Shown: positions 1 to 64,000 of the stretch, one piece after another
How the letters are laid out: the number at the start of each line of letters is the position of its first letter
How positions within the stretch are numbered: position 1 is the first letter of the stretch
Virus record (IMG/VR): IMGVR_UViG_3300025913_000020
DNA length: 64,000 bases
Source of the DNA: a virus
Taxonomy: Duplodnaviria > Heunggongvirae > Uroviricota > Caudoviricetes
Reading direction: 5' to 3' (one strand)
The notes under the pieces: model-generated
What the model was told of the DNA's origin: nothing
Database searches by the model: none
The model's input: the letters and a program-made list of their open reading frames with translations, nothing else
Program-made: the position numbers and the translations under genes

Positions 1-2
1 AC

Positions 3-218
3 ACCTTCAACATCTGGCGGCTGACCTCCACCAATGGGACTTCGTGGACTAACGATCACATGGTGCTTTACAGCGGATGCACGCCGTTCTGCGTGGCGCA
101 GACGCCCAATCAGCGATGGGTGGACACGAATCACTATTGGCTCTATTACGGCCTGGATGAGACGATCACCAACCCATCAGCCGAAATCCACGGCTGGTAC
201 ATGCAGGCCAATCCCTGA
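3..218 (+). CDS. 3-prime fragment of a BNR/Asp-box repeat protein (gene begins outside window)
   Basis: Stop-free frame from window edge to TGA 216-218; translation ...WRLTSTNGTSWTNDH...GLDETITNPSAEIHGWYMQANP contains an S-x-N-G-x-S-W Asp-box; not in ORF track only because no start lies in window; converges tail-to-tail with 219..1142. Confidence 0.35.
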   Translation, partial: TFNIWRLTSTNGTSWTNDHMVLYSGCTPFCVAQTPNQRWVDTNHYWLYYGLDETITNPSAEIHGWYMQANP

Positions 219-1142
219 TCATTGGTATTGACCGCCGTTGTTCGTGGTCCCGGAAGAATTGCCGGGGAAATAGGTCGCGCTTCCGGTGAGGGTGTGAATC
301 ACACCGTTCAGGTTTAGATTGAAGCGTGAACCGGTGGTCGAGCCAGTGAAGGTTACGTTGAACATGGCCACCACACCGGCATCGTCTGCGGCAGCGAAAG
401 CTGTGAAGGCAGGGGTGCCGGTGATGGTCACGGTGGGAGAGATCGTATCGTTGATGATCGAACCACGGGTGGCGTAGTAATGGTTCCCTGTACCGCCCGA
501 GATCGTATAATTTCCTGAGACGATGATGGCCGAGTTGTTGTTCGCAAACAGGTGAACTCCACCCGACTTGGCCGGTCCAAAGTTCATGCCGGTTCCCACC
601 GTCAGCGACGCACCCTGCGACATGATCACCGAGTTGCCGTTGGTGGCCCAAATCTTGAAGTTCTGAATCGTCCAACCGCTGATCGCGCCTGAGCCGCTGA
701 TACCGTCCCCAGAGGCAGGAGCCAGGAGCACGTTGGCAGGGGTGCCTGAATTACCGTTGATGTAATAAGAACCATTGCCCGCCACAGGCGGCAGCAGCAC
801 GTTTTCATTGTAGGTGCCGTCTGCGATCTGGATGACGTTGCTGCTACCAGGAGGAAACCAAGAGCCTGCAACCGTATAGACTGCCTTCTGGATCGTTTTG
901 AAAGCACCGCCTGCGGTGTTGTTGGTACCGGCGTTGGAATCACTGCCGTCAGTTCTGACGAAGTAAGTCAGAGATGAGGCCAGAGGCGCAAAATTCGTGC
1001 TTCCCGTGGCCAGAGACGCCACGCGAGCATCAACTTGTGCTACGGACTGAGTCGTGTAGGGGGTGTGCTGATATGGCGGCACCTGGGCGCTCACGTAGAA
1101 CGCCAGCATTGCCACTAACCAGATAAGTATAAACAGTTTCAT
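219..1142 (-). CDS. secreted Gly/Thr/Asn-rich fibre-like protein (receptor-binding/depolymerase accessory candidate)
   Basis: 307 aa; signal peptide MKLFILIWLVAMLAFYVSAQVPP; G/T/N/S-rich beta-type composition; last gene of minus operon 5983->219. Confidence 0.55.
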   Translation of the reverse strand: MKLFILIWLVAMLAFYVSAQVPPYQHTPYTTQSVAQVDARVASLATGSTNFAPLASSLTYFVRTDGSDSNAGTNNTAGGAFKTIQKAVYTVAGSWFPPGSSNVIQIADGTYNENVLLPPVAGNGSYYINGNSGTPANVLLAPASGDGISGSGAISGWTIQNFKIWATNGNSVIMSQGASLTVGTGMNFGPAKSGGVHLFANNNSAIIVSGNYTISGGTGNHYYATRGSIINDTISPTVTITGTPAFTAFAAADDAGVVAMFNVTFTGSTTGSRFNLNLNGVIHTLTGSATYFPGNSSGTTNNGGQYQ

Positions 1143-1153
1143 GCTTTAATTAC

Positions 1154-2878
1154 TCAATAATAGGTGATCTGAATCAGGTCGTGGTCGAACCAGAGGCTCG
1201 GGCTGTTCGGGTTCAGAGTGAAGGTGACGCGGAAAACATTGTTGGTCGTGGCGTTGAGCGTGGTCCGATTGCCGAAGATTCCGCCTGCGAATGCCGTCGA
1301 GCCGATGTTGCCGAATCCAACTGTGGGGAGAGTGCTCGATCCGTGCCACCAGGAACCCAAAAGGCTTTGAGCATTCAGCGACCCGCCTGCTTTGAGCGTG
1401 GCATTGAATTTATAGGGTCGGATGCCCGTGCCCTGGCCGAACTCAGTGGCATCCATCTGCTGATCGTAAATCACCGTGCTACCGAAATAAACGCGCACGC
1501 GGTTGGTCATCGTTGCCGCCGCGTTGTTCAGCATGAAGCCGGTCATGTCGAACTGATAGGCGTGGTTCCCGAACAGCGTGTTGGCCGGGATGGTGAAGTT
1601 GATCATGTCCGTCTCAGTCACTGTGTTGGTCACGCCGCCGATGGTGGTGTTGTACAGCAGCGTTTGCGGGAACAGTGGTTGCGCGAGGTTGGCGCTTCGA
1701 GTGACGAACCGAATCTCAGCCGTGGCGGGCACGGTCAGGTTGTTTGTATTGGAGAAATAATAAGGGATGATGCAGTCGCCGGACTGGCCGTAGCCAATCG
1801 GTGAGCCGTAGCCGCCGTCACCCTGGCCGGTGCAGATCGTCGCCAGCCGTTCGACTTTGGCATACAGCCAGACGTTGGTCAGGTTATTGTAAGTGTCCCA
1901 GGCGGAAACATCACGGGCTTCGAGAACCGTGGTCTCACGGTCACCGGTGACCAGGACGACGCGGCGACCGCTTGCTGAACCGTAGGCGTACATCGTGCAG
2001 GGCATCCCCTGGCTCGTGTTGAAGCCGAACGACACCGGCCCGTCTGTCACCCACGAAGTTCCGTTGTTGGTCGAGTGAAGCTGGTAGAAAATCAGGCTGC
2101 GATTGGCGAACGCCTGGTCACGCCGGACCATACAGAGCACGTTGCTATTACCCAGGTAGGCAAAAGTTGGCTCACGGAATCCACTGCTTGGGGAAGTCAC
2201 CATGAAGTTGGTCTGCCAGTTTGCGCCGTTGTCGTCCGAGGTCAGCGCATAGGTGACACTGGCGTCGAGGCTGTTACTGAAACCAGAATACCCCATGCAG
2301 AGGCGGTTATTAGCGAGTGTGATGATCGGGCCATTGGGAACGTTCGTATTGTCGTAACCGGTGAAGCTTTGAAAGGATGTGGCATTCACCCAGTTTGTGC
2401 CTCGGTTGTCAGAGAGTAGGATAACGGTATTCGTCACCACTCCAGCAGGTACGATCGTACCCGCGCTGGCTAGGATATAGCGACCGGACGCGGTGATCCC
2501 GAACGCAAACCCAGGTGCGGCCACGTCCACGGCACCGTTGGTGTAGATCATCAGCGGTGTGCTCCAGGAGTAGCCCTGGTTGGTTGAGCGGATCAGGTAA
2601 ATCGAGCGATTGGTGGCCAGGTGTCGGTTGCCCGCTGCAAAGACAGCGACGAAATCACCGTTGGTGTCGAGTGCCGTAAACGGCCAGGAATTGTAAGTGC
2701 CCCCAACGGCGGTGACGTTTGTCTGAAAGAAAAGCGGCACGGTCTGTTTGGCTACCGAAATCAGGTTGGGTGAGCTTTCTGCATTGGTAGTGGCTGAATT
2801 GTGCTGAAAGGGTGGCACCTGGGACAGCGCCGAAAATGTACAGAACAGTGCCGTTAAAAAGTAAACAATGGTTTTCAT
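1154..2878 (-). CDS. secreted BNR (Asp-box) repeat beta-propeller protein, sialidase/glycosidase-like
   Basis: Start placed at internal MKTIVYFLTALFCTFSALSQVPP signal peptide (track ORF extends to 2989); four S-x-D-x-G-x-T/S-W Asp-boxes: STNQGYSW, SDNRGTNW, SDDNGANW, STNNGTSW. Confidence 0.6.
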   Translation of the reverse strand: MKTIVYFLTALFCTFSALSQVPPFQHNSATTNAESSPNLISVAKQTVPLFFQTNVTAVGGTYNSWPFTALDTNGDFVAVFAAGNRHLATNRSIYLIRSTNQGYSWSTPLMIYTNGAVDVAAPGFAFGITASGRYILASAGTIVPAGVVTNTVILLSDNRGTNWVNATSFQSFTGYDNTNVPNGPIITLANNRLCMGYSGFSNSLDASVTYALTSDDNGANWQTNFMVTSPSSGFREPTFAYLGNSNVLCMVRRDQAFANRSLIFYQLHSTNNGTSWVTDGPVSFGFNTSQGMPCTMYAYGSASGRRVVLVTGDRETTVLEARDVSAWDTYNNLTNVWLYAKVERLATICTGQGDGGYGSPIGYGQSGDCIIPYYFSNTNNLTVPATAEIRFVTRSANLAQPLFPQTLLYNTTIGGVTNTVTETDMINFTIPANTLFGNHAYQFDMTGFMLNNAAATMTNRVRVYFGSTVIYDQQMDATEFGQGTGIRPYKFNATLKAGGSLNAQSLLGSWWHGSSTLPTVGFGNIGSTAFAGGIFGNRTTLNATTNNVFRVTFTLNPNSPSLWFDHDLIQITYY

Positions 2879-2880
2879 AG

Positions 2881-3096
2881 TTAGACAGAGGCCAGAAACC
2901 AGTCGGTGCTGCTGGTACCAGCCGTGGTTTTGTACCAGACCTTGCCTGCCTGAGCGCCGGTGCCGATGACAATTCCAGCTCCGGTGCAAGAGATGACGCC
3001 GGTCGGATCGACCGAGGAAGGAAAGGTAGTGCTGGCTGCCGTGGTCACCCCCTGGCCATCTGCTGCGTTTGGGTTCGGTACGTATGTCGGATTCAT
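2881..3096 (-). CDS. small Gly-rich hypothetical protein
   Basis: 71-aa frame MNPTYVPNPNAADGQG... filling 230-nt gap between 1154..2878 and 3111..4943; longer track ORF 2881..3297 overlaps upstream gene out of frame. Confidence 0.3.
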   Translation of the reverse strand: MNPTYVPNPNAADGQGVTTAASTTFPSSVDPTGVISCTGAGIVIGTGAQAGKVWYKTTAGTSSTDWFLASV

Positions 3097-3110
3097 GCTG
3101 TAAATACAGT

Positions 3111-4943
3111 TCAGTCTCCGAACACTTCGCTTTTGAATAGGGTCACTGAATTCCCCGCTCCCGTGCTCGTGTTGGTGAAGACGAAAAAGCCTCCAGCCGG
3201 AACGTAGCCGATCAGTTGTCGAAAGTCGCCGCCCTGCGCTGGAATGGATGCGCTGGTGTTGAAACCGACTGAGTTGGTGATCACGTTTGGAATCCACATC
3301 TGCATGGCCACGTTGCCTGATACGGTGGTCGAGATGAGCTGGACGATACCTGCCACTTCCCAGGGAGCGCCGGTGTTGTTCGTGTAAAACTGACCGCTCA
3401 CGAAGTTCGAGATGGCGATGAAGCCGTGGTTCATTGGGATATTGATCGTGAAGACGCCGTTGCTCAGTATCATCTTCGTGACATGGCCGACTTGAAATTG
3501 AAGCTGCGAGGCAGCGGCGGTTCCACCTTCGATTTGAGGAGCGTTGATCGTCAGGCTATTGGTGCCGTTACTGAGGAGGGCAAAGTTGGTGGCAAGCTGC
3601 ACCGGATCATTGAAGCTGCCAGGTCCGAGCCAAATGCCTGAAAAGTTCTGGAACGGTTGCAAATAAACGCCTGCATTGAAGACACCGGCTTTGTTGAAAT
3701 CTTTAATCGTCAGCAGGTAGTTGTTGTCCACGTCATTGGTTTGGAGCGGCTTCACCTGCATCCGATGGAAGGATCGAGAGTTGGCATTGAAGAACAGCAC
3801 GTTGGTCGTAGTGCCACTCGGCACGGTGAACGTATCGGCTGCTCCCACGCCTGAGTCCACCGCAGCAAAATTGATGATGCCCCGCAGGACGGAGTTGGTG
3901 TCCCAGAAATCCGCCACGGTGTTGGCCCACGCTCCGCCTGCCGGAAGGACTGAGTGCTCGACGGCGTACATGTCCCAGTCCAGACGCTGAACGAATCCAC
4001 CTGTGGGTCCACCGATGACGCCGATCGTACATCCGCTGGTGACCGTATGCCCCATGTGAATGCCGTGGGTGCCGCCAGGGAAGTACCAGCCTTTGTTACA
4101 CATCCAGACACGAGCGTCGTCCACGTCCGAGTGCTCGTTCAGTTCGTAGCCCACGTCGAAGCCGCGCACGTCCACGTTGTGAATCTCGCTGATCACCCAG
4201 TTATTGATGGTCGGCGTGATGATGCCTACTGAAGCGTGCGTAGGCTGACTCTGCTGGCCGCCTGGCTGGCCGGTGTCCACCACACAGTCGCGGATCGCGA
4301 CCTGGCCGACATATTGAAGGTTGAGCGGCGTGGTTTGCGGGTTGTCGTAAGCTCGGAAGGTAAGACGTTCCAGTTTCAGATACACTGCGCTGAGATTGAT
4401 GGAGCTGCCGCTTGGTCCGGCTGTTCCGATGATCGTGTAACTGGGGTCAATCGGGATGTTGGTGGAGATGATGATCGCACCATTGGTGTTAATCACCGGC
4501 AGCACTCCATTGTTCCAGACTGTGTTGAGTGTCGGATCAGTAACGCCTCGGATGGTGATCGGGCAGATGGTCTGATTGATCAGGCTGCGAACCGGCAGAT
4601 GGAGCTGGCTGTGGTTGAGGCCCGAGATTGAACCCGCGCATTCTGTGAACGACCCGTTGATCAGGTAAAGCCCGTCTGGGACTATGATCGTGCCGCCGAC
4701 ACCGTTGTTGGTCAGAGAGTCGATGGCTGACTGGAAGGCCGCCGTATCATCAGTGACGCCATCGCCCTTGGCACCGAACGCCCGCACGTTCACTTCTCGC
4801 GGCCAGTAGCTGAAGATATTCAAGATGCTTTTGAAAGCGGCATCGAGGTTGGACCCAAGGAAGCCGTTGATGGGTGTGAGTGCGCCGATGCAGATGAGGC
4901 CGATGGCGATCAGGATGCCGAGAAATAGTTTTTTGATTTTCAT
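3111..4943 (-). CDS. right-handed beta-helix (pectate-lyase fold) depolymerase/tailspike-like protein with N-terminal signal/anchor
   Basis: 610 aa; hydrophobic N-terminus MKIKKLFLGILIAIGLICIGAL; VRAFGAKGDGVTDDTAAFQSAI motif typical of pectate_lyase_3 / tailspike / polygalacturonase-like beta-helices; ATGA overlap with 4940..5983. Confidence 0.65.
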   Translation of the reverse strand: MKIKKLFLGILIAIGLICIGALTPINGFLGSNLDAAFKSILNIFSYWPREVNVRAFGAKGDGVTDDTAAFQSAIDSLTNNGVGGTIIVPDGLYLINGSFTECAGSISGLNHSQLHLPVRSLINQTICPITIRGVTDPTLNTVWNNGVLPVINTNGAIIISTNIPIDPSYTIIGTAGPSGSSINLSAVYLKLERLTFRAYDNPQTTPLNLQYVGQVAIRDCVVDTGQPGGQQSQPTHASVGIITPTINNWVISEIHNVDVRGFDVGYELNEHSDVDDARVWMCNKGWYFPGGTHGIHMGHTVTSGCTIGVIGGPTGGFVQRLDWDMYAVEHSVLPAGGAWANTVADFWDTNSVLRGIINFAAVDSGVGAADTFTVPSGTTTNVLFFNANSRSFHRMQVKPLQTNDVDNNYLLTIKDFNKAGVFNAGVYLQPFQNFSGIWLGPGSFNDPVQLATNFALLSNGTNSLTINAPQIEGGTAAASQLQFQVGHVTKMILSNGVFTINIPMNHGFIAISNFVSGQFYTNNTGAPWEVAGIVQLISTTVSGNVAMQMWIPNVITNSVGFNTSASIPAQGGDFRQLIGYVPAGGFFVFTNTSTGAGNSVTLFKSEVFGD

Positions 4944-5983
4944 TTGCGAATCATGAAGTGGAGTCGGTAATTGGCGCTGTCTGTCACACCGTTAAGTGAG
5001 GCAACGAATCCATCCGTGGTGGGCTGACCGACCCAGGTGGGCCAGAGGTTCAGGCTGTTGACATCCGGCATGGCGATGTTGCCTGTCACACAGGATGGAG
5101 TGAACGGTAGGTTGAGGCCACCAACGTAAACAAAATTGGTTCCGTTAGGGATGGCGATGTTCGTGCCGAAAGTGGTGCCCGCTGACAACAGGACCAGCGT
5201 GGACGCGACCGCGTTGGTACCGGCGATGGCGATTCCCAGGGCTTCGCGTGCGATGTTGGTTCCGTCGATGGCGATACTCAGCGCTTCCCGCGCCAGGTTG
5301 GTGCCCTGTATTGCAATGCTGAGAGCTTCGTTGGCGAGATTCGTCCCGGCCACCGCGATGATCGTGTTGCCGTTGACTCCTGAGATCGCGCTGTTAGCTG
5401 TAGCCTGGGCCGCAGCGGCGGCGTTTAAGGCATTGGTGCCAACGTTTGTTCCGATCTGAGCGAGAGCGTACGCGGCGTTAGCTCGATTGGTACCGGCGAC
5501 CGAGATCGTCATTACACCGTTCACGCCACTGATCGCGCTCTGAGCATCTGCTTCAGCCTGAGCAGCAGCGTTCAGTGCGTTGGTTCCAACGTTGGTGCCG
5601 ATGGCGGCGAGATTGTAAGCTCCCGTGGCGCTCTGGCCCAGGGCCTGCATCGCGAGATTGATGGCGTTGGTGCCAACGTTTGTGCCGATGCACGCGAGGC
5701 TGTAGGCGGCGTTCGCAAGCGCGAGCGCTTGCGGGCCAACGTCCGGTGCGGGCGGCGTTGGCGGATCAGGCTTGAACAGAATGAGATCAGACCAGGACCC
5801 GCTGCCCTGCGGGACTGTGCCGTAATTCTGAATTAAAACGATGAAATTGCCGTTGCCGTAGGATGCAACGTCACGAGGCGGCACGTACGTTCCGGCTGGC
5901 ATCCACGTGCCTGTGAAGTTCAGGTCCGTGGAGCTGACGTAGGTCGTGTTGCCGTTTAGGTTCGCGTACGCGTAGATCGCCAC
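4940..5983 (-). CDS. tail-fibre-like protein with tandem IGTNVGTNALNAA repeats
   Basis: 347 aa, GTG start; at least 6 imperfect tandem repeats (IGTNVGTNA / AGTNLANEALSIAI); first gene of minus operon, about 20 nt downstream of palindromic motif 6005-6016. Confidence 0.55.
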   Translation of the reverse strand: MAIYAYANLNGNTTYVSSTDLNFTGTWMPAGTYVPPRDVASYGNGNFIVLIQNYGTVPQGSGSWSDLILFKPDPPTPPAPDVGPQALALANAAYSLACIGTNVGTNAINLAMQALGQSATGAYNLAAIGTNVGTNALNAAAQAEADAQSAISGVNGVMTISVAGTNRANAAYALAQIGTNVGTNALNAAAAAQATANSAISGVNGNTIIAVAGTNLANEALSIAIQGTNLAREALSIAIDGTNIAREALGIAIAGTNAVASTLVLLSAGTTFGTNIAIPNGTNFVYVGGLNLPFTPSCVTGNIAMPDVNSLNLWPTWVGQPTTDGFVASLNGVTDSANYRLHFMIRK

Positions 5984-6000
5984 GCCTTAAATACGGAAAT

Positions 6001-6020
6001 AAAAATTGTTTACAATTCAC
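6001..6020. promoter_or_regulatory. palindromic AT-rich promoter/operator motif AAAAATTGTTTACAATTCAC in divergent region (serves minus operon 5983 and plus gene 6045)
   Basis: 60-nt divergent intergenic; core TGTTTACA palindrome flanked by A-run and T-run; family member (see other sites). Confidence 0.55.
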
Positions 6021-6044
6021 TTATAGAGCAATACTCTTAAGTCA

Positions 6045-6266
6045 ATGAATGCTTTGACCACCGGAATGTTCATTCGCGTGCGCGCTGACCATGAGAATAC
6101 GGCACGCGCTGGCCTCGACGGAATGGTCATGGCCAACAGCCCAGAGGGCGAATCCATGGTCGGTCTGTTCTTCTGGTGTGACCGTCATAACAATTTTCAG
6201 CGCTGCTACTGCGTCGGCACCGAAGCCTGGGACAAAAGCGAACTGGACTTTGCGACGGTTGAATAA
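6045..6266 (+). CDS. hypothetical protein (73 aa)
   Basis: first gene of plus block; ATG 26 nt after motif; no SD. Confidence 0.45.
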   Translation: MNALTTGMFIRVRADHENTARAGLDGMVMANSPEGESMVGLFFWCDRHNNFQRCYCVGTEAWDKSELDFATVE

Positions 6267-6280
6267 AAGTTTACAATTTC
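6265..6280 (+). promoter_or_regulatory. partial motif copy AAAAGTTTACAATTTC ending 1 nt before ATG 6282
   Basis: half-site GTTTACAATTT between stop of 6045..6266 and start of 6282..6707. Confidence 0.3.
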
Positions 6281-6281
6281 G

Positions 6282-6707
6282 ATGAAACCTATTCCTGATC
6301 ACCTGATCCATAATACTGCCGCGCTACTCGAACGAACCTTGTTCGCGGTCGAGGCTACGAGCTTTGAGCAATTTTGCCTGTGGGAACAGCACGCCAAAGG
6401 CAGCTTGCACCGGATTCACCGTGAGCTGCACTGGGAGCAGATGAGTCCTGGCTGGATGGAACAGGTCGGTAAAATCGGCAGGTGTCCCTGCATGATAGAA
6501 CTCTCCTGGGCCGAGATCGACGGTCAGATTATTTTGTTCTGGCATCAGTGCAGTGCAGTGACCGATTCACGCCAGGCCGAAGCCTGGTTCGAAAAGAATT
6601 TTAAGAAGAAGTGGGATGGCGGCACACGTCGCGCCATGATCGACGCCCAGAACTTCGGCCACTGCCTGTCAGCGATCAAAGAAGCCAATTTAGCCACCCA
6701 TGCCTGA
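6282..6707 (+). CDS. hypothetical protein (141 aa)
   Basis: complete ORF, operon context. Confidence 0.5.
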   Translation: MKPIPDHLIHNTAALLERTLFAVEATSFEQFCLWEQHAKGSLHRIHRELHWEQMSPGWMEQVGKIGRCPCMIELSWAEIDGQIILFWHQCSAVTDSRQAEAWFEKNFKKKWDGGTRRAMIDAQNFGHCLSAIKEANLATHA

Positions 6708-6918
6708 ATCCTCTGAAATCGTTCAATACGAATACGCGCTCGAAGTCAGAGACGCGCTCGGTCACTGGTGCCGCCTGCGCGATACCAAACCGTCTTTGAG
6801 GCTGATGCAACTGCATCTGGAAGTGATCTGGGGCAAGAACATTCCGAAGGACGGCATTCGTATCATCGAGCTGAAATCTACCGAGCGCATCCTGCAACGT
6901 GAGCTGTGGACCGTCTAG
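6700..6918 (+). CDS. hypothetical protein (72 aa)
   Basis: 8-nt overlap with upstream gene. Confidence 0.4.
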   Translation: MPESSEIVQYEYALEVRDALGHWCRLRDTKPSLRLMQLHLEVIWGKNIPKDGIRIIELKSTERILQRELWTV

Positions 6919-7129
6919 CATGAGCACCGAGGCAAATCCATCTATTCCCATGCAGCTCGAAGCCGCCATGAAGCAGGCCGGGCTGAATCGGCTCGACATG
7001 GCGCTGGCGCTGAAGACGCATCCGTCTGCGGTTACGAAATGGCTGAAGCCCGAGTCCAACATGACCATCAGCACGCTGAAGCGGTTCTGCGACGTGCTCA
7101 GCCTGGATGTAAAACTGATCAAACTATGA
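6899..7129 (+). CDS. XRE-family helix-turn-helix transcriptional regulator
   Basis: AGLNRLDMALALKTHPSAVTKWLKPESNMTISTLKRFCDVLSLD fits Cro/C1-type HTH; true start may be internal Met at 6920. Confidence 0.6.
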   Translation: MSCGPSSMSTEANPSIPMQLEAAMKQAGLNRLDMALALKTHPSAVTKWLKPESNMTISTLKRFCDVLSLDVKLIKL

Positions 7130-7347
7130 GAAAATTTCTATTTGTGCTCAGCGCGACTGCTGTCAAACCAGGTGAGACGTTCGGACCCGTCAACACGAAC
7201 ATCACCAAGGAAATCCACGGCCTGCTCCCCAATGAAAAAGAGCTGTACCAGGTGCGCTACCAGTTCTTCGATTTCCTGTCCAAGAAGGGCTACTCGCTGC
7301 TCATGGACCAGGTTATCATCCTGGGCTTTTACCAGATCGAGTCATGA
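7126..7347 (+). CDS. hypothetical protein (73 aa)
   Basis: start at MRKFLFVLSA, ATGA overlap with stop 7129; N-terminal extension of track ORF 7039..7347 rejected. Confidence 0.45.
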   Translation: MRKFLFVLSATAVKPGETFGPVNTNITKEIHGLLPNEKELYQVRYQFFDFLSKKGYSLLMDQVIILGFYQIES

Positions 7348-7736
7348 TTTACACGCCCGAGCACATCACTCATCTCGAAGACAACGAAGTGTTTGTCTTT
7401 GGATCGAATCGAGCTGGCCGCCACGGCATGGGCGCGGCGCTCACGGCCAAGGAGCTGTTCGAAGCTGAGTATGGCGTCGGCGAAGGTCCTACGGGCCAGT
7501 GCTACGCGCTGCCGACGAAAGGCCGGTCGTTGCGCACGCTGACCCTCGCCGAGATCGACGGCTCTATCCAGAGATTTCTGGAACATGCCACGGCGCACCC
7601 GAAGAAGACATTCCTGGTGACCAAGATCGGTTGCGGTCTCGCTGGTTATGCGCCCGAGGTCATCGGTCGTCTGTTCTTCAAGTCCGGCGCGCTGCCTGCC
7701 AACGTTGTGCTACCAAAAGAATTCCATACGCAATGA
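7344..7736 (+). CDS. Rossmann-like protein, tentatively SLOG/LOG-DprA-superfamily-like
   Basis: 130 aa; strand-glycine motif VFVFGSNRAGRHGMGAA and later GCGLAG loop; ATGA overlap upstream. Confidence 0.5.
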   Translation: MIYTPEHITHLEDNEVFVFGSNRAGRHGMGAALTAKELFEAEYGVGEGPTGQCYALPTKGRSLRTLTLAEIDGSIQRFLEHATAHPKKTFLVTKIGCGLAGYAPEVIGRLFFKSGALPANVVLPKEFHTQ

Positions 7737-7960
7737 GCTTTGTGCTGCCAGACGTAATCTTTTATTTTCCGCCGGTACCTGTGCGCCGTGGGATGCGTGA
7801 CTACGCCCACGATCAGACCGTAAACAGATGGGCATGGGATCGTGGCTGGCTACCCAAAGACGCGAAAGGCCAGATCGAAGTTTATCCTGGTCAGCGTGCT
7901 GAAGTATGGGGCGGTATCGCCAGGAATTGCCAGCAATACCTGGCACTTAAGTTTGTATGA
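7733..7960 (+). CDS. hypothetical protein (75 aa)
   Basis: internal ATG MSFVLPDV with ATGA overlap to 7736 stop. Confidence 0.4.
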   Translation: MSFVLPDVIFYFPPVPVRRGMRDYAHDQTVNRWAWDRGWLPKDAKGQIEVYPGQRAEVWGGIARNCQQYLALKFV

Positions 7961-8211
7961 TCCAGCTTGATGGCAAAATTGATGAGAAGCGACTGCGGCA
8001 ATTCGCCAGCCAGGTGAAGCATATTCCGCCGCACGCGTTGCACGTTATCCACGAGATGATGTGCAAGGATCAGAGTCCTGAGTTTTATCACGGCCAGATG
8101 GCGGCGCTCCAGTTTGCTCATCAGCTCATGGCAGGAACACAGAGTCAGAACACGGTGGGCGCGACGATGGCTGTGGTCGCCAAGCACATCGTGGACAACG
8201 GATGGTGGTGA
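7957..8211 (+). CDS. hypothetical protein (84 aa)
   Basis: ATGA overlap with 7960. Confidence 0.45.
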   Translation: MIQLDGKIDEKRLRQFASQVKHIPPHALHVIHEMMCKDQSPEFYHGQMAALQFAHQLMAGTQSQNTVGATMAVVAKHIVDNGWW

Positions 8212-8434
8212 TATGAATAACACGAGCAATTACATCGTTTGTCCCAACTGCCACGGTAAACTCCGTGAAGGAGAGGCCAAGTTTCAGCAGGTGGCGGGCG
8301 AGCCTCTTTTCGATATGACCTGCCTGAAGTGCAGCCATCGCTGGCGAGCACATCATCGTGATTTCAAACGCGATCTTTCTACGGACCCGAGCCGTAATCC
8401 ATTCAACCCAGTCAACATCACACCCAGGTTTTAA
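8212..8434 (+). CDS. zinc-ribbon protein (CPNC...CLKC)
   Basis: 74 aa from MNNTSNYIVCPNCHGK; two CxxC pairs. Confidence 0.45.
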
Positions 8435-8435
8435 T

Positions 8436-8771
8436 ATGAGTGACGATGGACCAGCAGATTTAATGAAGCTCGGCAAGCACGTGGACGAGTTCATCGAGGA
8501 GATGGAAGGACCGGCCACGCCTGAAATGGGCAATGTGGTGTACGCTCGATGGTTCTTCTTGCTTGCCCGTCTTCCGGCCTTCATGCAGATGCAGTTCGAG
8601 CCGTGGATTCAGCAATACAAACTGTTCTGCACCTTTGAAGGAAAGCGGTACCGTTGCACCGGTGCCAGCCGGATGGGTGACGTGTGGCTGGCCAAGGACT
8701 TCGAGCGCAGGCAAGGGTATGACTTGCGCGTTGATCTCGTCAAATGCACCCACTGGAGCGGCACGCCATGA
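8436..8771 (+). CDS. hypothetical protein (111 aa)
   Basis: start MSDDGPADLMKLGK. Confidence 0.45.
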   Translation: MSDDGPADLMKLGKHVDEFIEEMEGPATPEMGNVVYARWFFLLARLPAFMQMQFEPWIQQYKLFCTFEGKRYRCTGASRMGDVWLAKDFERRQGYDLRVDLVKCTHWSGTP

Positions 8772-9166
8772 CCTGTGACCAATGCGGAAAAGAATTTGAC
8801 CCGGCCAAGCTCGATGAAGTGATGTTTCACGCCGGAGACCACACGCCCATCGTCGCGACCGGAATCGAAGGCCACCAGGTGGAGCAGCCGGACACCGACG
8901 ATCTGCTCAGTGTTCAGCATCTGTCCCGGTCTCATCGAACAACGATGACGCAGAACCAGCGTAAAGAACTGGTTCGCATTCTTTCGATGGCGTTCGAAAA
9001 AGACAAACCGTACCTGACTCTCGAACAGCTCGCGGGAATGAATGATCGACAGGTTGGTCTCGCGTGGCTGCGGATGTGCGACTATATCACTGAAGGCCAG
9101 TATCAGCGTGAGTTTGAAGCGTGCGTGGGTTTACCTGTTTTTCTAACCAGAGATCGACATGAGTGA
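8768..9166 (+). CDS. hypothetical zinc-binding protein
   Basis: start MTCDQCGKEF, ATGA overlap with 8771. Confidence 0.45.
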   Translation: MTCDQCGKEFDPAKLDEVMFHAGDHTPIVATGIEGHQVEQPDTDDLLSVQHLSRSHRTTMTQNQRKELVRILSMAFEKDKPYLTLEQLAGMNDRQVGLAWLRMCDYITEGQYQREFEACVGLPVFLTRDRHE

Positions 9167-9626
9167 CGTGAAAGTTTTTGGTGGTTCCGGTATCACCGTG
9201 GACCTGTACCAGTTCATCCGCGAGCTGCTGCCCCCAGGCAAAACCATCCTGGAACTCGGCAGCGGGGACGTGAGCACGCGCTACCTCAGCGAAGTTTACA
9301 AAGTATTCTCCGTGGAGGATAAGCCGGAGTGGCTGAACAAGCACAAGGCCACCTACATCCACGCGCCGCTCGTTAAGGGCTGGTACGACGTGGATGTGCT
9401 GAATGTGGCCATGCCCAAGGATTACGATCTCATCTTGGTGGACGGTCCGACCGGTGAGGGCAATCGGATCGGCTTCTTTCATCATCTGGAGATTTTCAAT
9501 ACCAAGGTCCCAATTATTTTCGACGACACGAACCGGACCGGCGAATGGTACCTGGCCCAGAGTGTGGCCGCCTTCCTGGGACGCCCGGCTGTATTTCATT
9601 CCACGTTTGCAATCTTAATGCCCTGA
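9159..9626 (+). CDS. class I SAM-dependent methyltransferase
   Basis: 155 aa; motif I ILELGSGDVSTRYL and post-I acidic DYDLILVDG. Confidence 0.6.
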   Translation: MSDVKVFGGSGITVDLYQFIRELLPPGKTILELGSGDVSTRYLSEVYKVFSVEDKPEWLNKHKATYIHAPLVKGWYDVDVLNVAMPKDYDLILVDGPTGEGNRIGFFHHLEIFNTKVPIIFDDTNRTGEWYLAQSVAAFLGRPAVFHSTFAILMP

Positions 9627-9646
9627 CCTATGCCCTGACCTATGCC
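9618..9646 (+). repeat. 2.4 x tandem 12-mer ATGCCCTGACCT spanning stop of 9159..9626 and start of 9642..9914
   Basis: each unit reads ATG-CCC-TGA (Met-Pro-stop); first unit ends the methyltransferase, third ATG starts next gene. Confidence 0.7.
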
Positions 9647-9914
9647 AAGAAAAACTAACCTACCAAAACGATCCACACATAGCCGCGTTGAAGAAGCCAG
9701 AGAACTTCTTTTAAGAGCACGGGCAGCCGTGCTCTTGTTAAACAGTGATGCTGTTCGTGACGCGCAGAACAAGCGCCGGTCTGCCATCTCCAGGACTCAC
9801 GCTGGCCGCCGATTCAGGATGACTGGCTCCATCTGCTCCACCATCGAATCGCTGCGCGAACTCCTCTGGGAGATGCCCGGTGTGGATTACAAGCAGACCT
9901 ACCGGAAGAAATGA
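9642..9914 (+). CDS. hypothetical basic protein (90 aa)
   Basis: complete ORF. Confidence 0.4.
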   Translation: MPRKTNLPKRSTHSRVEEARELLLRARAAVLLLNSDAVRDAQNKRRSAISRTHAGRRFRMTGSICSTIESLRELLWEMPGVDYKQTYRKK

Positions 9915-10054
9915 AACCGCCGAAGCCAAAGCATCATCCTTGGCGGGGTTGGGTGCCGATCACATCCGCCAGAAGACCTAACGAGAAAGACCACGCCAAG
10001 CATTTGGCGGAGGCGAAGGAGCGCGCCAAGAAGTTCAAGCGCACTAGGGCTTGA
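9911..10054 (+). CDS. small basic protein (47 aa)
   Basis: below track cutoff; MKPPKPKHHPWRGW...; ATGA overlap with 9914. Confidence 0.25.
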   Translation: MKPPKPKHHPWRGWVPITSARRPNEKDHAKHLAEAKERAKKFKRTRA

Positions 10055-10712
10055 TCCAATAGCACGCGCCCATATCGACCGTTACCTTGATGTCCGGCAT
10101 GTTGTCGCCGAAGTAATCGCGAATCGCGTCCTGCTCACCTTTCAGCACCCAGTCATCCGACAGCACCACGCCGCCGCTCACCACTTTCGGATACAGGTAT
10201 TTCATGCAGCACTCGACCGACTCGTACAGATCGCCGTCCAGGCGCAGCATGGCGATGGGTCCGATCTCAGTCTTGGGCAGCGTGTGCTGGAACCAGCCCT
10301 CATGAAAGTGAACCTTATCAATCGGCAGATTAAGATTCATCAGGTTTGACTTCACGCCGACGACTGAGCACGAGGAAATGCCACTGCTCTTGAGGCGTTC
10401 CTCCAGGGGCAGATTCACGTCCACCACGAACTTGCCGATTCCCGGCTGATCGAGGTCCTTTGGCCCGGCATAAGGGATGCCTTGGAAGGAGTCGAACAGG
10501 TGCAGGTCGCGCATGTCGCCCTGGTCGAGCATGGCCGTCATCATGGACGCTGCGCTGCCGCCGTAGGCCACGCCGCACTCAACGAAGGCACCCGGCACGC
10601 TCAACGCGTGTTTGGCGAGAATGTAGGTGTGCTGGATGCCCTGATATGTGGTGAGCGCGTACCCCACCAGGTGCTGTAAGGACCTGGTATTGCCGTAATT
10701 GAATTCAACCAT
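10044..10712 (-). CDS. TylF/MycF-family (macrocin-type) sugar O-methyltransferase
   Basis: 222 aa; FVECGVAYGGSAASM glycine motif and LRLDGDLYES acidic motif characteristic of TylF-type SAM methyltransferases. Confidence 0.7.
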   Translation of the reverse strand: MVEFNYGNTRSLQHLVGYALTTYQGIQHTYILAKHALSVPGAFVECGVAYGGSAASMMTAMLDQGDMRDLHLFDSFQGIPYAGPKDLDQPGIGKFVVDVNLPLEERLKSSGISSCSVVGVKSNLMNLNLPIDKVHFHEGWFQHTLPKTEIGPIAMLRLDGDLYESVECCMKYLYPKVVSGGVVLSDDWVLKGEQDAIRDYFGDNMPDIKVTVDMGACYWIKP

Positions 10713-10719
10713 GCCCTAT

Positions 10720-11328
10720 TTACGCGGGGACGAGCAGAGTGTCCCAGTGGCCCATGATGCCGAGGCCGACACTGGTCAGATCAAATTTGAGCGGTTTGAC
10801 TTTCAGTTTCGTCCAGAGCTTTTCGTAGTAGCTCTCGCCGTGCTCATCGAGCGTGTTGAAATCATGGAACTCCACCGTGATCTGGCCGAAGGTAATGTCC
10901 TCGGGCCAGTTCTCCAGGATCAGGAATTCAGCCAGCTCGCAATCGAGTTTGATCAGGTCCCAGTGCTTCACGCCGACCTTTTTGGAAAAGCTGGCGATGT
11001 TCATTGTGGGAACGTTTACAATTTTGGCGTCGTTCACCAGCCACGGCAGGTGGGTCAGGTAATTTCCTTCACCGGTTGAGAACATAGCGTAGTCGGCGGC
11101 TGCCCGGTCGTCGTGGACCATGGCCATCGAATGGAAAATCACTTCCGGTATGAATGGCTCGGTCACAGTCGGGTCCGGCTCGATGGCGTGAATGATAGCG
11201 TTTGGCCGAAGTTCCAGGAGAGCTTTGGTAAATCCAAAGTTGCGTGCGCCCACGTCGAGAACAAAGGGCCTTTCCGGCAGCAGGTCCATGCTGATCGTGT
11301 GCGAACTGACCGAGAGTAGCGCTTCCAT
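10720..11328 (-). CDS. FkbM-family methyltransferase
   Basis: 202 aa; VLDVGARNFGFT motif typical of FkbM methyltransferases. Confidence 0.6.
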   Translation of the reverse strand: MEALLSVSSHTISMDLLPERPFVLDVGARNFGFTKALLELRPNAIIHAIEPDPTVTEPFIPEVIFHSMAMVHDDRAAADYAMFSTGEGNYLTHLPWLVNDAKIVNVPTMNIASFSKKVGVKHWDLIKLDCELAEFLILENWPEDITFGQITVEFHDFNTLDEHGESYYEKLWTKLKVKPLKFDLTSVGLGIMGHWDTLLVPA

Positions 11329-11329
11329 A

Positions 11330-11674
11330 CTAAGACTTACTGTCGGCGTGCTCGGCGGTGCGCTGCTTGTCCGAGGCCAGCCACGCGGCTTTGGCGACCA
11401 CCCTGGTCACGCAGATGATGCTTTTAGTGAGCACACCGTTGTAGTTGGCCGGGTCCATGTGGGAATAGTTTTCTTCCCACCACAGCTCGAAATTGTAAAC
11501 GCTCTTGGTGTTGGCCAGCAGCCCGTCAGCCTGGTCGAGTCCGATCGTACGCCAGCCGCACTTTTTGCAGACCATCAGGTCGGTGGGAACTTCGAACGTG
11601 CGCCCCTTATATTCCTGGGTGACGTTCCCGTAGCTCTCCTCGAACTCCTCGTTGTCGCAGTGCAGGCAGATCAT
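11330..11674 (-). CDS. zinc-ribbon protein
   Basis: start MICLHCDNEEF...CKKCGW; ATGA overlap with 11671. Confidence 0.45.
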   Translation of the reverse strand: MICLHCDNEEFEESYGNVTQEYKGRTFEVPTDLMVCKKCGWRTIGLDQADGLLANTKSVYNFELWWEENYSHMDPANYNGVLTKSIICVTRVVAKAAWLASDKQRTAEHADSKS

Positions 11675-11868
11675 GGCTCGGTCTTGCTCCAACCCCAGTC
11701 CCAGTTGGTCACCAGGTAGTCGATGGCCGCCTTCTCGATCTGGGTTTCCACGTGATTTGCATCCGGGTGATAGAGTACGAAATGTTTGTTCTTGTAGCCG
11801 TTGGCTTCGAGCAGGTTCAGCGCGTCACTGTCGCATCTGAAGCCTTCTGGGTTTGGTCCTGTGGGCAT
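11671..11868 (-). CDS. hypothetical protein (65 aa)
   Basis: operon context. Confidence 0.4.
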   Translation of the reverse strand: MPTGPNPEGFRCDSDALNLLEANGYKNKHFVLYHPDANHVETQIEKAAIDYLVTNWDWGWSKTEP

Positions 11869-11871
11869 GGC

Positions 11872-12111
11872 TTAGATGGTTGCTTTTCGCTCGGCGACTT
11901 CGTTTTCCGATATAGCTGCTACGACGATTTTGTAGTGCTGCACGTCCCACGATTTGTCCTTCAGGATTCGTCTTTCGGCTTCGTTGGTGGCCCGGTCTAT
12001 CGCGCCCGCAAGGTCAGCCTGGTCGAAGATGACCTCGGGGTCGCCGTCGATAGTGTGCTGCTTCGACCGCACCCAACGAATAAAAACATGGAATCGGATT
12101 GCGGGCTGCAT
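11872..12111 (-). CDS. hypothetical protein (79 aa)
   Basis: operon context. Confidence 0.4.
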   Translation of the reverse strand: MQPAIRFHVFIRWVRSKQHTIDGDPEVIFDQADLAGAIDRATNEAERRILKDKSWDVQHYKIVVAAISENEVAERKATI

Positions 12112-12112
12112 G

Positions 12113-12763
12113 TCAGGACCTTTTGACCGTTTTGCGCACTTCCGGTTTGATCTTGCCGAGGCGCTTTTTCAGCTTCATTGCCGAGTCTTCCTCCACCATT
12201 GCTTCAGCGATCCGGCGCGCTTGATCTTCCGCACCCAGTTCCTTTGCCACGCGCAGAATGTCCGGCTGAAGCCGGGCGGCGATGCGCTGCATGTTGTCCT
12301 GGCTGTGCGCGATACTGTGGAGCAGGTCCAGGGAACGATAGGTAAACAGGCGCGCTTCGCGGGCGTAATCGAGACCACGTTGATTACACATCCAGTGGAC
12401 GACATCCAGGAAGTCGGAGTCGTTGGGCGCGTCCACGTCGAATGCCTTCATGTGCTTCACGGCCTGGTAGGCGTAAGCGTGCGCGAGGGAGCCGGTGCCA
12501 CGCAGCTCGATTTTTACCTTGCTGATGCCCGAAGCGGACTTGAAATACTTTTCGATCTGCTTGTCCGTGGCCGTGGCCTGAGCGGAGATTTCAAATCGTG
12601 ACGCAGTGAGATCGGTGTAGCGGGCATAATAGAGATGTTCCACATGGAACTTTATCTCGAAGGATTCCGTCCATCCTTTTGCGATGGCGCGTCTGCCTTG
12701 TTCGTTCAGCTTCGGCGAGAGATTGCAGATGATTTTAACCCAACGTTTTTTTGATTCGCTCAT
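12113..12763 (-). CDS. hypothetical protein (216 aa)
   Basis: start at MSESKKRW; helical composition. Confidence 0.45.
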   Translation of the reverse strand: MSESKKRWVKIICNLSPKLNEQGRRAIAKGWTESFEIKFHVEHLYYARYTDLTASRFEISAQATATDKQIEKYFKSASGISKVKIELRGTGSLAHAYAYQAVKHMKAFDVDAPNDSDFLDVVHWMCNQRGLDYAREARLFTYRSLDLLHSIAHSQDNMQRIAARLQPDILRVAKELGAEDQARRIAEAMVEEDSAMKLKKRLGKIKPEVRKTVKRS

Positions 12764-13229
12764 AGATTTTGGTGGTTGAGAGTCCCTGTACATTTTGCAA
12801 AAGCGCGATCTCGCATTTGGCGCGCCGGGCAGCTTGGACCTCTTTCTTGTCCAGCGTCTCCAGTGTATAATCTCCGCCCTTGAACCAAACGTCCGGCTTG
12901 AATTCGGTGATCCATTTGGTGATGCGTGACTCGTTAAAGATGAAAACCATGCTCACCATTTCCAGAGCGGCAACTACTGTGGCGCGCTGGATGTCCGGGT
13001 TGATAGGGCGGCCTGGACCCTTTAGGCGTTTTACCGACGTGTCACTATTCAGCAGTACGATCAGGTGTGAGCACTTCGAACGGGCGTGAGTCAGGTAGTG
13101 GATGTGACCGGCGTGAAGAATATCGAAGCATCCGTTTGTGACGCCGATCCTGCCAGACCGGTGCAGCTTTATCCATTCCTTGGCCTCTTTCAGGGTGCCG
13201 ATGATCTTGTGCGCGCCGTCGTAACTCAT
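12735..13229 (-). CDS. cytidylyltransferase-fold nucleotidyltransferase, RfaE/HldE domain-II-like (sugar-phosphate adenylyl/cytidylyltransferase)
   Basis: IGVTNGCFDILHAGHIHYL = (T/H)xGH nucleotidyltransferase motif as in HldE C-domain; LLNSDTSVKRLKGPGRPINP matches RfaE-II. Confidence 0.7.
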   Translation of the reverse strand: MSYDGAHKIIGTLKEAKEWIKLHRSGRIGVTNGCFDILHAGHIHYLTHARSKCSHLIVLLNSDTSVKRLKGPGRPINPDIQRATVVAALEMVSMVFIFNESRITKWITEFKPDVWFKGGDYTLETLDKKEVQAARRAKCEIALLQNVQGLSTTKIYERIKKTLG

Positions 13230-13235
13230 GACCAG

Positions 13236-13254
13236 ATTTTGTTTACAATTTCTG
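13236..13254 (-). promoter_or_regulatory. motif copy ATTTTGTTTACAATTTCTG 8 nt upstream of ATG 13229
   Basis: between stop of 13261..14061 and start of 12735..13229. Confidence 0.45.
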
Positions 13255-13260
13255 TTACCG

Positions 13261-14061
13261 TCAATCTTTTCCTTCGATGATGCGCTGAAGCTCCTGCTGG
13301 CCGCTGTGGGAATCCAAGCAGCCGTTGTAGTAAGGTCCGTTCACGAAACCGATTTCATCGTGCGTGATTCCCGCCTGCTCGGTGGTTGCTTCGTACCAGT
13401 TTCCCAGAAGTTCCTTGCGGTAGGTGACGCAAAGCCGGGCGACTGCTTCACGTGCTTTGTAAAGTTTGATGGCGAGCGGGCGGCGGGTGGCAGCGGCAGC
13501 GTTTTCCCATCCTTTGACGATCTCAGGTTTAACTTCAGACCACTGGGGCAGCGGCGCGCCGCTGATGGCTGACTTCCAGCCAGTGGTTTCACAGTAGGCT
13601 TCGTAGGCGAGTTGTCCGGGCGTTTTTTCCATAATTTTATCGGGTTGGGTTTTACTTTCTTCTTTTAATATCTTGCGGGCTTCGGTTTCCCCGGACGCTG
13701 TCAGTGCCACACGTTGAGGATTGCCGTTGATGAAATGCCGTGATACTTCGATAAGACCGCGTCGTCGTAGCGCCTTCAGGGTGTTCATCTGAGCCACGAA
13801 GGTAGGACTCTGGCCCTCGGCCTCATCTGGATGGACAAAGCATGGGTTGTTGTACTGCGTTTTTAGCCAGGAATGTTGCACCAGCACACCACCGCAAAGG
13901 TGCATTTTGATTAACGCGGCGTCCATCAGTTCAGAGGTAGCGTCCCCGAGCATGGTCGGCACCGTTTCCTTTTTCTTGAATGTTCTGGAGCTGCTTTGCA
14001 GGACTGCTTTTTTATCAGCTTCGAATTCGGCTTTTATTTTGGATTGGAAGTCAGTTTTCAT
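13261..14061 (-). CDS. hypothetical protein (266 aa)
   Basis: complete ORF; no motif recognised. Confidence 0.5.
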   Translation of the reverse strand: MKTDFQSKIKAEFEADKKAVLQSSSRTFKKKETVPTMLGDATSELMDAALIKMHLCGGVLVQHSWLKTQYNNPCFVHPDEAEGQSPTFVAQMNTLKALRRRGLIEVSRHFINGNPQRVALTASGETEARKILKEESKTQPDKIMEKTPGQLAYEAYCETTGWKSAISGAPLPQWSEVKPEIVKGWENAAAATRRPLAIKLYKAREAVARLCVTYRKELLGNWYEATTEQAGITHDEIGFVNGPYYNGCLDSHSGQQELQRIIEGKD

Positions 14062-14888
14062 TCACCTGAATGAGTGGTATTGACTGCGGTTAATCGTTTG
14101 GCTTCTTCGATGTAGCTTTCGTCGATGTCGAACCCGATCACCTGGGCGACACCGAGATTCTTTGCGCCGATGGCGGTGTTGCCGATCCCCATGAATGGAT
14201 CAAGCACGGTGATGAACTCTGGTTCGAAAGTGCCGCCCACAGTGAGCCGGATGGCGTATTCTGCCAGTTTGGCAGGAAAAGTGGCAGGATGCGGTCGCTG
14301 AGCATTCCGGCTCTGGATCGTCTCGTAGGGGATGAACCAGACGTTGCCCCGGCAGCGCTTATCCTTGCCGCTCGTATGGCCCCACCGCTTCACGTTGCTC
14401 TTGTCCGCGTAAGGAACACCGAGAGCCAGGCGGTCGATGGGCGTGCTTCCTTCCAGCGTCAGATGGAACACGAACTCGTGGTAGTCGTTCAGAAAGCGAT
14501 TGGAGTTAATGGGCTTGAAGTGGCCCTTCGAAAGGACTGACCCGTCGTCCTGGTCAAGACTGATGCTCTTAATCCAGTGAATTGTGTTTTGCAGGACGAA
14601 CAGCTCGGCAGCCACCAGAAGCGCCTTGTGCGGCAGGAGCGGCATTCGCGGGCAACCTCCCAGGTTCAGGAACAGCGATCCGTTGGGCTTCAGCACCCGT
14701 TTGACTTCGGTCAGCCATTTCTTCGTGAAATCGAGATAAACTGCCTCTTTCTGATGATCGTTGTACTTGTGATATTTGATGCCCAGGTTGTAGGGTGGCG
14801 AGGTCACGCACACGTCCACCGAGGCCGGAGCGATGCGCTGCGCCATGCCCTGGATGCAGTCTTCAGCAAAGAGTAAAACTTCAGTCAT
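14058..14888 (-). CDS. DNA methyltransferase, beta-class N4-cytosine/N6-adenine type
   Basis: DVCVTSPPYNLG (motif IV SPPY) near N-terminus and VLDPFMGIGNTAIGA (motif I) near C-terminus, the order typical of beta-class amino-MTases. Confidence 0.75.
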   Translation of the reverse strand: MTEVLLFAEDCIQGMAQRIAPASVDVCVTSPPYNLGIKYHKYNDHQKEAVYLDFTKKWLTEVKRVLKPNGSLFLNLGGCPRMPLLPHKALLVAAELFVLQNTIHWIKSISLDQDDGSVLSKGHFKPINSNRFLNDYHEFVFHLTLEGSTPIDRLALGVPYADKSNVKRWGHTSGKDKRCRGNVWFIPYETIQSRNAQRPHPATFPAKLAEYAIRLTVGGTFEPEFITVLDPFMGIGNTAIGAKNLGVAQVIGFDIDESYIEEAKRLTAVNTTHSGE

Positions 14889-14893
14889 CGGGA

Positions 14894-15418
14894 ATGAGAA
14901 CAGATTTTGTTCTGAGCTTCATGGACCTCAACGAAGAATTAGGCACCATCGAAGAAGACCCTTTGGAAGGGCCGACCAAGATCAAACACTATCCGTGCCT
15001 GATCCCTGATCCAGAGCATCCTGCGCTGGCCGTTGACTCGCGCACGATCCGTGTCTGGTGCGAGCTGGATGAAGATTTCTACGCCGTCCTGCTTTCACCG
15101 ATCACGCATCTGGTCCATGAAGTCGCGGCGTCGCTTGATGGTTATGACATCGACGGCTTCCTCGACAGCTACAGTCACTACTATCACCCAGAGTGGCGCG
15201 CCACGCGGGCGATGCAGATGGGCCTGGCCTACCGTCAGCCGTTTTACGTTGAGCTATATGCGCGTCACTACGTGTCGCACACGCCGGATGGCACTGAATA
15301 CGATTGTGACACCAGCTACGAAATCCTTCACGTCAAGGCCCTTCCTCCGAATGAGGTTGCGGCGCGCTGGCAAGAGTGGCTAAGCCGTGGTGGTGATTTT
15401 GGTTCTGTTGAGAAATGA
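14894..15418 (+). CDS. hypothetical protein (174 aa)
   Basis: start at internal MRTDFVLSF; only 5 nt from divergent start 14888. Confidence 0.45.
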   Translation: MRTDFVLSFMDLNEELGTIEEDPLEGPTKIKHYPCLIPDPEHPALAVDSRTIRVWCELDEDFYAVLLSPITHLVHEVAASLDGYDIDGFLDSYSHYYHPEWRATRAMQMGLAYRQPFYVELYARHYVSHTPDGTEYDCDTSYEILHVKALPPNEVAARWQEWLSRGGDFGSVEK

Positions 15419-15834
15419 GCACTTTAGGCCCAGGCTTTTTTCCGTTTGGCCCCTGTATCAATGGTGAGTTTCCCTCCATTCCTGATGCGAACGATTCGTG
15501 GGCATTGGTGGAACTTTACCGATGGCAGTACGGCGTGCTGCCGGGCGACCGAAACGATAAGCCAGAAGGCCGACCATTGGACATTCCTGAAGCGATGGAG
15601 AAAATGGCAAAGGCACTGACTGCGAAAGATGGTGAGGAGATGCCTACCCCGATGAATGTCGCGTCTGTGCTGATGTTTGCCGCAAAACTGGTCAAGCAGC
15701 AGAAGGAAACGTACGATCGCGCCATCGACGCCGCCATATTCGCTGCCAAGGATGCTCTGGCTGATCCGCCCACTCACCAGCAGGATCAGTTGTTAGATAG
15801 CATTCTTGAACGATTACAGGACTTGAAAAAGTAA
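15415..15834 (+). CDS. hypothetical protein (139 aa)
   Basis: ATGA overlap. Confidence 0.45.
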   Translation: MSTLGPGFFPFGPCINGEFPSIPDANDSWALVELYRWQYGVLPGDRNDKPEGRPLDIPEAMEKMAKALTAKDGEEMPTPMNVASVLMFAAKLVKQQKETYDRAIDAAIFAAKDALADPPTHQQDQLLDSILERLQDLKK

Positions 15835-15840
15835 AGCGCT

Positions 15841-16119
15841 ATGGCCTCAATGGGTGAATACATCACAGCGGCCAAGACGCCGGAAAAGAAAGCCCGGCTG
15901 AAGGCCCAGTGGTATCAGGCGGTTCACGATCACGTGATCACTTGCTGCTGCGGTCAGTTGCGCGCCCTGGAGCTGGCCTACCGCTGCCTCTATTGCGGTG
16001 AATGGTATTGTTACAACTGCGCCCAGGTGCATTTCGGCATGACCGTAGCCGACTGGCGCGCCCAAAAGAATGAAGACCACGATGACCACCGAGGAGGCAA
16101 AAAGGGACCTTGTAGTTGA
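15841..16119 (+). CDS. Cys-rich zinc-binding protein
   Basis: CCCGQ...CLYCGEWYCYNC cluster. Confidence 0.45.
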   Translation: MASMGEYITAAKTPEKKARLKAQWYQAVHDHVITCCCGQLRALELAYRCLYCGEWYCYNCAQVHFGMTVADWRAQKNEDHDDHRGGKKGPCS

Positions 16120-16300
16120 GCGGGAGATTCTGCGCCAGCTTGGGAAACTCAACCGATCCGATCCTGCCGTTTATACCCGCGTCACTTTCCAACTGGCTCG
16201 GATTCAGGAACTCGAACAGTTCGTCATCACGACGGCGATTGAGGAGGAGTCTCGCCATCGGACGGCGAAGCTACTTCGTCCTCTCCCAGGTCAACCGTGA
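16070..16300 (+). CDS. hypothetical protein
   Basis: overlaps neighbours; weak. Confidence 0.3.
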   Translation: MKTTMTTEEAKRDLVVEREILRQLGKLNRSDPAVYTRVTFQLARIQELEQFVITTAIEEESRHRTAKLLRPLPGQP

Positions 16301-16481
16301 CTGCTGACCCTGGCGGTATCGCACCGTTCGCGTAATCCTGAATGTGGCGGCGTGCCATGTCCTGCACGATGTCCTGGCAAAAGCGGGCATTACCATTCTT
16401 GTCGATGCCGCACTCACAAATCTCACCAGGGCCGGTGATGATGTGGATGCCGCCGTCTTTTACGATGACTGTCGGACTCAT
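16227..16481 (-). CDS. hypothetical protein (84 aa)
   Basis: CECG motif; weak. Confidence 0.35.
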   Translation of the reverse strand: MSPTVIVKDGGIHIITGPGEICECGIDKNGNARFCQDIVQDMARRHIQDYANGAIPPGSAVTVDLGEDEVASPSDGETPPQSPS

Positions 16482-16484
16482 GTT

Positions 16485-16766
16485 TTAACTACTTGCTCCA
16501 GGGCGCAGTTCTCTGCCGTCCCAGTTTTCCAGCTTCAGCCAGACGTGCCAGCCGCACCCGATCTTAGCGTCTGCCGGGCTGGCGTCCAGAAAGGACTCAG
16601 TCACCAAGCCATCCGGGTGAATGTAGTGGTTCGAGATGTCGCAGTACCTGCCGCAGACGCAGCGGATCAATGGTCGGAGCGGGCGCTGATCCTTGGAGTC
16701 AACGATGGGCATCCAGCACGGGATTTGATCCTTTTCGGAGTCGTACTTTGGAATGACGGTCAGCAT
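16485..16766 (-). CDS. hypothetical protein (93 aa)
   Basis: operon context. Confidence 0.4.
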   Translation of the reverse strand: MLTVIPKYDSEKDQIPCWMPIVDSKDQRPLRPLIRCVCGRYCDISNHYIHPDGLVTESFLDASPADAKIGCGWHVWLKLENWDGRELRPGASS

Positions 16767-17038
16767 TGAATGATTTCTCCGTTGAGGATTCTAAAGTGGT
16801 AGGGGCACCGATCCGGTACCGGCGTTTTATCGTTCCAGCAGTGAAGGACGCTCGGCTCCATCGTGAGCGTGTTGAAGTCCTCGGAAGTGATCTTCCACCG
16901 ACCGGGAGGAGCCTGTCCGTAAGTGACGGTGACTGGCGCGCCGACGTGGTGCTTTCCGCAGGTCGGGCAGCGCAGGATCAGCATCATGCCTTTTTCGTCA
17001 TGATGGACAAAGCCAGGATCGAGATCAACAAGGCGCAT
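16760..17038 (-). CDS. zinc-ribbon protein (CPTCGKHH...CPYH)
   Basis: 92 aa. Confidence 0.45.
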   Translation of the reverse strand: MRLVDLDPGFVHHDEKGMMLILRCPTCGKHHVGAPVTVTYGQAPPGRWKITSEDFNTLTMEPSVLHCWNDKTPVPDRCPYHFRILNGEIIQC

Positions 17039-17328
17039 TATTCCAGTCCGACAGTGAACTCGACGCTGTAGTTGCGGCGTTCAATGTCCTGTTCTGTGTG
17101 CGGTTTCAACTCACCGTCCTTTTTCTCGATGGTCACACGGGCCGCGCCATCGCCATCCACGAAAATTCCAGCCTGGCCACTGTGGCCGGAGCGCGTGCTG
17201 TTGATCCAGGAGAACAGTTCCTCGATTTTGTCCAGGTGCTCGGGCCGGGCACTAATGGTGTACGTGCGCGTTTCCTTCTGGGATTTGTCCTCTCCGATGA
17301 TCGCTTCAATGATTGGGCTTGCACTCAT
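17038..17328 (-). CDS. hypothetical protein (96 aa)
   Basis: operon context. Confidence 0.45.
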   Translation of the reverse strand: MSASPIIEAIIGEDKSQKETRTYTISARPEHLDKIEELFSWINSTRSGHSGQAGIFVDGDGAARVTIEKKDGELKPHTEQDIERRNYSVEFTVGLE

Positions 17329-17336
17329 TTGTTTGG

Positions 17337-18728
17337 TCAGTGGTAAATCTTTCCGTCATCACCCAGGTAAAGGTGGAATTCGCCGAAAGCTTTTGAGGAG
17401 CGCGTCAGCCGGTCGGCCTGCGGTTTGGGCCAGTCACCGTCCCAGAATCCAGCGCCATGGCCGTTGCGTGTGAGCCAGAAGTCGTGACCGCCCTGCTCTG
17501 TACCGCCAACCGATAAATCTTCTGCGTTCTGCGCTTCGAAATTCTGGCAGTCTTCCTCCATCTCAAGCACGGTGCCTTCATCAAGCTCTGGTTCCTCCAC
17601 GTCCAGGGCTTTGCCTTCGGCGTGCAGCTTCTCCAGGTCTTCCTTCAACTGCTCCTCATCGGTGAAATACGCCGCCTCGATGTAAGCGTTGAGAAATTTG
17701 GATCGTTCAGGCGGGCGGGTTATTTCTTTCCAATCGTCTTCGTCCTCGCGGATTCCTTTTCCGCGTGCTGCCGCGTGGAACCGATTCCAGGTGGAGAAAT
17801 GATTCTTCGGCCAATTTCCTTTGGCCTCCAACCAGCGCGCCATCTCAACTTCGCTGCCTTTGAACTCGTCCAGAGTCATGGTGTCGAAGTACACTTTAGC
17901 CGCCCAAAGGTTATCACTTTCTTTGGTGACGTAGGTCTTCATCCAATCGTTAATCTGATACGTCCACGTGAATTGACCGTGCTGCGTAAATCCAGCGTTG
18001 GAAAGAAGTCCCTGTAAATCAGGCGTGATGTCTTTCCAGTCGTCGTCATCGGCAAAAGCTTCCTCTACCCAGTTGATTTTGTATTTGGCGTAGATGGACT
18101 TTAGGCGAGAAATGACTTCATCGGTTTTGAGTCCTATTTCTTTGATCTGCTGACCTTGCCGATTGGTGAGCCAACCGAGGATGTCCCAGGTGTCATCGTA
18201 GCGGTGCCAGATCACGAGAGAGCTGATTCCGGGTAATCCGTTTCTCATCCAGATCGCTTCGGTTTCCCGGCGAAAACGTAACTTCTCCAGGCGATCTTCC
18301 AGCGGCAGCGCGGTGACATCCTTCCAGTCTTCGTCCGCTAAAGCTTCCTGCACCGGCCAGTCTTTGATGTCCACGGCACGCACTTTGCGCTTCGAGAGGA
18401 AAGCCGCCATGGCCCGGTGATGGCCATCCAGGATATTGGGACCGTCGATGAGAATCGGGCCTTCTGGATTCTTACGGTAGGCTTTGACGAGCGACTTGTG
18501 GACCGGCATCTCCGCCACGTGGGTCAACTCTCTGAGTGGGTTACCGTTGGCAAGAAGCTTATCTGGATCGACTTCTTTGATCGGCAGCGGCACGTCCAGC
18601 TCGTGGTGGCCGAACATGTCCCAGACCCACTGTTCTGGACTGTGATCAGCAAATAAATCACCCAAGGTGATGGTCTGTCCTTGCTCAGTTTCAAGGACAT
18701 ACTTGATAATTTGCTGCGCGCTCGTCAC
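17337..18728 (-). CDS. ParB/sulfiredoxin-like nuclease-domain protein with three acidic DWKD(I/V)T repeats
   Basis: 463 aa; ILIDGPNILDGHHRAMAA carries the DGHHR ParB-nuclease signature; repeats ADEDWKDVT, DDDDWKDIT, EDEDDWKEIT. Confidence 0.6.
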   Translation of the reverse strand: MTSAQQIIKYVLETEQGQTITLGDLFADHSPEQWVWDMFGHHELDVPLPIKEVDPDKLLANGNPLRELTHVAEMPVHKSLVKAYRKNPEGPILIDGPNILDGHHRAMAAFLSKRKVRAVDIKDWPVQEALADEDWKDVTALPLEDRLEKLRFRRETEAIWMRNGLPGISSLVIWHRYDDTWDILGWLTNRQGQQIKEIGLKTDEVISRLKSIYAKYKINWVEEAFADDDDWKDITPDLQGLLSNAGFTQHGQFTWTYQINDWMKTYVTKESDNLWAAKVYFDTMTLDEFKGSEVEMARWLEAKGNWPKNHFSTWNRFHAAARGKGIREDEDDWKEITRPPERSKFLNAYIEAAYFTDEEQLKEDLEKLHAEGKALDVEEPELDEGTVLEMEEDCQNFEAQNAEDLSVGGTEQGGHDFWLTRNGHGAGFWDGDWPKPQADRLTRSSKAFGEFHLYLGDDGKIYH

Positions 18729-18732
18729 GCCC

Positions 18733-18881
18733 TAACTACTGTGCTGAAGGAAGACCTGTTTTACACACCAAACCTTGCGTTTGGCGATGTCTTCCGGGTA
18801 ACCCGCCTTTCGGAGGGATAGGTAGAAAAACTTCAATTCCCGCTCCTGTTCCGGCGTTAGTTGACGTGCTTTCCGCTTCAT
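18733..18881 (-). CDS. small basic protein (49 aa)
   Basis: MKRKARQLTPEQERELKFFYLSLRKAGYPEDIAKRKVW...; below track cutoff. Confidence 0.3.
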
Positions 18882-18920
18882 CAGCAGTCGGCTGCCCGAC
18901 TACTAATAAATACGATTCCC

Positions 18921-18939
18921 GCAAAAGTTTACGCGTTAC
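18921..18939 (-). promoter_or_regulatory. degenerate motif copy CGCAAAAGTTTACGCGTTA
   Basis: intergenic between 18929..19540 and small gene 18881. Confidence 0.25.
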
Positions 18940-19540
18940 AGTAAAATCCCCAAGGAGCCGAGGAGTGTTCTATGTTTGGCTCCCAACGATTTTTCAAGGT
19001 GACGCATTCCCACTGCGCAGCCGGTTTTCCAGCGCTATCGGTGAGCCAGCGCACGGACTGGATGCGAATAATCCGATCAGCACGCATGAAGATCGTCGGG
19101 CTGCCGCCGTAAAGGTGAGCCAACATGACGTTCTTGATGTCCTTGGTCTCCTGGTAAATGGCCACGACACTGGCACCAACTTTGAGCAGGCTTGCGCAAT
19201 CGGCTGCGGGGTTGGTTAAGGTTTCGCAGTGGTCGATAATCATGGTCTGGTGAGGGCGAGAGCGCGCTGACCAGTCACCGTGTTCGCCTTCGAAATCAAC
19301 AGAAATTGTCGTCTTGGCGTTGAAAAGCCTTTTGGCCAGCAGGGTTTTTCCGGTCTTGGGTTTTCCGATCAAGACGGTGAGTGTTGGCTTTACCTGCGGC
19401 TCGGTCCAGAACTGGTCCAGACGAAAGTCTTCGGCGACAGCGACGACTGGCTTTGGTTCACTCAGCGCCTTGACGATGAGTGGGGCAGCGAACGGAGTCC
19501 AAGCCAGCAGCTTAAGAAGGGATCGGCGGTTGATTTTCAT
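18929..19540 (-). CDS. P-loop NTPase (kinase/sulfotransferase-like) co-transcribed with fcl/gmd
   Basis: start [12 protein letters not shown] (ATGA overlap with 19537); Walker A VLIGKPKTGKTLLAKRL. Confidence 0.5.
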   Translation of the reverse strand: MKINRRSLLKLLAWTPFAAPLIVKALSEPKPVVAVAEDFRLDQFWTEPQVKPTLTVLIGKPKTGKTLLAKRLFNAKTTISVDFEGEHGDWSARSRPHQTMIIDHCETLTNPAADCASLLKVGASVVAIYQETKDIKNVMLAHLYGGSPTIFMRADRIIRIQSVRWLTDSAGKPAAQWECVTLKNRWEPNIEHSSAPWGFYCNA

Positions 19541-20475
19541 TTGGTGGTTGCGTGGTTTTTCAGGAAGTCGGCATAGGCAATCTTCAGGCCCGCTTCCAGG
19601 GTTACGGACGGCTTCCATCCTAGCGCCATGACCTTGGAGCTGTCCACAAATTTGATCGGGGTGCCGACGACGCCCTTCGGGTCGAACACCAGTTGGTCGC
19701 GCCCGAGGCCCACGGTGTCAGCTACCAGCTCCGCCAGTTCTCGGATCGAAATGTCCGTGCCGTAGCCGATATTGATCGGGGCTTCGTCGTTGTAATTTTC
19801 CATCACCGTGACGCAGGCGGCAGCCAGGTCGTCGGAGTACAGGAACTCCCGGCGCGCCGTGCCGTCGCCCCAGACGTGGACGTGCTCCTGGCCGCTGACC
19901 TTTGCCTGGTAGAACTTGCGGATCAGGTCCGGGATGACGTGGCAGCCGGGCTTGTAGGTGTCATTGATACCGTACAGGTTCGTCGGCATGACGCTGATGA
20001 AGTTGTCACCAGACTGTTTACGGTACGCCTGGCACAGTTTCAGGCCGGTGATCTTGGCCAAGGCGTAAAATTCATTGCTCGGTTCCAGCGGTCCGGTCAT
20101 CAGGTATTCTTCCTTGATCGGCTGCGGACAGAGCTTCGGGTAGATGCACGAGCTGCCGAAGAACATGAGCTTTTTAACGCCCGTGACGTGCGCTGTTTCG
20201 ATGACGTTGAGCTGGATTTCCAGATTGGTGACCAGCATCGACACCGGTTGCTTCATGTTGCCTTCGATCCCGGCGACTTTAGCTGCCGCCAGGAAGACGT
20301 ATTCCGGTTCATGCTTCAGAAAGAATTTCACCGTCTGACCGATGTCGGTCAAATCGAGTTCGCTCCGGGGTGCGGAGAGAAGATTAGTGAAACCTTGGGC
20401 AGTGAGCTGGCGCATCAACGCAGAGCCGACGAGGCCCTTGTGACCGCACACGAGGATTTTGGAGTTCTTGTTCAT
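19537..20475 (-). CDS. fcl: GDP-L-fucose synthase (GDP-4-keto-6-deoxymannose 3,5-epimerase/4-reductase)
   Basis: 312 aa; [15 protein letters not shown] Rossmann motif, [18 protein letters not shown] catalytic YxxxK; immediately downstream of gmd. Confidence 0.85.
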
Positions 20476-21485
20476 TTTGGGTTTTTGCGTACGTCTTCGA
20501 TGTCGGCCTGCACCATTTTGCAGACCAGGGATTTGAAATCGACTTCGGGCTTCCAGCCCAATTCCTGTGCTGCTTTCCGGGCGTCACCGCACAGGTAGGG
20601 GACCTCGGACGGACGCATGTATTTCTCGTCCGTCTCAATAAACATGTGATGATCCAGTCCGGCAAACTTAAACGCGTTGAAGGCGAAGTTCTTCACGCTG
20701 TGGGCCTCCCCGGTCGCGATGACGTAATCGTTCGGTTTGTCCATTTGCAGCATCATCCACATGGCGCGCACGTAGTCCTCGGCGTCGCCCCAGTCGCGCT
20801 TCGCATCCAGGTTCCCGAGCGCCACTTTCTCTTGCAGTCCGGCTTTGATCCTGGCCACGGCACGGGTGATCTTGCGCGTGACGAAGGTTTCTCCCCGGCG
20901 CGGGCTTTCGTGGTTGAACAGGATGCCGCAGCTAATATGCAGTCCATGTGCCTCTCGGGCATTGACGCACATGTTGTGCGCAAAAACTTTGGCTGCCGCG
21001 TAGGGTGAGCGCGGGTGGAATCGGGTGGTTTCATTCTGAACCAGTTTCCCGTCAACAGTTGACATCGAGGTCCCGTACATTTCCGAGGAGGACGCCTGGT
21101 AGAAGCGCGCCTTCGGGCAGACGAGGCGGAAGGACTCCAGCAGATTCAGCGTGCCGATCCCAGTCACCTGAGCCGTGTAAACGGGCTGCTCGAAGCTGAC
21201 TTTTACGTGGGATTGTGCGGCCAGGTTGTAAATCTCGTCCGGCTGGACCTTCGCCAGAATGTGGTGCAGCGAAACGGAATCCATCATGTCGCCGTGGTGC
21301 AGGTGCAGCTTGTCGAAGATGTGGTCGATCCGGCTGGTGTTGAAGGTCGAACTGCGCCGCATAATACCGTGGACCTCGTAACCCTTCCTCAATAAAAGCT
21401 CTGCCAGGTAGGAGCCGTCCTGGCCGGTAATGCCTGTGATCAAAGCCTTTTTGGTTGGTTGCTCGGATGTGGATTCGGTCGTCAT
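20472..21485 (-). CDS. gmd: GDP-mannose 4,6-dehydratase
   Basis: 337 aa; [49 protein letters not shown] (YxxxK) are canonical GMD motifs. Confidence 0.9.
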
Positions 21486-21520
21486 GGTTCCATAGAACCG
21501 AAATCGTAGTTAGATCGCGT

Positions 21521-21907
21521 ATGCAATATCGTTACGGCGCAAGCTTAAGATTAGTGGCTCCGACCGGGCGCGTGGTGCCCGGCCAGTTGGGTGATTGGAA
21601 TGACGGCGACCCCATCATCCATGTGCCCAGTTACCAGATCGAAGCGCCATTAGGCATCCTCGCCGAGGAGGGTTGGGAAATCCCGAGCCTGGAACCGGAA
21701 GGAGTGGCCAGCTACGCCGCCGAGGCCGCCGAGATCGTCAATACCATTCTCTCGGAAGATGAACCGCCTGTGCAGGCCGCCCGGCCTCAAGAGCGGGCTG
21801 TGGGTCGTGATGTCCCGAAATCGAAATCTCGCCCTCACTGCCGGGCCTGTGGCTCGTTCGCGCATACGGAGGACAACTGCCCGATGCAGGGCATGTCCGT
21901 AGTCTAA
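21521..21907 (+). CDS. hypothetical protein with C-terminal CCHC zinc knuckle
   Basis: start MQYRYG; ends CRACGSFAHTEDNC (CX2CX4HX4C). Confidence 0.4.
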   Translation: MQYRYGASLRLVAPTGRVVPGQLGDWNDGDPIIHVPSYQIEAPLGILAEEGWEIPSLEPEGVASYAAEAAEIVNTILSEDEPPVQAARPQERAVGRDVPKSKSRPHCRACGSFAHTEDNCPMQGMSVV

Positions 21908-22207
21908 TTACTTGAACAGCTTCTTGTTCAAGTTCATCAGGCTGCCTTCAGGAATGTTTTTATCGGGTGGACCCCCGCGCCGCCTGGATGCCTTCGCTTT
22001 GGCTTGAATCTTCAGACACTGCCAGGCCGTGAGGATCGGACCCATGCCGCAGATGTGAGGAGACTTCGCCGCGCCAAGATCGCCGATCATCTGGCCGTAG
22101 TCGAGATGGGCGGGATTGCCGAAGTAGTAGCGCCAGGAGAGCACCCAAGCTGCACATCCGAAAAGCCGCAGGCCGATTCCCTTTTTCGGATTTTCTTGTG
22201 CTGTCAT
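21908..22207 (-). CDS. hypothetical protein (99 aa)
   Basis: operon context. Confidence 0.4.
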   Translation of the reverse strand: MTAQENPKKGIGLRLFGCAAWVLSWRYYFGNPAHLDYGQMIGDLGAAKSPHICGMGPILTAWQCLKIQAKAKASRRRGGPPDKNIPEGSLMNLNKKLFK

Positions 22208-22815
22208 TCGCCCAGGATTTCGTCGATAGCGTCGAGATGGCCTTGAATCTTGCTGCGCGCCTCGCGGAACTTTTCCAGGATGACCTGGTCTTTGCTCCGG
22301 CGATACATCAGCGCCATCATAGCTAAATACGACAGTTCAGGTGAGTTGCAGACCTTGCGGGCAAAAGCTTCGAATTGATTCAGGGCGTCGGCGCGTTTGG
22401 GAGTGGGCGTTGGGCCGTGCGCTTGCTCGAACCCATTGGCAACCTTCTCACGGCTTTCGGCTAAATTAAGAGTCGGCTGGCTGTCCGTGGACGACGCTCG
22501 GTTCCTCAACCCGTTCGTCCATGAAGTGGGCCAGCCGATATTTGCAGAATCATTGTCTTTATTGGCCAGCCACCAGGTGGCGTCACTGATCCCACGCAGG
22601 GACGCGGTGATGTGGCCAGGGAGATCGCGCCTCCACTCCGTGAATTTAGTGGTGCGCGTTTTCGAGGCGAAACTTATTTGAGCTTCGCTGGCACCGACGA
22701 GAATGATAAACGAAGTTGTCGGAAAGGGCGGCGGATTAAGCTCGCTGACATCACACTTGACCAGGGGTTCGTGGGGTTCCGAAGTTGCCTTCAAAAGTGA
22801 CTGCGTTGTATCCAT
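22204..22815 (-). CDS. hypothetical protein (203 aa)
   Basis: ATGA overlap downstream; motif 6 nt upstream of ATG. Confidence 0.5.
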   Translation of the reverse strand: MDTTQSLLKATSEPHEPLVKCDVSELNPPPFPTTSFIILVGASEAQISFASKTRTTKFTEWRRDLPGHITASLRGISDATWWLANKDNDSANIGWPTSWTNGLRNRASSTDSQPTLNLAESREKVANGFEQAHGPTPTPKRADALNQFEAFARKVCNSPELSYLAMMALMYRRSKDQVILEKFREARSKIQGHLDAIDEILGE

Positions 22816-22820
22816 ACTCG

Positions 22821-22837
22821 AAAAAGTTTACATTTTC
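22821..22837 (-). promoter_or_regulatory. motif copy AAAAAGTTTACATTTTC, 5 nt from ATG 22815
   Basis: intergenic after 22862..23188. Confidence 0.45.
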
Positions 22838-22861
22838 TTCGTGGACCGCGCAACCCCAAAA

Positions 22862-23188
22862 TTAGTGATGGTGGCCGCCGAAATCGAAGCTGTTGGTGCC
22901 GTGATCGTGGTGCGGCATGTCGGGCATCGGCGTGTGATGCGACTGGTGCTCGATGGGAGGCGGTGGATCAGGAATGGGATTGTGCGAATGGTGCGGAGGC
23001 GGCTCCGTAGTCTGAGCCTGGTGCAGTGGACTCAGCGGGCTGGCCGGATTCAGCGGGCTAATCGGGTCTTCGAGACCGAGCAGATCGCGGGCGCGCTCTT
23101 TTTCACGAAACGGCGGCAGCTCTGCGCGAATGAATGGACGTGTGGGACGATACTTCTTTTTCTTACGGAACAAACTGAATGGCCACAT
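22862..23188 (-). CDS. His/Pro-rich low-complexity protein
   Basis: 108 aa ending ...HHTPMPDMPHHDHGTNSFDFGGHHH. Confidence 0.3.
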   Translation of the reverse strand: MWPFSLFRKKKKYRPTRPFIRAELPPFREKERARDLLGLEDPISPLNPASPLSPLHQAQTTEPPPHHSHNPIPDPPPPIEHQSHHTPMPDMPHHDHGTNSFDFGGHHH

Positions 23189-23442
23189 AGATTACCCTTT
23201 CGCAGTGAGGACAGTGTTGCCCTTTTTGATTTTTACCTTTCTCATTTTTAACTTCATCTCTATCGAGTTTCCGTTCAACGATACGCTACCTGAAGTCACT
23301 TTTGAACCCTTCTTTGTGGCTGCTTCCACCATGATCAATGTCGCGTCGAGAAACATTTTCGCAGTTCGTTTCGGAACGGTCGCGAACAGGGCCTCCAGGC
23401 AGGAGCCGTGGACCGGCCTTTCTTCGACGGCGGATTCAGCAT

Positions 23443-23622
23443 TCACGGAGGACATTGGGTTGGTGGGTTTTGCGGTCTTCCCTTCTCGCGACCGCACATC
23501 TGGCAAAAATAGTAAGAGTAGCTGTCGCCGACCGACACCTTTCGCCAGTCGTGCTCCTTGCCGTCGCGGCAGGTGTCTTCGGTGGGCTGGTGAAGATTCT
23601 GGTCCTGGGGAGCGTCGCTCAT
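23443..23622 (-). CDS. small zinc-ribbon protein (59 aa)
   Basis: MSDAPQDQNL...CRDGKEHDW...CQMCGREKG; ATGA overlap with 23619; below track cutoff. Confidence 0.3.
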   Translation of the reverse strand: MSDAPQDQNLHQPTEDTCRDGKEHDWRKVSVGDSYSYYFCQMCGREKGRPQNPPTQCPP

Positions 23623-23777
23623 TTGGCGGCCTTGGGTTCGAATTTAACGCGCAGATCATCACGAAATCGACCACACCATTGGCAGGTGCTGCCTTGCCAC
23701 CGATGGCGACTTCCCACCTGTTTGCCGGTGCGCGGATTGCGACCGTAACAGGGCCGTAGATGATAAATCGTCTTCAT
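23619..23777 (-). CDS. small zinc-ribbon protein (52 aa)
   Basis: start MKTIYHLRPCYGRNPRTGK 29 nt after motif; track ORF start 23816 is inside motif. Confidence 0.4.
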   Translation of the reverse strand: MKTIYHLRPCYGRNPRTGKQVGSRHRWQGSTCQWCGRFRDDLRVKFEPKAAK

Positions 23778-23804
23778 CCCAGTAAGCTTGTCCCGATGAC
23801 CGAC

Positions 23805-23826
23805 TTTTGTAAACAATCTTGTTTAC
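23805..23826 (-). promoter_or_regulatory. motif TTTTGTAAACAATC plus adjacent inverted half-copy GTTTAC
   Basis: intergenic; overlaps stop of 23823..24080. Confidence 0.5.
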
Positions 23827-24080
23827 TTAGTCTCAGTCTTGTCTTCGTCAGGCTTGATCTCGTCAAACTTGTACTTCTTTGCCAGCTCTGGCAGCTCATC
23901 GGTGATCAGGCCGTGGAGAGCGATGAAGTGACGAGGAACGATAAACTGACGATCACCCACACGGACGACCGTGGTCGGCCCCAGGCGGGAGATTTGTTCT
24001 TCGACGTAGAAACGTTTTTGCGGATCGGAATAATGGAGCGGTTTTCCGCACGCGCACAACTCCATGTCATTTAAGGGCAT
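23823..24080 (-). CDS. hypothetical protein (85 aa)
   Basis: CACGK motif. Confidence 0.4.
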   Translation of the reverse strand: MPLNDMELCACGKPLHYSDPQKRFYVEEQISRLGPTTVVRVGDRQFIVPRHFIALHGLITDELPELAKKYKFDEIKPDEDKTETK

Positions 24081-24349
24081 TCGAAAATATCTTTCGGTAA
24101 AAATCCCGCCTTACCGAGACCGCGTGGTTCCACCAGGATGCCGATGATGCGATGTTTCTTTCCACAACCTCCACAGATGAATGTGAAGGTATCGGTTACG
24201 TCCGTGTGGACCGTGTATTCGGTCCCTATCGGGATACTGTCATCAAGAACGGAAAAGCCGCAGGGGCAGATGCTGAGCTTCTTTAGTTTGACTTTGGTGA
24301 TGGTTTCAAAGGCCATAAAGAATCTCAGTCCTTCAGCGGTTGCGCTCAT
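24071..24349 (-). CDS. zinc-binding hypothetical protein
   Basis: CPCG...CGGCGKKH. Confidence 0.4.
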   Translation of the reverse strand: MSATAEGLRFFMAFETITKVKLKKLSICPCGFSVLDDSIPIGTEYTVHTDVTDTFTFICGGCGKKHRIIGILVEPRGLGKAGFLPKDIFECP

Positions 24350-24690
24350 GGGGTTTGAGCTTCGACCGGCACGGATACTGATGACTTACCGGTGGAAATC
24401 GTATCGGTGTAGGAAGCTTTGCTATTCCGCCCGTCCACAATGTAAACGTAGTGCCCGTTGTCAGAGAACCGGTAAACCTTCATTCCACTGATGGTGAACA
24501 AGAACTGCACGTCATAGTTGCTCGCAGGCATCGAGACCTGGGTGGCGACGGGCGGGGTCACTTTGACCGGCACGCCCTGGTGAGTTTTCTTTAGGAAACC
24601 AGCGGCCATCGCGGCCAGGATGGCTATGATAGCGATCAGGACCAGGACCTCAACCAGCGTCAGCCCTTGGGTTCTTTTGTAGTGAGCCAT
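24346..24690 (-). CDS. prepilin-type N-terminal cleavage/methylation domain protein (type IV pilin/pseudopilin-like)
   Basis: start MAHYKRTQG-LTLVEVLVLIAIIAILAAMAAGF: G-x-T-L-x-E prepilin peptidase site followed by hydrophobic helix; track ORF N-terminal extension rejected. Confidence 0.55.
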   Translation of the reverse strand: MAHYKRTQGLTLVEVLVLIAIIAILAAMAAGFLKKTHQGVPVKVTPPVATQVSMPASNYDVQFLFTISGMKVYRFSDNGHYVYIVDGRNSKASYTDTISTGKSSVSVPVEAQTP

Positions 24691-24962
24691 TTTATGTCCT
24701 TGTAGGTGATTTCGTAAATGTGATCGCGCTCGATCACCTTGACCTTTGGGTCGATGGTCGCAATCGCGACAGGTTGGTTCGCCTTCAGAAATAGGATCAG
24801 CGTGGCAGAGGGAGCGAACGCAAGCCGCACGGTGCCGCCCTCCTTCTTCGGCCAGATGATTCCGCGCATCCGGTAATGGATGATGGTCTCCGGCCACGCC
24901 AGGGAGGCGCGGTTGGCGTTGGCGTAAAAAGTCGGCGGCCCGTTTCTTTCAGCGATTGGCAT
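24660..24962 (-). CDS. hypothetical protein (100 aa)
   Basis: 30-nt overlap with pilin-like gene. Confidence 0.35.
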   Translation of the reverse strand: MPIAERNGPPTFYANANRASLAWPETIIHYRMRGIIWPKKEGGTVRLAFAPSATLILFLKANQPVAIATIDPKVKVIERDHIYEITYKDIKWLTTKEPKG

Positions 24963-25198
24963 TAGTGGTCCCTCGTAATCGACGTATCAGCAGCGGGCAC
25001 CTGCGCTAATGGGTCGGTCGCCGTGATCGTCACCACGTCCACGTTCTGCACTCGGCTGACTTCGACTTTAGCAGGGTAGGCCGTGAACGCGCCGGGCATG
25101 TCGAACACGGCGGTCGGAATAATGACAATGTGATCGGGGCAGGCCAGGAGTTCCTTCGCAATCTGGTGGGCTGTTTTGAATTTGGATAAATCAATCAT
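24962..25198 (-). CDS. hypothetical protein (78 aa)
   Basis: operon context. Confidence 0.4.
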   Translation of the reverse strand: MIDLSKFKTAHQIAKELLACPDHIVIIPTAVFDMPGAFTAYPAKVEVSRVQNVDVVTITATDPLAQVPAADTSITRDH

Positions 25199-25199
25199 G

Positions 25200-25475
25200 T
25201 TAATTTTTCTTGGCGGTTAGGAGCGGGCACCAATCCGGCTGCGGTACGTCCTTAGTTTGGTAAGGACGTACCGAGCCTGCGATGCGGCGGTACGGGCTGC
25301 GGTCGGCCAGGTACTTCGCTTCTGGGTCGGGCTTGGGGTTTTGGGTAATCGAGCACACCACCGCTTTGTCATCATCGCAGAACCAGTCATCCGGGTCTGG
25401 ATCGTTGATAATGCGATGATGCGGGCAGTTGATGCAAAGCACCGTGGTCTGAGCGCCTGTAACAGGATCAGTCAT
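25200..25475 (-). CDS. hypothetical protein (91 aa)
   Basis: start MTDPVTG, ATGA overlap with 25472; CINCPHH. Confidence 0.35.
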   Translation of the reverse strand: MTDPVTGAQTTVLCINCPHHRIINDPDPDDWFCDDDKAVVCSITQNPKPDPEAKYLADRSPYRRIAGSVRPYQTKDVPQPDWCPLLTAKKN

Positions 25476-25798
25476 GGCTTGAAGGTGCCGCCGCCTCGAT
25501 AGGTAATCGCCAGCTTGGCCTGTTCGGCCAGAGGCTCCCAGTCGAGGATGGTGAATTCCTGCGGGGCCTTGCTCCGGTGAAGGGCGACGATCTGCGCGCA
25601 GATTTTCATCATTGCGTCGATGCTGTTGGCCGGGCACATGAGCCATTCTTCGAACTGCTTCCAGCACTCCGCGCAGATGTGCTTCTTCTTGACGTTGGGG
25701 TCAGCGGAGCCGTCCGGCAGCTCAGCGGGCGGCGAGAACGCCAGCCCGCCGTAGGTCATCAGTTCACGCCCGCAGTGATCGCACTTGGGTTTGATCAT
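25472..25798 (-). CDS. zinc-ribbon protein
   Basis: CDHCGRE...CAEC. Confidence 0.45.
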   Translation of the reverse strand: MIKPKCDHCGRELMTYGGLAFSPPAELPDGSADPNVKKKHICAECWKQFEEWLMCPANSIDAMMKICAQIVALHRSKAPQEFTILDWEPLAEQAKLAITYRGGGTFKP

Positions 25799-26361
25799 GC
25801 GCGTCCGGGGATGGAGCGTTCATGGCGTTCGAAGGACATTGGACTGGGCTTGTCCTCCATGTCCTTTTTCTTCTGCGCTTCGGTCATCTTTTTGATGGCC
25901 GGTCCGGTGAGACGGCGGATGTCAAAATCATGGCAGCGGACCATGCCGCCGCTTTTATCGCGCTCGCCCTGGGGTTGAACGTTGACGTGTAGGCATCCGC
26001 TCATGAAAAGGACGAGGCCAATCGCGGTGCCCTTAAATCCGGTCGCGGTGTCTTCGACCTGCGTGCCGAGAATGTGCAGAGGGAGGTCACTGGGAAGTGG
26101 AATAACTTCACCGCCCTTGATGCGCGTGGGCACGATCCAGTGCATCTTGATCGGTTCGCGTGTTTCTCTGTCCAGGCCCTTCGGCTGGAAGCAATAGCTG
26201 TGGGTGAAGTCCATTCCGATTTCCATCAGCGTGATCATGCCTTTCATGTCGCTGGCGGTATCGGTGACCATGCCGCCGAGTTTGAACATCGTGGCAGGAG
26301 TGACTGTGACTGGAGTTTCAGGAGTTTTAGGAGTTTTGGTGGTTGATGGTTTTGGAGGCAT
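25795..26361 (-). CDS. hypothetical protein (188 aa), Thr/Pro-rich N-terminus
   Basis: ATG directly abuts motif 26363-26376. Confidence 0.5.
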   Translation of the reverse strand: MPPKPSTTKTPKTPETPVTVTPATMFKLGGMVTDTASDMKGMITLMEIGMDFTHSYCFQPKGLDRETREPIKMHWIVPTRIKGGEVIPLPSDLPLHILGTQVEDTATGFKGTAIGLVLFMSGCLHVNVQPQGERDKSGGMVRCHDFDIRRLTGPAIKKMTEAQKKKDMEDKPSPMSFERHERSIPGRA

Positions 26362-26362
26362 A

Positions 26363-26417
26363 ATGTTTACAATTTTGAGATGCTGTTATTGGCTTTATAG
26401 ATTTGATTGTCAACAAT
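26363..26417 (-). promoter_or_regulatory. two palindromes ATGTTTACAATTTT and ATTGTCAACAATTTTT in 58-nt intergenic region
   Basis: second copy has CA centre (ATTGT-CA-ACAAT). Confidence 0.5.
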
Positions 26418-26419
26418 TT

Positions 26420-26830
26420 TTATTTGGACTTCTTCACCGGAGTTTTTGGATCAGGCGCTGTCAATTTGAACGCCGGTGAGCGAATGCACAGATTCTGAAT
26501 CTGGTGGCTGCTGTAATTGCCGTAGAAGACCGAGACTTCATATCCAGGAACACGGCCATGGAGGACATTGAAGATCGTAGTCAATTCTTCGGTCGGGTCC
26601 GTGCTGATCGCCTGGATGTAGCCCTCCTGGTGACTGGAGGCCACAGTATTGATCCCGGCGTTGCGGAGCATACGGACCCATTCTCGTACTCCTTCTTCCA
26701 TCTTGCCGTAGAAGCTATTGTTTGCTTCCAGGCCGAAGCTGATGCTCGCACCGGCTTCATGGGCGGCGCGAACCATGGTTTCCAATGTAAGGTTTGGTTT
26801 TTGCTTTTGTTTAGTTGGTGGCTTTTTCAT
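26420..26830 (-). CDS. hypothetical protein (136 aa)
   Basis: start at MKKPPTKQKQ; upstream part of track ORF looks out of frame. Confidence 0.4.
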   Translation of the reverse strand: MKKPPTKQKQKPNLTLETMVRAAHEAGASISFGLEANNSFYGKMEEGVREWVRMLRNAGINTVASSHQEGYIQAISTDPTEELTTIFNVLHGRVPGYEVSVFYGNYSSHQIQNLCIRSPAFKLTAPDPKTPVKKSK

Positions 26831-26879
26831 TTTCCCTTTCCCGTGCGCGGTCGCTTCCCGTCCGGCGACCGCGTTGAAA

Positions 26880-27539
26880 TCAAGCAGCTTTTTGGAGCCG
26901 TGCCAGGCGCTTTTCCTCGTGCTGAGCGCAGATGGACTCTGGCTTGGGTTTGTCCATGCGGATGACGGCCCAGAAGTGGGTGAGGTAGCGTTTGGCATCA
27001 GCTTCGGTCCAAGCGTGGATGTAAACGCTATTGCTGTCCTGTTCGCCTTTGGTGACATTCTCATCTTTTACTTTTTCTAAGAACGTGTCGATCTGCTCAC
27101 GTCGGAGATCGTGCAGGCTCATGTGATAAACTCGCTTGCGACTGCCGACTTTAAGCTTTGGAACGTAACCCAGGTAGTTGATGAAGTACCAGTCAGTGCC
27201 CCAGGCCCCGCCGTACTCGTTGGGAATCTTTTTCCAGTCGAAGGGAATCATGTCTTCCGGCTCGGTCATTAGCAGGTACCACATGCCGGTTTCCTTCATG
27301 GAGAGATGACCTTCGTAACAGGTCTTATGGACCCACTCGTCGAGCATTCGCACCATGTACTGGTTGCGGAAAGATTCGGCGGTTACGTCCCATCCCTTTT
27401 TACAGATGGGGCATGTTTGACCACGCATGTCGGAGATGATCGTGGAGACAGTTCTCCCGTGTTCGTCCCAACACACGTTTAATTGTCCGTAGTCATCGAA
27501 CCCGAGATTGTGAGCGAGGGGTCTTACGATTTGGTTCAT
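26880..27539 (-). CDS. hypothetical protein (219 aa) with CPIC zinc motif
   Basis: complete ORF. Confidence 0.5.
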   Translation of the reverse strand: MNQIVRPLAHNLGFDDYGQLNVCWDEHGRTVSTIISDMRGQTCPICKKGWDVTAESFRNQYMVRMLDEWVHKTCYEGHLSMKETGMWYLLMTEPEDMIPFDWKKIPNEYGGAWGTDWYFINYLGYVPKLKVGSRKRVYHMSLHDLRREQIDTFLEKVKDENVTKGEQDSNSVYIHAWTEADAKRYLTHFWAVIRMDKPKPESICAQHEEKRLARLQKAA

Positions 27540-27759
27540 GTTTGGTGGTTTTAGGTTTGGTAAAATAGCCGAAGCCCTTGGCGCGAAGCGTGGCCATGGG
27601 TGCGCCTTTTGGTTTCACGCTGGCTGAGCCGCCACGCACGAAAAAGTCATGCAGCGCGGTCAGAAACTTCTGTTGCTCCGGGTCATCGGTTTTGATTTCG
27701 AGCAGGCGGCAGCCGTCACTCATGCAGCCCTTGCGGGGCGCTTTGGCGTAAATTTCCAT
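27493..27759 (-). CDS. hypothetical protein (88 aa)
   Basis: 47-nt overlap. Confidence 0.35.
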   Translation of the reverse strand: MEIYAKAPRKGCMSDGCRLLEIKTDDPEQQKFLTALHDFFVRGGSASVKPKGAPMATLRAKGFGYFTKPKTTKHEPNRKTPRSQSRVR

Positions 27760-27761
27760 AA

Positions 27762-28217
27762 TTAGAAAGGGATAGGGACTTTGAAATTCGCGAGCGTGAA
27801 CATCACCAGGGCCAGCGGGATGGTTTCGTAGTGGTCCTTCTGAGGATCGCCGTAGCAGTAGCCGTCTTCGAACTTCCAGAGCTGAAGCGGGTGCTGGTCA
27901 TCGACCGTAAGCGACATCTCCATGATCTCAACCACGTAATCGTCATCCTTGTGGTAGGCCGGGATGTCAGCGTCGATTTCGTCGTCCGGGTGCGGGTGGT
28001 CCACGCGGATCATGCCGTGACGCTTCTGGTGCTCTGCGGGCACCTGGAGGGAACAGAATGGCTTCACGGCTGGCCGCCAGTTCTTGTCGCCCTTGGGAAT
28101 GCCTTTCGTTTCCTCCTGGCCGGGGAAGTAAAACCAAGCGTAGCCAAACAGGTGAATGGCCACTAACTTGTCGATCTCTTTTAGCTGCTCGTCCGTGAAC
28201 TTCTTTATGGCTTGCAT
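27762..28217 (-). CDS. hypothetical protein (151 aa)
   Basis: complete ORF. Confidence 0.5.
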   Translation of the reverse strand: MQAIKKFTDEQLKEIDKLVAIHLFGYAWFYFPGQEETKGIPKGDKNWRPAVKPFCSLQVPAEHQKRHGMIRVDHPHPDDEIDADIPAYHKDDDYVVEIMEMSLTVDDQHPLQLWKFEDGYCYGDPQKDHYETIPLALVMFTLANFKVPIPF

Positions 28218-28411
28218 CTTATTTCAGGCCCAACGTTCAGCCCGGCAAATGCCCACTGTGGCGGATTCTTGACTTCGTGCATCACCGCACGCGCTTCTGC
28301 TTCGCGACGGTCTTCGCACTCGGCCACTCGTCTCCAAACCGTCTCGGTAACATCCGAGGGTTTGGTGACCAGGGTCGCGTACACAGCCCAGGGCAACGGT
28401 TCAGCCTTCAC
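28205..28411 (-). CDS. hypothetical protein (68 aa)
   Basis: weak. Confidence 0.3.
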   Translation of the reverse strand: MKAEPLPWAVYATLVTKPSDVTETVWRRVAECEDRREAEARAVMHEVKNPPQWAFAGLNVGPEIRCKP

Positions 28412-28791
28412 GCTACTTCGAGATCAAATAGTGTAACGGCAAATCTGCTTATGGCGTAATTGATATTCCGGTCGATCACGAGGAGGCGCTTGGCCACCGG
28501 GTGATGCCCGTTTATGTGAACTCTGTTTTGGTCGTCCAACTCCATCGCGAGTTCGTATCCCATCTCGCGAGCTTTTTCCATGCACCGGAGCCACACCATC
28601 TGGGAGGCAATCGGGTTGGCAGTCGGATAAAAAAGTTTTACGTGTTGAAATTTCCAGCCGCTGTCAACGCGGCTGTACCAGTCGTCATTCCACAAGGTCC
28701 AGCCCATGACCTTTTCAGCAATCACTTTGTCCATTTTTCGATTAGGGCTGTCTTCCACAGGCTTGCTAAAATCTAAGGTCAAAACTGGCAT
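28408..28791 (-). CDS. hypothetical protein (127 aa)
   Basis: start MPVLTLDF 28 nt after motif; track ORF start 28830 is the motif translated as MFTI. Confidence 0.45.
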   Translation of the reverse strand: MPVLTLDFSKPVEDSPNRKMDKVIAEKVMGWTLWNDDWYSRVDSGWKFQHVKLFYPTANPIASQMVWLRCMEKAREMGYELAMELDDQNRVHINGHHPVAKRLLVIDRNINYAISRFAVTLFDLEVA

Positions 28792-28816
28792 GTCAGAGAT
28801 ATTTACCTGACGTGAC

Positions 28817-28839
28817 GAAATTGTAAACAATTTTTATTT
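28817..28839 (-). promoter_or_regulatory. motif GAAATTGTAAACAATTTTTATTT
   Basis: intergenic; perfect 12-bp palindrome ATTGTAAACAAT. Confidence 0.55.
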
Positions 28840-29298
28840 AACTTCGCGATATTCTTTTACCTTAACAAAGGCAAGGACTTCCGAGTCGTCATTGAAATCG
28901 CTTAAGTTGCCGTTGCTACCTGGCAGCTTCTCCCAGATATTACCGTCCTTTTCGAACAGTCCGCCATCAGGAATATCACGGACGGCACAAACGCGTCCGG
29001 TCGGCACGCATTTCAAGGGCGAACCATCCGGCAGCGTGATCAGACGCATTTCTTTTTTGTTTTTGCGTGCCGCCTGCCTGAGCGTGATCGGCACGTAGCA
29101 AAACTGATTCGGATCATCGGTGACTGGATCAAACTTCTGCTTCGTGAATCTGCCGTGCCAGGTGCCGGTGTGGCACTCCGAACACAGGATCATGCCGCTG
29201 CTTTTCTTCTTACCGGAGTCAACCAGGCGCGTCCAGTAGTTGCCGTGGAGCGCGGTGTTGTCGATACCGTGGCATTTGTCGCAAACGAACAGTGGCAT
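28834..29298 (-). CDS. Cys/His-rich zinc-binding protein (154 aa)
   Basis: CDKCHG...CSECHTGTWHG. Confidence 0.5.
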   Translation of the reverse strand: MPLFVCDKCHGIDNTALHGNYWTRLVDSGKKKSSGMILCSECHTGTWHGRFTKQKFDPVTDDPNQFCYVPITLRQAARKNKKEMRLITLPDGSPLKCVPTGRVCAVRDIPDGGLFEKDGNIWEKLPGSNGNLSDFNDDSEVLAFVKVKEYREVK

Positions 29299-29618
29299 TA
29301 GTCAACAATCAGAGTTTTTGAAACAGCGTATTCTCGAAAATCCGGTTTTGGTCGCTTCAGCACCATCTTGCGAAAATTGTCACCGTACTCGCCTTCCTCC
29401 TCCCATTTCATGGTGCCTTCGGCCAGGCCGACGACGTTCCTGAAAAAGTCGATACCGTGCGTGGTGGACGTGGTCAGTCCGCGTGAATACTTCTTCGAGA
29501 ACCACATCTTCAGGTCCACGAACAGATCGGGGAAGCGCCACGGTGGGGCCAGGTTGAGGATGTGCTCGCACGCTTTTGCGCATTCGAGCATCGGGTCTGG
29601 CGGGGTGGATTCAGTCAT
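29298..29618 (-). CDS. hypothetical protein (106 aa)
   Basis: start MTESTPPD, ATGA overlap with 29615. Confidence 0.4.
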   Translation of the reverse strand: MTESTPPDPMLECAKACEHILNLAPPWRFPDLFVDLKMWFSKKYSRGLTTSTTHGIDFFRNVVGLAEGTMKWEEEGEYGDNFRKMVLKRPKPDFREYAVSKTLIVD

Positions 29619-29842
29619 AAGATGTTTACGCTTTGAGCGAAGGTCAGCCTGCCCTTGGAGCGCCCGGTGATCTGGCGTGCGAATGCTTTTGTTACCAGGC
29701 CCTTCGACGTACGATCGAGAGCGATCCATTTCACTTCATTACGCACGTCGGTCATTGTGGGACATTGAAAAGCGCGCACCTGGTTGCGCTCGCCCGTTAC
29801 CACAACGGACCAGTGCCCGACCTTATCGCTGTTGTCGATCAT
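29615..29842 (-). CDS. hypothetical protein (75 aa)
   Basis: operon context. Confidence 0.4.
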   Translation of the reverse strand: MIDNSDKVGHWSVVVTGERNQVRAFQCPTMTDVRNEVKWIALDRTSKGLVTKAFARQITGRSKGRLTFAQSVNIL

Positions 29843-30273
29843 GCGCGCTCAAATGCGTGCCAGACGAGCCGACCGCCGAGCTGTTGAAATGTTCCGATGT
29901 AGCGACGATTGGCTTCTTCCGTAGGATTGCCTGTGCCGATGATCTCAATCTCCCGGCGCTGTTTCGGCGCTTTGGGATTAACCATTGCCCAGATGGCCGG
30001 GGTTTCGCCCTGTACTTGAACGGTCAGGATTTTTGCCCCCTCCGGCATCATCACGTTTTGGATGCCTGTTATTTCAAGAGGAAATTTCCAGATGGTTTTC
30101 GCATCGCCTGCGGGCGATTCTTCTTCCTGGTTCCAGAAATCACTGAGCCATTGCATCTCCTTGGAGTACATGTCGGCCCAAGTAGAAAGACCCGGCTGAG
30201 CGTCATCAAGCAGTGATTTGAGCCGGTTTACGTGCTCACGTATGGTATCGAGGTTTGGGGTGGATGAGTTCAT
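29839..30273 (-). CDS. hypothetical protein (144 aa)
   Basis: ATGA overlap. Confidence 0.5.
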   Translation of the reverse strand: MNSSTPNLDTIREHVNRLKSLLDDAQPGLSTWADMYSKEMQWLSDFWNQEEESPAGDAKTIWKFPLEITGIQNVMMPEGAKILTVQVQGETPAIWAMVNPKAPKQRREIEIIGTGNPTEEANRRYIGTFQQLGGRLVWHAFERA

Positions 30274-30275
30274 AG

Positions 30276-30545
30276 TTAGGTTTCTTCAGTTTCTTCAGTT
30301 TTCATGGAAACGTCGGTTGGCGTTTCTTTTTCTTCGTGCTTGAGATCGCGGGCGTAGATCGCGTAATCGACACCTTGTTGCAGACCGACGTGGTTGATGA
30401 ACCCAGTCAGCACGGCGTCCACGATTTCCTGGGAAGGCGCTTCTTTCAGGTCGTGCATGTGGGAATTGCGCTGGTAGTGGTCTGCGTCCTTGCGGAATTG
30501 ACGGGCGTTCTTCGTCAGCATCTCAAGCAGTTCTATCTTTGTCAT
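30276..30545 (-). CDS. hypothetical acidic protein (89 aa)
   Basis: operon context. Confidence 0.4.
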   Translation of the reverse strand: MTKIELLEMLTKNARQFRKDADHYQRNSHMHDLKEAPSQEIVDAVLTGFINHVGLQQGVDYAIYARDLKHEEKETPTDVSMKTEETEET

Positions 30546-30789
30546 GGTGTTCCTGGGCTTTCTGTTTTAGTTCCTTCACTGTTTTGGCGTGGGCCTTGAA
30601 CCGGCCCTTCCAGAAAAGATCATATCCGTGCTCCGGCTTATGGATGCCGCGAAACGGTCGGCAATCCATGATCACGTACAAGCGGGCGAACCGCTTGCCG
30701 TAATACTGGCCGTCCTCCACCCAGTGGCGGTGCTGGTTCCGGCTGTAGCGCCAGTCCAGGGGTTTACTGCTTGGCGCGGTCTTCGACAT
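30523..30789 (-). CDS. hypothetical protein (88 aa)
   Basis: start [10 protein letters not shown]; upstream part of track ORF 30523..31056 overlaps ACP out of frame and is rejected. Confidence 0.35.
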
Positions 30790-31018
30790 ACTTTTGGAGC
30801 TTCCCGAACGTCTGGAGCTTTTCCGCGTCCTCGTCCGAGATTTCGAAACCAAATTCTTCCTCAATGGCCATGAGGACTTCAACGGCGTCGAGGGAGTCCG
30901 CTCCGAGATCGTCAATGAAGTTGGTTTCGGGTTTGAGCTGCGATTCATCGACGCTAAGCTGCTCGACGATGACTTCTTTAAGGCGCTGTTCGACAGTTTT
31001 ATTAGTAGAATTTGACAT
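30764..31018 (-). CDS. acpP: acyl carrier protein
   Basis: 84 aa; [17 protein letters not shown] = ACP phosphopantetheine-attachment (DSL) motif; acidic helical composition. Confidence 0.8.
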
Positions 31019-31022
31019 AGGT

Positions 31023-31040
31023 GAAAATGTTTACGTTTTG
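31023..31040 (-). promoter_or_regulatory. motif GAAAATGTTTACGTTTTG 5 nt upstream of ACP ATG
   Basis: intergenic 31019-31060. Confidence 0.45.
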
Positions 31041-31060
31041 TCTTTCGGTTGGTCAAGCGC

Positions 31061-31462
31061 TCATTGACGGGGTGGCCTCATTTTCTTTTCGGTCCACGCG
31101 GCGTGCATCCCGTCAACGTCCTTTTTCATTCTTTCCACGGTCTCATTGAGCGAGTCCATGGCGGCCTTCTGTGCTTTAGCGCGGTCGCCTTCAAGGAAAT
31201 AAACGTTCCGTCCGACTTCATCTGGGCGATCGTACATGCGGACTCGGCGCACCTGCATGATCTCGTCCGCTTTCACGCGTTCGTGCAGGCCGACAGAAAA
31301 TCCCTGCTGACGCAGCTCGTGCGTGACCATCTGCGGAAGGTAGTTTTTACCTGTGAACTTGACCGCGTACTTGCGGATGCTGGCTGCGATGCCAGTCGGA
31401 TCGACCGCGACGACAAACTCGTACAGGGTGATGATTTCAGTTTTTGGCGCGGCGGTTTTCAT
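31061..31462 (-). CDS. hypothetical protein (133 aa)
   Basis: complete ORF. Confidence 0.5.
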   Translation of the reverse strand: MKTAAPKTEIITLYEFVVAVDPTGIAASIRKYAVKFTGKNYLPQMVTHELRQQGFSVGLHERVKADEIMQVRRVRMYDRPDEVGRNVYFLEGDRAKAQKAAMDSLNETVERMKKDVDGMHAAWTEKKMRPPRQ

Positions 31463-31727
31463 CTTTCCATTTCAGGTATTTTTCCAAGTTTGCGATCCCG
31501 TCCAGCATGGCTTCACGGATCATCGTGTCATCACATCGACTGGCATCCCATTTCCATTTGGTTATGACGTGAGCCACATCTTCCAGGGGCTGAGTCTTGA
31601 TCCAAGCCACGGCGCGCTTCACGTTGTGCATCGCCCACCAGAGGCGGACGCGCAGCACCGTGTAAGTCCAGAACCACACCAGGTGGTCACTCAACGACTT
31701 CCGCTTGTTCGATTTGCTTTTTATCAT
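31437..31727 (-). CDS. hypothetical protein (96 aa)
   Basis: overlap 26 nt. Confidence 0.4.
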   Translation of the reverse strand: MIKSKSNKRKSLSDHLVWFWTYTVLRVRLWWAMHNVKRAVAWIKTQPLEDVAHVITKWKWDASRCDDTMIREAMLDGIANLEKYLKWKDENRRAKN

Positions 31728-32469
31728 TTTTCGGTACGGGTGGCAGCAGGGCGACTCCAGCCAGATTAGTAAGCGTCTGCATGATTCTCTCTGGCGTCAG
31801 GAACTCCGCCAGGCGCTTGCGCAGCTCGTCGATGCGCTTGGAAAATTCATCCAGGGCAGCACGATTCATCTCATTATCTTCGATGCACGCGATGATTTTG
31901 CCGCCGCTATCCGTAAACGCGCCCGGCCAGACCTTGATTTTCATCTCGTGGCCGGACCATTCCTTCATGAGGAATTTTCCGTCCCAGGTGGTGCCGCGAT
32001 AAACGCCCTTGTAGCTGAAGATGAGGCCGGTGCCGTCTCCGCCGCCCCAGGGGCGCTGCTGATCAATTTCTACCAGGAAGAAGTGTTCCCACTTCACTTC
32101 GAATTTTTTATCGAGCGCGCCCCACATTGCCTGGCGCAGGACTTCGATGTCAGTCCCCTCCATCTTGATGTCCAGTTCCTGGCAGACCAGCTCAAAGCTC
32201 ACGTTCCTGGTCGGATGCGGTGGTTCTTCAGACTGTTCAGTCTGTTTTTCCATGCGCAGCTCGATCTTGACGATTTTATTTTTGATGCGTTCTTTCCGGC
32301 GCTCATGCCGGTCGATGTGTTTGCGCTGGTCGCGTCCGCGCTCATCTTTGTCCTCGTCCTCGGGTGAGACGTAGTCCAGGCGCTCGATCTCAACATCCTT
32401 GACTTTGTAAACCCAGGTGTCGATGAGCTTGTACGGGTTGTGACGAGACGATCCTAGTTCGCGTGGCAT
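31687..32469 (-). CDS. hypothetical protein (260 aa), charged N-terminal region
   Basis: complete ORF. Confidence 0.5.
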   Translation of the reverse strand: MPRELGSSRHNPYKLIDTWVYKVKDVEIERLDYVSPEDEDKDERGRDQRKHIDRHERRKERIKNKIVKIELRMEKQTEQSEEPPHPTRNVSFELVCQELDIKMEGTDIEVLRQAMWGALDKKFEVKWEHFFLVEIDQQRPWGGGDGTGLIFSYKGVYRGTTWDGKFLMKEWSGHEMKIKVWPGAFTDSGGKIIACIEDNEMNRAALDEFSKRIDELRKRLAEFLTPERIMQTLTNLAGVALLPPVPKNDKKQIEQAEVVE

Positions 32470-32472
32470 AAA

Positions 32473-32796
32473 TTAGCTTTTAGGGGTGAAGAACTGAGTC
32501 TGGGAAAAGTGGCAATGGCCGATGCGCCCTGGCCTGCCGACCGGACAGCCGAGCGTCCGGGCATGGTGTTCGCCCTTTACCTTTTTGCAGTGTTTGCACT
32601 TCACTGGCTTCGGGGCCAGGACACGAGGCTGAACGAGCGCGGTAGTGACTTCCTCAGCATCGCCGTAGTCGCCATTCTCTACAAATCTGACGAAGCAGTT
32701 GGTGCGTCCCATGCGGTAACTGACGAAAACACCGTTGCCACGGTTGGCGTGGGTGACGAGGTCGCCCGTCACGAATTGATGCTTCTTTTTTGCCAT
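32473..32796 (-). CDS. hypothetical protein (107 aa) with CKHC motif
   Basis: ATG MAKKKHQ 32 nt after motif; track uses upstream TTG. Confidence 0.45.
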   Translation of the reverse strand: MAKKKHQFVTGDLVTHANRGNGVFVSYRMGRTNCFVRFVENGDYGDAEEVTTALVQPRVLAPKPVKCKHCKKVKGEHHARTLGCPVGRPGRIGHCHFSQTQFFTPKS

Positions 32797-32820
32797 GCAC
32801 AATACACTTACACTATTGAC

Positions 32821-32844
32821 GTAAAATTGTAAACATTTTTTATT
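32821..32844 (-). promoter_or_regulatory. motif GTAAAATTGTAAACATTTTTTATT
   Basis: between terminator 32852-32880 and gene start 32796. Confidence 0.55.
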
Positions 32845-32851
32845 ACGAAAA

Positions 32852-32890
32852 AAGCGGCCTGGAATTGCTCCCAGGCCGCTTGGTTTAATC
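32852..32890 (-). terminator. Rho-independent terminator (10-bp GC stem AGCGGCCTGG/CCAGGCCGCT, loop ~9 nt, then UUUUUUCGUAAUAAAAAA on minus transcript)
   Basis: immediately after stop of 32899..33918. Confidence 0.7.
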
Positions 32891-32898
32891 GAGTGATT

Positions 32899-33918
32899 TT
32901 AAGGAGCCGGATGGCCCGTCATCAGATCATTGGTGGTCATGCCGAACGCTTTCATCTGGTCTGCATCCATTTCCACCCACGGCTGGACGGTGAAGGCTTT
33001 CTTGTTTACGAGCTGGCCAGCAATGTGCGGGCTAATGTCGTTGGTAGGTTGGAGGTAATTGCGGAAGTACAGCGGATACGGTTGATTGGTCGGGTAGGTC
33101 TTGAAGAAGACCGAGAAGCGCGCTCGCGTACCGTACAGCGGCGGATTGAGCGACGGATCATTCGTCCAGTTCACCGTATTTGTATTGCAGACGACATAAC
33201 CGTAGTCGGTGAACAATTCCAAATGATTGGTCGGCTCCAACAGGTCTGTCGCGAGATGGTCGGTCGTGTTGGTGTTTGGTGTCAGGCCCCAGGTTGGCAG
33301 CGGCCAGGCCCAGTTGACGTAACCGTGGTACGTGCCGGGACAACCGCCAGAAGTGCCACCAATGAAACCGTTCGTGGCCGCGTGTACCCACGCAACAAAT
33401 CCCGGCTGCTGGACTGCCCGCCAGAATAAGTTTACGCCGGGGATGTTGGGGCCACCGACCATCTGCACGGTGTACTCGCTGTCGTTAGTCGTGCCGATGA
33501 AGATGCCGCCGAGATCATTCCAGTTGGTTGAACCGAGATCGGTTGTCCACTGAACGGTGTAGGCTCTCGTGGGGTCTGTGTTGGTTACCGCGATGTTGTA
33601 GTAGAGATTTCCGTACGGGGCAGCCGTAGCAGCATCAAAGGGACTCGCGCCCGCGCTCACCAGTAGGTTGTTGCTGTCCACCATCCAGCCGTAGTTGGTG
33701 TACACCTGAACGAAGCCCGGTGTCAGAACGCTGGCCACGCGCACCAGCACGGCATCCAGCGGATACTCCTGAATGACTGGCGGTGGATTGGTGTAAGGCG
33801 GACAATTCGTGCATGGTGGACAGTCCGGGCACGGTACCGGCTGAGCAGATGCGTTGATAGAAGTTACGGCGATCAGGGTAGCGACCGCCCCGGCAAATAG
33901 GTTTCGTAATTTAGTCAT
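32899..33918 (-). CDS. secreted protein with Cys/Pro-rich N-terminal region
   Basis: 339 aa; signal peptide MTKLRNLFAGAVATLIAVTSINASA; PCPDCPPCTNCPPYTNPPP segment. Confidence 0.55.
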   Translation of the reverse strand: MTKLRNLFAGAVATLIAVTSINASAQPVPCPDCPPCTNCPPYTNPPPVIQEYPLDAVLVRVASVLTPGFVQVYTNYGWMVDSNNLLVSAGASPFDAATAAPYGNLYYNIAVTNTDPTRAYTVQWTTDLGSTNWNDLGGIFIGTTNDSEYTVQMVGGPNIPGVNLFWRAVQQPGFVAWVHAATNGFIGGTSGGCPGTYHGYVNWAWPLPTWGLTPNTNTTDHLATDLLEPTNHLELFTDYGYVVCNTNTVNWTNDPSLNPPLYGTRARFSVFFKTYPTNQPYPLYFRNYLQPTNDISPHIAGQLVNKKAFTVQPWVEMDADQMKAFGMTTNDLMTGHPAP

Positions 33919-33945
33919 CCACCAAAGAACGAAACCCGCAGAAAG

Positions 33946-33964
33946 GGAATTTGTTTACGCGGCG
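33946..33964 (-). promoter_or_regulatory. motif GGAATTTGTTTACGCGGCG ~30 nt upstream of ATG 33918
   Basis: overlaps stop of 33955..34179. Confidence 0.4.
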
Positions 33965-34179
33965 AAGGACTGTTCTTCGTGCTTCGGCTCTTTTGTCTTT
34001 TCGGATTTCGGGGGTTGACCAAGCGCGGAAAGCGGAATCGCGACCATTCCCAGGAGCTTCATCTGATGCTCGCTCATGGGCTTGCCGCAGGCTCCGCATT
34101 TTTCGTTTTTGGCACCGGTTCCAATGGTGAGCGTTTTGATTTTATCAATGAACGCCTTGTTAGCTGATTTCTTGCTCAT
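33955..34179 (-). CDS. hypothetical protein (74 aa) with CGACGK motif
   Basis: weak. Confidence 0.35.
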   Translation of the reverse strand: MSKKSANKAFIDKIKTLTIGTGAKNEKCGACGKPMSEHQMKLLGMVAIPLSALGQPPKSEKTKEPKHEEQSFAA

Positions 34180-34223
34180 ACGGTTGGACTTAACTATGAC
34201 TTCAGTTTTTCCAAAAGCAAGTC

Positions 34224-34463
34224 TTAGCCTGCTTGTTTGAGGATTTTCTCTAGCGCGAGAAACCGGTTTAAGAGAGCGTCGCGGATCACCGTGGCTTCGC
34301 GCCCGAGAGCTTCCTGGCCCAAGGAATGAGAGAGCTGTGCCAGTTCATGCAAAGACTTCGCTGCTGTTTCCATGGCATGACCCAGGACAACAGCTTTAGC
34401 GGCAGGCGTTAGGTGCCTGCCGCTAAGTACGATCGGTCTTTCTGGCTTCTTCCTGGAGGCCAT
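34224..34463 (-). CDS. hypothetical protein (79 aa)
   Basis: weak. Confidence 0.35.
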   Translation of the reverse strand: MASRKKPERPIVLSGRHLTPAAKAVVLGHAMETAAKSLHELAQLSHSLGQEALGREATVIRDALLNRFLALEKILKQAG

Positions 34464-34468
34464 CCGAT

Positions 34469-35626
34469 TTATTTGAGGACGGGTGCCGGAGTGGTTGCCG
34501 GAGTAACCGCAGGCGTGGTCTTGACGCCGACCATCATCTGTTCGACGGAGTCCATGAAGCTGGACGTGAGCAGGTTCACTTTCATGTCCTGCGGCAGCCA
34601 GCCCTTCACGCCCGAGAACGCGGGTGCGACCTGCTTGGCGATCTCGATGCGGGCGAACACGTCGGCACCGGCCACGGCGTAGGATTCGAGCTTCAGCTTG
34701 TTGGCTTGGGCTTCGGCTTCACCACGGGCGAGAATACCCTTGGATTCGGCGATGTCGGCATCACGTTTGCCTTCGGCTTCCAGCACGCGTTTCTGCTGCT
34801 CGGCTTTGGCGGCGATGATTGCCTTTTCGTTGTCGGCTTCCGCTTTCAAGATGGTGACCTGCTTGTCCCGGTCAGCCCCCACGATCTGGGTGTTGGCGTC
34901 GGCCTGGGCTTTGGCTTTGGCCACCAGCGCTTCTGCTTCAGCGGCCTTCTGCTCCTCCACGGCGCGCAACTGGCGCTGCACCGCGACCTGTTTGCCTTTG
35001 ATTTCCTCGATGTATTTCGGGTCCAGGGCAATGTGCTCGACCACGAAATTTTCCACGATGATGCCGCGCTGAGGCAGCTCCGCGCTGGCCTGGTCCTGGC
35101 CTTTGCCTTGCAGCGCGTTCTGGATGTTCTGCTGGAGCGTCACGAGGCCGGAGCCGGAGTAGGCGTCAAGAGCTTTCATCTTGGTGGCTTCGTCTTTGAC
35201 GACGCGCATCACGACCGGGCGAATCAGCTTTTCCTCAATGTCCGTGCGGACGGTTTTGTGGATGCTGACCAGGTTGGTCGGATTCAGCCGCCAGCGGATG
35301 TTCATCGAGATCGTCATGTCTTGGCCCTCCTGGGACTGCACCAGGTAGGCGTCAGTGGCGCGGCCTTCGCCCTTTTCTTCAGGCGTGGTGTTGTTATTCA
35401 TCACGAAGATGCGCGAGGAGGCGTCGTACGTGATGATCTTCTGGCTCCAGGCAGGGATCAGAACTTGCAGGCCGGGCTGATAGACTTTGTCTTCGACGCC
35501 GTCGTGCCAGGTTTCCTTGATGCCGAGTTCATTGCCTTTGATCATCTTGTAGTTCACGCACTGCAAAAGCAGGAACATTACGATGATGACGGCGATAGCG
35601 CCGCCGATTAGTTTTCGTGGATTCAT
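34469..35626 (-). CDS. SPFH/band-7 (HflK/C-, flotillin-like) membrane protein
   Basis: start MNPRKLIGGAIAVIIVMFLLL (TM helix), SPFH-type core, then long Ala/Glu/Lys-rich coiled coil (EAEALVAKAKAQADA...EAEAQANKLKLE). Confidence 0.75.
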   Translation of the reverse strand: MNPRKLIGGAIAVIIVMFLLLQCVNYKMIKGNELGIKETWHDGVEDKVYQPGLQVLIPAWSQKIITYDASSRIFVMNNNTTPEEKGEGRATDAYLVQSQEGQDMTISMNIRWRLNPTNLVSIHKTVRTDIEEKLIRPVVMRVVKDEATKMKALDAYSGSGLVTLQQNIQNALQGKGQDQASAELPQRGIIVENFVVEHIALDPKYIEEIKGKQVAVQRQLRAVEEQKAAEAEALVAKAKAQADANTQIVGADRDKQVTILKAEADNEKAIIAAKAEQQKRVLEAEGKRDADIAESKGILARGEAEAQANKLKLESYAVAGADVFARIEIAKQVAPAFSGVKGWLPQDMKVNLLTSSFMDSVEQMMVGVKTTPAVTPATTPAPVLK

Positions 35627-35670
35627 ATTGGATTCTTCTGTTTTTGGTTTGGTGGTCCTTCGTCGTGCTG

Positions 35671-35895
35671 TCATAGCCGTTTCCAGAGAACGGAAAGCGT
35701 GGCGTAAATGAGGTAGCCGATGAAAATAAAGGTCACGAAGGGAAGCGCCACCCGCACTTCAGCTTCTCTTTCGATCACCATTACGAGAAACAACGCCACC
35801 CAGATCACGCCAATGATCGCCAGGATTTTAATGTGGCGTTTGAATTTTGGATCGGTTTCCTTGGGAGCGCCGTTTTTAGAGGGTTCTTTGGCCAT
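35671..35895 (-). CDS. small two-TM membrane protein (possible NfeD-like partner of SPFH protein)
   Basis: 74 aa; ILAIIGVIWVALFLVMVI and FVTFIFIGYLIYATLSVL; ATGA-type overlap with SPFH gene. Confidence 0.45.
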   Translation of the reverse strand: MAKEPSKNGAPKETDPKFKRHIKILAIIGVIWVALFLVMVIEREAEVRVALPFVTFIFIGYLIYATLSVLWKRL

Positions 35896-35914
35896 AATGG
35901 TGCAGTGTCAGTTT

Positions 35915-35933
35915 GGTTAATGTAAACAAAAGG
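35915..35933 (-). promoter_or_regulatory. motif GGTTAATGTAAACAAAAGG 26 nt upstream of ATG 35895
   Basis: intergenic. Confidence 0.45.
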
Positions 35934-35982
35934 ACTTTAGCGCGGACAGCGCTGTCGTCAGTTACAATCTGAGAACGATTTT

Positions 35983-36339
35983 CTACCGGCCCGGAATGTT
36001 CGGTCTCTGCTCCGTCAGGTAGCGGGTCATCGCAGGCCGATTCTTCGCGTTGAGAAAGCACATGGCGACCACGGTAATGACGAAAACGATTGCCATCACC
36101 AGGAAGCCAGTTTCGAGGCGAGTCATCTTCTGCTGAAGTACATCGGTTCGAGCACGCTCGTCGTTCAGGCTGGCGCGCAGCGCACCGATGGAACTCGCCA
36201 GGCTGTTGATTTGCAGCGTGCTGGAATTGGTCGTGTAGTCGGTGTTGGTGCTATTGGGCACAACCGGGGGCGTGACGATCTGGGCTTTCAGGTGGAAGGC
36301 CGCGAACAGCAGGAGCAGTGTAATGATAGTGGTTTTCAT
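35983..36339 (-). CDS. signal-peptide plus C-terminal TM protein (118 aa)
   Basis: MKTTIITLLLLFAAFHLKAQ signal; C-terminal LVMAIVFVITVVAMCFL. Confidence 0.45.
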   Translation of the reverse strand: MKTTIITLLLLFAAFHLKAQIVTPPVVPNSTNTDYTTNSSTLQINSLASSIGALRASLNDERARTDVLQQKMTRLETGFLVMAIVFVITVVAMCFLNAKNRPAMTRYLTEQRPNIPGR

Positions 36340-36394
36340 GTGAGATCATGTTTGGGTTTAATGTTACCGCTCGGACTGTGGTAGCAGGCCAGCC

Positions 36395-36416
36395 GGAAAA
36401 TGTAAACAATTTACTG
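36395..36416 (-). promoter_or_regulatory. motif GGAAAATGTAAACAATTTACTG
   Basis: intergenic 36340-36434. Confidence 0.5.
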
Positions 36417-36434
36417 CTTCCCAGTCGAGAAAGC

Positions 36435-36731
36435 TCATATAAATTTCAGCTCGTGCGCGTAGGCCCCGCCGCGATCAACCTTCAATGGAAACTGCGGCTT
36501 CTCAATCAGGGCGTAGTGATTCGCGTGACAGCAAGGTTCGAACGTGGTCGGGCCGCCCTCTGGGGGAGACACGCGCCCCACTCGCTCGCCATTCCAGGTG
36601 TGGACGATGATGTCGAGGGAGACTCCGTGCTCATCGGACCAGACATCTTTGATAATGCCGAGGAGCGGACGCCGAGTGTCCTTTTCTGCGACCCACTTGC
36701 CTTTTTCAAATTTTACAGCACCAGCTTCCAT
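36435..36731 (-). CDS. hypothetical protein (98 aa)
   Basis: complete ORF. Confidence 0.4.
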   Translation of the reverse strand: MEAGAVKFEKGKWVAEKDTRRPLLGIIKDVWSDEHGVSLDIIVHTWNGERVGRVSPPEGGPTTFEPCCHANHYALIEKPQFPLKVDRGGAYAHELKFI

Positions 36732-36958
36732 TTGGCCTTTTCGTGTTTGACCGGCACCAGGTTGTCGAGAATCGCCTGGGTGATCGGCACGTTCTCCCCG
36801 CGATCCTTCGGCTTTTTGGTGCGGTCGGATAGTTCCAGGGAGTGATTTTCACCGTTGATAAAATGTACGATCGTGTAAAGGAATTCCTCGCCGTCGATGA
36901 CAACGAGAACCATGTCCCCCTGGAGCTGGCGCAGTGTGTTTTTGTCCGTGAGTTTCAT
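36713..36958 (-). CDS. hypothetical protein (81 aa)
   Basis: start MKLTDKN. Confidence 0.35.
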   Translation of the reverse strand: MKLTDKNTLRQLQGDMVLVVIDGEEFLYTIVHFINGENHSLELSDRTKKPKDRGENVPITQAILDNLVPVKHEKAKWKLVL

Positions 36959-37290
36959 TAAAACATTGAGACTATTGGGTTGCGCGCCCGTTGCTGCTTC
37001 CACGTGCTCTTTATGTGAGCCATCACCTTATCGAATTGTTCCTCAGTTACGCCGTCTCTAAGCGCTAGGTCCTTCGCCTGCATCATCGACAGCTCCATCA
37101 CGTCCGGTGACAGCGTGTGGTAGAACAGACTGAACAGCATGGCCGACATCACCGTTACGTTTTCTCTTGAGCAGTTCAGCTCGGTCGGGATTTCCGGGCG
37201 AGCAACACCCCGCTCCGAAGGCTGGAGCTGCCCACCACTCGGGGACGGGACGAGCGAGGATGTCGTTGTAGATTCCGCATTTGTTTTCAT
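36958..37290 (-). CDS. hypothetical protein; N-terminus uncertain, overlaps 37058..37420 in another frame
   Basis: C-terminal MELSMMQAKDLALRDGVTEEQFDKVMAHIK looks protein-like. Confidence 0.3.
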   Translation of the reverse strand: MKTNAESTTTSSLVPSPSGGQLQPSERGVARPEIPTELNCSRENVTVMSAMLFSLFYHTLSPDVMELSMMQAKDLALRDGVTEEQFDKVMAHIKSTWKQQRARNPIVSMF

Positions 37291-37420
37291 GAGTCAGATA
37301 TTTGCAGGCTCGATTGGTTGGCGACGTGACTTCGCCGAACGGGCACGGAGCCTGTCGGCAGCAATAACCGGAGTTGATGCACATCCGAGCGCCAGGATGG
37401 AGAGGGAGAGGTTCATTCAT
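37058..37420 (-). CDS. Cys-rich hypothetical protein; C-terminus uncertain
   Basis: CINSGYCCRQAPCPFGEVTSPTNRACKYLTHENKCGIY; overlaps previous ORF. Confidence 0.35.
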   Translation of the reverse strand: MNEPLPLHPGARMCINSGYCCRQAPCPFGEVTSPTNRACKYLTHENKCGIYNDILARPVPEWWAAPAFGAGCCSPGNPDRAELLKRKRNGDVGHAVQSVLPHAVTGRDGAVDDAGEGPSA

Positions 37421-37794
37421 CCTACCAGAACCGCCCAGGCGGTGTGCAATCGTTCTTTCAGCCTTTTGACTGTCAGTTCGAGCCGTTCCAAATTATCAGA
37501 CACGCGAGAAATTTCTTCCACGGCCTGGGCTTCGGTCATCGTGGACTGTTTTCTACCTGCAAGCGGGGTTGCCTTCTGAACGGCCAGGGCGTCCTTGCGG
37601 ATAATCTCCCGGCACTTGCTGCACTCCACGTAGCTGTAATTCAGTCCGCTGCAACAGAATTGATATTCCGCCTTCGGATGGAACTTGGCTCCGCAAATCG
37701 GCTTTTGATCGCAGACCGCGTGAACCTTAGCCGTGGGGTTGTTCTGCCCCGGCATTCCCCACCAGCCCGTTGATGTGACGCGCAGCTTGCTCAT
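37417..37794 (-). CDS. Cys-rich hypothetical protein (125 aa)
   Basis: ATGA overlap. Confidence 0.45.
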   Translation of the reverse strand: MSKLRVTSTGWWGMPGQNNPTAKVHAVCDQKPICGAKFHPKAEYQFCCSGLNYSYVECSKCREIIRKDALAVQKATPLAGRKQSTMTEAQAVEEISRVSDNLERLELTVKRLKERLHTAWAVLVG

Positions 37795-38147
37795 TAAAAT
37801 GCTCGTTTCACTTTCAGTTTATCCTCGCCATCCTGGACGAAGAAGGCCACGTCAGCCGGGATGTCCTCACCGTCCCAGGGCAGGTCGTATTCGGGTTTGA
37901 GTGAGAGCTTGCACTCCGTCCACATGCCCTGTTCGACGATCTGCTTGGCGATCTTCTCAGCCTCGGCCACGGCGTCTTCGCGCTTCTCGAATCCCGTGGT
38001 GTGGTGGCCTTTCGATTTATGGCGCACCGGCTTGCTGTCCGATTCCGGGCCTGGCAGCGGCGACTCGTAATAAATGACTGGATGCCAGCGTTTCAGCTTC
38101 GCGTTGAAGATCATCGCGACAACAGGATTGACAAGAAGTGCGTTCAT
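37794..38147 (-). CDS. hypothetical protein (117 aa)
   Basis: complete ORF. Confidence 0.45.
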   Translation of the reverse strand: MNALLVNPVVAMIFNAKLKRWHPVIYYESPLPGPESDSKPVRHKSKGHHTTGFEKREDAVAEAEKIAKQIVEQGMWTECKLSLKPEYDLPWDGEDIPADVAFFVQDGEDKLKVKRAF

Positions 38148-38190
38148 TGTAATGTGGATGGGTTCCTTGTAATGGTGGTTAGTTAGGTTC

Positions 38191-38221
38191 GGCGGCCCTG
38201 AGTGGGGCCGCCATTTTTATT
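38191..38221 (+). other. GC hairpin GGCGGCCC-tgagtg-GGGCCGCC followed by ATTTTTATT on plus strand
   Basis: between two minus-strand genes; plus-sense terminator-like, minus-sense lacks U-tract. Confidence 0.3.
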
Positions 38222-38447
38222 GCTCTCGCATCAAAGTTTCTACGCGTTCCATGAATTTGGCTTCGTTGGCGGCAGCTTCCATGTGATCACGCCGGGTGAA
38301 AAAATCCATGCCGAAAATCTGGGTCATCGCTGATTTATCCGAACCCTCTCCTTCCAGGGATTCACGTTTGGCTTTCCAGTAGGCGTAGTCCTCGCGGGCC
38401 TTCCTGAGCTGGCGGGCTTTGAGCCATTTGACGAATCTTTCGATCAT
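38217..38447 (-). CDS. hypothetical protein (76 aa)
   Basis: leaderless promoter upstream. Confidence 0.45.
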   Translation of the reverse strand: MIERFVKWLKARQLRKAREDYAYWKAKRESLEGEGSDKSAMTQIFGMDFFTRRDHMEAAANEAKFMERVETLMREQ

Positions 38448-38481
38448 GTGAAAAATGTAAACAATTTATTGTTGGTGTCAA
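38448..38481 (-). promoter_or_regulatory. sigma70-like promoter on minus strand: TTGACA(38481-38476)-16 nt-TACATT(38459-38454)-6 nt-ATG(38447); -10 lies inside palindromic motif
   Basis: hexamers and spacing read directly; predicts leaderless transcript. Confidence 0.55.
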
Positions 38482-38487
38482 TGCCTA

Positions 38488-39273
38488 TCAATCACGTTCA
38501 GCTCTTTCGTGATCATCCATCGCCCGATCCACCACGTAGCCCATCATCTCGTGCTCTTTGTCCATGTCCGCCTGGATGGTGTTGCGCAGGTGCTCGCGAA
38601 ACTCCAGCGGGTTCATCGGGAGTTTGAGCTGCATCACCACGCTGATCGGTAGCAGCCGGGTGATCTCCCGGTGATACGACATCAGATTGCTGTATTTTCG
38701 GTCGAGCCACTTGTCATAATGACGGATCGGCCAGAGTGCTTGCTCAGCTTCACGCCGCGATTTGAAAAAGTCTGCCAGCCAGAAAAGGATGCCATCTGAA
38801 CCTTGCTCCATGTCCCAGTAGTAGAGAATTCCCCACGCGTGCGACCGTGGATTGTACGCCGGTTCGACGAACTCACAGCTTCCCCGGCTGCCATAATCCG
38901 GCTCCTGGCGCGCATACTCCTGGCAGGCGAGGCAGGTCTGGTGATAGCTGCGAGAGCCGAAATAGGCATCCATTTTCCTGATGCCGCAGCACATGCAGAT
39001 GGCATCCAGTTCCAGGGGCTTTTTGGCCGCGTGAAAGAGGGCCAGGCGCAGGCACTGCTGATCCACCCAGTGCTCGTGCTCACGAATGTCAGCTTCCACT
39101 AGCGGCTCGTAAGCCTTCAGCTTTTCCAAGGCACTCGCCTTCGTAATGACGCCCGAAGTCACGTCGCTGCGGATTTTATCCCAGTCGGTGGCGATGGGTT
39201 CGCGGTCAAAAAAGATGTCGGCCCTGATCTTATTCTCATCCAGCAGTTGAATATCAGTAGTCATCTTCGACAC
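38488..39273 (-). CDS. hypothetical Cys-rich protein (261 aa)
   Basis: CMCCG...CLAC cluster. Confidence 0.5.
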   Translation of the reverse strand: MSKMTTDIQLLDENKIRADIFFDREPIATDWDKIRSDVTSGVITKASALEKLKAYEPLVEADIREHEHWVDQQCLRLALFHAAKKPLELDAICMCCGIRKMDAYFGSRSYHQTCLACQEYARQEPDYGSRGSCEFVEPAYNPRSHAWGILYYWDMEQGSDGILFWLADFFKSRREAEQALWPIRHYDKWLDRKYSNLMSYHREITRLLPISVVMQLKLPMNPLEFREHLRNTIQADMDKEHEMMGYVVDRAMDDHERAERD

Positions 39274-41125
39274 CTTTCCATTCGACGAACGTGAAATTTT
39301 TCTTCTCCATGAAAGCCTTCAGCACGGCTTTATAGTTGACCATGAGCGGGACCGCCCACTGGTACTTCGACTTCCAATCCCGGTCGTCCAGAATCTCCTC
39401 CGACAGCGACGGCGGGAGCGGCATTCGCATGAAGTCTGAGTTTTTCAACACGAGCTTGATCGGCTCCTTTCGGCGCTGGCGGCTTCCCCAATCTGCTCCT
39501 GCGGCGCGGCGCTTCATCCAGGGGTAATAATTCACGACCGGCTTGCCGTCCTCGATGCTGAGCACTTCGAAGATGATGGGCTTTGAATCCTTGTAGGTCG
39601 TACCGTTGCTGAAGGACGTAGGACCGGCGACCCATTCGTCCACGTAGGCCACGATCCAGTCTCCCCGGTGCGCTTTGCCATCCATGTAAGGTTCGATCTT
39701 CTTCGAAACGCCGTGCCACGGCAGCGCCTGGCGGTAGTCGTAGATGAGGTTGAAATACTTATCCACGTTCTCCCAGTTGAACAGATCGGTGCCCCTGGGA
39801 ATGTTCAGCAGCTCGGTGTTATCGACGATGCCCTGGAGCAGCACAGCGAAAATCATCTGCTTCTTATTCACTTTGGTCAGATAATCTTGCACGGCCTGCC
39901 TGAGCTGTTTGTCCAGCAATTCCGGGTAGGAGGAACTGTCGAGCCACTTTTCAATAGTGGCGAAGCGCTCATGCACGATCTGGCGCGTGAAGTAAGGCTC
40001 CTCCTCTTTCAGTGGGCCATGCTTCAGTTCACCCATCACGTCGTCCTCGGCTTTGTCGCCGATGGTCTTCTCCCGTTTTTCCTTGATGGCAAAGGAGCTT
40101 TCCCAGACGTGATTCTGGACCACGCGCACGGTACGATCGAACTGTTCCCGATCCGGGAACACCGCGTTTTGGAAGGTAAATTCCACGTCCACGTGGAATA
40201 CGTTCTCGCCGTCGCGCACCCAGATCATGTTCTGCATGTTCAACATGTTGTTGTACAGATTCACGAAGGCGTCGCGCCCGTAGTCCTTGTCCTCTTTGCG
40301 AATGCGCGTCGCCAGGATGCAGCGTTCGAAAGGCAGGAATTTCCAAATCCGGCCTGACTTCACGAGCCACTTCTCCAGGGCCTCCATGTTTTTGAAATCG
40401 AAGTCCTTGAAGTTGGCCAGGAGCGCGATCTCCTCGGACAGGTAAACCCTGTTTTGAAAGACTGCGTACTTGCCGGTGCCTTTGTTGCCCGAACAAATCT
40501 GTGTGCGATGACGCGTGCCGTGAAGGTAAGCGTCCAGGATGCTGAGCTTCTGCTTCATGTCCCGGACTTTTGCGCTGAGGTCCCCGCTCAGGCGCGACAT
40601 CTCCCACTTCCGGCGCATCAGGCCCATCTGTTCGGCCTGGATTTCCATCTGCATGTCATGCCTGCGCGCCTGGAAATCCACCAGGCTCGCGCCCATCGGG
40701 CTGAGCACCACGTCGGTCGTCTCGTTCGTATTGGCCGGGGCTGCGATCTGCTTGTGCTCGGGATGAAGGTACTTGTTGATGTCAGTGACTTTGATCTCCA
40801 GGTGCAGCCCAAAGTCCCGACCGTTTCCATTGTGCAGGCCGCCCTCCGCGTAGTGGCGATTCAGGAGTTTGCGTGTGCGCGCAACGACTTCTGGCTCGTC
40901 GCTCCAGACCTGGATGACTTCGTAAGCTGAGACACCAGGGAGACTGACGGTGTCCAGGAAGAACTTTCTGCCGACCGGCTCAGCCGGAAAGGCCATCGCA
41001 CCGAAAATGATCTTGAGGGCGTCCTCAACATTCTGGGCGGTAGCGTGCCAGTCGCCGTTGCCGTCGCGCTCTTTGTGGGAATTTTCGTACGGATTGACTC
41101 CGATGACGTACAGAAAAGCCTTCAT
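39254..41125 (-). CDS. large hypothetical protein (623 aa)
   Basis: complete ORF; possible degenerate P-loop SGNKGTGKY. Confidence 0.55.
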   Translation of the reverse strand: MKAFLYVIGVNPYENSHKERDGNGDWHATAQNVEDALKIIFGAMAFPAEPVGRKFFLDTVSLPGVSAYEVIQVWSDEPEVVARTRKLLNRHYAEGGLHNGNGRDFGLHLEIKVTDINKYLHPEHKQIAAPANTNETTDVVLSPMGASLVDFQARRHDMQMEIQAEQMGLMRRKWEMSRLSGDLSAKVRDMKQKLSILDAYLHGTRHRTQICSGNKGTGKYAVFQNRVYLSEEIALLANFKDFDFKNMEALEKWLVKSGRIWKFLPFERCILATRIRKEDKDYGRDAFVNLYNNMLNMQNMIWVRDGENVFHVDVEFTFQNAVFPDREQFDRTVRVVQNHVWESSFAIKEKREKTIGDKAEDDVMGELKHGPLKEEEPYFTRQIVHERFATIEKWLDSSSYPELLDKQLRQAVQDYLTKVNKKQMIFAVLLQGIVDNTELLNIPRGTDLFNWENVDKYFNLIYDYRQALPWHGVSKKIEPYMDGKAHRGDWIVAYVDEWVAGPTSFSNGTTYKDSKPIIFEVLSIEDGKPVVNYYPWMKRRAAGADWGSRQRRKEPIKLVLKNSDFMRMPLPPSLSEEILDDRDWKSKYQWAVPLMVNYKAVLKAFMEKKNFTFVEWKGVEDDY

Positions 41126-41553
41126 TCCTTTTCTCCCTTGATCACCGAGTCATTGAATTCGTTCGTCGTCAGCGCACCTTTGGCAAGCTGCACCAGGAGC
41201 GACTTGCCGCGCTCAATGCCTGCTTCGTGCGACAGTTGGATCGCCTCCTGGATGGCCTTAAAGAGATCGTTGAGCGCCTGGCGTTGTTCCGGCGTGGCAA
41301 TGCGGATGGCCGCGTCCAAGCCGCGTGGGTAAAAGGTCCCGTAATCCGGGACGATGGGACTCACGTCACGTTCAGCGTTGGCTGAAAGCGTGCGCTTATC
41401 CACCTGGGGGAACATCAGCTCGATGATGCGGTAGTAGGCCGCCGTCGCTTTCGGGTAAAGCGTGCCGTCGCCAGAGATAAACCTGGGACGGAAGTGCGCC
41501 TGGGCAACCCAGAAGGAGTTTTCAGGAGCTTTTGGTTTGCGACGAGTGCCCAT
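41122..41553 (-). CDS. hypothetical protein (143 aa)
   Basis: ATGA overlap; motif 5 nt upstream. Confidence 0.5.
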   Translation of the reverse strand: MGTRRKPKAPENSFWVAQAHFRPRFISGDGTLYPKATAAYYRIIELMFPQVDKRTLSANAERDVSPIVPDYGTFYPRGLDAAIRIATPEQRQALNDLFKAIQEAIQLSHEAGIERGKSLLVQLAKGALTTNEFNDSVIKGEKE

Positions 41554-41556
41554 AAT

Positions 41557-41577
41557 CGAAAATGTTTACAAATTCTG
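41557..41577 (-). promoter_or_regulatory. motif CGAAAATGTTTACAAATTCTG with TTGATT 17 nt upstream
   Basis: intergenic 41554-41587. Confidence 0.5.
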
Positions 41578-41587
41578 TCAGACTCAA

Positions 41588-42103
41588 TCAATGAAAATAT
41601 CCGATATTAGAAATTCTCCTGCCGCCTTTCGGGGTGCGCCCGAAACGACTGAGGAATTCGAACTTGATGCTGTCTGACTCTGCCCTGTCCATCTCTGGCG
41701 TGGATCGGCTGCCGAGTGCTTCGAACACGGCGCACTGCGCCTGCATGTCTCGCACTTCGTCCCGGCCATCCACCTGAAATTTATCAGAAGGTTTCTGCGC
41801 GTAGCACTTGGGATCAGAGCAACCGGAGCTGAAGAAGTATTCGAAAGCCACGAGGAACGATGTCGCGCTGAGATCAGTCAGGTTCTCGACAAATTCCAGG
41901 AAGCAGGCTGCGTGCTCCGGGCTGTAATCCTTTTTGATGCCGTCATGGATCATCTCCAGGTGGGTTGGACCGAGGTCGCCGCGCTTGGGTCCCCGCCCGG
42001 CGTAATAGCCAGAGCGCGCCAGCAACCGGCCAGAGCACCAGGCGTCAATGGCTTCGTAAAAGCTGGCCGGTGGATTCGTGGGTTTGGGTAGTTCTTTTTT
42101 CAT
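41588..42103 (-). CDS. hypothetical protein (171 aa)
   Basis: complete ORF; small hairpin TTTCGGG-gtgcg-CCCGAAA in 3-prime end. Confidence 0.45.
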   Translation of the reverse strand: MKKELPKPTNPPASFYEAIDAWCSGRLLARSGYYAGRGPKRGDLGPTHLEMIHDGIKKDYSPEHAACFLEFVENLTDLSATSFLVAFEYFFSSGCSDPKCYAQKPSDKFQVDGRDEVRDMQAQCAVFEALGSRSTPEMDRAESDSIKFEFLSRFGRTPKGGRRISNIGYFH

Positions 42104-42324
42104 TATGGGTATTGGGTGAGGGAGTCCCAGGTCGGCAGGTTATACTGCGCGTCCGCGCTGAGACGTTTGTTTTCTTCTTTCCGCCACGCGATTTCATGGT
42201 AGTAGCACGCGTGACAAATAATCAGATTGCCGTGGTGCGGATTCTTGCCGAGGGGCAGAACTCGCACTTCGCCGGTCGCGCTTTGGCAATGAGACCCGTC
42301 GCAGTTGGGATTCAGGTTTGCCAT
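42103..42324 (-). CDS. small Cys/His-rich protein
   Basis: start MANLNPNCDGSHCQ...ICHACYYHE. Confidence 0.35.
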   Translation of the reverse strand: MANLNPNCDGSHCQSATGEVRVLPLGKNPHHGNLIICHACYYHEIAWRKEENKRLSADAQYNLPTWDSLTQYP

Positions 42325-42325
42325 A

Positions 42326-43786
42326 TCACAGCTTTCGGTCGCGGATCGCCTGGGCCAGTTTGGAACCAATCATGGTCAGTGCCTTGTAGTACTCCTCGCT
42401 CAGGTGATTCTCGCTGTACTCGTGGCCGAACTCGTGGATGATCAGGTCATCAATTTCCTGCTGGTTCGTCTCACGATTGAACCAGTCGTAGCCGAGCCGA
42501 CCGACGTTGAACACCAGGGTCCCGCTCGGGCCGTAAGTGGCACCGTAGGGCCAGGTTGCTTCCGCCGCAAAGACCACGCTGATACTTTTGCCGAGCACGA
42601 TCCGGGCGAACGCTTTGGCGTAAGTTTCCACGTGCTGCATCCCGACCGTTACTTCCTTGACCAGCTTCAATGGCGCGCCGTCCGGGCTGTAGGGCTTGGG
42701 TGAAGGCGTGACCTGACCGGCAGGCAGCATCGCGCCCACGCTCTTGACGTTACTCCAGGCGGCCTTGCTGAGCTGATTGCCGGTGACCACCGTGAAGCCA
42801 GCGGCAGCGGCACGGCTGTTGGATTCGATGTCGGACGGATCGTAGATGACGCGTTTCTCACCGAAGCGCTGAGTCATGCACGCCTCGACCGCTGCGGGTG
42901 CGATGTCCGGTGAAGTCAAAGCTTCAGCGGCCCAGGACGTGTTGGCATCCTCGCTGTCGATGATTGTTGACATGTTATTCACAGCGGCTACTGCGAGCTG
43001 TTTTCGGAAGGAAGGCAGGACTTCTTCACGGTCCATCGTGAGCGGAACTTTCTGACCCACGTTGAAGATGTATTTGCCGTCGATCTCGCACACGGGTATC
43101 CCCATCTCGTAGATGGCAGCCGGGCAGCCTTCGCCGGGAACAGCGCGGTAAACTTCCACATTCGTCAGCCGGGTGGTTTTGACCATGTTGCCTTCACCGT
43201 CAGCGACCTCAGTGGCCAGGGCAGCTTTGAATCGCGTCATGCCCGGCGCACTGACGAGGGCTTTGCCGTTGATAGTCGTGATGATGGTCTTTTCGCCAAC
43301 CGGAGGAATCAGCCGAGCGCAGGCATTTACAATCTGGTCGATCTCGTCCTTTTTCACGCGAATCATCATTGAGATCACCGAACCCTTTTCCCGCTTCAAT
43401 CCTGGCGACCGTTGCCTGCCGTGTTTGGTAAAATTGACGGTGCCGGTGGTTGTGGAGACGCAGGCTTCTGAAGCGAGGGCCAGCACCAGCTTCTCGCCGA
43501 GGTTGAACCGACCGCGCTTTTCCGGGTTGGCCTTTTTCTTGGACTCAGCGAACAAGGTGTAGGCGTGCGTGAGGTCAGAGAATCCATCCGGCGCATCGTC
43601 CGTCACACGCAGCATCGCCTGGCCAGGATACCCCGGCACCGACTCAAGCGTGACATCGACCTGAGTGACGCCTTCTTCGTCCCAGGCATTCTGGATCAGT
43701 TCAAAGATAATGAACTCCTTGCCCTTGCGCTGGAGGATTTTCGCCAGCCCGTCTTTGTCTATTTCAAACCATGATGAAGTTTTCAT
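42326..43786 (-). CDS. GHKL-type (Bergerat-fold) ATPase fused to C-terminal HExxHxxxxxH zinc-metallopeptidase-like motif
   Basis: N-box ELIQNAWDE, G1 DDAPDGFSD, G2 GRFNLGEK; C-terminal LIIHEFGHEYSENH; real start MKTSSWFEIDKDG 7 nt after -10. Confidence 0.6.
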   Translation of the reverse strand: MKTSSWFEIDKDGLAKILQRKGKEFIIFELIQNAWDEEGVTQVDVTLESVPGYPGQAMLRVTDDAPDGFSDLTHAYTLFAESKKKANPEKRGRFNLGEKLVLALASEACVSTTTGTVNFTKHGRQRSPGLKREKGSVISMMIRVKKDEIDQIVNACARLIPPVGEKTIITTINGKALVSAPGMTRFKAALATEVADGEGNMVKTTRLTNVEVYRAVPGEGCPAAIYEMGIPVCEIDGKYIFNVGQKVPLTMDREEVLPSFRKQLAVAAVNNMSTIIDSEDANTSWAAEALTSPDIAPAAVEACMTQRFGEKRVIYDPSDIESNSRAAAAGFTVVTGNQLSKAAWSNVKSVGAMLPAGQVTPSPKPYSPDGAPLKLVKEVTVGMQHVETYAKAFARIVLGKSISVVFAAEATWPYGATYGPSGTLVFNVGRLGYDWFNRETNQQEIDDLIIHEFGHEYSENHLSEEYYKALTMIGSKLAQAIRDRKL

Positions 43787-43793
43787 ACTCAGG

Positions 43794-43834
43794 ATTGTAA
43801 ACAATTACAGTCCAATGTCAATACACAAAGTGTA
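43794..43834 (-). promoter_or_regulatory. sigma70-like promoter on minus strand: TTGACA(43821-43816)-16 nt-TACAAT(43799-43794)-7 nt-ATG(43786), plus upstream element TCAATACACAAAGTGTA
   Basis: read directly; second element recurs at 46141-46160. Confidence 0.55.
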
Positions 43835-43847
43835 TTTATTTTACCCT

Positions 43848-44186
43848 TTATTTAATAGGCTTTAATGCGTCATCGTGCGATTTGACTAGGCGCTTTAGTT
43901 TCAAGCTGAAGGGCGTATCACCGGAGCGTAGAGGCGGTAATTCCTCTGTCGTTTTCCTGTTCCTGGCCAGCGCCACGGCGGTCTTAAATGGGTTGGGCAG
44001 CTTGAATCCGCCCACCCGGTTCAAGTGGACCCAGATCGCGGCCCAGTAGCCGAACATCTGGAACTTGTAGCGGGCCAGGGCGTCCCAGGCTTTCTTCTCC
44101 GCTTCTTCCAGGTCGGCTCGAAGGCGCGCCTCGATGTCGGTTACAGCGCTGCCACTTCGAATCTGCTTTTTTGTATCGGTTTCCAT
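43848..44186 (-). CDS. hypothetical protein (112 aa)
   Basis: start METDTKKQ; overlaps next gene 46 nt. Confidence 0.35.
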   Translation of the reverse strand: METDTKKQIRSGSAVTDIEARLRADLEEAEKKAWDALARYKFQMFGYWAAIWVHLNRVGGFKLPNPFKTAVALARNRKTTEELPPLRSGDTPFSLKLKRLVKSHDDALKPIK

Positions 44187-44590
44187 ACGATTGTTTTTCG
44201 GTCCTGGTATCCGGGCACCAGGAGCTTTTTGAATTCCATGTAGAGGTTGTTGCTGACACCGCGTGCAGCCGGGTGCGGCACTGACAGCATGGGTCCGCTC
44301 CATATCCAGGCCAGGGCGTTCTCGGCCTGCTTGCCGCAGGTGATCACGATCTCGGGGGCGCGCTCGGCCAGGACGTTGAGGATGTGCCCGTTGTCCGGCG
44401 CTACGACGCTGTTGGGAGCCTCGCCCACTATGGGGGTGGTGTTCTCGCAGATGGACAGGTCATCCACCAGGTAAATCAGGCGCTGACCGGAGCGAGATCG
44501 GGCCAGAGCGCGCAGCCAGGACTCACGCGGCCAGCGGCGTCCGGCATAGACCGGCGACCAGGCGTTCTGGAGGAAGACTACGGCTTTCAT
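44141..44590 (-). CDS. uracil-DNA glycosylase superfamily-like protein (tentative)
   Basis: start MKAVVFLQNAW; IVGEAPNSVVAPDNGHILNVL resembles UDG motif A (GEAPG...G..L..L) and SVPHPAARG resembles motif B (HPS). Confidence 0.4.
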   Translation of the reverse strand: MKAVVFLQNAWSPVYAGRRWPRESWLRALARSRSGQRLIYLVDDLSICENTTPIVGEAPNSVVAPDNGHILNVLAERAPEIVITCGKQAENALAWIWSGPMLSVPHPAARGVSNNLYMEFKKLLVPGYQDRKTIVWKPIQKSRFEVAAL

Positions 44591-45108
44591 ATCGCTTCTT
44601 TCGCTAGAACCAGCTCCACTTTCTCGACGCCGATTTTGCGTTGATCTCTCCACCAGCTTTCACGCCCCCAGTTGATGGCTAGGAGCTGCGCTTTCGCGGG
44701 GTCGTTGGCATACACTCCAATGCTGACTTTGGGAGCGGAGTCGCCCCACAGCGTGACATGATAGTCAAACGCACCGGACCCGATATGAAGCAGGTCGCGG
44801 CGTTCGGCTTCCTCCGCTGTGATCGTCGGGAAATCGGTAGGCGCTGGAATTGTGCTCCAGGACTGTGAGGTCGGGAGCGACTTGATTCCCTGCGGGCGCT
44901 TCCGACTGCAATACTTTCCATCCTTGGCGACCATTTTACCGGAGAGCAGATCAATCACGACGCCTTTGAATTTAGCCGTGTATTCGCACGCTGATTTTAT
45001 ATCAAAGTGCCGGTCGCGGGCGACCCAGTGATTGAATCGTCCGATCCAGGAGAAGACGAGATAGTTGCAGGGGCGTTTGTCGGTGATGGTTTGGGTGATA
45101 GTGTTCAT
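44587..45108 (-). CDS. hypothetical protein (173 aa)
   Basis: ATGA overlap. Confidence 0.45.
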   Translation of the reverse strand: MNTITQTITDKRPCNYLVFSWIGRFNHWVARDRHFDIKSACEYTAKFKGVVIDLLSGKMVAKDGKYCSRKRPQGIKSLPTSQSWSTIPAPTDFPTITAEEAERRDLLHIGSGAFDYHVTLWGDSAPKVSIGVYANDPAKAQLLAINWGRESWWRDQRKIGVEKVELVLAKEAI

Positions 45109-46109
45109 TATGCTGGCGGGTTGAAGTTTTCGTAAACAAATCGTTCAGTGTCGTCCACAGATAGTCCGGCTGCGGTAGCTGCTTTCCAGAGAGCCGAGCT
45201 GCGTTGGTCTTCTGCGCTGATGTCGCGGCGTTCGCGGAGACCTGGATTGGCTGCGAAGATCGCTTCCCATCTGGCAACGTCTTCGGGGTTGTGCTTCGTA
45301 ATGGTGAATTTGGCCGGGCGTTTCCAGAAGCCGAATAGCTCGTCGTTTTTGCTTGGCTCGAACGTGGCGGTAAATTCCACTTCATCACCCTTGCGCGGGA
45401 ACATCACCTGGCCAGCGGCGTTGTATTCAGGAGCATTGCCGAAGGCGCGCACACCGTTGCCGAAGTCGATGGTGAGCTTGGTGACCATTTTCCGAGGATC
45501 GAAGCCAGGAATAGTTTTGGTGGACAGGACAGTGCCTTTGACTGTGTGGCGGCCACTGAGAGCTTTGCCGGTCGCGGAGGCACGGCGCGCTTCGTCTTTT
45601 TCGCGGATGCTTTCGAGGGTGGTGATCTGCTTCTCGGACAGCTCACCGAAACGGCGCATCTTTTCCAGCATGTCCTTGGCGATCTTGGGAGCACGGGCCA
45701 GGCGGCACCAGCCGATGATGCTCATCGCCTCGGGGTGCGCGGTCAAGAAATCAGCTTCGCGCTTATTGCAAGCCAGGCGCTCGGCGAGGGCCACAGTGTG
45801 CTGTGCGATCATTCTGTCGAACCGGCGCAGATTTTCCACCTTGGCGGCACAGTCACGGCCAACCCAGTAGCCGGTGCCCGTGGGCGCGTGGACAATGGCG
45901 CAGGCGTACTTGAGAGTGTGGCCGCAACAGCCGCAGCGATTGGGTTGGTTTTGAGCTTTGAAAGTCTGCCAGAGCGGTTCGTCGATGACATCCATCTCAG
46001 CCTCGACTGATCCATTTTCTCCTGCGTCCGGGTTGAAGCCGAGGACCACGCAGACAGCAACGAGCCGGAGTTCGTTCACCGGCAGTCCTTTAATAGATTC
46101 GTTTGTCAT
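45108..46109 (-). CDS. hypothetical protein (333 aa) with CGCCGH zinc cluster
   Basis: leaderless promoter upstream. Confidence 0.5.
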   Translation of the reverse strand: MTNESIKGLPVNELRLVAVCVVLGFNPDAGENGSVEAEMDVIDEPLWQTFKAQNQPNRCGCCGHTLKYACAIVHAPTGTGYWVGRDCAAKVENLRRFDRMIAQHTVALAERLACNKREADFLTAHPEAMSIIGWCRLARAPKIAKDMLEKMRRFGELSEKQITTLESIREKDEARRASATGKALSGRHTVKGTVLSTKTIPGFDPRKMVTKLTIDFGNGVRAFGNAPEYNAAGQVMFPRKGDEVEFTATFEPSKNDELFGFWKRPAKFTITKHNPEDVARWEAIFAANPGLRERRDISAEDQRSSALWKAATAAGLSVDDTERFVYENFNPPA

Positions 46110-46116
46110 GCCAGAA

Positions 46117-46160
46117 ATGTAAACGAAATAGAATTGTTGTCAATACCCAAAGTGTAAATA
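46117..46160 (-). promoter_or_regulatory. sigma70-like promoter on minus strand: TTGACA(46144-46139)-16 nt-TACATT(46122-46117)-6/7 nt-ATG(46109), plus element TCAATACCCAAAGTGTAAAT
   Basis: read directly (coordinates +/-1). Confidence 0.5.
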
Positions 46161-46236
46161 GTGAGAAATTTAATACCTCGTTGTAAGTGGCCTAACGACC
46201 GTAGTTAATGCGTGGTAATAGTGGATCGGGTGGGTG

Positions 46237-46273
46237 CCCGGCCCTCTTAGGGTTGGAGGGCCGGGTTTGTTGG
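46237..46273 (+). terminator. plus-strand intrinsic-terminator-like hairpin CCCGGCCCTC-ttagggttg-GAGGGCCGGG followed by TTTGTTGG
   Basis: in 165-nt intergenic region; no annotated plus gene upstream, so may end a small RNA. Confidence 0.4.
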
Positions 46274-46274
46274 A

Positions 46275-46475
46275 GTGCGTATGAAATTTCGCTTAATAGC
46301 AGCACCGGTTGAGCGAGGGGACCTAAACAGGATTTTCTCTCTGTTCGAAGTCGCGCAATTCCTCGAAATAGCTGTTGAAGACCTGGCCCTGCGCGGAAAA
46401 CTCTCGGGAAACGTCAGCCTGGATGGCTATACTTTCGAGGTTGTTCGCAGCGTGCAGGGTTCAAGTTTCAAATAG
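46275..46475 (+). CDS. excisionase/MerR-like HTH_17-type small DNA-binding protein (tentative)
   Basis: 66 aa, GTG start; SLFEVAQFLEIAVEDLALRGKLSG fits E-V-A-x-x-L-x-I-x-x-x-x-L-x-x-x-x-x-G-K-L pattern of Xis/AlpA-type HTH. Confidence 0.4.
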   Translation: MRMKFRLIAAPVERGDLNRIFSLFEVAQFLEIAVEDLALRGKLSGNVSLDGYTFEVVRSVQGSSFK

Positions 46476-48221
46476 CGTTGCGCTGGCTCGGATTCTCAGC
46501 TCGCGATCCTGTTCCATCAGGTCGGGAGCGCGCAGGGCTGTTAGCGCGTTTCCAAACGTGCTGGAGTTCACGCTGTATCCCGTCGCGTCTGAAATCTCCT
46601 GGCGCGTGGCAAACTCCGGGAAGCGCGTCAGCAGGTAACTGAAAATCTTTCCCGCTGCGCCGCTCAGCTTATTCACCCAGAGATTTCTCAGAGCTTCACC
46701 TTTTGGCAACGGTTCAAAGTTTTTCAACAGGGCGCGAGCCTCGGGTATTGCAGTCAGCGTGTCGCCGCTGCGGATGATCGCGTTGTTTTTGGAAAGCTCG
46801 GTCAGCCCGTTGCCGAACGTGCTTGAAGTCACGCTGTAGCCGGATAGAAGCGCGGCCTGGCTGCGGGTCCGCCCTTCGGGATAACTGAGCAGCACGGTCA
46901 GAATCGCTGACGCACACTTGGAAAGTCCACCCGAGGATGGATCATGCACCGGCGATGAAAAATCGTGCCGAGTGGCGACAACTGGAGCCGGGATCGCCTT
47001 GGGTGCTACCGGTGTCGCAACCGCCATACTCGTCTTCTGGATCACGATCAATTTGTTTACAATATCGGTGCGTAGCGCTACCGCCTGATTGGCCAGCTCA
47101 GAGAAGTTCACCACCGTCTTGCTGAAAGTAGTGCAGGCTTCCTCGATTCGCTTCAGAGTTTTTTCCTGCTCGGGCGTTAGCACGGGAACTTCGACCTTTT
47201 CGATTCGCGTGTCCACGACCGTCACCGGCCTGGGCGCGACAGCGGCCTGTTCCGCTTTTACCAGCTTTTGTTTCAAAACAGCCACTTGTTGTTTCAAATG
47301 GGCCGGATCATTCTCGTTGGCGCGCTCAATCGTTTCACGAATCTCATTTCCCAGGCGCACGAGATCGACCTTGGCCAGCTTTTGCGGGATGATGACTTTT
47401 TCACCTGCCTTGGGCGTGGCTGATGAGTTGAAGGTCCGGCGCTGCCGGATGGTGATCCGTTGAAAGATGCGCAGCCAGCCGGGCGACCATATCCAGCCCT
47501 CGCCGGTGTGAAGCGATGCCAGGGACTGCATCATGATGTCGCGCTGTTCCTTCGTGCCGTTGCGCTTCACCCAATCGTCGATGGCGTCCTGGTCCTGGGG
47601 CGAGTTGAGCTGAAGTACGATCAACAGTTCGGTCTGAGTGAAGACATTCTTATTGAGCACAGCCGGGCGCTGCGTGATCAGCGTCGTGCCAATCCCACGG
47701 ATGCCTCCCCGGCGCACCAGGGCTTCGAAGGCTCCGAGCATTCGCTGCTGGCCGTCCTGGGGTTTCTGGGGAGCGAAAGAGTCGGCTTCGTCCACGAACA
47801 GGTGCAGCGGATTGCGGTTTTGATTTTTACGCCGGTAGAGGCGTTCGGCAAAGTCAGTGGCGAAGCGATCCTGCTGTGCGTTGCTTTCGGTCGAGGAGAG
47901 GTCGATGACGTAGTAGCCAGGATGGTCAACCACCATGTCGGCGATGACCCGGCCTGCCGTATATTCCAGTGGAACGTCCGCGTGCTCACCGCCGATGATC
48001 ACCACTGGCAAACCTTCGCGCAGACCGTTTGCTGATGAACGCAGGCCCCACCAGGCACCGGTCGGATCGAGCACGGCAAACGGCTGTGACGCCGCCACCA
48101 GCTCCTCGGCGATCACCGATCCTGTGTAGGTCTTACCGACCCGGCGCATGGCCATGATGGAACACGTCTGGGTGACGAAATCCAACGGCAGCGTCAGTTC
48201 CTTTGAGATTTTGAGGCTCAT
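46461..48221 (-). CDS. FtsK/HerA-superfamily P-loop ATPase with two C-terminal tandem winged-HTH (FtsK-gamma-like) repeats
   Basis: 586 aa; Walker A AMRRVGKTY, FAVLDPTGAWWG, Walker B LHLFVDEAD; C-terminal repeats ...SGYSVTSSTFGNGLTEL... and ...TGYSVNSSTFGNALTAL... Confidence 0.7.
   Translation of the reverse strand: MSLKISKELTLPLDFVTQTCSIMAMRRVGKTYTGSVIAEELVAASQPFAVLDPTGAWWGLRSSANGLREGLPVVIIGGEHADVPLEYTAGRVIADMVVDHPGYYVIDLSSTESNAQQDRFATDFAERLYRRKNQNRNPLHLFVDEADSFAPQKPQDGQQRMLGAFEALVRRGGIRGIGTTLITQRPAVLNKNVFTQTELLIVLQLNSPQDQDAIDDWVKRNGTKEQRDIMMQSLASLHTGEGWIWSPGWLRIFQRITIRQRRTFNSSATPKAGEKVIIPQKLAKVDLVRLGNEIRETIERANENDPAHLKQQVAVLKQKLVKAEQAAVAPRPVTVVDTRIEKVEVPVLTPEQEKTLKRIEEACTTFSKTVVNFSELANQAVALRTDIVNKLIVIQKTSMAVATPVAPKAIPAPVVATRHDFSSPVHDPSSGGLSKCASAILTVLLSYPEGRTRSQAALLSGYSVTSSTFGNGLTELSKNNAIIRSGDTLTAIPEARALLKNFEPLPKGEALRNLWVNKLSGAAGKIFSYLLTRFPEFATRQEISDATGYSVNSSTFGNALTALRAPDLMEQDRELRIRASATLFET
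47048..47068 (-). promoter_or_regulatory. internal motif copy TCAATTTGTTTACAATATCGG inside ATPase gene, 23 nt upstream of in-frame ATG at 47027
   Basis: would express the C-terminal 188-aa tandem wHTH part separately. Confidence 0.3.
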
Positions 48222-48241
48222 GCCTCAAAGAACGGAATCGT

Positions 48242-48481
48242 TTACTTTACTTCCAGGACGACGCGAAATTGGGCCAGACCACAGTTGGTGCAGCGCCGGA
48301 ACTGGATGAATTGAGCGTTTTTGCCGTTGTTCTCGTCCGGGTCAGGATCGCCCCATTGACCCCATTCGTGGGTGTGGACGACTTCAGGATTTGCGGGGTG
48401 GACGTGGACGGCGAGGAGCGCGGTTCCTCCGACCACCAGGATTAGGGCCGCCAGAAGCGGCAGAAAGACTTTTTTCTTCAT
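48242..48481 (-). CDS. small secreted/membrane protein with CTNCG motif
   Basis: signal peptide MKKKVFLPLLAALILVVGGTALLAV. Confidence 0.4.
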   Translation of the reverse strand: MKKKVFLPLLAALILVVGGTALLAVHVHPANPEVVHTHEWGQWGDPDPDENNGKNAQFIQFRRCTNCGLAQFRVVLEVK

Positions 48482-48890
48482 TTTTACGTTTGCCCGTAGC
48501 TGCTGCGATTATGGGCAGAAGCTCGTCATGATATTTTAGAACGTAATCACGATGCTTTTGATCCAATTTTTCGGCGCGCCCACGCATGTAGCCCAGTATC
48601 CAGAGGACAAAATCAATCTGTTCCTTGGTTAAACTTACGTTGGGGTGCTCGTGGCGAAGATCGCGGTCAATACCCAAGCTCTCAATTCCCAGATTCTTCG
48701 CCAGGATGTCGCGCATTCGAACGGCGGCATCGGCATAGACGAAGTCTGATCCAACAGTGGTGAAGTTAAAAACGCCATCGCGGTGCCAGGTCACCAGCAC
48801 GGTTACGTCCTGACCGTGCTTTGCGGCGAGGGCGCGCAGTGTTTCAATGGGTACCGGTACCGGCGTCTTTTTCCATTTTGGAATCGGCAT
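48384..48890 (-). CDS. hypothetical protein with Arg/Pro-rich tail
   Basis: start MPIPKWKK; overlaps neighbours in other frames. Confidence 0.35.
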   Translation of the reverse strand: MPIPKWKKTPVPVPIETLRALAAKHGQDVTVLVTWHRDGVFNFTTVGSDFVYADAAVRMRDILAKNLGIESLGIDRDLRHEHPNVSLTKEQIDFVLWILGYMRGRAEKLDQKHRDYVLKYHDELLPIIAAATGKRKNEEKSLSAASGGPNPGGRRNRAPRRPRPPRKS

Positions 48891-49149
48891 AAACTTGAGC
48901 GAGTTGTCGGTTGGCTTCTTCAATAGTTTTTCGAGTCGCGGGGGTCTCATGCTCCGGGTAGCAGTTCACGTAGATGCGGTCGTAAACGCGCCAGAATTTT
49001 CCACCGAAACCAAGCGTGCCGATGAAGCGCCACTCGGTCGGGTGATTCCTCTTGCTCTGATTGTACACAAAGCTGTCGCGATCACCTTCAGAGGCCCCGC
49101 AGACCTTTACCAGGATGTCGTAGATGCGGTTGAGAGTGGCTTCTGACAC
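48844..49149 (-). CDS. hypothetical protein (101 aa)
   Basis: complete ORF. Confidence 0.4.
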   Translation of the reverse strand: MSEATLNRIYDILVKVCGASEGDRDSFVYNQSKRNHPTEWRFIGTLGFGGKFWRVYDRIYVNCYPEHETPATRKTIEEANRQLAQVYADSKMEKDAGTGTH

Positions 49150-49150
49150 G

Positions 49151-49858
49151 TTATCCCCAGTAAACCAGCGGGTCTCTCCAGCTCGGGAACTTCTGGGTCA
49201 GCCACACATTGGCCGCTTCTTTGGCCTCATCAATGGCTTTGGATCGCGCCATAGCTTCTTCGCGTTTGTCCCAGTTCGCTTCCGGCAATGGGTCGGATGA
49301 GTGCAGGACTTCTTTAGTAGCGGTGTCGATGACATCCACTCGCACGAATTTTGAGCTGACGCCCATTTTGTCTGCTTTATGCTCGCCGGTGGCGCGGTCG
49401 TAAATCTCCTCCTTCTTTTCGTCGAGGTAGGTGCTTCTGAAAGTGTAGCGCGGATTGAGACCGATGTGTGCGTTGTAATCGTAAAAAGCGGCTTTGAAGA
49501 AAATGCTACCGCGTTTGCGACCTTTGTCGTCCAGCAGATCACTCCACATGGAATGGCCGCTCGGACGTTTGGTCCAGCCTTTTGGGAAACTGCATTTCCA
49601 GAAAATACGGTCGGTCTTTTCGCCGAAGGTGAAGCCCAGTTTTTCGAAGTCCTTCACGGTGCAACCCTGCATGTCGATGGGCAGTGTCTCAAGCTTGGCC
49701 TGGGCCTGCTGGCCTTCCCGCTCCTGGGCTTCGATGCCGCCCGGCGTGGCAGCACGAATAGAGTTTGGTATATCTCCGACAGCGGCGGCGGCCATGGACG
49801 CCATGTTCGGTCCGCCCCGATGGACGTGGGTGAATCCTCGTTCTTTGCGTGTTTTCAT
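49151..49858 (-). CDS. hypothetical protein (235 aa)
   Basis: complete ORF. Confidence 0.5.
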   Translation of the reverse strand: MKTRKERGFTHVHRGGPNMASMAAAAVGDIPNSIRAATPGGIEAQEREGQQAQAKLETLPIDMQGCTVKDFEKLGFTFGEKTDRIFWKCSFPKGWTKRPSGHSMWSDLLDDKGRKRGSIFFKAAFYDYNAHIGLNPRYTFRSTYLDEKKEEIYDRATGEHKADKMGVSSKFVRVDVIDTATKEVLHSSDPLPEANWDKREEAMARSKAIDEAKEAANVWLTQKFPSWRDPLVYWG

Positions 49859-49892
49859 TGATTGGTTGGTTAGGTGGTTAGGTGGTTAATTC

Positions 49893-50321
49893 TTACTCAA
49901 ACGCGCCGCTGGCCTGTAATTGCAGGGCGGCAGCAGCTCCTCTCATGAGCATGTCCACATCTTCGGCGGTGGCTTTGCCGTTTGTCCATTCGGACAGATT
50001 GACCAGCATTTTGCGATACTGGCGATCACTGTAATCCTTGCACCACTTCTCGAAGACTTCCTGGAAGTTGGCGCTGGTACGCAATGGCGTGAAGTGTTCG
50101 CCGAGGTCGGCGGCCATCAAATCGAGTTTTGTCTTGTAGTCGGTGTCGGGCAGCAAGAGAGTTTTTGTCTCCCGCGCCATGACCTCATCCAGGACATCTT
50201 GCGGGTCTCGCGACGGGTCTTTTGCTTTGGCAGTTTCCAGGAAGATGTCATTTATTTTTCCGGCCTTCTCCATCACTTCTTCCAACTGCCTCATTGCTTT
50301 GAGTTTATTTAGTGCGCTCAT
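49893..50321 (-). CDS. hypothetical helical protein (142 aa)
   Basis: complete ORF. Confidence 0.5.
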   Translation of the reverse strand: MSALNKLKAMRQLEEVMEKAGKINDIFLETAKAKDPSRDPQDVLDEVMARETKTLLLPDTDYKTKLDLMAADLGEHFTPLRTSANFQEVFEKWCKDYSDRQYRKMLVNLSEWTNGKATAEDVDMLMRGAAAALQLQASGAFE

Positions 50322-50614
50322 GGTTTGTTTAATCGGTCAACTCGCCAGACTTGGTCCTGTCCACAATAGAAAGTCCAGTCATTGGCTCCTACATAAGAAC
50401 CGTGATCGTCGCGGCCTATAACCACCACGGCGATATGCGTCTTCCAGGCGTTGCTTGGGACAGGCAGCGTCTGACCTGGAGGTAAATTGAGGCAGAGGAG
50501 CTGATTCTCTGAAATGACATCGAGATTAGCGGTCGTGTTATTGACCACGGTCAACTGCTGCGAGGCACAGCCGCACAACAGGGACAAGAAGATGACCATC
50601 TTCACCAGCTTCAT
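50318..50614 (-). CDS. small secreted protein (possible lipoprotein)
   Basis: MKLVKMVIFLSLLCGCASQQ signal peptide. Confidence 0.5.
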   Translation of the reverse strand: MKLVKMVIFLSLLCGCASQQLTVVNNTTANLDVISENQLLCLNLPPGQTLPVPSNAWKTHIAVVVIGRDDHGSYVGANDWTFYCGQDQVWRVDRLNKP

Positions 50615-50617
50615 TGA

Positions 50618-50642
50618 GTGAAAAATGTAAACAATTTTTTGC
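50618..50642. promoter_or_regulatory. motif GTGAAAAATGTAAACAATTTTTTGC in divergent region
   Basis: 7 nt from minus ATG 50614; 38 nt from plus ATG 50676. Confidence 0.55.
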
Positions 50643-50675
50643 TTACGTCAACGACGAAGTTCGTTCTTTAAGGAT

Positions 50676-50936
50676 ATGGCACTGAATAAAGCACAAAAGT
50701 TTACGAAAACATCGTTCAAGGCGCAGGCGGATGCGATTGGAAATATCCTCCGTACCAATACCCTCCTGAGCGATGAGGAGAAGGCGTCCCTGAATGAAAC
50801 GTTTGGCGTTCTGACCTGGATGAACCAGTACCAGTTGCACCAGGAAGCAGGCAACAAGGACATCCCGGAAAATATCCGGGCACAGATTTTCGATGGCCGC
50901 CCCGGCGTGAAGCCGGTGCCTCCGACCGTCGATTAA
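50676..50936 (+). CDS. hypothetical protein (86 aa)
   Basis: isolated plus gene; converges with 50933..51304. Confidence 0.45.
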   Translation: MALNKAQKFTKTSFKAQADAIGNILRTNTLLSDEEKASLNETFGVLTWMNQYQLHQEAGNKDIPENIRAQIFDGRPGVKPVPPTVD

Positions 50937-51304
50937 CCTTCGCAGAGCGGCAGCAGCTCGTCAGCGCGCTGCTGCACCCATACCGATTCCATTTGGCCCA
51001 TCAGCTCCATCGCCTCGCGTTTCAGTGAGGCGATCCGGGCTTGATTTTGTTTGTGGGGTGGCTGTTCTTCTTCCGCTCGAATGCGGGCAATCAAAGCGTC
51101 GAGGTCCTGCTGCGTGGCGTACGCTACGTCCGGCTGCTCGGTCTTGGCGAAGGAGAAACGCGATGTGTTGTTCTTCTTGATCGGAACGGCGTTCGGCTCC
51201 TCCGGGTTCCAGCCCATGCGCTGCGCCCCTGGTCCAACGGGCCTGCGCTGCTGCGGCTCCGGGAAGTCGTTGCTCAAAATTTCGTTGATACGCCGTGTTG
51301 CCAT
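50933..51304 (-). CDS. hypothetical protein (123 aa), last gene of structural operon
   Basis: complete ORF. Confidence 0.45.
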   Translation of the reverse strand: MATRRINEILSNDFPEPQQRRPVGPGAQRMGWNPEEPNAVPIKKNNTSRFSFAKTEQPDVAYATQQDLDALIARIRAEEEQPPHKQNQARIASLKREAMELMGQMESVWVQQRADELLPLCEG

Positions 51305-51311
51305 ATTTTAA

Positions 51312-52004
51312 CTACGCGAACTGCACGACGGCGATGTCGCTGATCTTGAAAACCGGATTCGTATGGTTCCAGTTGATGTTCAGGTGATCGAGCACGCCAT
51401 AGGTGCTTTCTCGCATAATTCCCCAGTCATTTAATGGGGTAAAGCTGTGGCCTGCCAACGAGGCTATTTCATTCACCACTTGGGCGTCAAAAGTGGCCTT
51501 ATCAACATCAGTGCAGGCGGTGTCGGTATTTCTGAAAAGCTGGATGTGCCAGTCAGGATTGCCTTTGATGATGTCCACGAAGAACAGTGTGCGGTTAGCA
51601 TCTGTTGCTCCGATGTTCCACGTGCTCGGCTCCAAATCTCCGCCGCCGCCCGTTCCGGCCAGTAGAACACCGTTCCCCCATTCTTCAGCCGCTCCAAAGG
51701 AACAGCCGTAGCGTGTCGGCCCGGTGGCCCGAACGAACGTGTTGAAATTGCCCACCATGTTTGCTCCAAAAAAGTGCGTCGGAGCTAAGCCGGAATCACC
51801 AAAGATGCTGGTATCTCCGGTGCAGATGCCTACGTGAAGACTGCACGAACTTACATCTGCGCCCGAGTCAGCCATGCACAAGCGCATTCCGATCCGCAGC
51901 TTTTGCCACGTGCTGTTGAGCATGAAAAACGGCTGGCGAGCGAACCGACTGGCATCAAGAATGAGCCGATTCTCGCCGCTAATGCTGGAAATGATGGCGG
52001 ACAT
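51312..52004 (-). CDS. virion-associated protein, paralogue B
   Basis: 230 aa; MSAIISSISGENRLILDASRFARQPFF... about 60% identical to 52008..52694. Confidence 0.55.
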   Translation of the reverse strand: MSAIISSISGENRLILDASRFARQPFFMLNSTWQKLRIGMRLCMADSGADVSSCSLHVGICTGDTSIFGDSGLAPTHFFGANMVGNFNTFVRATGPTRYGCSFGAAEEWGNGVLLAGTGGGGDLEPSTWNIGATDANRTLFFVDIIKGNPDWHIQLFRNTDTACTDVDKATFDAQVVNEIASLAGHSFTPLNDWGIMRESTYGVLDHLNINWNHTNPVFKISDIAVVQFA

Positions 52005-52007
52005 GAC

Positions 52008-52694
52008 TTAGGCGAGTTGAACCACCGCGAGATCGCTGATCTTGAAAACCGGAACGCCAAAGTTCCAACTGACGTTGATGTGGTCCATGATTCCATTGGC
52101 AGCTTCGTTCACCAGCAGGTTTCCTGGCGTCTGAAAGCCGTGACCCGCGATAACGGGATTACCACTGACCACCTGGGCGTCAAAAGTAGCTTTGCTAACA
52201 TCGACGCAGTTGTTGTCAGTGTTTCTGAAATAGCTCAGCGTCCACTGCGTGGGTCCCTTCTGGATGTCCACGAACAGCACCGTTCGATTATTATCAGTCG
52301 CACCGATGCACCAGGTCGAAGGCTCCATATCGACGCCGACGCTGGAAACGTTCACGCCGTTGACAAAGCAGCTTCCTGATGAGAAGGAGCACCCGTACTG
52401 AGTGACGGGACTTGTCGCTCGGATAAACGTTGCGAAGTTCCCGACCCAGTTCATGCCCACAGCGTGGTGCGGGGCGGCTCCAGGATCACCCCAGATGCTC
52501 GTATCGCCATTGCACGCTAGAACATTGAAACTGGCCGGGTTTATATTTCCTCCTGAGTCAGACATGCAAAGCCGCATCCCGATGCGCAATTTCTGCCACG
52601 CTTGGCCGACCATGAAAAAGGGTTGCCGAGCAAAACGACTGCTATCGAGGATGAGCCGATTTTCTCCGCCGACACTTGAGATAATTGCTGACAT
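52008..52694 (-). CDS. virion-associated protein, paralogue A
   Basis: 228 aa; tandem duplicate of 51312..52004. Confidence 0.55.
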   Translation of the reverse strand: MSAIISSVGGENRLILDSSRFARQPFFMVGQAWQKLRIGMRLCMSDSGGNINPASFNVLACNGDTSIWGDPGAAPHHAVGMNWVGNFATFIRATSPVTQYGCSFSSGSCFVNGVNVSSVGVDMEPSTWCIGATDNNRTVLFVDIQKGPTQWTLSYFRNTDNNCVDVSKATFDAQVVSGNPVIAGHGFQTPGNLLVNEAANGIMDHINVSWNFGVPVFKISDLAVVQLA

Positions 52695-52698
52695 AGTA

Positions 52699-55677
52699 TT
52701 ATGGTCTGCTGACGTAGTTGCTGGACCAGCCGCTGCCTCCGCTTAAGCCGTCCAAGGCCGATCCAGGGGTGTAAGATTCAAAACTGTCCGTAGCCACAGT
52801 ATTTCCGCTGCGCGCTGCATAGGCGGCTTTCCAGATGCTGCCGCCGTTCAGGCCGTCCAGGAAAGCGTTATTCGCGTACGTTTCAAAGTCATCGAAGGCA
52901 AAACCTGTATTTGGCAGGTCAGGGACCGGATTCTCAAGGCCGCCAGGAGGGATGAAATTTCCGTCTGGCGAGTCAAAGTCGTTGGCAGCCGCGTAAAATC
53001 CTTGTTCGATCATCCACGGCTGGATGGCTTGATGGGTCGGATATGACGCATAAGATGGGTACCATCCGTGGACCGTGCCGGTACCCGCCACGCGAATGTA
53101 TTCTATGCCAGCCGGGATTAAGCCGGTTTTGCCGACATCACCTGGCTGCGAAAGACGGTAGGCTCCGACCTGCGTGACAATCGGGTTGCCGCTTTGGGAA
53201 AAGCTTTGAGTGCCGCTGATGCCATAGAATGTTTGGCCGTTGGCAAAAGTGCCGTTGCTGTAAATGACATAGCCTCCGTTCGGTGTTGCCACCTTGTACT
53301 GACGACCGGGCAGGATACCGCCGCTAAAGACCTGGCCGGTCTGCCGTAGGCGCGGAGAAAAAACCTCCATGAACGACATCCATGACCCAGTGGATGCCAT
53401 CGTCCATGAATCATTTGCGTCGCGAAATTCCGGCAGGATAGTGCCGTTGCGAGAGAGCGCCAGAGTGTAGGCGTCTTCAGTAGTGCGCAGAGCACGTTCC
53501 AGCATGTCTTGCCGGAATCCTTGGAATCCGACCGCGTCCGGCGTGGGCGCGGTGGCAATCAGTTTCATGAGCTGAACCTGTTCGAAGACGAGAGGAATCT
53601 GTGGCTCAGAGCCGAGCTGGAACCAGGCTGAAGATTGACCGGGGATGTCGGTCGCGGCAGTGATAATGCTGGCCTGCCAGTAGATCAAATTGTAGATCAC
53701 CTGGTCACCAGGGTTATAGGATTTTGCCTGCCAGGCTGAAGCCGCCTTCGGAAGCCACGAGATGTTGATCACGGGCGCGAGGTCCTGCTTCACGAGATTG
53801 AAGACGAACGGCATTACATCCGGCTGGTTGGCCTGACCGATCACGTCCAGGCTGGAATGAGCGTCGAGATTGGTTCCCGCTGCGCCAATCCATGTTGCCT
53901 GCATGATGTAGTGGCTGGTGTCCGGTCCGTTGACCTGAACGAAGCGCAGCTTGCGCACATGGAACTGCCCGTTGCCTGCCGTCCATTGAACGCTGAAATT
54001 GTACACCTGGCCGGTGGACTGGATGTCAATGCCAGGGCTTTCAATCACTGTGTTTTCAGGAAGGGCGTTGCCGTTGCTGTCGGTGTAATAGAGCGGCAGC
54101 GTGTTTGCGAGAATGGAAACGCTCCCCTGGCTCGCTTTGATACCGAAGGAGGTTGTCGGCGTCGCTGAGATGTTCGCGAAGTCGATGAACATTTTCCAGC
54201 CGCCCGCAGGCAGTGGAATTTCCCAGTTCCGCACGTCGCCGATCGTACTGTAGTCGGTTCCACCGTTATCCGGGTCTAGCGAGCCTTGGTCATTATCTCC
54301 GCCTGCGACCTCGACCGAAGGGGAAGGGCGAATCAGGCAGTTGAGTGCGTACGTGCCTGAATTACAGATTAGGCGCTCCAGATTAAATGTGATTGAGTCT
54401 GGCATCATCAGCGTCACGTCTTTACCGTTTGGAGCCAGGGTGCTGATGCCTCCGTTGACAAAGGTGGTAAAGGACGAGCTATCCCGGTTACCCGTGGGTG
54501 CGAACACCTGCTGGCTGGAATACGTGCCTTCGGAAATGCAGAGGCGCGCCGCTTTCTGGCGGAAAAATTGCGCGTCCTTCTGCTCCGGTACCGCAGGCAC
54601 CGTCTGGATGGTCTGGCCGGGCAGGATGCCGGGAATCAGGAAGCCCACGATCTGCGGCACGTGAATGGTGTCGAGCGTTTCCTTAAACCATTGAAGCGTT
54701 TTTGCCTGAGTGTCGTAGATGATCCGGTTACGGGAATCCAGCGACGGCTCGGCCAGAAATTGAAGTTTCGTCGGAGCCGGGATGGAATTCCAATTCGTGG
54801 ACGGCGGAATGTCTGAAGTCGTGTTGATGGCCGTGTACCACACACCCTGGTACAAAACTTCGTCGCCTGCGGCGTACACCGCGCCTTGAACAAAAACATT
54901 GTTCGTCAGGACGTAGGTGTCGCTCTCACGGGTGTTGCCACTGCTGTCCGAATCGACTTGAACATAAATGCGACTGGCGTATGCGAACGGGTTCTTCAAC
55001 GCCTGGACCACACGCGAAACGTAACCGGCCACCTGGTTGTCGCGGTCGGCGAGATAGAGGTCAGGGTCTTTTAGGGTCGCTTGGCTCAACGGCTCGGAGG
55101 CGTTCGGCAGCTTAGGCCGATTCGTTCCTTGCGCTGTAGCCCAGACCGAGGTTGAACCTATGTAATTGCCTGCCGGATCGAGTTGGTTGATGGGCGCGTT
55201 GTCACTGAAAATGGATGCCGCTCTCGCCAGTGTTTCGTACAAAAGCAGGTCGCGGTTGTAGAGATTGACATCCGTCACTTTGACGGCGGCGTAGGGAATA
55301 TCTGAATTCAGCACGTACTGAACAGCGGTGCTGTTATTCGGCAGGCTGGCTCCGACCTGGCTTGGGTCGAGCGGCATGAAGATGTTCGTGCCCGATTGAT
55401 CCGTGACGGCGGTAACGCCCTGCAAGACTGGCTGCACGACGGTTCCGTTCCAGACCGTGCGAGAATGAATTGCCACTTTGGCAACAGCGGCGGCGGCCAC
55501 CATGTCGCGGTGCTGGAACTCACGGTCTCGCCGGGCATAGGTGGTGATGTCCAGAGGTTTCCCTGGATCAACGGCGGTCAGCGTGCCCGAGAATTCGTTG
55601 ACTGGAGGCAGCGCGGCACTCCAGTTCAGCGTTCCGGCCAACTGAATAATCAGGGCTGATTCTAAGGAATCGGGCAT
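52699..55677 (-). CDS. large tail/fibre-like structural protein (992 aa) with C-terminal repeats
   Basis: Ser/Thr/Gly/Asn-rich; C-terminal duplicated FDDFETYANNAFLDGLNGGSIW / TDSFESYTPGSALDGLSGGSGW. Confidence 0.6.
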   Translation of the reverse strand: MPDSLESALIIQLAGTLNWSAALPPVNEFSGTLTAVDPGKPLDITTYARRDREFQHRDMVAAAAVAKVAIHSRTVWNGTVVQPVLQGVTAVTDQSGTNIFMPLDPSQVGASLPNNSTAVQYVLNSDIPYAAVKVTDVNLYNRDLLLYETLARAASIFSDNAPINQLDPAGNYIGSTSVWATAQGTNRPKLPNASEPLSQATLKDPDLYLADRDNQVAGYVSRVVQALKNPFAYASRIYVQVDSDSSGNTRESDTYVLTNNVFVQGAVYAAGDEVLYQGVWYTAINTTSDIPPSTNWNSIPAPTKLQFLAEPSLDSRNRIIYDTQAKTLQWFKETLDTIHVPQIVGFLIPGILPGQTIQTVPAVPEQKDAQFFRQKAARLCISEGTYSSQQVFAPTGNRDSSSFTTFVNGGISTLAPNGKDVTLMMPDSITFNLERLICNSGTYALNCLIRPSPSVEVAGGDNDQGSLDPDNGGTDYSTIGDVRNWEIPLPAGGWKMFIDFANISATPTTSFGIKASQGSVSILANTLPLYYTDSNGNALPENTVIESPGIDIQSTGQVYNFSVQWTAGNGQFHVRKLRFVQVNGPDTSHYIMQATWIGAAGTNLDAHSSLDVIGQANQPDVMPFVFNLVKQDLAPVINISWLPKAASAWQAKSYNPGDQVIYNLIYWQASIITAATDIPGQSSAWFQLGSEPQIPLVFEQVQLMKLIATAPTPDAVGFQGFRQDMLERALRTTEDAYTLALSRNGTILPEFRDANDSWTMASTGSWMSFMEVFSPRLRQTGQVFSGGILPGRQYKVATPNGGYVIYSNGTFANGQTFYGISGTQSFSQSGNPIVTQVGAYRLSQPGDVGKTGLIPAGIEYIRVAGTGTVHGWYPSYASYPTHQAIQPWMIEQGFYAAANDFDSPDGNFIPPGGLENPVPDLPNTGFAFDDFETYANNAFLDGLNGGSIWKAAYAARSGNTVATDSFESYTPGSALDGLSGGSGWSSNYVSRP

Positions 55678-55680
55678 ACG

Positions 55681-56289
55681 TTAAATCTGTTCTCCGCGCT
55701 TGCTGGCTTTTATTCTTGCGATTACTTTTTCGACTTCGGCCACGATCTCATTAGCGTGGTCTTCGAGACCGAACTGTTCTGCGTACGCCGCAATTTTAGC
55801 CAAACGCTCTTGTGGCGGCATGTTTTCCCACTCTGGTATCCATTCCCGTCCAAGCTCATTGTCTATGAAGCCTGCGGCAGCGCTTGCGGAATTGTTTGGA
55901 TCGCCTTCACCAAACTCAAATGCTTCAGAACCGGTTTCCCAGGGGTTCTCTGTTATGAAATATCCCATCCGATTCACAAAGTGAAATCCAGCCACGATAA
56001 TATCTTGATTGTCGTCGCCGGTCACGTACGTCCAGACGTATTTTTCATTCGTGTTCTGAACGCGTTGCAGCTCCGGTCCGTAGGTCTCGAACATGGTGCC
56101 GTTAAACGGGGCGTCTTCCCCTTCGTTCGTGACATCGTTTTGGATCGGCTTGTACTTTTCCCACCATATCTCGTACGGGTCCTCAACGGATGGTTCCGGG
56201 AAATCGGCAGAAGTAAGCCCCTTCAGATCGAGATCATCATCTTCAGGTGACTCGTTCAGAACGAATTTGATGATTTTTTCAGCGCTCAT
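55681..56289 (-). CDS. hypothetical structural-module protein (202 aa)
   Basis: acidic PEDDDLDLKGL segment; ATGA overlap with 56286. Confidence 0.5.
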   Translation of the reverse strand: MSAEKIIKFVLNESPEDDDLDLKGLTSADFPEPSVEDPYEIWWEKYKPIQNDVTNEGEDAPFNGTMFETYGPELQRVQNTNEKYVWTYVTGDDNQDIIVAGFHFVNRMGYFITENPWETGSEAFEFGEGDPNNSASAAAGFIDNELGREWIPEWENMPPQERLAKIAAYAEQFGLEDHANEIVAEVEKVIARIKASKRGEQI

Positions 56290-56708
56290 CCGTTGATAAT
56301 TTTGGCGACGCCAGTCATGGCCACCGTCACGTCCACATTCCGTGTATTGTTGCTAACTCCGAAATAGTAGGTGCCGGGCACGGCGAAGTCCCGGTACTGA
56401 AAGTTGTTGAATCCGACTACGCCAGGTGATGAGCACTTCATCAGCACGCCTGCTGAGCACAGCATGGGGCTGGTGAACACTCCGGCGCTGACCAGACCGA
56501 GAGACGTGCTGAAAATGTTGGGCGTGTTTTCCGGCGTAATGATGTTGATCAGGTGAAGGTTGAAGCACCGGACCCGGAGGATTTGCCCCAGGACGATGCT
56601 GATCGCACCAGAAACGATATAACGACCGCGCCTCAACTCCGTCTGCGGGAGCTGGATCGGCAGATCGTAAATCGTCTGAAATCGCTCGTTGGTTACGAAA
56701 CCCTTCAT
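56286..56708 (-). CDS. structural-module protein, paralogue of 59386..59868
   Basis: shared ER(F/K)...D(L/I)PI(Q/N)LP(Q/T)TE...G..IV pattern. Confidence 0.5.
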   Translation of the reverse strand: MKGFVTNERFQTIYDLPIQLPQTELRRGRYIVSGAISIVLGQILRVRCFNLHLINIITPENTPNIFSTSLGLVSAGVFTSPMLCSAGVLMKCSSPGVVGFNNFQYRDFAVPGTYYFGVSNNTRNVDVTVAMTGVAKIING

Positions 56709-56720
56709 GCTTTACATACG

Positions 56721-59066
56721 TTAATCTTCGTCCCAACCCATTTCCCGGCGAATCTCTCGATAGCCCTCGTCGGGAGGGATATAATCGTTATCTTTGTCCC
56801 AGAACCCGAGGTCAAGGATGTCAACGCGATCTCCGTCTTCGATGACGCGATTGGGGTAGTAGCGCCGCCATTCACCCAGATCGAATTTAGCAATCTGGCT
56901 CAGTGGCAGCGTGTCTTCTTCTGGCGGCGCGGGCGGCGGGTCTTTGAGCGTAACAGACAGGACCATCCCGTCGTCCGTGCGCGCCGTAAGCTCTCCCCAG
57001 GAGGAAGTGATCGTGAAGACCGCATCGGGTGGCGGGGTGCCGTGGACTTCTTTGAAGTCGTCATCCTCAGACTCACCAAGCCCAAGCTCCTTTTTGCTGT
57101 CCCCGATCTTCATCATGGTCATGTCGTCGAGCGCCCCGTAGTTGGCGTAGTACATGCAGTCCGAACAAATCTTATAGTCTTGTACTTCACGCGTGGTCGG
57201 ATTGAATCCGTCTGCGTAGTAGCGCTCTCCGCCCAGGGCACGATGGCAGCAGTCACACGGGGTCCAGCTAAATCCAAGCTCATCGCCCGTGCTGAGATTG
57301 TTAATGCCTTCACGTTCCATGAATTCCTGAAAGCGGGCCTCGAACTCAGCGTAGTCATGAGCATTATCAATGTGCTTGAGGGATTGACGGTTGGTGCCGT
57401 ACACGTCCTTGGCGTCCTGGGCCTCGTCTTCCTCCGACTCGTGAACTGGATTGTTTTCCTCGCCGTAGAAAAGGCAGTCGCGCCTGAATTCAGCGACCGG
57501 AGGCTCATAGCTGCCGTTCTTGTTCCAACACCCAAAATCCAGTATGTCCAGGTCAGTGCCTGGTTTTATGTCCTCTTTCCAGTACGATCGCCACTCATTC
57601 ACGTCAAATCGGTCGATATTTTTGAGATTTTCGCCGTCTGCGTCCACCGGAGGATAGATTTCTGTCTTGAGCACTTGTCCGTCTTCAACGCGAACCACGA
57701 ACTCACCGAGTGATGACATCACCTTAAAAGTTTCAGCGGGCGGCGGTTCTCCCAGGACATCCTTAAAATCAGAATCTTCCACGGCTTCGTCGATCTGCTC
57801 GCGATCCGTTTCAGGAAATTCCAGCGGGTCAGGGAACTTCTTGAAGCGAGTAAAATCAAATGAGTCGGCGGTGAAGGAAGCACCATCGCCCTGGCTTGAG
57901 AAGCCGCTCCAGCTAATATCCGCGTCGTCAAAACCCTTATTCTTCAGCAGCCACTTCCATTCGGCCACGACCGGCTCCGCGTAGTAGTTCTGGCCCATGG
58001 CGTCTTCGCCCTGGACCCACCATTCACGCGCTTTCTGTTTCGCACGGTCGTTGAGCTGGCTGTACAGCAGATTGCCTTCATCATACTCGCCGTCTTCACT
58101 GAACCGGTAGTCGTTGGACTCGATGGTCTCGGCTACGACCTCCTCACTGACGGACCAGTCGTAGGCAGCTTCCAGCTCTTTGTAAATTTTTCTGTTCCAA
58201 TCAACCATGCGCTCGTCGATGTCTTTTTCGAGCCGGTCGAGCAACTTTCCAATTCTCAGCTCAATTTCCTGCTGCTCATCGCGGGGAATTTCATCCGTCC
58301 AATACCACTCATCTCGGAGAGTAAAAGTTGTGCTGCGCTCGTGAACATAGTGGTGGTCAGTGCGCTTGACGTTTCCGTAGAGACTCAGAATACCACGCTC
58401 AACGTAATTCCCGATGTCATCCAGATAGTCACCGGCATAAACTTCTTTGCTATCGAAGTCGTCCTCCATGCCTTCCTTGACCGGTTTTTCACCGAGTTCG
58501 TTCAGAACCTCAATGAGTCCATTTTCATCAACGTCCTGCTTCGAAACGCATTTCCAAGCATTATCGACCAGGTCCCAAAAACGAACCGCGAACTGACGCT
58601 CCCCGAAACCTTCGATGCTGACGGCGAGTTTTCCCATCCGCTTTTCCCACGGGAACGGGGCCAGTGTGGACTGTCTGAAGCCGTACCTTTTGAGGAAGTC
58701 GAGTGTCATGTCACCTGCCACTTCCTTGGTGTCAAAGTCTTCGGACTCCTGCACAGGAACAGCGGCGTAGTCTCTCAGCATACGCCTGACAGCGTTTTCG
58801 CCTCCTTCAGTCCGGTGATCAGGTATCCACCCGGTTTGACCCCTTTTATGAAATCCGATGGAATAAAAATCGTTCGGGATGCGGGCTACGGTTACGGCTT
58901 CGTTGGCCATTCGTTTGATCCAAACGCCTTCTTCGGTCGCGAAACCGGCAGCACTGAGCGCCGCGTCCAGAGGTTCACCGGAGACTTCTTTGGTATCGAA
59001 GTCATCAGCTTCCAGAACGGCTTCAACCAGTTGATTTACTTCGTCGCTCATCGGATGATTCCCCAC
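56721..59066 (-). CDS. large acidic virion/morphogenesis protein (781 aa; portal or head-associated candidate) with internal repeats
   Basis: three N-terminal EDFDTKEV repeats and two C-terminal ~95-aa duplicated domains. Confidence 0.6.
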   Translation of the reverse strand: MGNHPMSDEVNQLVEAVLEADDFDTKEVSGEPLDAALSAAGFATEEGVWIKRMANEAVTVARIPNDFYSIGFHKRGQTGWIPDHRTEGGENAVRRMLRDYAAVPVQESEDFDTKEVAGDMTLDFLKRYGFRQSTLAPFPWEKRMGKLAVSIEGFGERQFAVRFWDLVDNAWKCVSKQDVDENGLIEVLNELGEKPVKEGMEDDFDSKEVYAGDYLDDIGNYVERGILSLYGNVKRTDHHYVHERSTTFTLRDEWYWTDEIPRDEQQEIELRIGKLLDRLEKDIDERMVDWNRKIYKELEAAYDWSVSEEVVAETIESNDYRFSEDGEYDEGNLLYSQLNDRAKQKAREWWVQGEDAMGQNYYAEPVVAEWKWLLKNKGFDDADISWSGFSSQGDGASFTADSFDFTRFKKFPDPLEFPETDREQIDEAVEDSDFKDVLGEPPPAETFKVMSSLGEFVVRVEDGQVLKTEIYPPVDADGENLKNIDRFDVNEWRSYWKEDIKPGTDLDILDFGCWNKNGSYEPPVAEFRRDCLFYGEENNPVHESEEDEAQDAKDVYGTNRQSLKHIDNAHDYAEFEARFQEFMEREGINNLSTGDELGFSWTPCDCCHRALGGERYYADGFNPTTREVQDYKICSDCMYYANYGALDDMTMMKIGDSKKELGLGESEDDDFKEVHGTPPPDAVFTITSSWGELTARTDDGMVLSVTLKDPPPAPPEEDTLPLSQIAKFDLGEWRRYYPNRVIEDGDRVDILDLGFWDKDNDYIPPDEGYREIRREMGWDED

Positions 59067-59389
59067 GTTCTCAACTGCGCCAGCACTTCGTCCCCGTATT
59101 CAGCGGTCACGCTTGTTTCCTGCTGCCACCGACCGGTGGAGGTACGCCGGTAAAGCACCAAAAGTCCTTTTCCCTGGGTGGTGGATGCGCCCACGGATGC
59201 CATCCTGCTCCCGACAGACTTCTCCCACCCACGACAGCCCATTTCCCGGTATTTGAAACCGAGAGGCTTAAGCGTGTGCTCCGTCCAGCTATCGCCTTCC
59301 GTCCAGTGATTCGAGTGAACAACATCCTTCCAATCGGAGTCATCCTCCTCGGTCACAAACGCCACGATCTTGTTGATTGCTTCGATCAT
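59048..59389 (-). CDS. hypothetical protein carrying EEDDSDWKDV motif
   Basis: start MIEAINKIVAF, ATGA overlap with 59386. Confidence 0.4.
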   Translation of the reverse strand: MIEAINKIVAFVTEEDDSDWKDVVHSNHWTEGDSWTEHTLKPLGFKYREMGCRGWEKSVGSRMASVGASTTQGKGLLVLYRRTSTGRWQQETSVTAEYGDEVLAQLRTWGIIR

Positions 59390-59868
59390 TGAAGGTCGAG
59401 TTCCAGGCGCGCCTGGCCCACACAGTTTAGCGTGAAGTCGGCACTGTCTCCGGTAGTCAGCAGCACGTTCTGGTCGCTGAACTGGATGTTGTTCACGGCC
59501 AGCCACGAATATGTTCCCGGCGCTACCGTCACGATGGGAGTCGCGGTGCGTGCGACGATGCCAAAGCTGGTTGCCTGCACCACATCCAGAGCCGGGAGTG
59601 CGCTCGGGTCACCGGACGTGTAATTGAAAAACAGGCCCACGTAGCACATGCCGAAGTTCGGCACGATGCGGTTGTCGGGTGTGATGTTGCTCAGAGCAAT
59701 CGTGGAGCTGACGAAATCCAGGTTGAGCATCCGGTAAGTCAAGCGCGTCGGTGTTTCGATTTTCACGGTGGCCACGACAATCCAATCTCCCATTTTGATC
59801 TCGGTCGTCGGGAGGTTGATCGGGATGTCCAGCGTGTTCGATAATTTACGTTCGGTTAGGTAGGCCAT
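59386..59868 (-). CDS. structural-module protein, paralogue of 56286..56708
   Basis: start MAYLTERKLSNTLDIPINLPTTE. Confidence 0.5.
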   Translation of the reverse strand: MAYLTERKLSNTLDIPINLPTTEIKMGDWIVVATVKIETPTRLTYRMLNLDFVSSTIALSNITPDNRIVPNFGMCYVGLFFNYTSGDPSALPALDVVQATSFGIVARTATPIVTVAPGTYSWLAVNNIQFSDQNVLLTTGDSADFTLNCVGQARLELDLQ

Positions 59869-59869
59869 A

Positions 59870-60517
59870 TCAAATTTTGGTGACGACCATGCTGGCGGTC
59901 CGGTTTTGCCGGGCGACGTGCCCGACATACTTCGACGGCAGCGCTGATTCCAGGATTTGTTTTACCCTGGTCACGCCAGAGTGCAACACATTCATGCTAT
60001 CCGCAGGCCAGCTTACGGTCATGGAATCAGCCTGGTTCTCCACGCAGAATCCAGCGCTGGTCAGCGCGTTGACAGCTTCTTCGAATTCATTAACTGTCTG
60101 AGCCACTTCCACGTCGTCGTTCTCAACCACGAGATCGACAAGCGCGGCGGCCTTCTGACGGATGCTCTCGTAGTGATCCGGGTCGTCGGGAGGCGCAACA
60201 AGCGGGTCGTACTGGTGGGGAAGTTCAGGGATTTCGATTTGGCCCTCATGCGACTGCCACAGCATCTCTGCACCCTGCTGCTGGCTTTCCACGGGAACGT
60301 AGGTGTGCATACTGCGCCCGGCGACGTACGCGATAAACCACTTCTCCTCCGCCCACTCTGATCCCGGAGAGGCAACCATCTTCTTCAGCAAAGTGCCGAT
60401 AAATTCCCCGTTCACGGAGACGACGAAAAAATGGCTGCCGTTGGCCGAACCAAAGCGTTCGATCTTGAATTCCGGGTACGTGTCGCCGATGTCTTTGGTC
60501 ATAAAATCATCAGACAT
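59870..60517 (-). CDS. hypothetical structural-module protein (215 aa)
   Basis: complete ORF. Confidence 0.5.
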   Translation of the reverse strand: MSDDFMTKDIGDTYPEFKIERFGSANGSHFFVVSVNGEFIGTLLKKMVASPGSEWAEEKWFIAYVAGRSMHTYVPVESQQQGAEMLWQSHEGQIEIPELPHQYDPLVAPPDDPDHYESIRQKAAALVDLVVENDDVEVAQTVNEFEEAVNALTSAGFCVENQADSMTVSWPADSMNVLHSGVTRVKQILESALPSKYVGHVARQNRTASMVVTKI

Positions 60518-60863
60518 TTAAGATGCCGAGGCTGGCAAGGCGAAGTTTTGTAGGCACCTGGATCACGTCGGCGATATTCGGTCCGACCATCGGGTCCATG
60601 CCGGGATTACAGTCTGCGATGGCCCACCACAATTCAGGTGTTCCGTAAAGCTTCTGGGAAATGAGATCGAGGCGTCCCTCGCCGCCTGTCGGCACTGTAA
60701 ACAAAGTGTCGCTTGGGTCGGGGACGACCACGTTACGTTTCAAGCCGAAGACAGCAACGTTTTGTTCGCTGCCATCTACTTCGGCCTGAATCTGATACGC
60801 CGGTGTTCCCGCAAACATGCTGTACGGGACCAACTGGACGCGGATTGATGCGGCGTCTGCCAT
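60510..60863 (-). CDS. hypothetical structural-module protein (117 aa)
   Basis: 8-nt overlap. Confidence 0.45.
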   Translation of the reverse strand: MADAASIRVQLVPYSMFAGTPAYQIQAEVDGSEQNVAVFGLKRNVVVPDPSDTLFTVPTGGEGRLDLISQKLYGTPELWWAIADCNPGMDPMVGPNIADVIQVPTKLRLASLGILNV

Positions 60864-60897
60864 GCCCTAACTACAGACTCCGGCTTAGCCGTTTACT

Positions 60898-61404
60898 TCA
60901 GCTTGGGGAGGCTGGTGAGGTTGATGCGACCGGTGGCGGTAATTCGCCCGGTTGGTCTTCCGGTAAGGGCATAGCCGCCATTACTGCCACCTGCCGCCGC
61001 GTGACTCCCTGGCGCGCCCAGATTGCCGTGGCCAGGAGATTGTTGATGGCGATGGTCTGTTCCTTGCCTTCCGGCACTTCCTCCGCGATGGCGAGCGCCA
61101 GTTCGCGGCAGGCGTTTTGGATTCGTTCGCATGATGCTAGGGTTTGACTGGACATCGGGGCGTTGAAAACGAAAACGTCGTTTACTTCGGCTTTGATGTC
61201 TTCCGGGGTTATGGGTGTTCGGGCGGTTTCAGTATTCATATTGGATAGAACCATTTTCAATCCGAAAAAGTTCTCCAGGTGGATGATTTTTTCAGTTTTC
61301 GTGTCCGCGATGACCAGGTGGATGCTTTCGAAGGCTCCTTCTCCGATGGAAAGGAAGCTGGCTTCAACTGTTTCTGACAGAGGAATTTTTCCAATGAGTT
61401 TCAT
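60898..61404 (-). CDS. hypothetical protein (168 aa) immediately downstream of terminase
   Basis: ATGA overlap with 61401. Confidence 0.45.
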   Translation of the reverse strand: MKLIGKIPLSETVEASFLSIGEGAFESIHLVIADTKTEKIIHLENFFGLKMVLSNMNTETARTPITPEDIKAEVNDVFVFNAPMSSQTLASCERIQNACRELALAIAEEVPEGKEQTIAINNLLATAIWARQGVTRRQVAVMAAMPLPEDQPGELPPPVASTSPASPS

Positions 61405-63473
61405 GTGACTTTGAAGGTTTTGATGCGTTCGTAGCCGGGCGGCAGGTTAATTTCGACGGGCGGTTTTTCCAGGATAATAGATTCGAACTCGCGGTTGAGA
61501 TGCACGCGAGGGTTGTTCGACGCCATCATCGTCGCCTTTTCCTCAGAATTGATGGCGTTGTAATAAGAACCAGCGCAGGCGTCGGTCGTGTCTTTGCTGC
61601 CCTTGTCCGGGTGATCCACCTTTTTGTCGCCATCGAGCAGCTTTTCCGCTTCCTGCATCATGTGCCGGTGAGCGTAGGGGCGCAGGCGGTGTTCTTCAAT
61701 GGCCATTCTCCAGGCGATGTACGCGTCTTTATTGCGGTCCACGCTCTGCTTGTCCACTTTGAACCCACGCGCTTCAAGCATCTGGAGCTGTTGATCGCTC
61801 TGGTATTGATCGTACGTGATCAGGCCAAAGTTGTAGCCACATTCGTCGCGCAACCAGATCAGGAAATTCTGGACCTTTTCCAGCGATATGGGCTTTACCT
61901 GACCGGCGATGACCGTGAGGATGAAATCGTATTCCACGATCAGTCGATACTCGGAATAGGGCATCACGTCGCCGGGCCGGATGGTGTTCTCGATGAGCTG
62001 CGTCCCTACCAGATGAGAGATGGCGATACCGGCCATGCTGGTGGTCGCCAAGTCGATGTGTGCGTAGCGAAGCTGGCCGGGGTGGCGCTTGGGCATCGTC
62101 TGGGAGGCGATGCGGTGGCAGAAGGCGCGGTGCTCCAGGTAATGCCAGAGCTGCTTGGTGTCCTCGGTCGAGAGCGGTAGGAGTTCCATTCCGTTTTCGC
62201 CCTTTTCCACTGGGTTTACGACGCCGTCCTTTTCGGCCAACTCCACGCACATTTCAAAATCGACCATGGACGCAAACCAGCGGTTGGTGCCTCCGGTTGA
62301 GATTCCGCACACATCCCGCAAGGCGTTTAGCGGTCGTCGCTTGAACTCATCCAGGTACATGACTGGCACCAATTCAACAGACGCGCCACGCGGCGGGTCT
62401 TCCCACGGGCCTTCACCGATCTGTTTGGCATCCTCGTTGTAGTATCCCTTGAGGATCATCGGGATCATGTTCTTGAGGCCGTAGCTGACCTTGAACCATT
62501 TCGGACCAAGCTGAAGGGTGTGCCGCTTAATTTTGTAAACAGAATTGCGATAGACCTTCTGGCAAGAGGGATCGTTCGCTTTGTTGATTTCGGTGATGAC
62601 GGTTTCCGTGAAGGAGGACTCGTCCTTCGCCGACGATGCCAGGATCGAGATCGCGGGCAGGTAACCGGCGACCTTACGAAAGCGGTTATTGATACGATTG
62701 CGGACTTCGTAAGGTCGCTCGTATGCCTTGTTGTCCGGCTCCGCTTCCAAGCGCCAGTTACCTTCGTCCAGTCCGACGCCGATGATGTTACGACCGAGCA
62801 AGTGCTGGCCCCGCGAACCTGCGGTCAAGATGATAGACCCTTTCAGCGGGATGCGAAATCCGCTGTACTGCGAATCAGGGTTGTACTTGCACTGTTCCAG
62901 AAAGTACGGCGAGTTGGCCATGAAATTCATGGCATCACCAAATGCTGTTTCAGTCACGGCGGCCTTCGTGACAGACAGAAGGTTGAAAATGATCTTGGTG
63001 CCTTTGGTGAGGCCGAAGAAATTGTGCGGGTTGCGCAGCAGCGTGGCGATCAGCACCCGGTAAAGGAGGATGGTCACCATGATGAACGTTTTGCCGATAC
63101 CCAGTGATCCAGTGATGACGCAGTTGTGGATGGCACTGTCGTAATTGAAATCGCGGCAAAGGATTTCTTTCCAGGCCGGGAACATGCCTTCGCTGTCCTG
63201 GCTCTTGGTCATCAGGCTCCCGAGATAGTACGGGTCGTCGAGGAACTGCTGCATGGTGGGAGGAATCTCAGTGTAGTCCACCATCTTGAGCTGGTCATTG
63301 ATCTCCGACTTGCCGGACGCCCGATACTGATTGAGCATGTCTTCCCACACCTGACGTGCGTACGGCGACAATGACGAAAGCATCGGGTCAATGTTTTCCC
63401 CCTCAAGTCCGCGAGAGAGAATATCTTCCAACGTTTCCGTCAACGTTTTTTTGTTTACATTTACTTCAGGCAT
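61401..63473 (-). CDS. terL: terminase large subunit
   Basis: 690 aa; Walker A ITGSLGIGKTF, Walker B/catalytic IIGVGLDEGNW, C-terminal nuclease-type acidic motifs AHIDLATT and KDTTDACAGSYYNA. Confidence 0.85.
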   Translation of the reverse strand: MPEVNVNKKTLTETLEDILSRGLEGENIDPMLSSLSPYARQVWEDMLNQYRASGKSEINDQLKMVDYTEIPPTMQQFLDDPYYLGSLMTKSQDSEGMFPAWKEILCRDFNYDSAIHNCVITGSLGIGKTFIMVTILLYRVLIATLLRNPHNFFGLTKGTKIIFNLLSVTKAAVTETAFGDAMNFMANSPYFLEQCKYNPDSQYSGFRIPLKGSIILTAGSRGQHLLGRNIIGVGLDEGNWRLEAEPDNKAYERPYEVRNRINNRFRKVAGYLPAISILASSAKDESSFTETVITEINKANDPSCQKVYRNSVYKIKRHTLQLGPKWFKVSYGLKNMIPMILKGYYNEDAKQIGEGPWEDPPRGASVELVPVMYLDEFKRRPLNALRDVCGISTGGTNRWFASMVDFEMCVELAEKDGVVNPVEKGENGMELLPLSTEDTKQLWHYLEHRAFCHRIASQTMPKRHPGQLRYAHIDLATTSMAGIAISHLVGTQLIENTIRPGDVMPYSEYRLIVEYDFILTVIAGQVKPISLEKVQNFLIWLRDECGYNFGLITYDQYQSDQQLQMLEARGFKVDKQSVDRNKDAYIAWRMAIEEHRLRPYAHRHMMQEAEKLLDGDKKVDHPDKGSKDTTDACAGSYYNAINSEEKATMMASNNPRVHLNREFESIILEKPPVEINLPPGYERIKTFKVT

Positions 63474-63515
63474 TTCCTCTAAAAAGAACCGGTACCGCTG
63501 TGTTCTTAGTTAGGA

Positions 63516-64000
63516 ATGTATCGCTGGAAGAAACGAACACGGGTAGCGCCCAAGGCACGAAGCAAGGAAGAAAAGTGCATCAGTCCGCGCTGCCGTAATC
63601 GTAAGGCGGAGAAGTACACCTACTATAAAAGTCCCCGAACCGGCCTGGTCATAAAGTACGTCAACTACCTCAGCCACTGCTGGAAATGCCGGGCCAGGAT
63701 GCTCAAAGCGCGGCAGCCTGCCACGTACGTTCTCAACGCTGTTCGCCAGCGCGCCAAGGCACGCAAACTTCCGTTTACAATCACGCTTGAGGAGTTCAAA
63801 AAGTGGTGCGAAGACACCGGTTATTTGGAGAAGCGCGGGCGTGACCCGGACAGTTACACCATCGACCGGATCGACCACGACAAGGGTTACCACATCTGGA
63901 ACATCCAGATCAAAACGTTTCTGGAAAACTGCACCAGCGGCCACACGGTGCCTGGGCGTGAAACCATGCAGAATGAGCGCAAGCCTGAGTCGTTCGATTA
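63516..64000 (+). CDS. HNH endonuclease (3-prime end beyond window)
   Basis: ATG at 63516 after in-frame TAG; Cys pairs CISPRC and SHCWKC; TIDRIDHDKGYHIWNIQIKTFLENCTSGH matches HNH; divergent from terL. Confidence 0.55.
   Translation, partial: MYRWKKRTRVAPKARSKEEKCISPRCRNRKAEKYTYYKSPRTGLVIKYVNYLSHCWKCRARMLKARQPATYVLNAVRQRAKARKLPFTITLEEFKKWCEDTGYLEKRGRDPDSYTIDRIDHDKGYHIWNIQIKTFLENCTSGHTVPGRETMQNERKPESFD

Follow-up and report, generated by a model that had tools for sequence, protein, structure and literature searches.

An AT-rich dyad element before genes of a large tailed phage is probably the core of its sigma-70-type promoters

What is the short AT-rich box that recurs in front of genes in this uncultured tailed jumbo phage, and what reads it? 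The whole stretch of DNA analysed here, 64,000 nucleotides and called the window below, has a GC content of 55%, so that the "GC-rich genome" of the first-pass annotation is only moderately so. The element is most likely the core of ordinary bacterial-type (sigma-70-like) promoters, and probably that of the phage's own sigma-70-type promoter set, read by host RNA polymerase. It is a useful annotation and not a new kind of system.

The motif TGTWWACA was found 16 times in the window as compared with 1.56 ± 1.31 expected from dinucleotide shuffles, none of 100 shuffles reaching 16, and the flanked pattern WWWNGTWWACNWWW was matched 19 times versus 0.23 expected, so enrichment over a shuffled background holds. 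Intergenic spacers, ~13% of the window, contain 14-15 of the 19 flanked matches; this fraction and the gene starts in the window come from our own crude gene calls. Sequences at all 17 coordinates listed in the first-pass annotation read as reported, and 15 of the 17 are good copies. Site 33949 is weak, being the stop-codon context G-TAA-AC of the gene at 33955-34179, with one GC-rich flank and self-complementarity of only 4/16. Site 26406 has the core GTCAAC and on the gene strand reads TTGTTGACAAT, a TTGACA-type box. An intergenic copy with its core at 6269 (6264..6279, plus strand) had been overlooked; it lies 7 nt before ATG 6282 and is absent at the orthologous junction of the related contig L010, where two genes overlap as ATGA. 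Weaker intragenic copies missing from the list are located at 2861, 5126, 11014, 11495, 47055, 62535 and 63453; those at 47055 and 62535 are good and count against the sigma-70 promoter reading, as do ~10 copies of TGTATACA within genes of the related contig L008.

The claim that the element stands at transcription-unit starts was supported: it precedes first genes in the right orientation, is conserved at syntenic junctions of relatives and sometimes lies directly 3' of a terminator hairpin (32881-32852). Among position-weight-matrix strand hits, 30 of 39 were placed 0-70 nt upstream of a called start versus 9.8% of random positions (binomial p ~5e-23), a figure that is partly circular because the matrix was trained on the same 16 intergenic sites. 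Two spacing classes had been described, and two are present, although with other values: from the end of GTWWAC to the start codon there are 9-12 nt at nine sites and 26-32 nt at five (exactly 31-32 nt at four of these), with outliers at 3, 7 and 62 nt.

A dual role in sigma-70 promoters would account for both classes. TTGTTTACAAT includes a -35-like hexamer, TTTACA, as well as a -10-like hexamer (TACAAT or TACATT). At about eight sites the box would serve as the -10 element, with TAAACA in inverted copies, and a TTGACA-like -35 box precedes it by 16-17 bp. At four to five sites it would serve as the -35 element, followed after 17-18 bp by an xAnnnT hexamer of its own. The first layout reads TTGACA-N16-TACAWT-N6/7-ATG, or TTGAyy-N17-TAAACA-N9-ATG for inverted copies, and the second TTTACA-N17-xAnnnT-N7-ATG; in both the start codon is found 6-9 nt after the -10 box.

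The best sigma-70 consensus match between 31 and 51 kb (11 of 12 positions) is the putative minus-strand promoter at 43784..43837 (TTGACA 43821-43816, N16, TACAAT 43799-43794, 7 nt, ATG 43786). It has the upstream box ATACACTTT, precedes a 486-aa gene whose start is backed by a pipeline gene call in L001, and has an orthologue in L005 (6588-6624). The same use of the box as a -10 element is seen on the minus strand at 46107..46159 (TTGACA 46143-46138, N16, TACATT 46121-46116, 6 nt, ATG 46109; upstream box TTTACACTTT; 333-aa gene), with an identical layout in L004 (6877-6912) and L005 (4908-4946), and at 38445..38481 (TTGACA 38481-38476, N16, TACATT 38459-38454, 6 nt, ATG 38447; 16-bp box 38452-38467), whose architecture is kept in L002 (2825-2859) and L005 (12704-12742). 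Another, at 50612..50651 on the minus strand (TTGACG 50651-50646, N16, TACATT 50629-50624, 9 nt, ATG 50614), is placed at the junction with a small plus-strand gene (50676-50936).

Inverted boxes, also on the minus strand, head an operon of 143-aa and 623-aa genes at 41551..41591 (TTGATT 41591-41586, N17, TAAACA 41568-41563, 9 nt, ATG 41553) and precede an acyl-carrier-protein gene at 31016..31056 (TTGACC 31056-31051, N17, TAAACA 31033-31028, 9 nt, ATG 31018). Layout and orientation of the former recur in L005 (TTGATT-N17-TAAACA-N9-ATG at 9030), with an inverted copy as counterpart in L004 (9922); the latter has the orthologue TTGACC-N17-TAAACA-N10-ATG in L002 (11296). A further inverted box is present at 22813..22853 (minus strand; TTGCGC 22853-22848, N17, TAAACT 22830-22825, 9 nt, ATG 22815). 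For the inverted box 13236-13251, within 13227..13264 on the minus strand, the best-fitting reading is TTGACG 13264-13259, N17, CAAAAT 13241-13236, 6 nt and ATG 13229, the start of a cytidylyltransferase gene.

As a -35 element the box occurs on the plus strand at 6003..6047 (TTTACA 6009-6014, preceded by AAATAAAAATTG, then N17, TACTCT 6032-6037, 7 nt, ATG 6045). This site heads the plus-strand block containing an XRE gene and on the opposite strand faces a GTG start at 5983; its counterpart in L009 and L010, TTTACA-N17-TAATCT-N7-ATG, is kept although the spacer is substituted. Minus-strand examples are 23775..23819 (TTTACA 23813-23808, N17, CAAGCT, 7 nt, ATG 23777), 28789..28833 (TTTACA 28827-28822, N17, AAATAT, 7 nt, ATG 28791), which is the best dyad copy (AAATTGTTTACAATTT, 14/16 self-complementary), and 32794..32881, where the terminator hairpin is followed by TTTACA 32833-32828, N18, AAGTGT, 7 nt and ATG 32796, with identical spacing in L002 (9299-9337). 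The minus-strand copy at 36397..36412 is 62 nt upstream of ATG 36339, and its orthologues in L002 (5753) and L004 (13893) read TTTACA-N14-TGATAAC, which favours a putative -35 role.

Several lines of evidence point to sigma-70-type promoters beyond these individual sites, the first being that the -35 boxes are canonical TTGACA and that AT-rich tracts lie upstream. In a sigma-70 consensus scan of 31-51 kb that was independent of the motif, the top four hits were motif sites (11, 10, 10 and 9 of 12 positions). Of the 11 forward copies in the window, 4 have TTGAC[AG] at precisely 19-20 nt before the core G, a count that becomes 10 of 22 with orthologues added; it was seen on the gene strand and not on the other. 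Core orientation sets how far the core lies from the -35 box (13 nt with GTTTAC, 16 nt with GTAAAC), and hence the TA dinucleotide always keeps a distance of 16-17 nt from that box, which is what TA at -12/-11 would require. With an ORF of 50 codons or more required after it, the full pattern TT[GT]AC[AG]-N16-18-xAnnn[TA]-N5-9-[AG]TG was matched 12 times in the window versus 1.2 times in shuffles, where the count never exceeded 4; motif sites located at called gene starts make up nine of the 12, and in relatives L002-L010 approximately 20 of 25 matches fall on pipeline gene starts. The promoter claim was partly supported: the box most likely belongs to promoters, but to those of the common sigma-70 kind, and it does not resemble a promoter specific to a phage polymerase. 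Both the reader, which would be the host sigma-70 holoenzyme, and the positions of the transcript starts are our inferences from the sequence.

Some features fit this assignment poorly. TAAACA of the inverted copies lacks the usual T at -7, and their start codon, 9 nt away, implies a leader of 2-3 nt. Three copies suit neither role: 26365 adjoins an ATG, 6269 falls short by 4 nt and 36402 lies at a distance of 62 nt. The first of these belongs to a minus-strand box pair (26360..26419) made up of the TTGACA-type variant AAATTGTTGACAATC at 26404-26419 and an inverted copy at 26360-26375, which ends 3 nt before ATG 26361; as a -10 element for that ATG it was rejected, the distance of only 3 nt making this impossible. 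Service in both directions at 6005 and 50621 is possible, and no second-direction -35 box was found at the expected position at either site.

Comparison with related metagenomic phage contigs of 230-255 kb located the box at syntenic intergenic sites. The motif reaches relatives at 54-58% marker identity. Those at 36-50% have an AT-rich upstream tract and TTGACA-N17-(-10 box)-N6-9-ATG with other -10 boxes, namely TGTATACA in L008 and GATATT, GATACT or TAGGCT in L006 and L007; the latter two carry plain sigma-70 consensus promoters immediately before their counterpart of the 623-aa gene. Spacing stays fixed while the intervening sequence drifts, at 31 nt in the window, L009 and L010 and at 32 nt in the window and L002.

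With the start codon 6-9 nt after the -10 box, the mRNA would have no leader, or almost none, ahead of the first gene of each unit, in keeping with the absence of Shine-Dalgarno (SD) sequences in the genome: no SD use was detected in the window, where an SD core lies upstream of only 7 of 92 genes, the background rate. One minus-strand copy (35917..35932) is 26 nt upstream of ATG 35895 and its counterpart in L002 (6215) 19 nt from the start, making a short leader likely at 35895. The lambda PRM-cI unit is another case of a housekeeping promoter driving a leaderless gene. Bipartite sigma-70/sigma-A promoters with leaderless genes are described from Actinobacteria and Deinococcus-Thermus, with TANNNT ~12 nt upstream of the start codon as the leaderless-gene signature (Zheng et al. 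2011, PMC3160421). Shared with those systems are the TTGACA-like -35 box, the 16-18 bp spacer, a -10 hexamer whose second base is A, a first T of the -10 box ~12-15 nt upstream of ATG, and the lack of SD; in contrast, the -10 region of this phage varies unusually little and forms part of a 16-bp dyad, the same box doubles as a -35 element, and SD is missing even at internal genes.

Sigma-70 contacts do not account for that 16-bp dyad symmetry: they leave unexplained the conserved G with the TGT...ACA arms, the A-tract/T-tract dyad and the retention by the box of a 14-16 bp consensus of its own whether it stands at -35 or at -10. The consensus AAAWTGTW-WACAWTTT is symmetric in both gene orientations, and individual copies are 10-14/16 self-complementary, a TT/AA centre capping the maximum at 14. 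The element is palindromic, as had been stated, at the consensus level, but no core is truly so, the centre always being TT or AA. The reason is that the 64-kb window has no GTATAC and no GTTAAC at all; 35 other palindromic hexamers are likewise missing from it.

Such symmetry is what leads us to consider, tentatively, that the box is primarily a dyad operator for a dimeric phage-encoded repressor or activator, which would sit on the -10 or -35 of most promoters and set expression timing. The flanks are kept whether the box is at -10 or -35, and L008 has a perfect 10-bp palindrome, TTGTATACAA, a G before TATACA in 29 of 29 cases and ~10 copies of TGTATACA inside genes without a -35 box. Copy 26365 has a TTGACA-type box on one side and the ATG on the other, a position suited to a roadblock. 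A helix-turn-helix gene is also present in the window (6899..7129, plus strand; XRE type, Pfam HTH_26, E = 5e-5) and had been nominated for the binding factor, which was not supported: its domain is real, but in a search of low sensitivity for a 76-aa query only relatives of 74% identity or more yielded homologues, whereas the motif reaches 54-58%. Orthologous promoters often lose the left flank and keep only GTTTACAWT (43797 versus L005 6608; 46119 versus L004 and L005), L006 and L007 do without any such box, and strong phage promoters without an operator also show AT-rich tracts around -10. Dispersed boxes are familiar from large phages, as in the C1 operators scattered over the P1 genome, the P1 late-promoter palindrome bound by Lpa, the P2/P4 Ogr dyad TGT-N12-ACA and the T4 MotA box at -30. 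These resemble the present case in that one short box, sometimes dyad-symmetric, recurs at many promoters and overlaps or replaces core elements; they differ in lying at -22, -30 or -55 and not over -10 or -35, in their unrelated sequence, and in having a cognate protein, none being known here. A dimeric phage regulator on the core promoter may also be a second control layer, compatible with sigma-70 promoters; we rate this well below an even chance.

It is unlikely that the box is a promoter for an RNA polymerase or sigma factor encoded by the phage itself, as known from T7 or from phiKZ and AR9; the spacing classes would in that case be a leaderless class and one with a ~21 nt leader. The highly stereotyped 16-bp block, the many copies without an upstream TTGACA box, the -10 box that differs among lineages as co-evolution with a phage factor would have it, and the frequency with which genomes of ~245 kb encode their own polymerases are all in keeping with that idea. 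In AR9, moreover, late promoters consist of a short AACA block before the start (PMC5312081), and ACA is found here too. Against it stand canonical TTGACA boxes at fixed, orientation-dependent spacing that is kept in orthologues, the -10-like hexamer 17-18 nt downstream (ATG 7 nt later) of copies without an upstream -35, and the plain sigma-70 promoters of L006 and L007 at the corresponding position. No polymerase or sigma domain was found in the ~70 window proteins scanned, the window being 64 of the ~245 kb of the genome. AR9 early promoters read AAATATATATTAT-N6-G and late ones AACA-N6-TA/G, a spacing unmatched by the 8 seen here, and phiKZ late promoters read TATG; AR9 leaders are 26-491 nt long and no leaderless transcripts were found in phiKZ (PMC5312081; PMC8244752). 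An AT-rich conserved short block before many genes of a genome above 200 kb is thus shared with AR9 and phiKZ, whose promoters have no -35 box; here -35 boxes are canonical and start codons abut the promoter.

Least probable is action in RNA as an AU-rich SD substitute, e.g. a landing site for ribosomal protein S1, which would suit the nine copies ending 3-10 nt before a start codon, the usual SD place, in a genome showing no SD use, but both orientations occur and a DNA dyad is meaningless in RNA, most genes (those internal to operons) have no box, a -10 element would not be transcribed, the motif RNA has no stable fold, TTGACA boxes stand at promoter spacing, and four copies lie exactly 31-32 nt upstream of the start codon.

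The AT-rich element TGTWWACA (hereafter the box, with a GTWWAC core) occurs 16 times in the window against 1.56 copies expected from shuffled sequences, and its flanked form WWWNGTWWACNWWW has 19 copies where 0.23 are expected; neither number was matched in any shuffle. The enrichment anticipated by the first-pass annotation is therefore real, and all 17 coordinates that it listed carry the sequence it reported. Most of these sites are good, but 33949 is a stop-codon context, the core at 26406 is GTCAAC, and an intergenic copy at 6269 and several intragenic copies had been overlooked. Stop codons embedded in GTAAAC (G-TAA-AC; 23821, 30762, 33953 and 48240) inflate raw GTWWAC counts and explain the false site. 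Short intergenic spacers, which make up ~13% of the window, contain 14–15 of the 19 flanked matches. Strand-specific matches to a position-weight matrix lay 0–70 nt upstream of a called start in 30 of 39 cases, compared with 9.8% of random positions, in a test that is partly circular because the matrix was trained on the intergenic sites themselves. The observation of a repeated element is thus confirmed, and its original interpretation is partly right. Generic intergenic AT-richness was rejected as the cause because the GTWWAC core is specific, and a terminator or RNA hairpin was rejected on fold energies of -0.2 to -1.7 kcal/mol, which are no better than those of shuffles. A literature search for the motif returned nothing relevant.

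Copies are named here by core position, and are forward when the gene strand carries GTTTAC and inverted when it carries GTAAAC. Four forward copies (38457, 43797, 46119 and 50627) read TTGACA/G-N16-TACAWT-N6-9-ATG on the gene strand, and they are exactly the top four matches in an independent sigma-70 consensus scan of 31–51 kb. The inverted copies 41564, 31029 and 22826 read TTGAyy/TTGCGC-N17-TAAACA/T-N9-ATG, and copy 13241 fits TTGACG-N17-CAAAAT-N6-ATG; the -35 hexamers found at N17 in four inverted copies are TTGACC, TTGATT, TTGCGC or TTGACG. From the -35 box to the core the distance is 13 nt for GTTTAC and 16 nt for GTAAAC, so that the TA dinucleotide is always 16–17 nt from the -35 box, as a putative sigma-70-type reader would need for positions -12/-11. 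TACAAT and TACATT fit the -10 hexamer in having A second and T sixth; position 6 is A, not T, in the TAAACA of inverted copies and in the TATACA of a distant relative (contig L008). Antisense promoters at the copies designated class B were rejected, since the antisense strand carries no -35 box and relatives keep both the gene-strand -35 box and the distance to the ATG. The idea that an ancestral TGTATACA simply mutated in place to give the two orientations was likewise rejected, because these differ by 3 nt in their distance from the -35 box.

A second layout occurs at copies 6008, 23809, 28823 and 32829, which have no upstream -35 box and are followed by an ATG exactly 31–32 nt past the core. 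Here the box’s own TTTACA, preceded by an AT-rich tract, fits the -35 hexamer, and it is followed by N17-18, an xAnnnT hexamer (TACTCT, AAATAT, CAAGCT and AAGTGT), 7 nt and the ATG. This spacing is kept in three related contigs (L009, L010 and L002) despite altered intervening sequence. The two classes of start-codon spacing described by the first-pass annotation do exist, and we now read them as the box serving as -10 in one class and as -35 in the other. A hexamer near TTGACA at 16–18 bp before the -10 was found in four forward, four inverted and four -35-role copies. For the full pattern, defined as -35, N16-18, -10, N5-9, a start codon and an ORF of 50 codons or more, the window has 12 matches and shuffles give 1.2, and in relatives ~20 of 25 matches fall on pipeline gene starts. 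Judged from sequence by its -35 box, its spacing and orientation and how far the start codon lies, the box behaves as a promoter of the sigma-70 type serving leaderless genes would.

[quoted passage not shown] These distances are consistent with the rarity of SD cores: only 7 of 92 window genes have GGAG, GAGG or AGGA between -18 and -4, which matches the background (9%), and the regions upstream of gene starts are A-rich instead. Both parts of the leaderless signature, the -10 distance and the absence of SD use, are thus present in the window. The lack of SD sequences and the predicted leaderless first genes point to an unusual translation regime in the host.

DNA around homologues of a 623-aa marker protein was retrieved for comparison, and percentages given for relatives in this paragraph refer to identity of this protein. 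As proposed by the first-pass annotation, the motif was sought in related phages, and the box was found at the same intergenic junctions and in the same orientation in L002 (80%), L004 (58%) and L005 (54%); the 6008 junction is kept in two more contigs, L009 and L010. TTGTWWACAA is carried by the window, L002, L004, L005 and L008, and not by L006 or L007. L008 (36%) has TTGACG/TTTACA-N16-18-TATACA-N6-8-ATG with the perfect palindrome TTGTATACAA, and L006 and L007 (48–50%) have an AT-rich tract, TTGACA-N17, GATATT/GATACT/TAGGCT, N6-9 and ATG. The architecture is therefore kept while the -10 box changes, so the whole clade probably uses bacterial housekeeping-type promoters abutting start codons. 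A scan of the viral_contigs DNA for TTGACA-N14-GTTTACAWTT gave single matches on unrelated contigs only and was uninformative. The ~15–20 bp spacer that holds copy 6269 (window 6264–6281) is missing from L010 (~365–372), where the genes overlap (ATGA); boxes are thus gained or lost by small indels.

The result is a usable promoter model (-35, spacing, -10 and leaderless start) for an uncultured phage clade of ~245 kb genomes with almost no annotated genes. It fixes the start codons at 43786, 28791, 23777 and 32796 and defines transcription units. It also implies reliance on the host RNA polymerase and SD-independent, largely leaderless translation, which narrows the search for a host.

Several features of the box are not required by sigma-70 contacts: the conserved G and TGT...ACA arms, the A-tract/T-tract flanks, and the keeping of one consensus at both promoter positions. 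The dyad consensus AAAWTGTW|WACAWTTT is found in both gene orientations and at either position. The palindrome claimed by the first-pass annotation thus holds for the consensus, but the centre of the window copies is always TT or AA and never symmetric; copies are self-complementary at 10–14 of 16 positions, and several at only 4–8. This excess of symmetry suggests that a dimeric regulator may bind the box (candidate target form AAATTGTTTACAATTT), as do the G preceding TATACA in 29 of 29 L008 copies, the presence of about ten of its copies inside genes, and window copy 26365, which adjoins its ATG downstream of a TTGACA-type box. Against such a regulator, left flanks often differ between orthologous promoters. 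The XRE protein (6899..7129, +) that had been put forward as the binder does contain a genuine helix-turn-helix, but it is not conserved together with the box: its homologues were found only in relatives 74–88% identical (with the low search sensitivity of a 76-aa query), and the box extends to 54–58% marker identity. A more conventional operator for the XRE protein is possible. In L009 53–83, orthologous to window 6015–6044, the spacer of the promoter heading the XRE operon carries TTGCA-TTATAG-TGCAA, and this TTGCA-N6-TGCAA repeat, degenerate in the window (TTCAC...AGCAA), is a candidate for that role.

The asymmetric centre of the box coincides with an extreme, all-or-none depletion of 6-bp palindromes. 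In the window, 37 of the 64 palindromic hexamers are wholly absent, each expected 8–28 times and including GTATAC and GTTAAC, compared with only 67 of 4032 non-palindromic hexamers; a symmetric box centre is therefore unavailable in this genome. L008, whose box is symmetric, does contain GTATAC (19 copies). It is conceivable, although we think it unlikely, that the 14–16 bp dyad box is both an interchangeable -35/-10 element in host-type promoters and the site of a phage dimeric master regulator, with its centre forced from symmetric AT, as in L008, to TT/AA by palindrome purging. If so, anti-restriction selection would have reshaped the promoter and operator code of an entire phage lineage. 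The dyad symmetry and TT/AA centre, tied to the absent palindromic hexamers, provide a testable lead on regulation and on restriction avoidance constraining regulatory DNA.

Among window tetramers, CTAG occurs 14 times against 242 expected and TATA 27 times against 157. Hexamer avoidance was also seen in L002–L008, and the palindromes tolerated vary by lineage. GCGCGC has 52 copies in the window and none in L004–L008, GTATAC and GTCGAC occur in L008 only, and GTTAAC is frequent in L007 only (12 copies; L004 has 2).

The box was also compared with other promoter classes. Bacteroidota -33/-7 promoters consist of TTTG and TAnnTTTG about 19–21 bp downstream. Some copies fit this arrangement as TTG-N19-TACATTTT; it is not matched by TACAATCC, by the inverted copies or, in relatives, by TATACAnGG and GATATTCT. 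Regulator boxes like those of P1 or T4 offer no more than an analogy. Promoters of phage polymerases (T7-like or AR9/phiKZ) would show a single conserved block and no -35 box; in the window, half of the sites have one. The promoters of AR9/phiKZ polymerases do not match the box, and AR9 late spacing differs; no RNA polymerase or sigma factor was detected with Pfam and PHROGs among ~70 window proteins (64 of ~245 kb), nor any DNA-binding domain besides XRE. An extended -10 (TGn at -15/-14) was rejected, since the G falls out of register at -15 in TTGTTTACAAT and at -13 in TGTAAACA, and TG is absent before the second hexamer in all four top sigma-70 scan matches.

The window has a GC content of 55%, and our own crude gene caller placed its genes in three blocks: leftward at 219–5983, rightward at 6045–9626 and leftward from ~10044 to 63473. 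The 623-aa protein (39254–41125) is recorded on a 245,196-bp contig and its relatives on contigs of 230–255 kb, which makes the window a piece of an uncultured, jumbo-phage-like genome. Among deposited phage genomes, a near-identity search with 12 kb of the window gave no match, and tblastn with the 623-aa protein gave matches of only 18–21% identity and thus no close relative; its peptide patterns were not found in viral_contigs or genome_contigs. The majority of the ~70 proteins scanned had no Pfam or PHROGs family match. Recognizable products are tail-spike-like and large terminase-like proteins, an SPFH protein, a DNA methylase, sugar-nucleotide enzymes and an acyl carrier protein. The auxiliary genes (10044–14888, 19537–21485, 30764–31018 and 34469–35674) encode TylF and FkbM methyltransferases, a cytidylyltransferase, an N6/N4 DNA methylase, a GDP-mannose 4,6-dehydratase and epimerase, an acyl carrier protein and an SPFH/Band 7 protein. 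The GDP-mannose dehydratase gene could not be used to infer the host, its product being ~65% identical to proteins of many phyla. L006 is contig 1 (JBMNYN010000001.1, 243,594 bp) of a MAG labelled Azonexus sp. (GCA_053484395.1), and is probably a mis-binned phage genome; from the absence of SD sequences we infer that a betaproteobacterial host is doubtful. Scans of the window for tRNAs and Rfam families gave no match.

Two stretches of ~350 bp each, at 46110–46460 and 48482–48843, were left without a gene call when the pipeline annotated L001, a contig identical to the window, and have no Rfam match; the first holds a GC-rich hairpin followed by the 46119 promoter. An additional conserved box, (T)TTACACTTT, lies ~5–6 nt upstream of the -35 hexamer in the promoters of the 333-aa and 486-aa genes and their orthologues (window 46149–46158 and 43826–43834, both minus strand; L004 ~6861–6870; L005 ~4892–4901 and ~6572–6581), and it may mark a promoter sub-class or an activator site. 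Lastly, TAGTTARRR occurs five times against 0.83 expected (16483–16491, 18730–18738, 51306–51314 and 60865–60873 on the minus strand; 63507–63515 on the plus strand). All copies end 1–2 nt before a start codon, and some include the stop codon of the upstream gene.

Follow-up and report, generated by a model that had tools for sequence, protein, structure and literature searches.

GDP-fucose synthesis and sugar O-methylation genes of a very large soil phage: a tentative glycan-tailoring module

Described systems closest to the locus

The locus analysed here, carried on a 64-kb stretch of DNA (the window; IMG/VR record IMGVR_UViG_3300025913_000020), is an already known kind of viral glycan toolkit, as cyanophage S-SCSM1 and chlorovirus PBCV-1 show the same logic. 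In the "cell wall" cluster of S-SCSM1 (ORF113-135, MK867354.2; cyanobacterial host, predicted role), the GDP-mannose 4,6-dehydratase (GMD) is 56% identical to that of the window; however, this cluster also has a GDP-mannose 3,5-epimerase and at least eight adjoining glycosyltransferases (GTs) or fucosyltransferases (POFUT-like, alpha-1,2-fucosyltransferase, NodZ, GTs), of which the window has none, and none of its methyltransferases or GTs resembles any window ORF. PBCV-1 (A118R GMD, A295L GMER, A064R, A061L, A111/114R) resembles the pathway proposed for the window in turning host GDP-mannose into GDP-fucose and in using class-I SAM methyltransferases, two in its case, to O-methylate a terminal 6-deoxyhexose; by contrast, this eukaryotic giant virus has known GT domains, a fucosyltransferase among them, its acceptor (the major capsid protein) is proven, and its genes are scattered rather than in operons. 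Cluster O/F mycobacteriophages, according to Freeman et al. (2023, as cited in PMC11600133), likewise carry an O-methyltransferase with sugar enzymes near structural genes, the targets being capsid and tail tube; unlike the window, they are described with three tandem GTs and without nucleotide-sugar synthesis genes, and no relation of their O-methyltransferase to the TylF-like protein of the window was detectable.

Among bacterial pathways, the M. avium glycopeptidolipid (GPL) cluster (AF143772: mdhtA, mtfC), which makes O-methylated 6-deoxyhexoses, unites a GMD-type dehydratase (59% identical) and a TylF-family methyltransferase (34% identical), and is the only record of the phage collection matching the TylF gene; the GPL analogy drawn in the initial annotation is apt. 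This cluster differs from the window in encoding a lipid-glycan pathway, to which GTs, a peptide synthetase and lipid carriers also belong. TylF, MycF and NovP form the sequence family of the TylF-like protein, which retains their metal-binding DxD..DD motif, and MycE and SpnK are fold neighbours of the small methyltransferase-like protein at 9159. These macrolide and aminocoumarin O-methyltransferases act sequentially on an already attached 6-deoxyhexose. By comparison, the TylF-like protein lacks approximately 40-65 N-terminal lid residues and the 9159 protein consists of the 155-aa core only, lacking the MycE/SpnK oligomerisation domain; macrolides are surely not the acceptors here. The best HMM and PDB match of the nucleotidyltransferase is HldC / HldE domain II (D-glycero-beta-D-manno-heptose 1-phosphate adenylyltransferase), and annotations of stand-alone HldC-type relatives already exist in 52 phage records, for the most part those of cyanomyoviruses. 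Unlike HldC/HldE, it scores below the equivalog cut-off, GmhA, GmhB and the kinase are absent from the window, and its SDR partner in related phages is not clearly HldD.

Gene content and organisation of the window

TerL and tailspike PHROG matches mark the source of the window as a phage, in agreement with the initial annotation, and identical proteins found on a 245-kb contig indicate that it comes from a genome of jumbo-phage size (at least 245 kb). All genes named initially are present where they had been placed, on the minus strand except that of the 9159 protein (Table 1).

Table 1. Features of the window referred to in the text
Feature	Position	Strand	Remarks
Spike- or fibre-like genes	219-5983	same as sugar module	
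Small class-I SAM methyltransferase-fold protein (9159 protein), 155 aa	9159..9626	+	convergent with TylF
TylF/NovP/MycF-family metal-dependent sugar O-methyltransferase	10044..10712	-	last gene of array B
FkbM-family methyltransferase	10720..11328	-	
Zinc-ribbon protein, DUF7479-like	11330..11692	-	PF24292 23 bits (cut-off 27); phrog_19114
Conserved protein, "12113 family"	12113..12763	-	basic C-terminal tail
HldC/RfaE-domain-II-type sugar-phosphate nucleotidyltransferase	12735..13229	-	
Protein of unknown function, 266 aa	13261..14061	-	
N6/N4 DNA methyltransferase	14058..14888	-	array B gene 1; SPPY motif; PF01555 131.6 bits
Gene X, P-loop protein, 203 aa	18929..19540	-	start overlaps fcl stop by ATGA
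fcl, GDP-L-fucose synthase (3,5-epimerase/4-reductase)	19537..20475	-	overlaps gmd stop by ATGA
gmd, GDP-mannose 4,6-dehydratase	20472..21485	-	first of three-gene operon
Acyl carrier protein (ACP)	30764..31018	-	TIGR00517 94.7 bits (cut-off 70); DSL motif
TerL	46461-48221	same as sugar module	packaging/structural block

The initial calls of GMD and fucose synthase are upheld by HMM and PDB matches and by retained catalytic residues. GMD scores 469 bits against TIGR01472 (cut-off 415) and 433 bits against PF16363 of Pfam, its top PDB matches are all GMDs (up to 384 bits), and its SSE and YAAAK motifs are intact. Fcl scores 388 bits against NF047922 (under the cut-off of 500; runner-up family 68 bits), its top 18 PDB matches are GDP-L-fucose synthases (292 and 275 bits for the best), and it retains GSSCIYP, YALAK (YxxxK) and CHVIP, which we take to correspond to E. 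coli Ser107/Cys109, Tyr136/Lys140 and His179. From their sequences, this translationally coupled pair should make GDP-L-fucose. The P-loop protein (gene X) had been assigned to the same operon, and its ATGA coupling bears this out, whereas its Walker A motif is generic and does not tie it to sugar chemistry. With its true start at M27 (gene call P0391 is the identical protein), both the gmd/fcl and the fcl/X junctions are ATGA overlaps. A twin-arginine-type N-terminus (ending ...VKA) is followed by Walker A GKPKTGKT; the RR, Walker A and a C-terminal W..C..LK.R are invariant across four homologs, and searches returned generic P-loop matches only.

Array B, which the DNA methylase opens and TylF closes, comprises nine genes with intergenic gaps of -29 to +31 nt and contains DNA- or RNA-type small proteins. 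Its nucleotidyltransferase matches TIGR02199 (154 bits, cut-off 181.5), PF01467 (72.6 bits), phrog_7878 and, best in the PDB, Burkholderia HldC (5x9q, 74.7 bits), consistent with the earlier RfaE/HldE-II-like label. The TylF and FkbM family names are likewise sustained: the TylF-like protein (PF05711, 119 bits; PDB NovP, 88 bits, and MycF, 66 bits) retains LRLDGDLYES and SDDW, and its functionally named solved relatives, NovP and MycF, are all deoxysugar O-methyltransferases; the FkbM protein matches PF05050 (38.5 bits, cut-off 22.7) and TIGR01444 (36.6 bits, cut-off 37.7), and no relatives of it were found in isolated phages. The Fcl, RfaE-II and TIGR01444 scores all lie under curated cut-offs, which we counted against the module, as we did the fact that the FkbM family also methylates non-sugar hydroxyls.

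The 9159 protein had no match in HMM searches (Pfam, NCBIfam, PHROG); it is conserved in 1011 representative homologs, with E32, G34, G36, E53, D95 and D123 invariant. In a Foldseek search of the PDB with its AlphaFold model (pLDDT 95.4), 50 of the 50 matches listed are methyltransferases, including COMT, SpnK, MycE, MycF and fibrillarin, all of class I; judged from the model, it is a third, small class-I methyltransferase, as the earlier call of a further SAM methyltransferase had it. Elsewhere, proteins are found in which a domain of this type is fused to a GT2 or Glyco_trans_1_2 domain. It is supported that two of the three methyltransferases belong to, or structurally resemble, families O-methylating 6-deoxyhexoses after transfer (TylF/NovP/MycF; MycE/SpnK-like fold). 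The 266-aa protein had no match in Pfam, NCBIfam or PHROG, and no fold assignment was obtained for the 12113 family.

Recurrence in related phages and search for a glycosyltransferase

Related phages, at 55-80% identity, show the gene order and content again, some of them with a third SDR sugar enzyme in addition, and since the same genes occur in the same order, their clustering is not due to chance. L022 and L023 are syntenic with the window across the whole stretch. Identities amount to 75-78% for GMD (L021-L023), 55-80% for the TylF-like protein (L020, L023, L025, L026), 64-71% for the DNA methylase at a shared position (L020, L022, L023), 53-55% for the nucleotidyltransferase and 48% for the zinc-ribbon protein at an equivalent position (both L022 and L023). 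Gene X follows fcl in L021, where the whole gmd-fcl-X unit is kept, and in L023, an HNH-like ORF taking its place in L022. The FkbM-TylF pair is kept in L025 (FkbM 72% identical), a 104-aa ORF substitutes for FkbM in L023, and in L020 a 9159-type gene immediately precedes TylF on the same strand, so that these three recur side by side. At the locus of the 266-aa protein, L022 and L023 hold a 305-aa SDR sugar epimerase/dehydratase, pairing it with the HldC-type enzyme. The 12113 family adjoins the nucleotidyltransferase or TylF in L020, L022, L023 and L026, and occurs also in L124 without sugar genes.

The two units, gmd-fcl-X and array B, lie approximately 4 kb apart in the window, a plus-strand block included, and gmd-fcl is found within about 10 kb of TylF in the window and two divergent relatives; in the more distant L026 (TylF 55%, core protein 66%) the distance is about 8 kb. 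TylF is not accompanied by gmd in L020, nor gmd by TylF in L021, which shows that a distance of over 10 kb between the units, or the presence of one alone, is possible. The same TylF clade is found among five GTs in viral contig L017, and since L017-L019 have TylF and GTs without gmd-fcl, an association of TylF with fucose itself is not obligatory.

The initial annotation had recognised no glycosyltransferase, and Pfam (essentially all ORFs of at least 200 aa), PHROGs and phmmer with 14 phage GT-related proteins likewise found none across the window; none was seen in the related 12-21-kb neighbourhoods either (n = 6, L020-L026). The three ORFs then put forward as candidates gave no GT signal: 13261..14061 lies where relatives have an SDR sugar enzyme, 12113..12763 belongs to the family also found apart from sugar genes, and 39254..41125 is conserved beside a conserved neighbour (38488-39273) in relatives, outside the sugar arrays. 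This absence, together with the separability of the units, was counted against the module; with no sugar-attaching enzyme found, the acceptors considered below are candidates.

Proposed role and competing explanations

Our preferred, tentative reading (probability roughly 0.4) is that a jumbo phage, probably of soil Verrucomicrobiota, carries an accessory module for glycan tailoring that is conserved in its lineage, with a virion acceptor slightly favoured; the chemistry, namely O-methylated fucose attached to a glycan, has good support. Gmd and Fcl, made from one overlapping message, would convert host GDP-mannose to GDP-L-fucose (as equivalog-level homology and conserved catalytic residues suggest), and the HldC-type enzyme may activate a second sugar- or polyol-phosphate. 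A transferase would first place the 6-deoxyhexose on the acceptor, and up to three SAM methyltransferases (TylF-type, FkbM-type and small MycE/SpnK/COMT-like) would then O-methylate it, an order based on family behaviour that parallels mycinose, tri-O-methylrhamnose, GPL and chlorovirus capsid glycans. The 9159-type fusions to GT domains, the TylF gene among GTs in L017 and the mtfC match argue for such a glycan role. The transferase would be encoded by another part of the genome (at least 245 kb), come from the host, or have an unrecognised fold.

The acceptor is perhaps a protein of the virion surface (fibre, spike or capsid), which would thereby receive a coat of methylated, hydrophobic glycan; the envelope polysaccharide of the infected cell is only slightly less likely. 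The virion is favoured because the module sits between the packaging/structural block and the spike- or fibre-like genes, on the same strand. Also counted for it are the location of the operon 3.5 kb upstream of a 1552-aa fibre-like protein in L021, of gmd-fcl beside collagen-repeat and tailspike-like genes in L001, and of the GT/TylF cluster of L017 against Fn3_assoc/CHB_HEX_C and Gly_rich_2 domain proteins. The experimentally resolved precedents are virion glycans, namely those of PBCV-1 (GMD/GMER with A064R-D3/A061L methyltransferases) and of cluster O mycobacteriophages (an O-methyltransferase with three GTs).

Somewhat unlikely, yet the strongest competitor, is remodelling of the host envelope, whereby GDP-fucose and a second activated sugar, followed by methylation, would alter the LPS, capsule or EPS of the infected cell through transferases of the host or encoded elsewhere by the phage, masking the receptor polysaccharide, blocking superinfection and keeping progeny off debris. 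Use of host GTs would fit the lack of a phage GT nearby, and exported pectate-lyase-like and BNR/sialidase-like proteins and a polysaccharide-type tailspike suggest that host surface glycans matter to this phage. The conserved Tat-type N-terminus of gene X, inside the gmd operon, and export signals on several window proteins were counted against a virion target, since they indicate the envelope rather than a cytoplasmic virion. A weak EamA-type membrane protein lies near TylF in L020, and the authors of the S-SCSM1 genome interpret the equivalent cluster as cell-wall modification. Nevertheless, the module has no flippase, polymerase, ligase, Gtr-type gene or membrane protein, scanning of window ORFs revealed neither an integrase nor a lysogeny marker, and the genes are placed among structural ones. 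To our knowledge, no phage nucleotide-sugar pathway has been experimentally shown to remodel a host surface.

An improbable alternative is that there is no single pathway but independent accessory genes in one variable region, gmd-fcl boosting or diverting a host pool and the methyltransferases acting on proteins, RNA or small molecules. The separable units of L020 and L021, the DNA methylase heading an array with DNA-/RNA-type small proteins, the many substrate classes of FkbM and small class-I methyltransferases and the 12113 family apart from sugar genes would suit it; against it stand the gmd-fcl and TylF linkage in three lineages, the repeated adjacency of the three methyltransferase genes, the GT fusions and the deoxysugar specificity of NovP and MycF.

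DNA is the least likely of the three targets considered (virion, host LPS/EPS, DNA), and hypermodification, in which the donor would glycosylate a modified base and the methyltransferases cap the sugar, is highly improbable. Array B does begin with a DNA methylase, followed in L022/L023 by the SDR epimerase and the nucleotidyltransferase; phage DNA-glycan clusters place GTs and epimerases next to methyltransferases and ParB-like genes, and arabinosyl-cytosine phages encode a sugar nucleotidyltransferase/kinase. However, neither of the two accounts consulted on those systems mentions fucose or a GDP-linked donor in DNA glycosylation, the methylase is an N6/N4 amino-methylase rather than C5, and no TET/5mYOX, ThyA-like hydroxymethylase or GT was found in the window. 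Equally remote is metabolic sabotage, in which Gmd-Fcl would drain GDP-mannose and leave a mannose-containing envelope polymer of the host unfinished: it needs no transferase and targeting of the GDP-mannose supply by phages has precedent (Adephagia gp48), but a dehydratase alone would suffice, and the three methyltransferases, the nucleotidyltransferase and the conserved Fcl coupling are left unexplained.

The ACP, correctly identified initially, proved not to be linked to the sugar set with which it had been grouped: it lies in a variable insert of about 4.5 kb, absent from syntenic relatives, and no partner enzyme was found nearby. Its nearest relatives are from soil Verrucomicrobiota, probably also the host of this very large soil phage.

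Predicted route to methylated fucose

Every gene that the initial annotation had grouped into a phage-borne set for nucleotide-sugar synthesis and methylation is present in the window (see the table), each having been checked by HMM, PDB or fold comparison. Gmd scores 469.2 bits against TIGR01472 (equivalog cut-off 415), with residues 12-331 of 337 covered; its alignment to solved GMDs runs the full length, and the catalytic Ser-x-Glu and YxxxK are conserved. Two of its segments (17 and 12 residues) align with Arabidopsis MUR1, and the SDR pattern of Ser/Thr-x-Glu, YxxxK and a 15-residue binding segment is found in it. Fcl reaches 388 bits against NF047922, which is under the equivalog cut-off of 500 and 320 bits ahead of the next family (68 bits), and every one of its 18 best PDB matches is a GDP-L-fucose synthase. 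When aligned to 7ll6 and 1bsv, Fcl keeps GSSCIYP, YALAK and CHVIP, motifs which we take to contain the Ser107/Tyr136/Lys140 triad together with Cys109 and His179 (E. coli numbering), the acid/base pair for 3,5-epimerisation. By every comparison this second gene is a predicted GDP-L-fucose synthase, and the sequence favors GDP-L-fucose as its likely product over GDP-D-rhamnose, 6-deoxytalose or colitose.

The gmd and fcl genes form, together with gene X, a three-gene unit (unit A) with an ATGA overlap at both junctions. In the long ORF of gene X the true start is Met27, in agreement with an independent gene call; the protein has generic P-loop matches only and two database homologs, with none found in IMG/VR, and in the related contig L022 an HNH-like ORF stands in its place. 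Its invariant twin-arginine-type signal (RRxFLK...AxA) and invariant Walker A make an odd pairing, which belongs to no assignable family. Directly downstream of this operon lies a 463-aa protein with a C-terminal phrog_1915 domain and a DGHHR motif, ParB-nuclease-like by eye only and with no Pfam match.

The TylF-like protein (PF05711, 118.9 bits vs. a gathering cut-off of 23) has NovP and MycF as its nearest functionally named solved relatives, enzymes whose substrates are attached 6-deoxyhexoses. Its LRLDGDLYES and VLSDDW segments align with LRMDGDLYES and VIVDDY of NovP, with the metal-binding aspartates kept, and its N-terminal lid is truncated: the alignment opens with query residue 38 at NovP residue 105, and of the 264 profile positions in PF05711, numbers 1-89 are unmatched. 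The FkbM-like protein scores 38.5 bits against PF05050 (above 22.7) and 36.6 bits against TIGR01444 (below 37.7); no solved relative of it was found. One known member of the FkbM family is NoeI, which 2-O-methylates the fucose of Nod factors.

The small plus-strand protein that had been called a further SAM methyltransferase draws no match from sequence HMMs and no PDB sequence match, so that this assignment now stands by its fold. An AlphaFold model built from the family alignment (pLDDT 95.4) fits the class-I pattern of a Rossmann-like seven-strand fold in which motif I is rich in glycine and beta-2 ends in an acidic residue, and Foldseek returned 101 PDB matches at E ≤ 0.001, of which all 50 listed are class-I methyltransferases (COMT, SpnK, MycE, MycF and fibrillarin among them). 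The family is real and widespread (1011 representatives at E ≤ 0.001), with invariant ELGSG (within ILELGSG), E53, D95 and D123; an hhalign comparison with the TylF clade was negative, and the family was placed by the fold search instead. Because the domain is fused in other proteins to GT2, Glyco_trans_1_2 and TPR modules, its probable place is in glycan biosynthesis.

The nucleotidyltransferase scores 154.2 bits against TIGR02199, under the equivalog-domain cut-off of 181.5 and still its best family, and its best PDB match is Burkholderia HldC (5x9q). None of the ADP-heptose partners GmhA, HldE kinase, GmhB and HldD was found in the window, and the SDR located beside the nucleotidyltransferase in two sister phages (L022 and L023) scores dTDP-glucose dehydratase or GalE above HldD.

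Taken together, the coupled Gmd/Fcl pair would convert host GDP-mannose to GDP-L-fucose, a well-supported step, and the TylF/NovP/MycF-type and MycE/SpnK-like enzymes, judged by the behavior of their families, would methylate the attached 6-deoxyhexose stepwise, as is known for mycinose, tri-O-methylrhamnose and glycopeptidolipids. Three methyltransferases adjoining the fucose pathway point to a fucose cap with one to three O-methyl groups as the likely product, and the nucleotidyltransferase, accompanied by the SDR in the sister phages, may imply a second activated sugar or polyol. We estimate the probability of the core chemistry at roughly 75%.

Features of the window and of compared contigs, by position
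Feature	Location	Strand	Remark
Signal-bearing protein	219-1142	-	Sec/lipoprotein-type N-terminus
BNR/sialidase-like protein	1154-2878	-	Sec/lipoprotein-type N-terminus
Pectate-lyase-type tailspike	3111-4943	-	Database match; Sec/lipoprotein-type N-terminus
Small methyltransferase (predicted)	9159-9626	+
TylF-like methyltransferase	10044-10712	-	Unit B
FkbM-like methyltransferase	10720-11328	-	Unit B
12113-family protein	12113-12763	-	Unit B
Nucleotidyltransferase	12735-13229	-	Unit B
266-aa protein	13261-14061		Unit B
DUF6527 protein	16760-17038	-	PF20137
463-aa protein	17337-18728	-
Gene X, P-loop protein	18929-19540	-	Unit A; 203 aa
fcl	19537-20475	-	Unit A
gmd	20472-21485	-	Unit A
Prepilin-type protein	24346-24897	-	PF07963
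Acyl carrier protein (ACP)	30764-31018	-
Signal-bearing protein	32899-33918	-	Sec/lipoprotein-type N-terminus
SPFH/Band-7 membrane protein	34469-35674	-	PF01145, phrog_200
Small membrane protein	35671-35895	-
Signal-bearing protein	35983-36339	-	Sec/lipoprotein-type N-terminus
Neighbor of 39254-41125	38488-39273
Former transferase candidate	39254-41125
Large terminase subunit (TerL)	46461-48221	-	phrog_2666
Signal-bearing protein	50318-50614	-	Sec/lipoprotein-type N-terminus
Gene X homolog	L021:11925-12548
Gene X homolog	L023:12357-12965
SDR	L022:16987-17904		305 aa
SDR	L023:16782-17699		305 aa
Tubulin-family protein	L026:7190-8317	-
Glycosyltransferase/TylF cluster	L017:8429-15161

Gene layout, relatives and probable host

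Nearly all genes of the window (G+C ~55%) lie on the minus strand. A second unit (unit B) comprises nine genes between 14888 and 10044, spaced by -29 to +31 nt, in the order N6/N4 DNA methylase, 266-aa unknown, nucleotidyltransferase, 12113 family, two tiny ORFs, zinc-ribbon, FkbM and TylF; the small methyltransferase gene ends a plus-strand block converging on TylF. Units A and B are ~4 kb apart, with the 463-aa protein, small ORFs and the plus-strand block between them. Scans for sigma-70 promoters and terminators gave no excess over shuffled sequence, and the transcription units are therefore delimited by gene spacing only. A small protein between the sugar units matches DUF6527 ('BubE' in precomputed tables) and is kept in four relatives (L022, L023, L024 and L026).

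Homology searches with TylF and GMD reached six related contigs. L022 and L023 are syntenic with the window over 10-28 kb, with identities of 77-78% for gmd, 72-74% for fcl, 70% for the DNA methylase and 54% for the nucleotidyltransferase, and gene X occurs in L023 only; both carry small ORFs, DNA methylase, nucleotidyltransferase, 12113 homolog and zinc ribbon in the order of the window, and L023 terminates at the start of TylF (80% identical). Between methylase and nucleotidyltransferase both sister phages encode an SDR sugar epimerase/dehydratase, with best scores for dTDP-glucose 4,6-dehydratase, GalE and heptose epimerase; in the window this slot is taken by the 266-aa ORF, which is unrelated. 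In the more distant L026 (core protein 66% identical), ~8 kb, including a 12113 homolog, separates gmd-fcl from TylF; in L025 FkbM and TylF adjoin; L021 retains gmd-fcl-X and, 3.5 kb downstream of it, encodes a 1552-aa fibre-like protein; and in L020 a domain of the small-methyltransferase type immediately precedes TylF in the same orientation, with gmd not within 10 kb. Gene content and order across these contigs argue that the module is real and conserved, yet modular, with gmd-fcl, the nucleotidyltransferase (with or without the SDR) and the methyltransferases apparently gained, lost and shuffled. L026 (ENA ERZ25039540, 96 kb) also encodes a member of the tubulin family, its gene lying between gmd-fcl and TylF; no tubulin homolog was found in the window.

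The terminase and the tailspike identify the window as that of a tailed phage; it encodes no tRNA gene, and most of its remaining proteins are without Pfam or PHROG match. No DNA-level relative was found among isolated phages (megablast, 13 kb of the window), TerL has no relatives in IMG/VR, and the IMG/VR contigs with GMD or TylF have only those genes in common with the window. A 245,196-bp JGI/ENA contig encodes proteins identical to its GMD and gene X, and positions 8929-20775 are matched at 100% identity by an 87-kb Logan contig, which together argue that the window is a slice of a jumbo-phage-sized genome. The Logan contig, SRR6056503_223340, reaches ~66 kb past the start of the window; a metagenome scan yielded one 3.7-kb contig at 91% identity.

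The ACP is genuine (TIGR00517, 94.7 bits vs. 70.45; DLGADSLD with the DSL attachment site), as the initial annotation had it. Its inclusion in the sugar set did not hold: it lies in a ~4.5-kb variable insert (28.2-32.9 kb) missing from L022 and L023, with no acyl-transfer partner recognised nearby, and a linkage to the sugar genes was rejected on these grounds. For 78 of its 80 best genome loci the source is a soil Verrucomicrobiota MAG (Chthoniobacterales, Ca. Udaeobacter; 54-64% identity), and these relatives suggest soil Verrucomicrobiota as the host phylum, the best available host clue. To our knowledge, this group has few or no cultured phages.

Relatives of GMD occur in 237 phage-collection records, mostly cyanomyoviruses, and the HldC-like enzyme in 52; the cyanophage S-SCSM1 already brings GMD, Fcl, methyltransferases and fucosyltransferases together. 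The TylF and FkbM types had no phage counterpart among ~50,000 phage-collection records, the sole TylF match and the top GMD match being AF143772.2, the M. avium glycopeptidolipid cluster, which is chromosomal and non-phage. New here are thus these two methyltransferase types, the small glycosyltransferase-associated methyltransferase and the absence of a nearby glycosyltransferase, along with, probably, the jumbo-phage setting in Verrucomicrobiota. Sugar pathways encoded by viruses are frequent in metagenomes, and a target is almost never assigned to them; with its coupled gmd-fcl and three different methyltransferases, this lineage offers a compact conserved test case.

The missing glycosyltransferase and the target of the sugar

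The statement that no glycosyltransferase had been recognised was borne out by Pfam, PHROGs and phmmer throughout the 64 kb. Pfam and PHROGs gave no such family match for essentially every ORF of at least 200 aa; precomputed Pfam tables gave none for the related phage neighborhoods L020-L026; and at E ≤ 10 the window ORFs of at least 80 aa had zero phmmer matches to 14 phage queries, comprising five glycosyltransferases and one unassigned neighbor from the IMG/VR contig L017 and eight glycosyltransferase/fucosyltransferase proteins from S-SCSM1. In L017 a TylF of the window clade (50% identical) lies among five Pfam-detected glycosyltransferases (three GT2, one GT15-like, one GT25), and S-SCSM1 has eight or more glycosyltransferases/fucosyltransferases beside gmd-fcl. 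The absence is not simply search insensitivity, since the L017 enzymes are found easily by Pfam, S-SCSM1 has at least eight, and none matches the window. Within 64 kb we thus find no virus glycosyltransferase of the kind that makes PBCV-1, S-SCSM1 and mycobacteriophage glycosylation self-contained. The five-glycosyltransferase and TylF cluster of L017, a contig unrelated to the window, adjoins Fn3_assoc/CHB_HEX_C and Gly_rich_2 proteins and looks like a complete glycosylation cassette.

The three ORFs that had been put forward as glycosyltransferase candidates gave no such signal. The 266-aa ORF is replaced by the SDR in relatives and is winged-helix-like by eye. The 12113 family occurs also without nearby sugar genes (in the compared locus L124) and was therefore dropped as a likely glycosyltransferase; its PDB profile search was empty, and a single-sequence AlphaFold model reached a pLDDT of 39.8. 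The third, 39254-41125, has no Pfam or PHROG match and lies ~18 kb from the sugar genes; L020 keeps it, and L026 does so weakly, next to a conserved neighbor. Three sources are thus left for the transferase: the ~180 kb of the genome beyond the window, the host, or an enzyme of a new kind. For the last case, it is quite unlikely, though conceivable, that a poly-O-methylated fucose glycan is assembled in this verrucomicrobial jumbo-phage lineage without a canonical glycosyltransferase, the transfer being carried out by an unrecognised family. The candidates would be the strongly conserved 12113-type protein, a neighbor of the nucleotidyltransferase and of TylF, and the Tat-signal P-loop protein, whose translation is coupled to that of fcl. 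Were gene X the transferase, it would introduce a periplasmic nucleotide-binding step into phage-directed envelope or virion modification.

As for the target, our tentative choice, at well under even odds, is a virion glycan. Packaging/structural genes on one side and spike-like genes on the other flank the module on the same strand, and fibre-type genes stand beside gmd-fcl or TylF/glycosyltransferase clusters in three compared contigs (L021, L001 and L017). The experimentally solved precedents, PBCV-1 and the cluster O mycobacteriophages, are virion glycans. Should the virion be decorated, jumbo phages would join chloroviruses and mycobacteriophages as users of glycan shielding. A modified host envelope is only slightly less probable than the virion; consistent with it are the lack of a nearby glycosyltransferase, the conserved twin-arginine-type N-terminus of gene X and several phage proteins with export signals, carbohydrate-active folds among them, and the S-SCSM1 authors interpret the cyanophage cluster as cell-wall modification. 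This would then be a rare phage bringing its own nucleotide-sugar supply for that purpose. That the genes are instead unlinked seems improbable to us. Hypermodified DNA is a very improbable target: the methylase is of the N6/N4 type, the window lacks both components that define a phage DNA-glycan cluster, having no Pfam match to a 5mYOX/TET or ThyA-like enzyme and no DNA glycosyltransferase, and neither of the two published phage DNA-glycan accounts compared mentions fucose or GDP-sugar donors. A mere drain on GDP-mannose is just as hard to credit.

Other genes of the window

Six minus-strand proteins carry Sec/lipoprotein-type N-termini, the BNR/sialidase-like and pectate-lyase-like 'spike' proteins among them, and two of the six share SAQVPPYQH/SQVPPFQH just past the hydrophobic stretch. 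Domains like that of the 219-1142 protein occur three times inside the 1552-aa fibre-like protein of L021. The window also encodes a 992-aa protein with a CBM5/12 module, and a pseudopilin-like protein with a prepilin-type N-terminal methylation motif and DUF4884, which is kept in L021-L023. The SPFH/Band-7 membrane protein is preceded by a small gene that overlaps its start and encodes two transmembrane segments.

Follow-up and report, generated by a model that had tools for sequence, protein, structure and literature searches.

Directly in front of a start codon at positions 38448-38481 of the DNA examined here stands what looks like a complete promoter, which raises the question of whether transcription from this and similar sites begins at the coding sequence itself and yields messages without a leader. 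The window, by which we mean the whole 64,000-nucleotide stretch that was analysed, carries tail-spike, tail and terminase-like genes and is one segment of a metagenomic contig of 245,196 bp. The source is probably a large or jumbo phage, given that the lengths of related contigs cluster at 190-250 kb. A megablast search with 16 kb of the window against the GenBank phage collection returned no match, and tRNA and Rfam scans of the window found nothing.

Promoter-like sequences next to start codons

A preliminary description of this DNA had placed TTGACA, a 16-nt spacer and TACATT or TACAAT on the minus strand at three sites, with an ATG following after 6-7 nt. When the sequence was reread this layout was present at all three (Table 1), and the ATGs at 38447, 43786 and 46109 lie 6, 7 and 6 nt past the -10 hexamer, respectively; the coordinates given earlier for site 3 were shifted by one base. 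At site 1 the promoter occupies the entire 40-nt gap past the stop codon of a 258-aa gene, and its footprint is also found in the orthologous gaps of four related contigs (L005-L008). An independent database gene call uses identical ATGs for the 76-, 486- and 333-aa ORFs. The promoter-adjacent ATG is the first start codon past a stop at sites 1 and 3, while at site 2 ATG 43786 is the sole plausible start of the 486-aa gene because residues W6 and F7 are invariant. The 333-aa protein is without relatives in IMG/VR.

Further copies of the same build were found. A fourth promoter precedes a 98-aa ORF and has an orthologue at position 2225 of contig L008, and a possible fifth copy heads a plus-strand module, where 4 nt separate the hexamer from ATG 6282, rather little for transcription to begin at the A. 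Allowing at most one mismatch, TTGACA-N16-TACAWT has 4 matches in the 64-kb window as compared to 0.24 expected. The preliminary description had asked whether the -35 box recurs at the other copies of the motif; it does so as TTGACG at 50651, but it is lacking at five or six further copies of the -10 motif, which lie 23-59 nt upstream of starts without a Shine-Dalgarno (SD) sequence and usually follow an A-tract (ATAAAAATTGTTTACAAT). Two hairpins were also noted. One separates the site 3 promoter from the terminase-like gene and may serve as a terminator or insulator; the other (38191-38212), 3' of the 76-aa gene, is GC-rich with an 8-bp stem, lacks a U-run on the sense strand and has its T-run on the plus (antisense) strand, as is also the case in L006.

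Table 1. Promoters, motif copies and genes of the window
Feature	Position	Strand	Details
Site 1 promoter	38448..38481	minus	-35 TTGACA 38481-38476; 16-nt spacer ending TTGTT; -10 TACATT 38459-38454; tttcac; ATG 38447-38445
76-aa ORF, predicted leaderless cistron	38217..38447	minus	ATG is 7th base past -10; followed by hairpin 38191-38212
Site 2 promoter	43787..43834	minus	element TACACTTT 43834-43827; -35 TTGACA 43821-43816; 16 nt; -10 TACAAT 43799-43794; cctgagt (7 nt); ATG 43786-43784
486-aa GHKL-ATPase/HExxH protein gene	42326..43786	minus	opens at site 2 ATG
Site 3 promoter	46110..46156	minus	element TACACTTT 46156-46149; -35 TTGACA 46143-46138; 16 nt; -10 TACATT 46121-46116; tctggc (6 nt); ATG 46109-46107
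333-aa ORF	45108..46109	minus	opens at site 3 promoter-adjacent ATG
Hairpin, 10 bp, GC-rich	46237..46265	minus	without U-run; between terminase-like gene and site 3 promoter
Fourth promoter	50612..50651	minus	TTGACG 50651-50646; 16 nt; TACATT 50629-50624; 9 nt; ATG 50614
98-aa ORF	50318-50614	minus	downstream of fourth promoter
Possible fifth copy	6250..6284	plus	TTGCGA-16-TACAAT-4 nt-ATG 6282; head of plus-strand module
Leadered copy	32820..32881	minus	strong terminator hairpin 32881-32852, then ATAAAAAATGTT-TACAAT; -10 32831-32826; no -35; 29-nt SD-less leader; ATG 32796
Leadered copy	28820..28846	minus	AAATAAAAATTGTT-TACAAT; -10 28825-28820; no -35; 28-nt leader; ATG 28791
Leadered copy	35919..35929	minus	TTTTGTT-TACATT; -10 35924-35919; no -35; 23-nt leader; ATG 35895
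Leadered copy	36399..36409	minus	AAATTGTT-TACATT; -10 36404-36399; no -35; 59-nt leader; ATG 36339
Leadered copy	6011	plus	-10 motif; no -35
Central-AA variant	41551..41591	minus	TTGATT 41591-41586; 17 nt; TAAACA 41568-41563; 9 nt; ATG 41553; same gap conserved in L005-L008 and L212
Central-AA variant	31016..31056	minus	TTGACC 31056-31051; 17 nt; TAAACA 31033-31028; 9 nt; ATG 31018
Central-AA variant	22813..22857	minus	TTGCGC-17-TAAACT-9-ATG 22815
Copy at cytidylyltransferase-like gene	13227..13264	minus	TTGACG-17-CAAAAT-6-ATG 13229; core TGTAAACA 13247-13240 in spacer and -10
Auxiliary gene cluster	10044-21485	minus	
GDP-mannose 4,6-dehydratase	20472-21485	minus	
NAD-dependent epimerase	19537-20475	minus	
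N6/N4 DNA methylase	14058-14888	minus	
Cytidylyltransferase-like gene	12735-13229	minus	
TylF-type and FkbM-type methyltransferases	10044-11328	minus	

Enrichment, conservation and promoter type

The lineage motif to which these -10 regions belong, TTGTTTACAWTT, has 14 matches with at most one mismatch in the window, where 0.37 are expected, and 11 of the 14 fall within the intergenic DNA that makes up 6.4% of the window (P = 2e-11). Intragenic copies at 47053-47064 (plus strand, inside the terminase-like gene) and 63451-63462 (plus strand, at codons 4-8 of a 690-aa gene) may represent internal or antisense promoters or have survived by chance. Scanning for generic sigma-70 promoters with at least 10 of 12 positions matched showed no enrichment (5 matches as compared to 3.9 expected), so resemblance to sigma-70 promoters is not in itself the signal, which resides in the exact layout, its intergenic location and its conservation. 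That generic matches are about as many as in shuffled sequence would suit a chance promoter resemblance in AT-rich intergenic DNA, but the enrichment of the motif, its intergenic placement and its conservation across seven relatives speak against this, and the conservation data effectively refute it. In IMG/VR at large, an exact-pattern scan with TTGAC-N14-TTGTTTACAWT found 120 single-match contigs, and 2 of 121 matches were followed by an ATG, which is the chance level and makes the scan uninformative.

In syntenic relatives whose proteins are 62-73% identical, the -35 box, the spacer length, the -10 box and a gap of 5-10 nt to the ATG are retained, while the sequence of the spacer drifts. 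When the orthologous gaps of L005-L008 (66-73% identity in the 486-aa protein) are aligned, they retain TTGAC(A/G), a spacer of 16-17 nt, GTTTAC and an ATG 6-8 nt further on, while the spacer and flanks diverge, and this retention of elements amid drifting surroundings is a promoter footprint. The corresponding sequences are TTGACA-17-TACAAA-8-ATG in L213 and TTGACA-17-TACAAT-7-ATG in L212 (69% identity). Across the window and five relatives, some 17 promoters with a -35 box have a -10-to-start gap of 5-12 nt, and the start codon is ATG in 15 of the 17. Both layout and motif fade in relatives below ~60% identity. In L212 (595-618) a mini-ORF of 7 codons (MKGEYCL) begins at the ATG next to the promoter, and its TGA and the start codon of the GHKL gene overlap in the sequence ATGA; the promoter-adjacent ATG is thus retained although the main ORF starts 20 nt later, and leaderless initiation may here be followed by termination-reinitiation.

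These data bear out the earlier assignment to the sigma-70 type, which is very probably correct: the -35 box, the spacing, the -10 box and the 5-10 nt gap are kept in L005-L008, L089, L212 and L213. Agreement with TTGACA is 6/6 at sites 1-3, 5/6 at 50651 and 5-6/6 in the orthologues; the spacer measures 16 nt in the window and 16-17 nt in relatives; and the -10 box is TACAAT or TACATT, with -11A and -7T present. Two other promoter types were considered and set aside. A TGn extended -10 has TG at -15/-14, whereas here it lies two bases before TACAWT (TTG-TT-TACAWT), at -16/-15. A Bacteroidota-type promoter (-33 TTTG / -7 TAnnTTTG; TTG-N19-TAnnTTTG) does not fit a full TTGACA in which GACA is conserved, nor an 8th position that is not G. 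In the best explanation the motif would be a lineage-specific extended -10, TTGTT-TACAWT.

The same motif might instead be read by a sigma factor or RNA polymerase of the phage, as at T4 late or jumbo-phage promoters, in which case sigma-70 start-site geometry would not apply and transcripts may not start at the ATG. Its length of 12-20 nt, its restriction to the lineage with fading below ~60% identity, the frequent lack of a -35 box and the jumbo-phage size, 230-250 kb, at which related contigs cluster all suit that idea, and contigs this large, of which 64 kb are seen here, could encode a polymerase or sigma factor of their own, a point that counts against our main reading. We nevertheless consider a dedicated phage factor unlikely, as TTGACA is perfect or 5/6 at 16-17 nt at every ATG-abutting copy with a central TT, the -11A and -7T needed by primary sigma factors are kept, and a polymerase or sigma gene was not seen in the 64 kb examined.

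A palindromic motif and an upstream element

The motif is a palindrome, AATGT-NN-ACATT, so an additional DNA-binding factor is possible. Copies that appear reversed are those in which the central TT is replaced by AA (TTGTAAACATT). They are intergenic, their TAAACA ends ~9 nt (range 7-13) before a sense-strand ATG, and most have TTGnnn 16-18 nt upstream. The plus-strand copies were also considered as antisense promoters, but this was rejected on account of the palindrome, since they are central-AA variants at the same distance from sense ATGs and mostly carry TTGnnn at that spacing. TAAACA lacks the usual -7 T, and taking AACATT as the hexamer instead lengthens the spacer to 18-20 nt.

A second conserved element overlapping the -35 box, also pointed out earlier, proved real: the minus strand reads TACACTTTG(G/T)GTATTGA at 43834-43817 and 46156-46139, and eight related promoters share its core, TRCACTTT-N5-TTGAC, without variation. 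It was tried as a second, upstream -10 box and rejected, because the hexamer is TGCACT in 3 of the 8 copies; a role as an activator, repressor or UP-like element is likely. A near copy of the element plus -35, TACACTTACACTATTGAC, occurs on the opposite strand at 32803-32820 (plus), inside the leader of a 107-aa gene and pointing into the terminator at 32852-32881.

Both features bear on a further account, in which the palindrome (TGTTTACA / TGTAAACA) is primarily the operator of a dimeric phage or host regulator, placed over the -10 box of many promoters so that a global repressor or activator sets their timing, and the promoter look is partly a by-product. The arms are symmetric around a centre that is TT or AA only, the TT and AA versions lie equally far from the ATG, G-15 and C-10 are near-invariant beyond what a sigma-70 -10 box needs, and TRCACTTT stands upstream of some -35 boxes. 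An operator is moreover compatible with leaderless transcription. Against it, TACATT copies, which are more than half, break the symmetry at the outer arms and leave 3-bp arms as the truly invariant part; an operator alone does not explain a perfect TTGACA at a fixed 16-17 nt; and an HTH or regulator gene was not found among the window proteins scanned. We regard the operator as a doubtful, though not negligible, primary role, while the near-invariance of G-15 and C-10 together with the symmetry means that a dimeric protein may bind the motif as well.

Predicted transcript starts and translation without Shine-Dalgarno sequences

Sigma-70 polymerase starts most often at the 7th base past the -10 box, within a range of ~6-10, and prefers a purine that follows a pyrimidine. 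At sites 1-3 the A of the ATG is the 7th, 8th and 7th base past the -10 box and is preceded by C, T and C, respectively; counted from the start codon, the first T of the hexamer lies at -12, -13 and -12. In published genomes the signature of leaderless genes is a -10-like sequence whose first T is ~12 nt upstream of the start codon (PMC3160421; PMC12340547), and the position of the first T at sites 1-3 matches it. As the best explanation, and a reasonably probable one, we propose that the three sites and at least one more carry primary-sigma (sigma-70) promoters that are packed into the narrow space ahead of the first gene of a transcription unit. This packing would make the preferred start, a purine after a pyrimidine at the 7th-8th base past the -10 box, coincide with the A of the ATG. 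The mRNA would then have no leader, or one of ~3 nt at most, its 5'-terminal AUG would be recognised directly by a ribosome loaded with initiator tRNA, and downstream cistrons would rely on SD-independent internal initiation or coupling; the identity of the polymerase, the exact start site and the mode of translation are predictions from the sequence. Gaps of 9-10 nt (50614 in the window and 8789 in L005) would give leaders of 1-3 nt and not true leaderless ends. Counting against this reading, polycistronic read-through RNA could also serve as the template for translating these genes.

The near-absence of SD sequences, likewise reported before, is confirmed: among 93 crude gene calls in the window, a 4-mer core occurs at -18..-4 in 9, as compared to 8.7 +/- 2.7 at random positions, and a 5-mer occurs in 0. 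The upstream regions of called genes in five relatives give the same SD-free picture. More distant relatives, which are GC-rich contigs, have a hairpin and GGAGG before the orthologous gene, so the SD-free style is a trait of the lineage or its host. One small gene of the otherwise SD-free L213 has a perfect SD (AAGGAGGT; 2905-2924) 7 nt before its ATG, which suggests that the host keeps an anti-SD that it seldom uses. CA-rich CTAACYAMC repeats occur in the minus-strand leaders of the 117-aa gene (38174-38186; ATG 38147) and the 235-aa gene (49865-49881; ATG 49858). There are 4 matches as compared to 0.69 expected, and the sequence is retained ahead of the orthologous 117-aa gene of L005 and L006; these repeats may be an SD-independent translation enhancer of highly expressed genes. 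In predicted folding of the first 40 nt, the minimum free energy was -4.1 kcal/mol as compared to -4.5 kcal/mol in other genes (P = 0.83), so the two groups did not differ in 5' structure.

The proposal of a systematic leaderless or SD-independent strategy thus holds in its second half, for SD-independent expression, but the leaderless layout is not general, as the motif abuts the ATG in ~9-10 of ~106 genes. Most genes are internal to tightly packed operons; with central-AA variants counted, genes with an ATG-abutting motif make up about a third of the 31 genes that have an upstream gap of at least 25 nt. By our own count, copies with a -35 box have the short gap in 7 orthologous groups and the long gap in 2, whereas copies without it have the short gap in 0 and the long gap in 9. 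This variable distance to the ATG, 23-59 nt in the leadered copies, indicates that the motif works at the level of DNA and does not serve to bind ribosomes. It also bears on the possibility that the conserved AT-rich sequence is an SD-independent translation-initiation region in read-through polycistronic RNA, an unstructured enhancer of the S1 type and not a promoter. The motif does sit where a ribosome-binding site would be, both of its versions end ~9 nt before the ATG, and in a lineage without SD most genes must initiate without one anyway. Such an enhancer is nonetheless very unlikely, given that the motif is also found at those larger distances from other starts and past the terminator at 32881-32852, that a conserved -35 box at fixed spacing has no RNA role, and that most gene starts lack the motif.

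A broader and more speculative scheme, to which we give little credence as a whole, would have a phage-encoded dimeric factor or sigma act with the host polymerase in a lineage-specific programme. Copies with a -35 box would give leaderless mRNAs and A-tract copies without one would give leadered, SD-less mRNAs, as distinct temporal classes; the leaderless start would capture ribosomes in an SD-free Verrucomicrobial host, and the TT or AA centre would tune promoter strength.

Host and comparison with known systems

Verrucomicrobiota MAGs contain the closest genome-borne relatives (49-51% identity) of the GHKL-type protein of 486 aa, with more distant ones in many phyla, and the host is probably a member of the Verrucomicrobiota; some Verrucomicrobia are among the SD-scarce organisms (PMC10783764). 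The GDP-mannose dehydratase gene, with ~65% identity to many phyla, is uninformative on the host. The N-terminal part of the 486-aa protein bears the signature of the GHKL ATPase fold (PF02518/PF13589 in its relatives), and the C-terminal part has a HEFGHE motif. The protein is conserved in the neighbourhood of terminase-like genes, within prophage-like regions that belong to many phyla of bacteria and some of archaea; its profile found no PDB sequence match. The genes of the auxiliary cluster (Table 1) suggest sugar or DNA modification.

If the main reading is true, it supplies a promoter and translation-start grammar for uncultivated large phages and their SD-scarce, probably Verrucomicrobial, hosts, improves the calling of gene starts and operons in such contigs, offers compact promoter-ATG cassettes for hosts where SD-based designs fail, and adds a case of leaderless initiation that is neither actinobacterial nor from Deinococcus. 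No new mechanism is revealed.

In phage lambda, transcription from the sigma-70 promoter PRM starts on the A of the cI AUG and gives a leaderless mRNA. There the arrangement serves a single regulatory gene in an SD-using host, whereas here it is predicted for several operon-leading genes in an SD-free genome. The promoters of Thermus phage phiYS40 are not known to have a -35 box, unlike the leaderless-type copies here, which are those that have one. Middle and late transcripts of phiYS40 are reported to be leaderless and translated by the host machinery (Sevostyanova et al. 2007, as summarised in PMC3594737). Both phages are large, and the promoters here would, like those of phiYS40, give leaderless transcripts; the transcripts of phiYS40 were mapped experimentally and are linked to IF2/IF3 changes, whereas ours are predicted from sequence.

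Among bacteria, the -10 motif adjoins ORFs and gives leaderless mRNAs in Deinococcus-Thermus (PMC12340547), and a TANNNT signal precedes start codons by ~12 nt in Actinobacteria, Deinococcus and other groups (PMC3160421). In the phage, as in Deinococcus-Thermus and Actinobacteria, a TAnnnT whose first T is at about -12 stands 6-7 nt ahead of the ATG, and there is no SD; TAC-type hexamers are also common to the phage and Deinococcus, with TACACT the commonest in D. radiodurans. Unlike those bacteria, the phage has a full -35 TTGACA and a -10 box set within a longer palindromic motif, and ~10% of its genes use the layout; leadered genes of Deinococcus use GGAG, whereas those of the phage are without SD. 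The setting, a phage probably of Verrucomicrobiota, also differs from the Deinococcus-Thermus and actinobacterial cases. Bacteroidota and some Verrucomicrobia show SD-scarce initiation on leadered mRNAs (PMC10783764), and the phage resembles them in having no SD enrichment and A/T-rich upstream regions, while the TTTG/TAnnTTTG promoter type of Bacteroidota differs from the promoters here. Start-codon-abutting promoters and leaderless mRNAs are thus already established in several systems, and that they also occur in this new, uncultivated lineage of phages, whose genome is free of SD, is a well-supported prediction; what is peculiar to this lineage is the palindromic extended -10 and the link between the presence of a -35 box and the leaderless layout.
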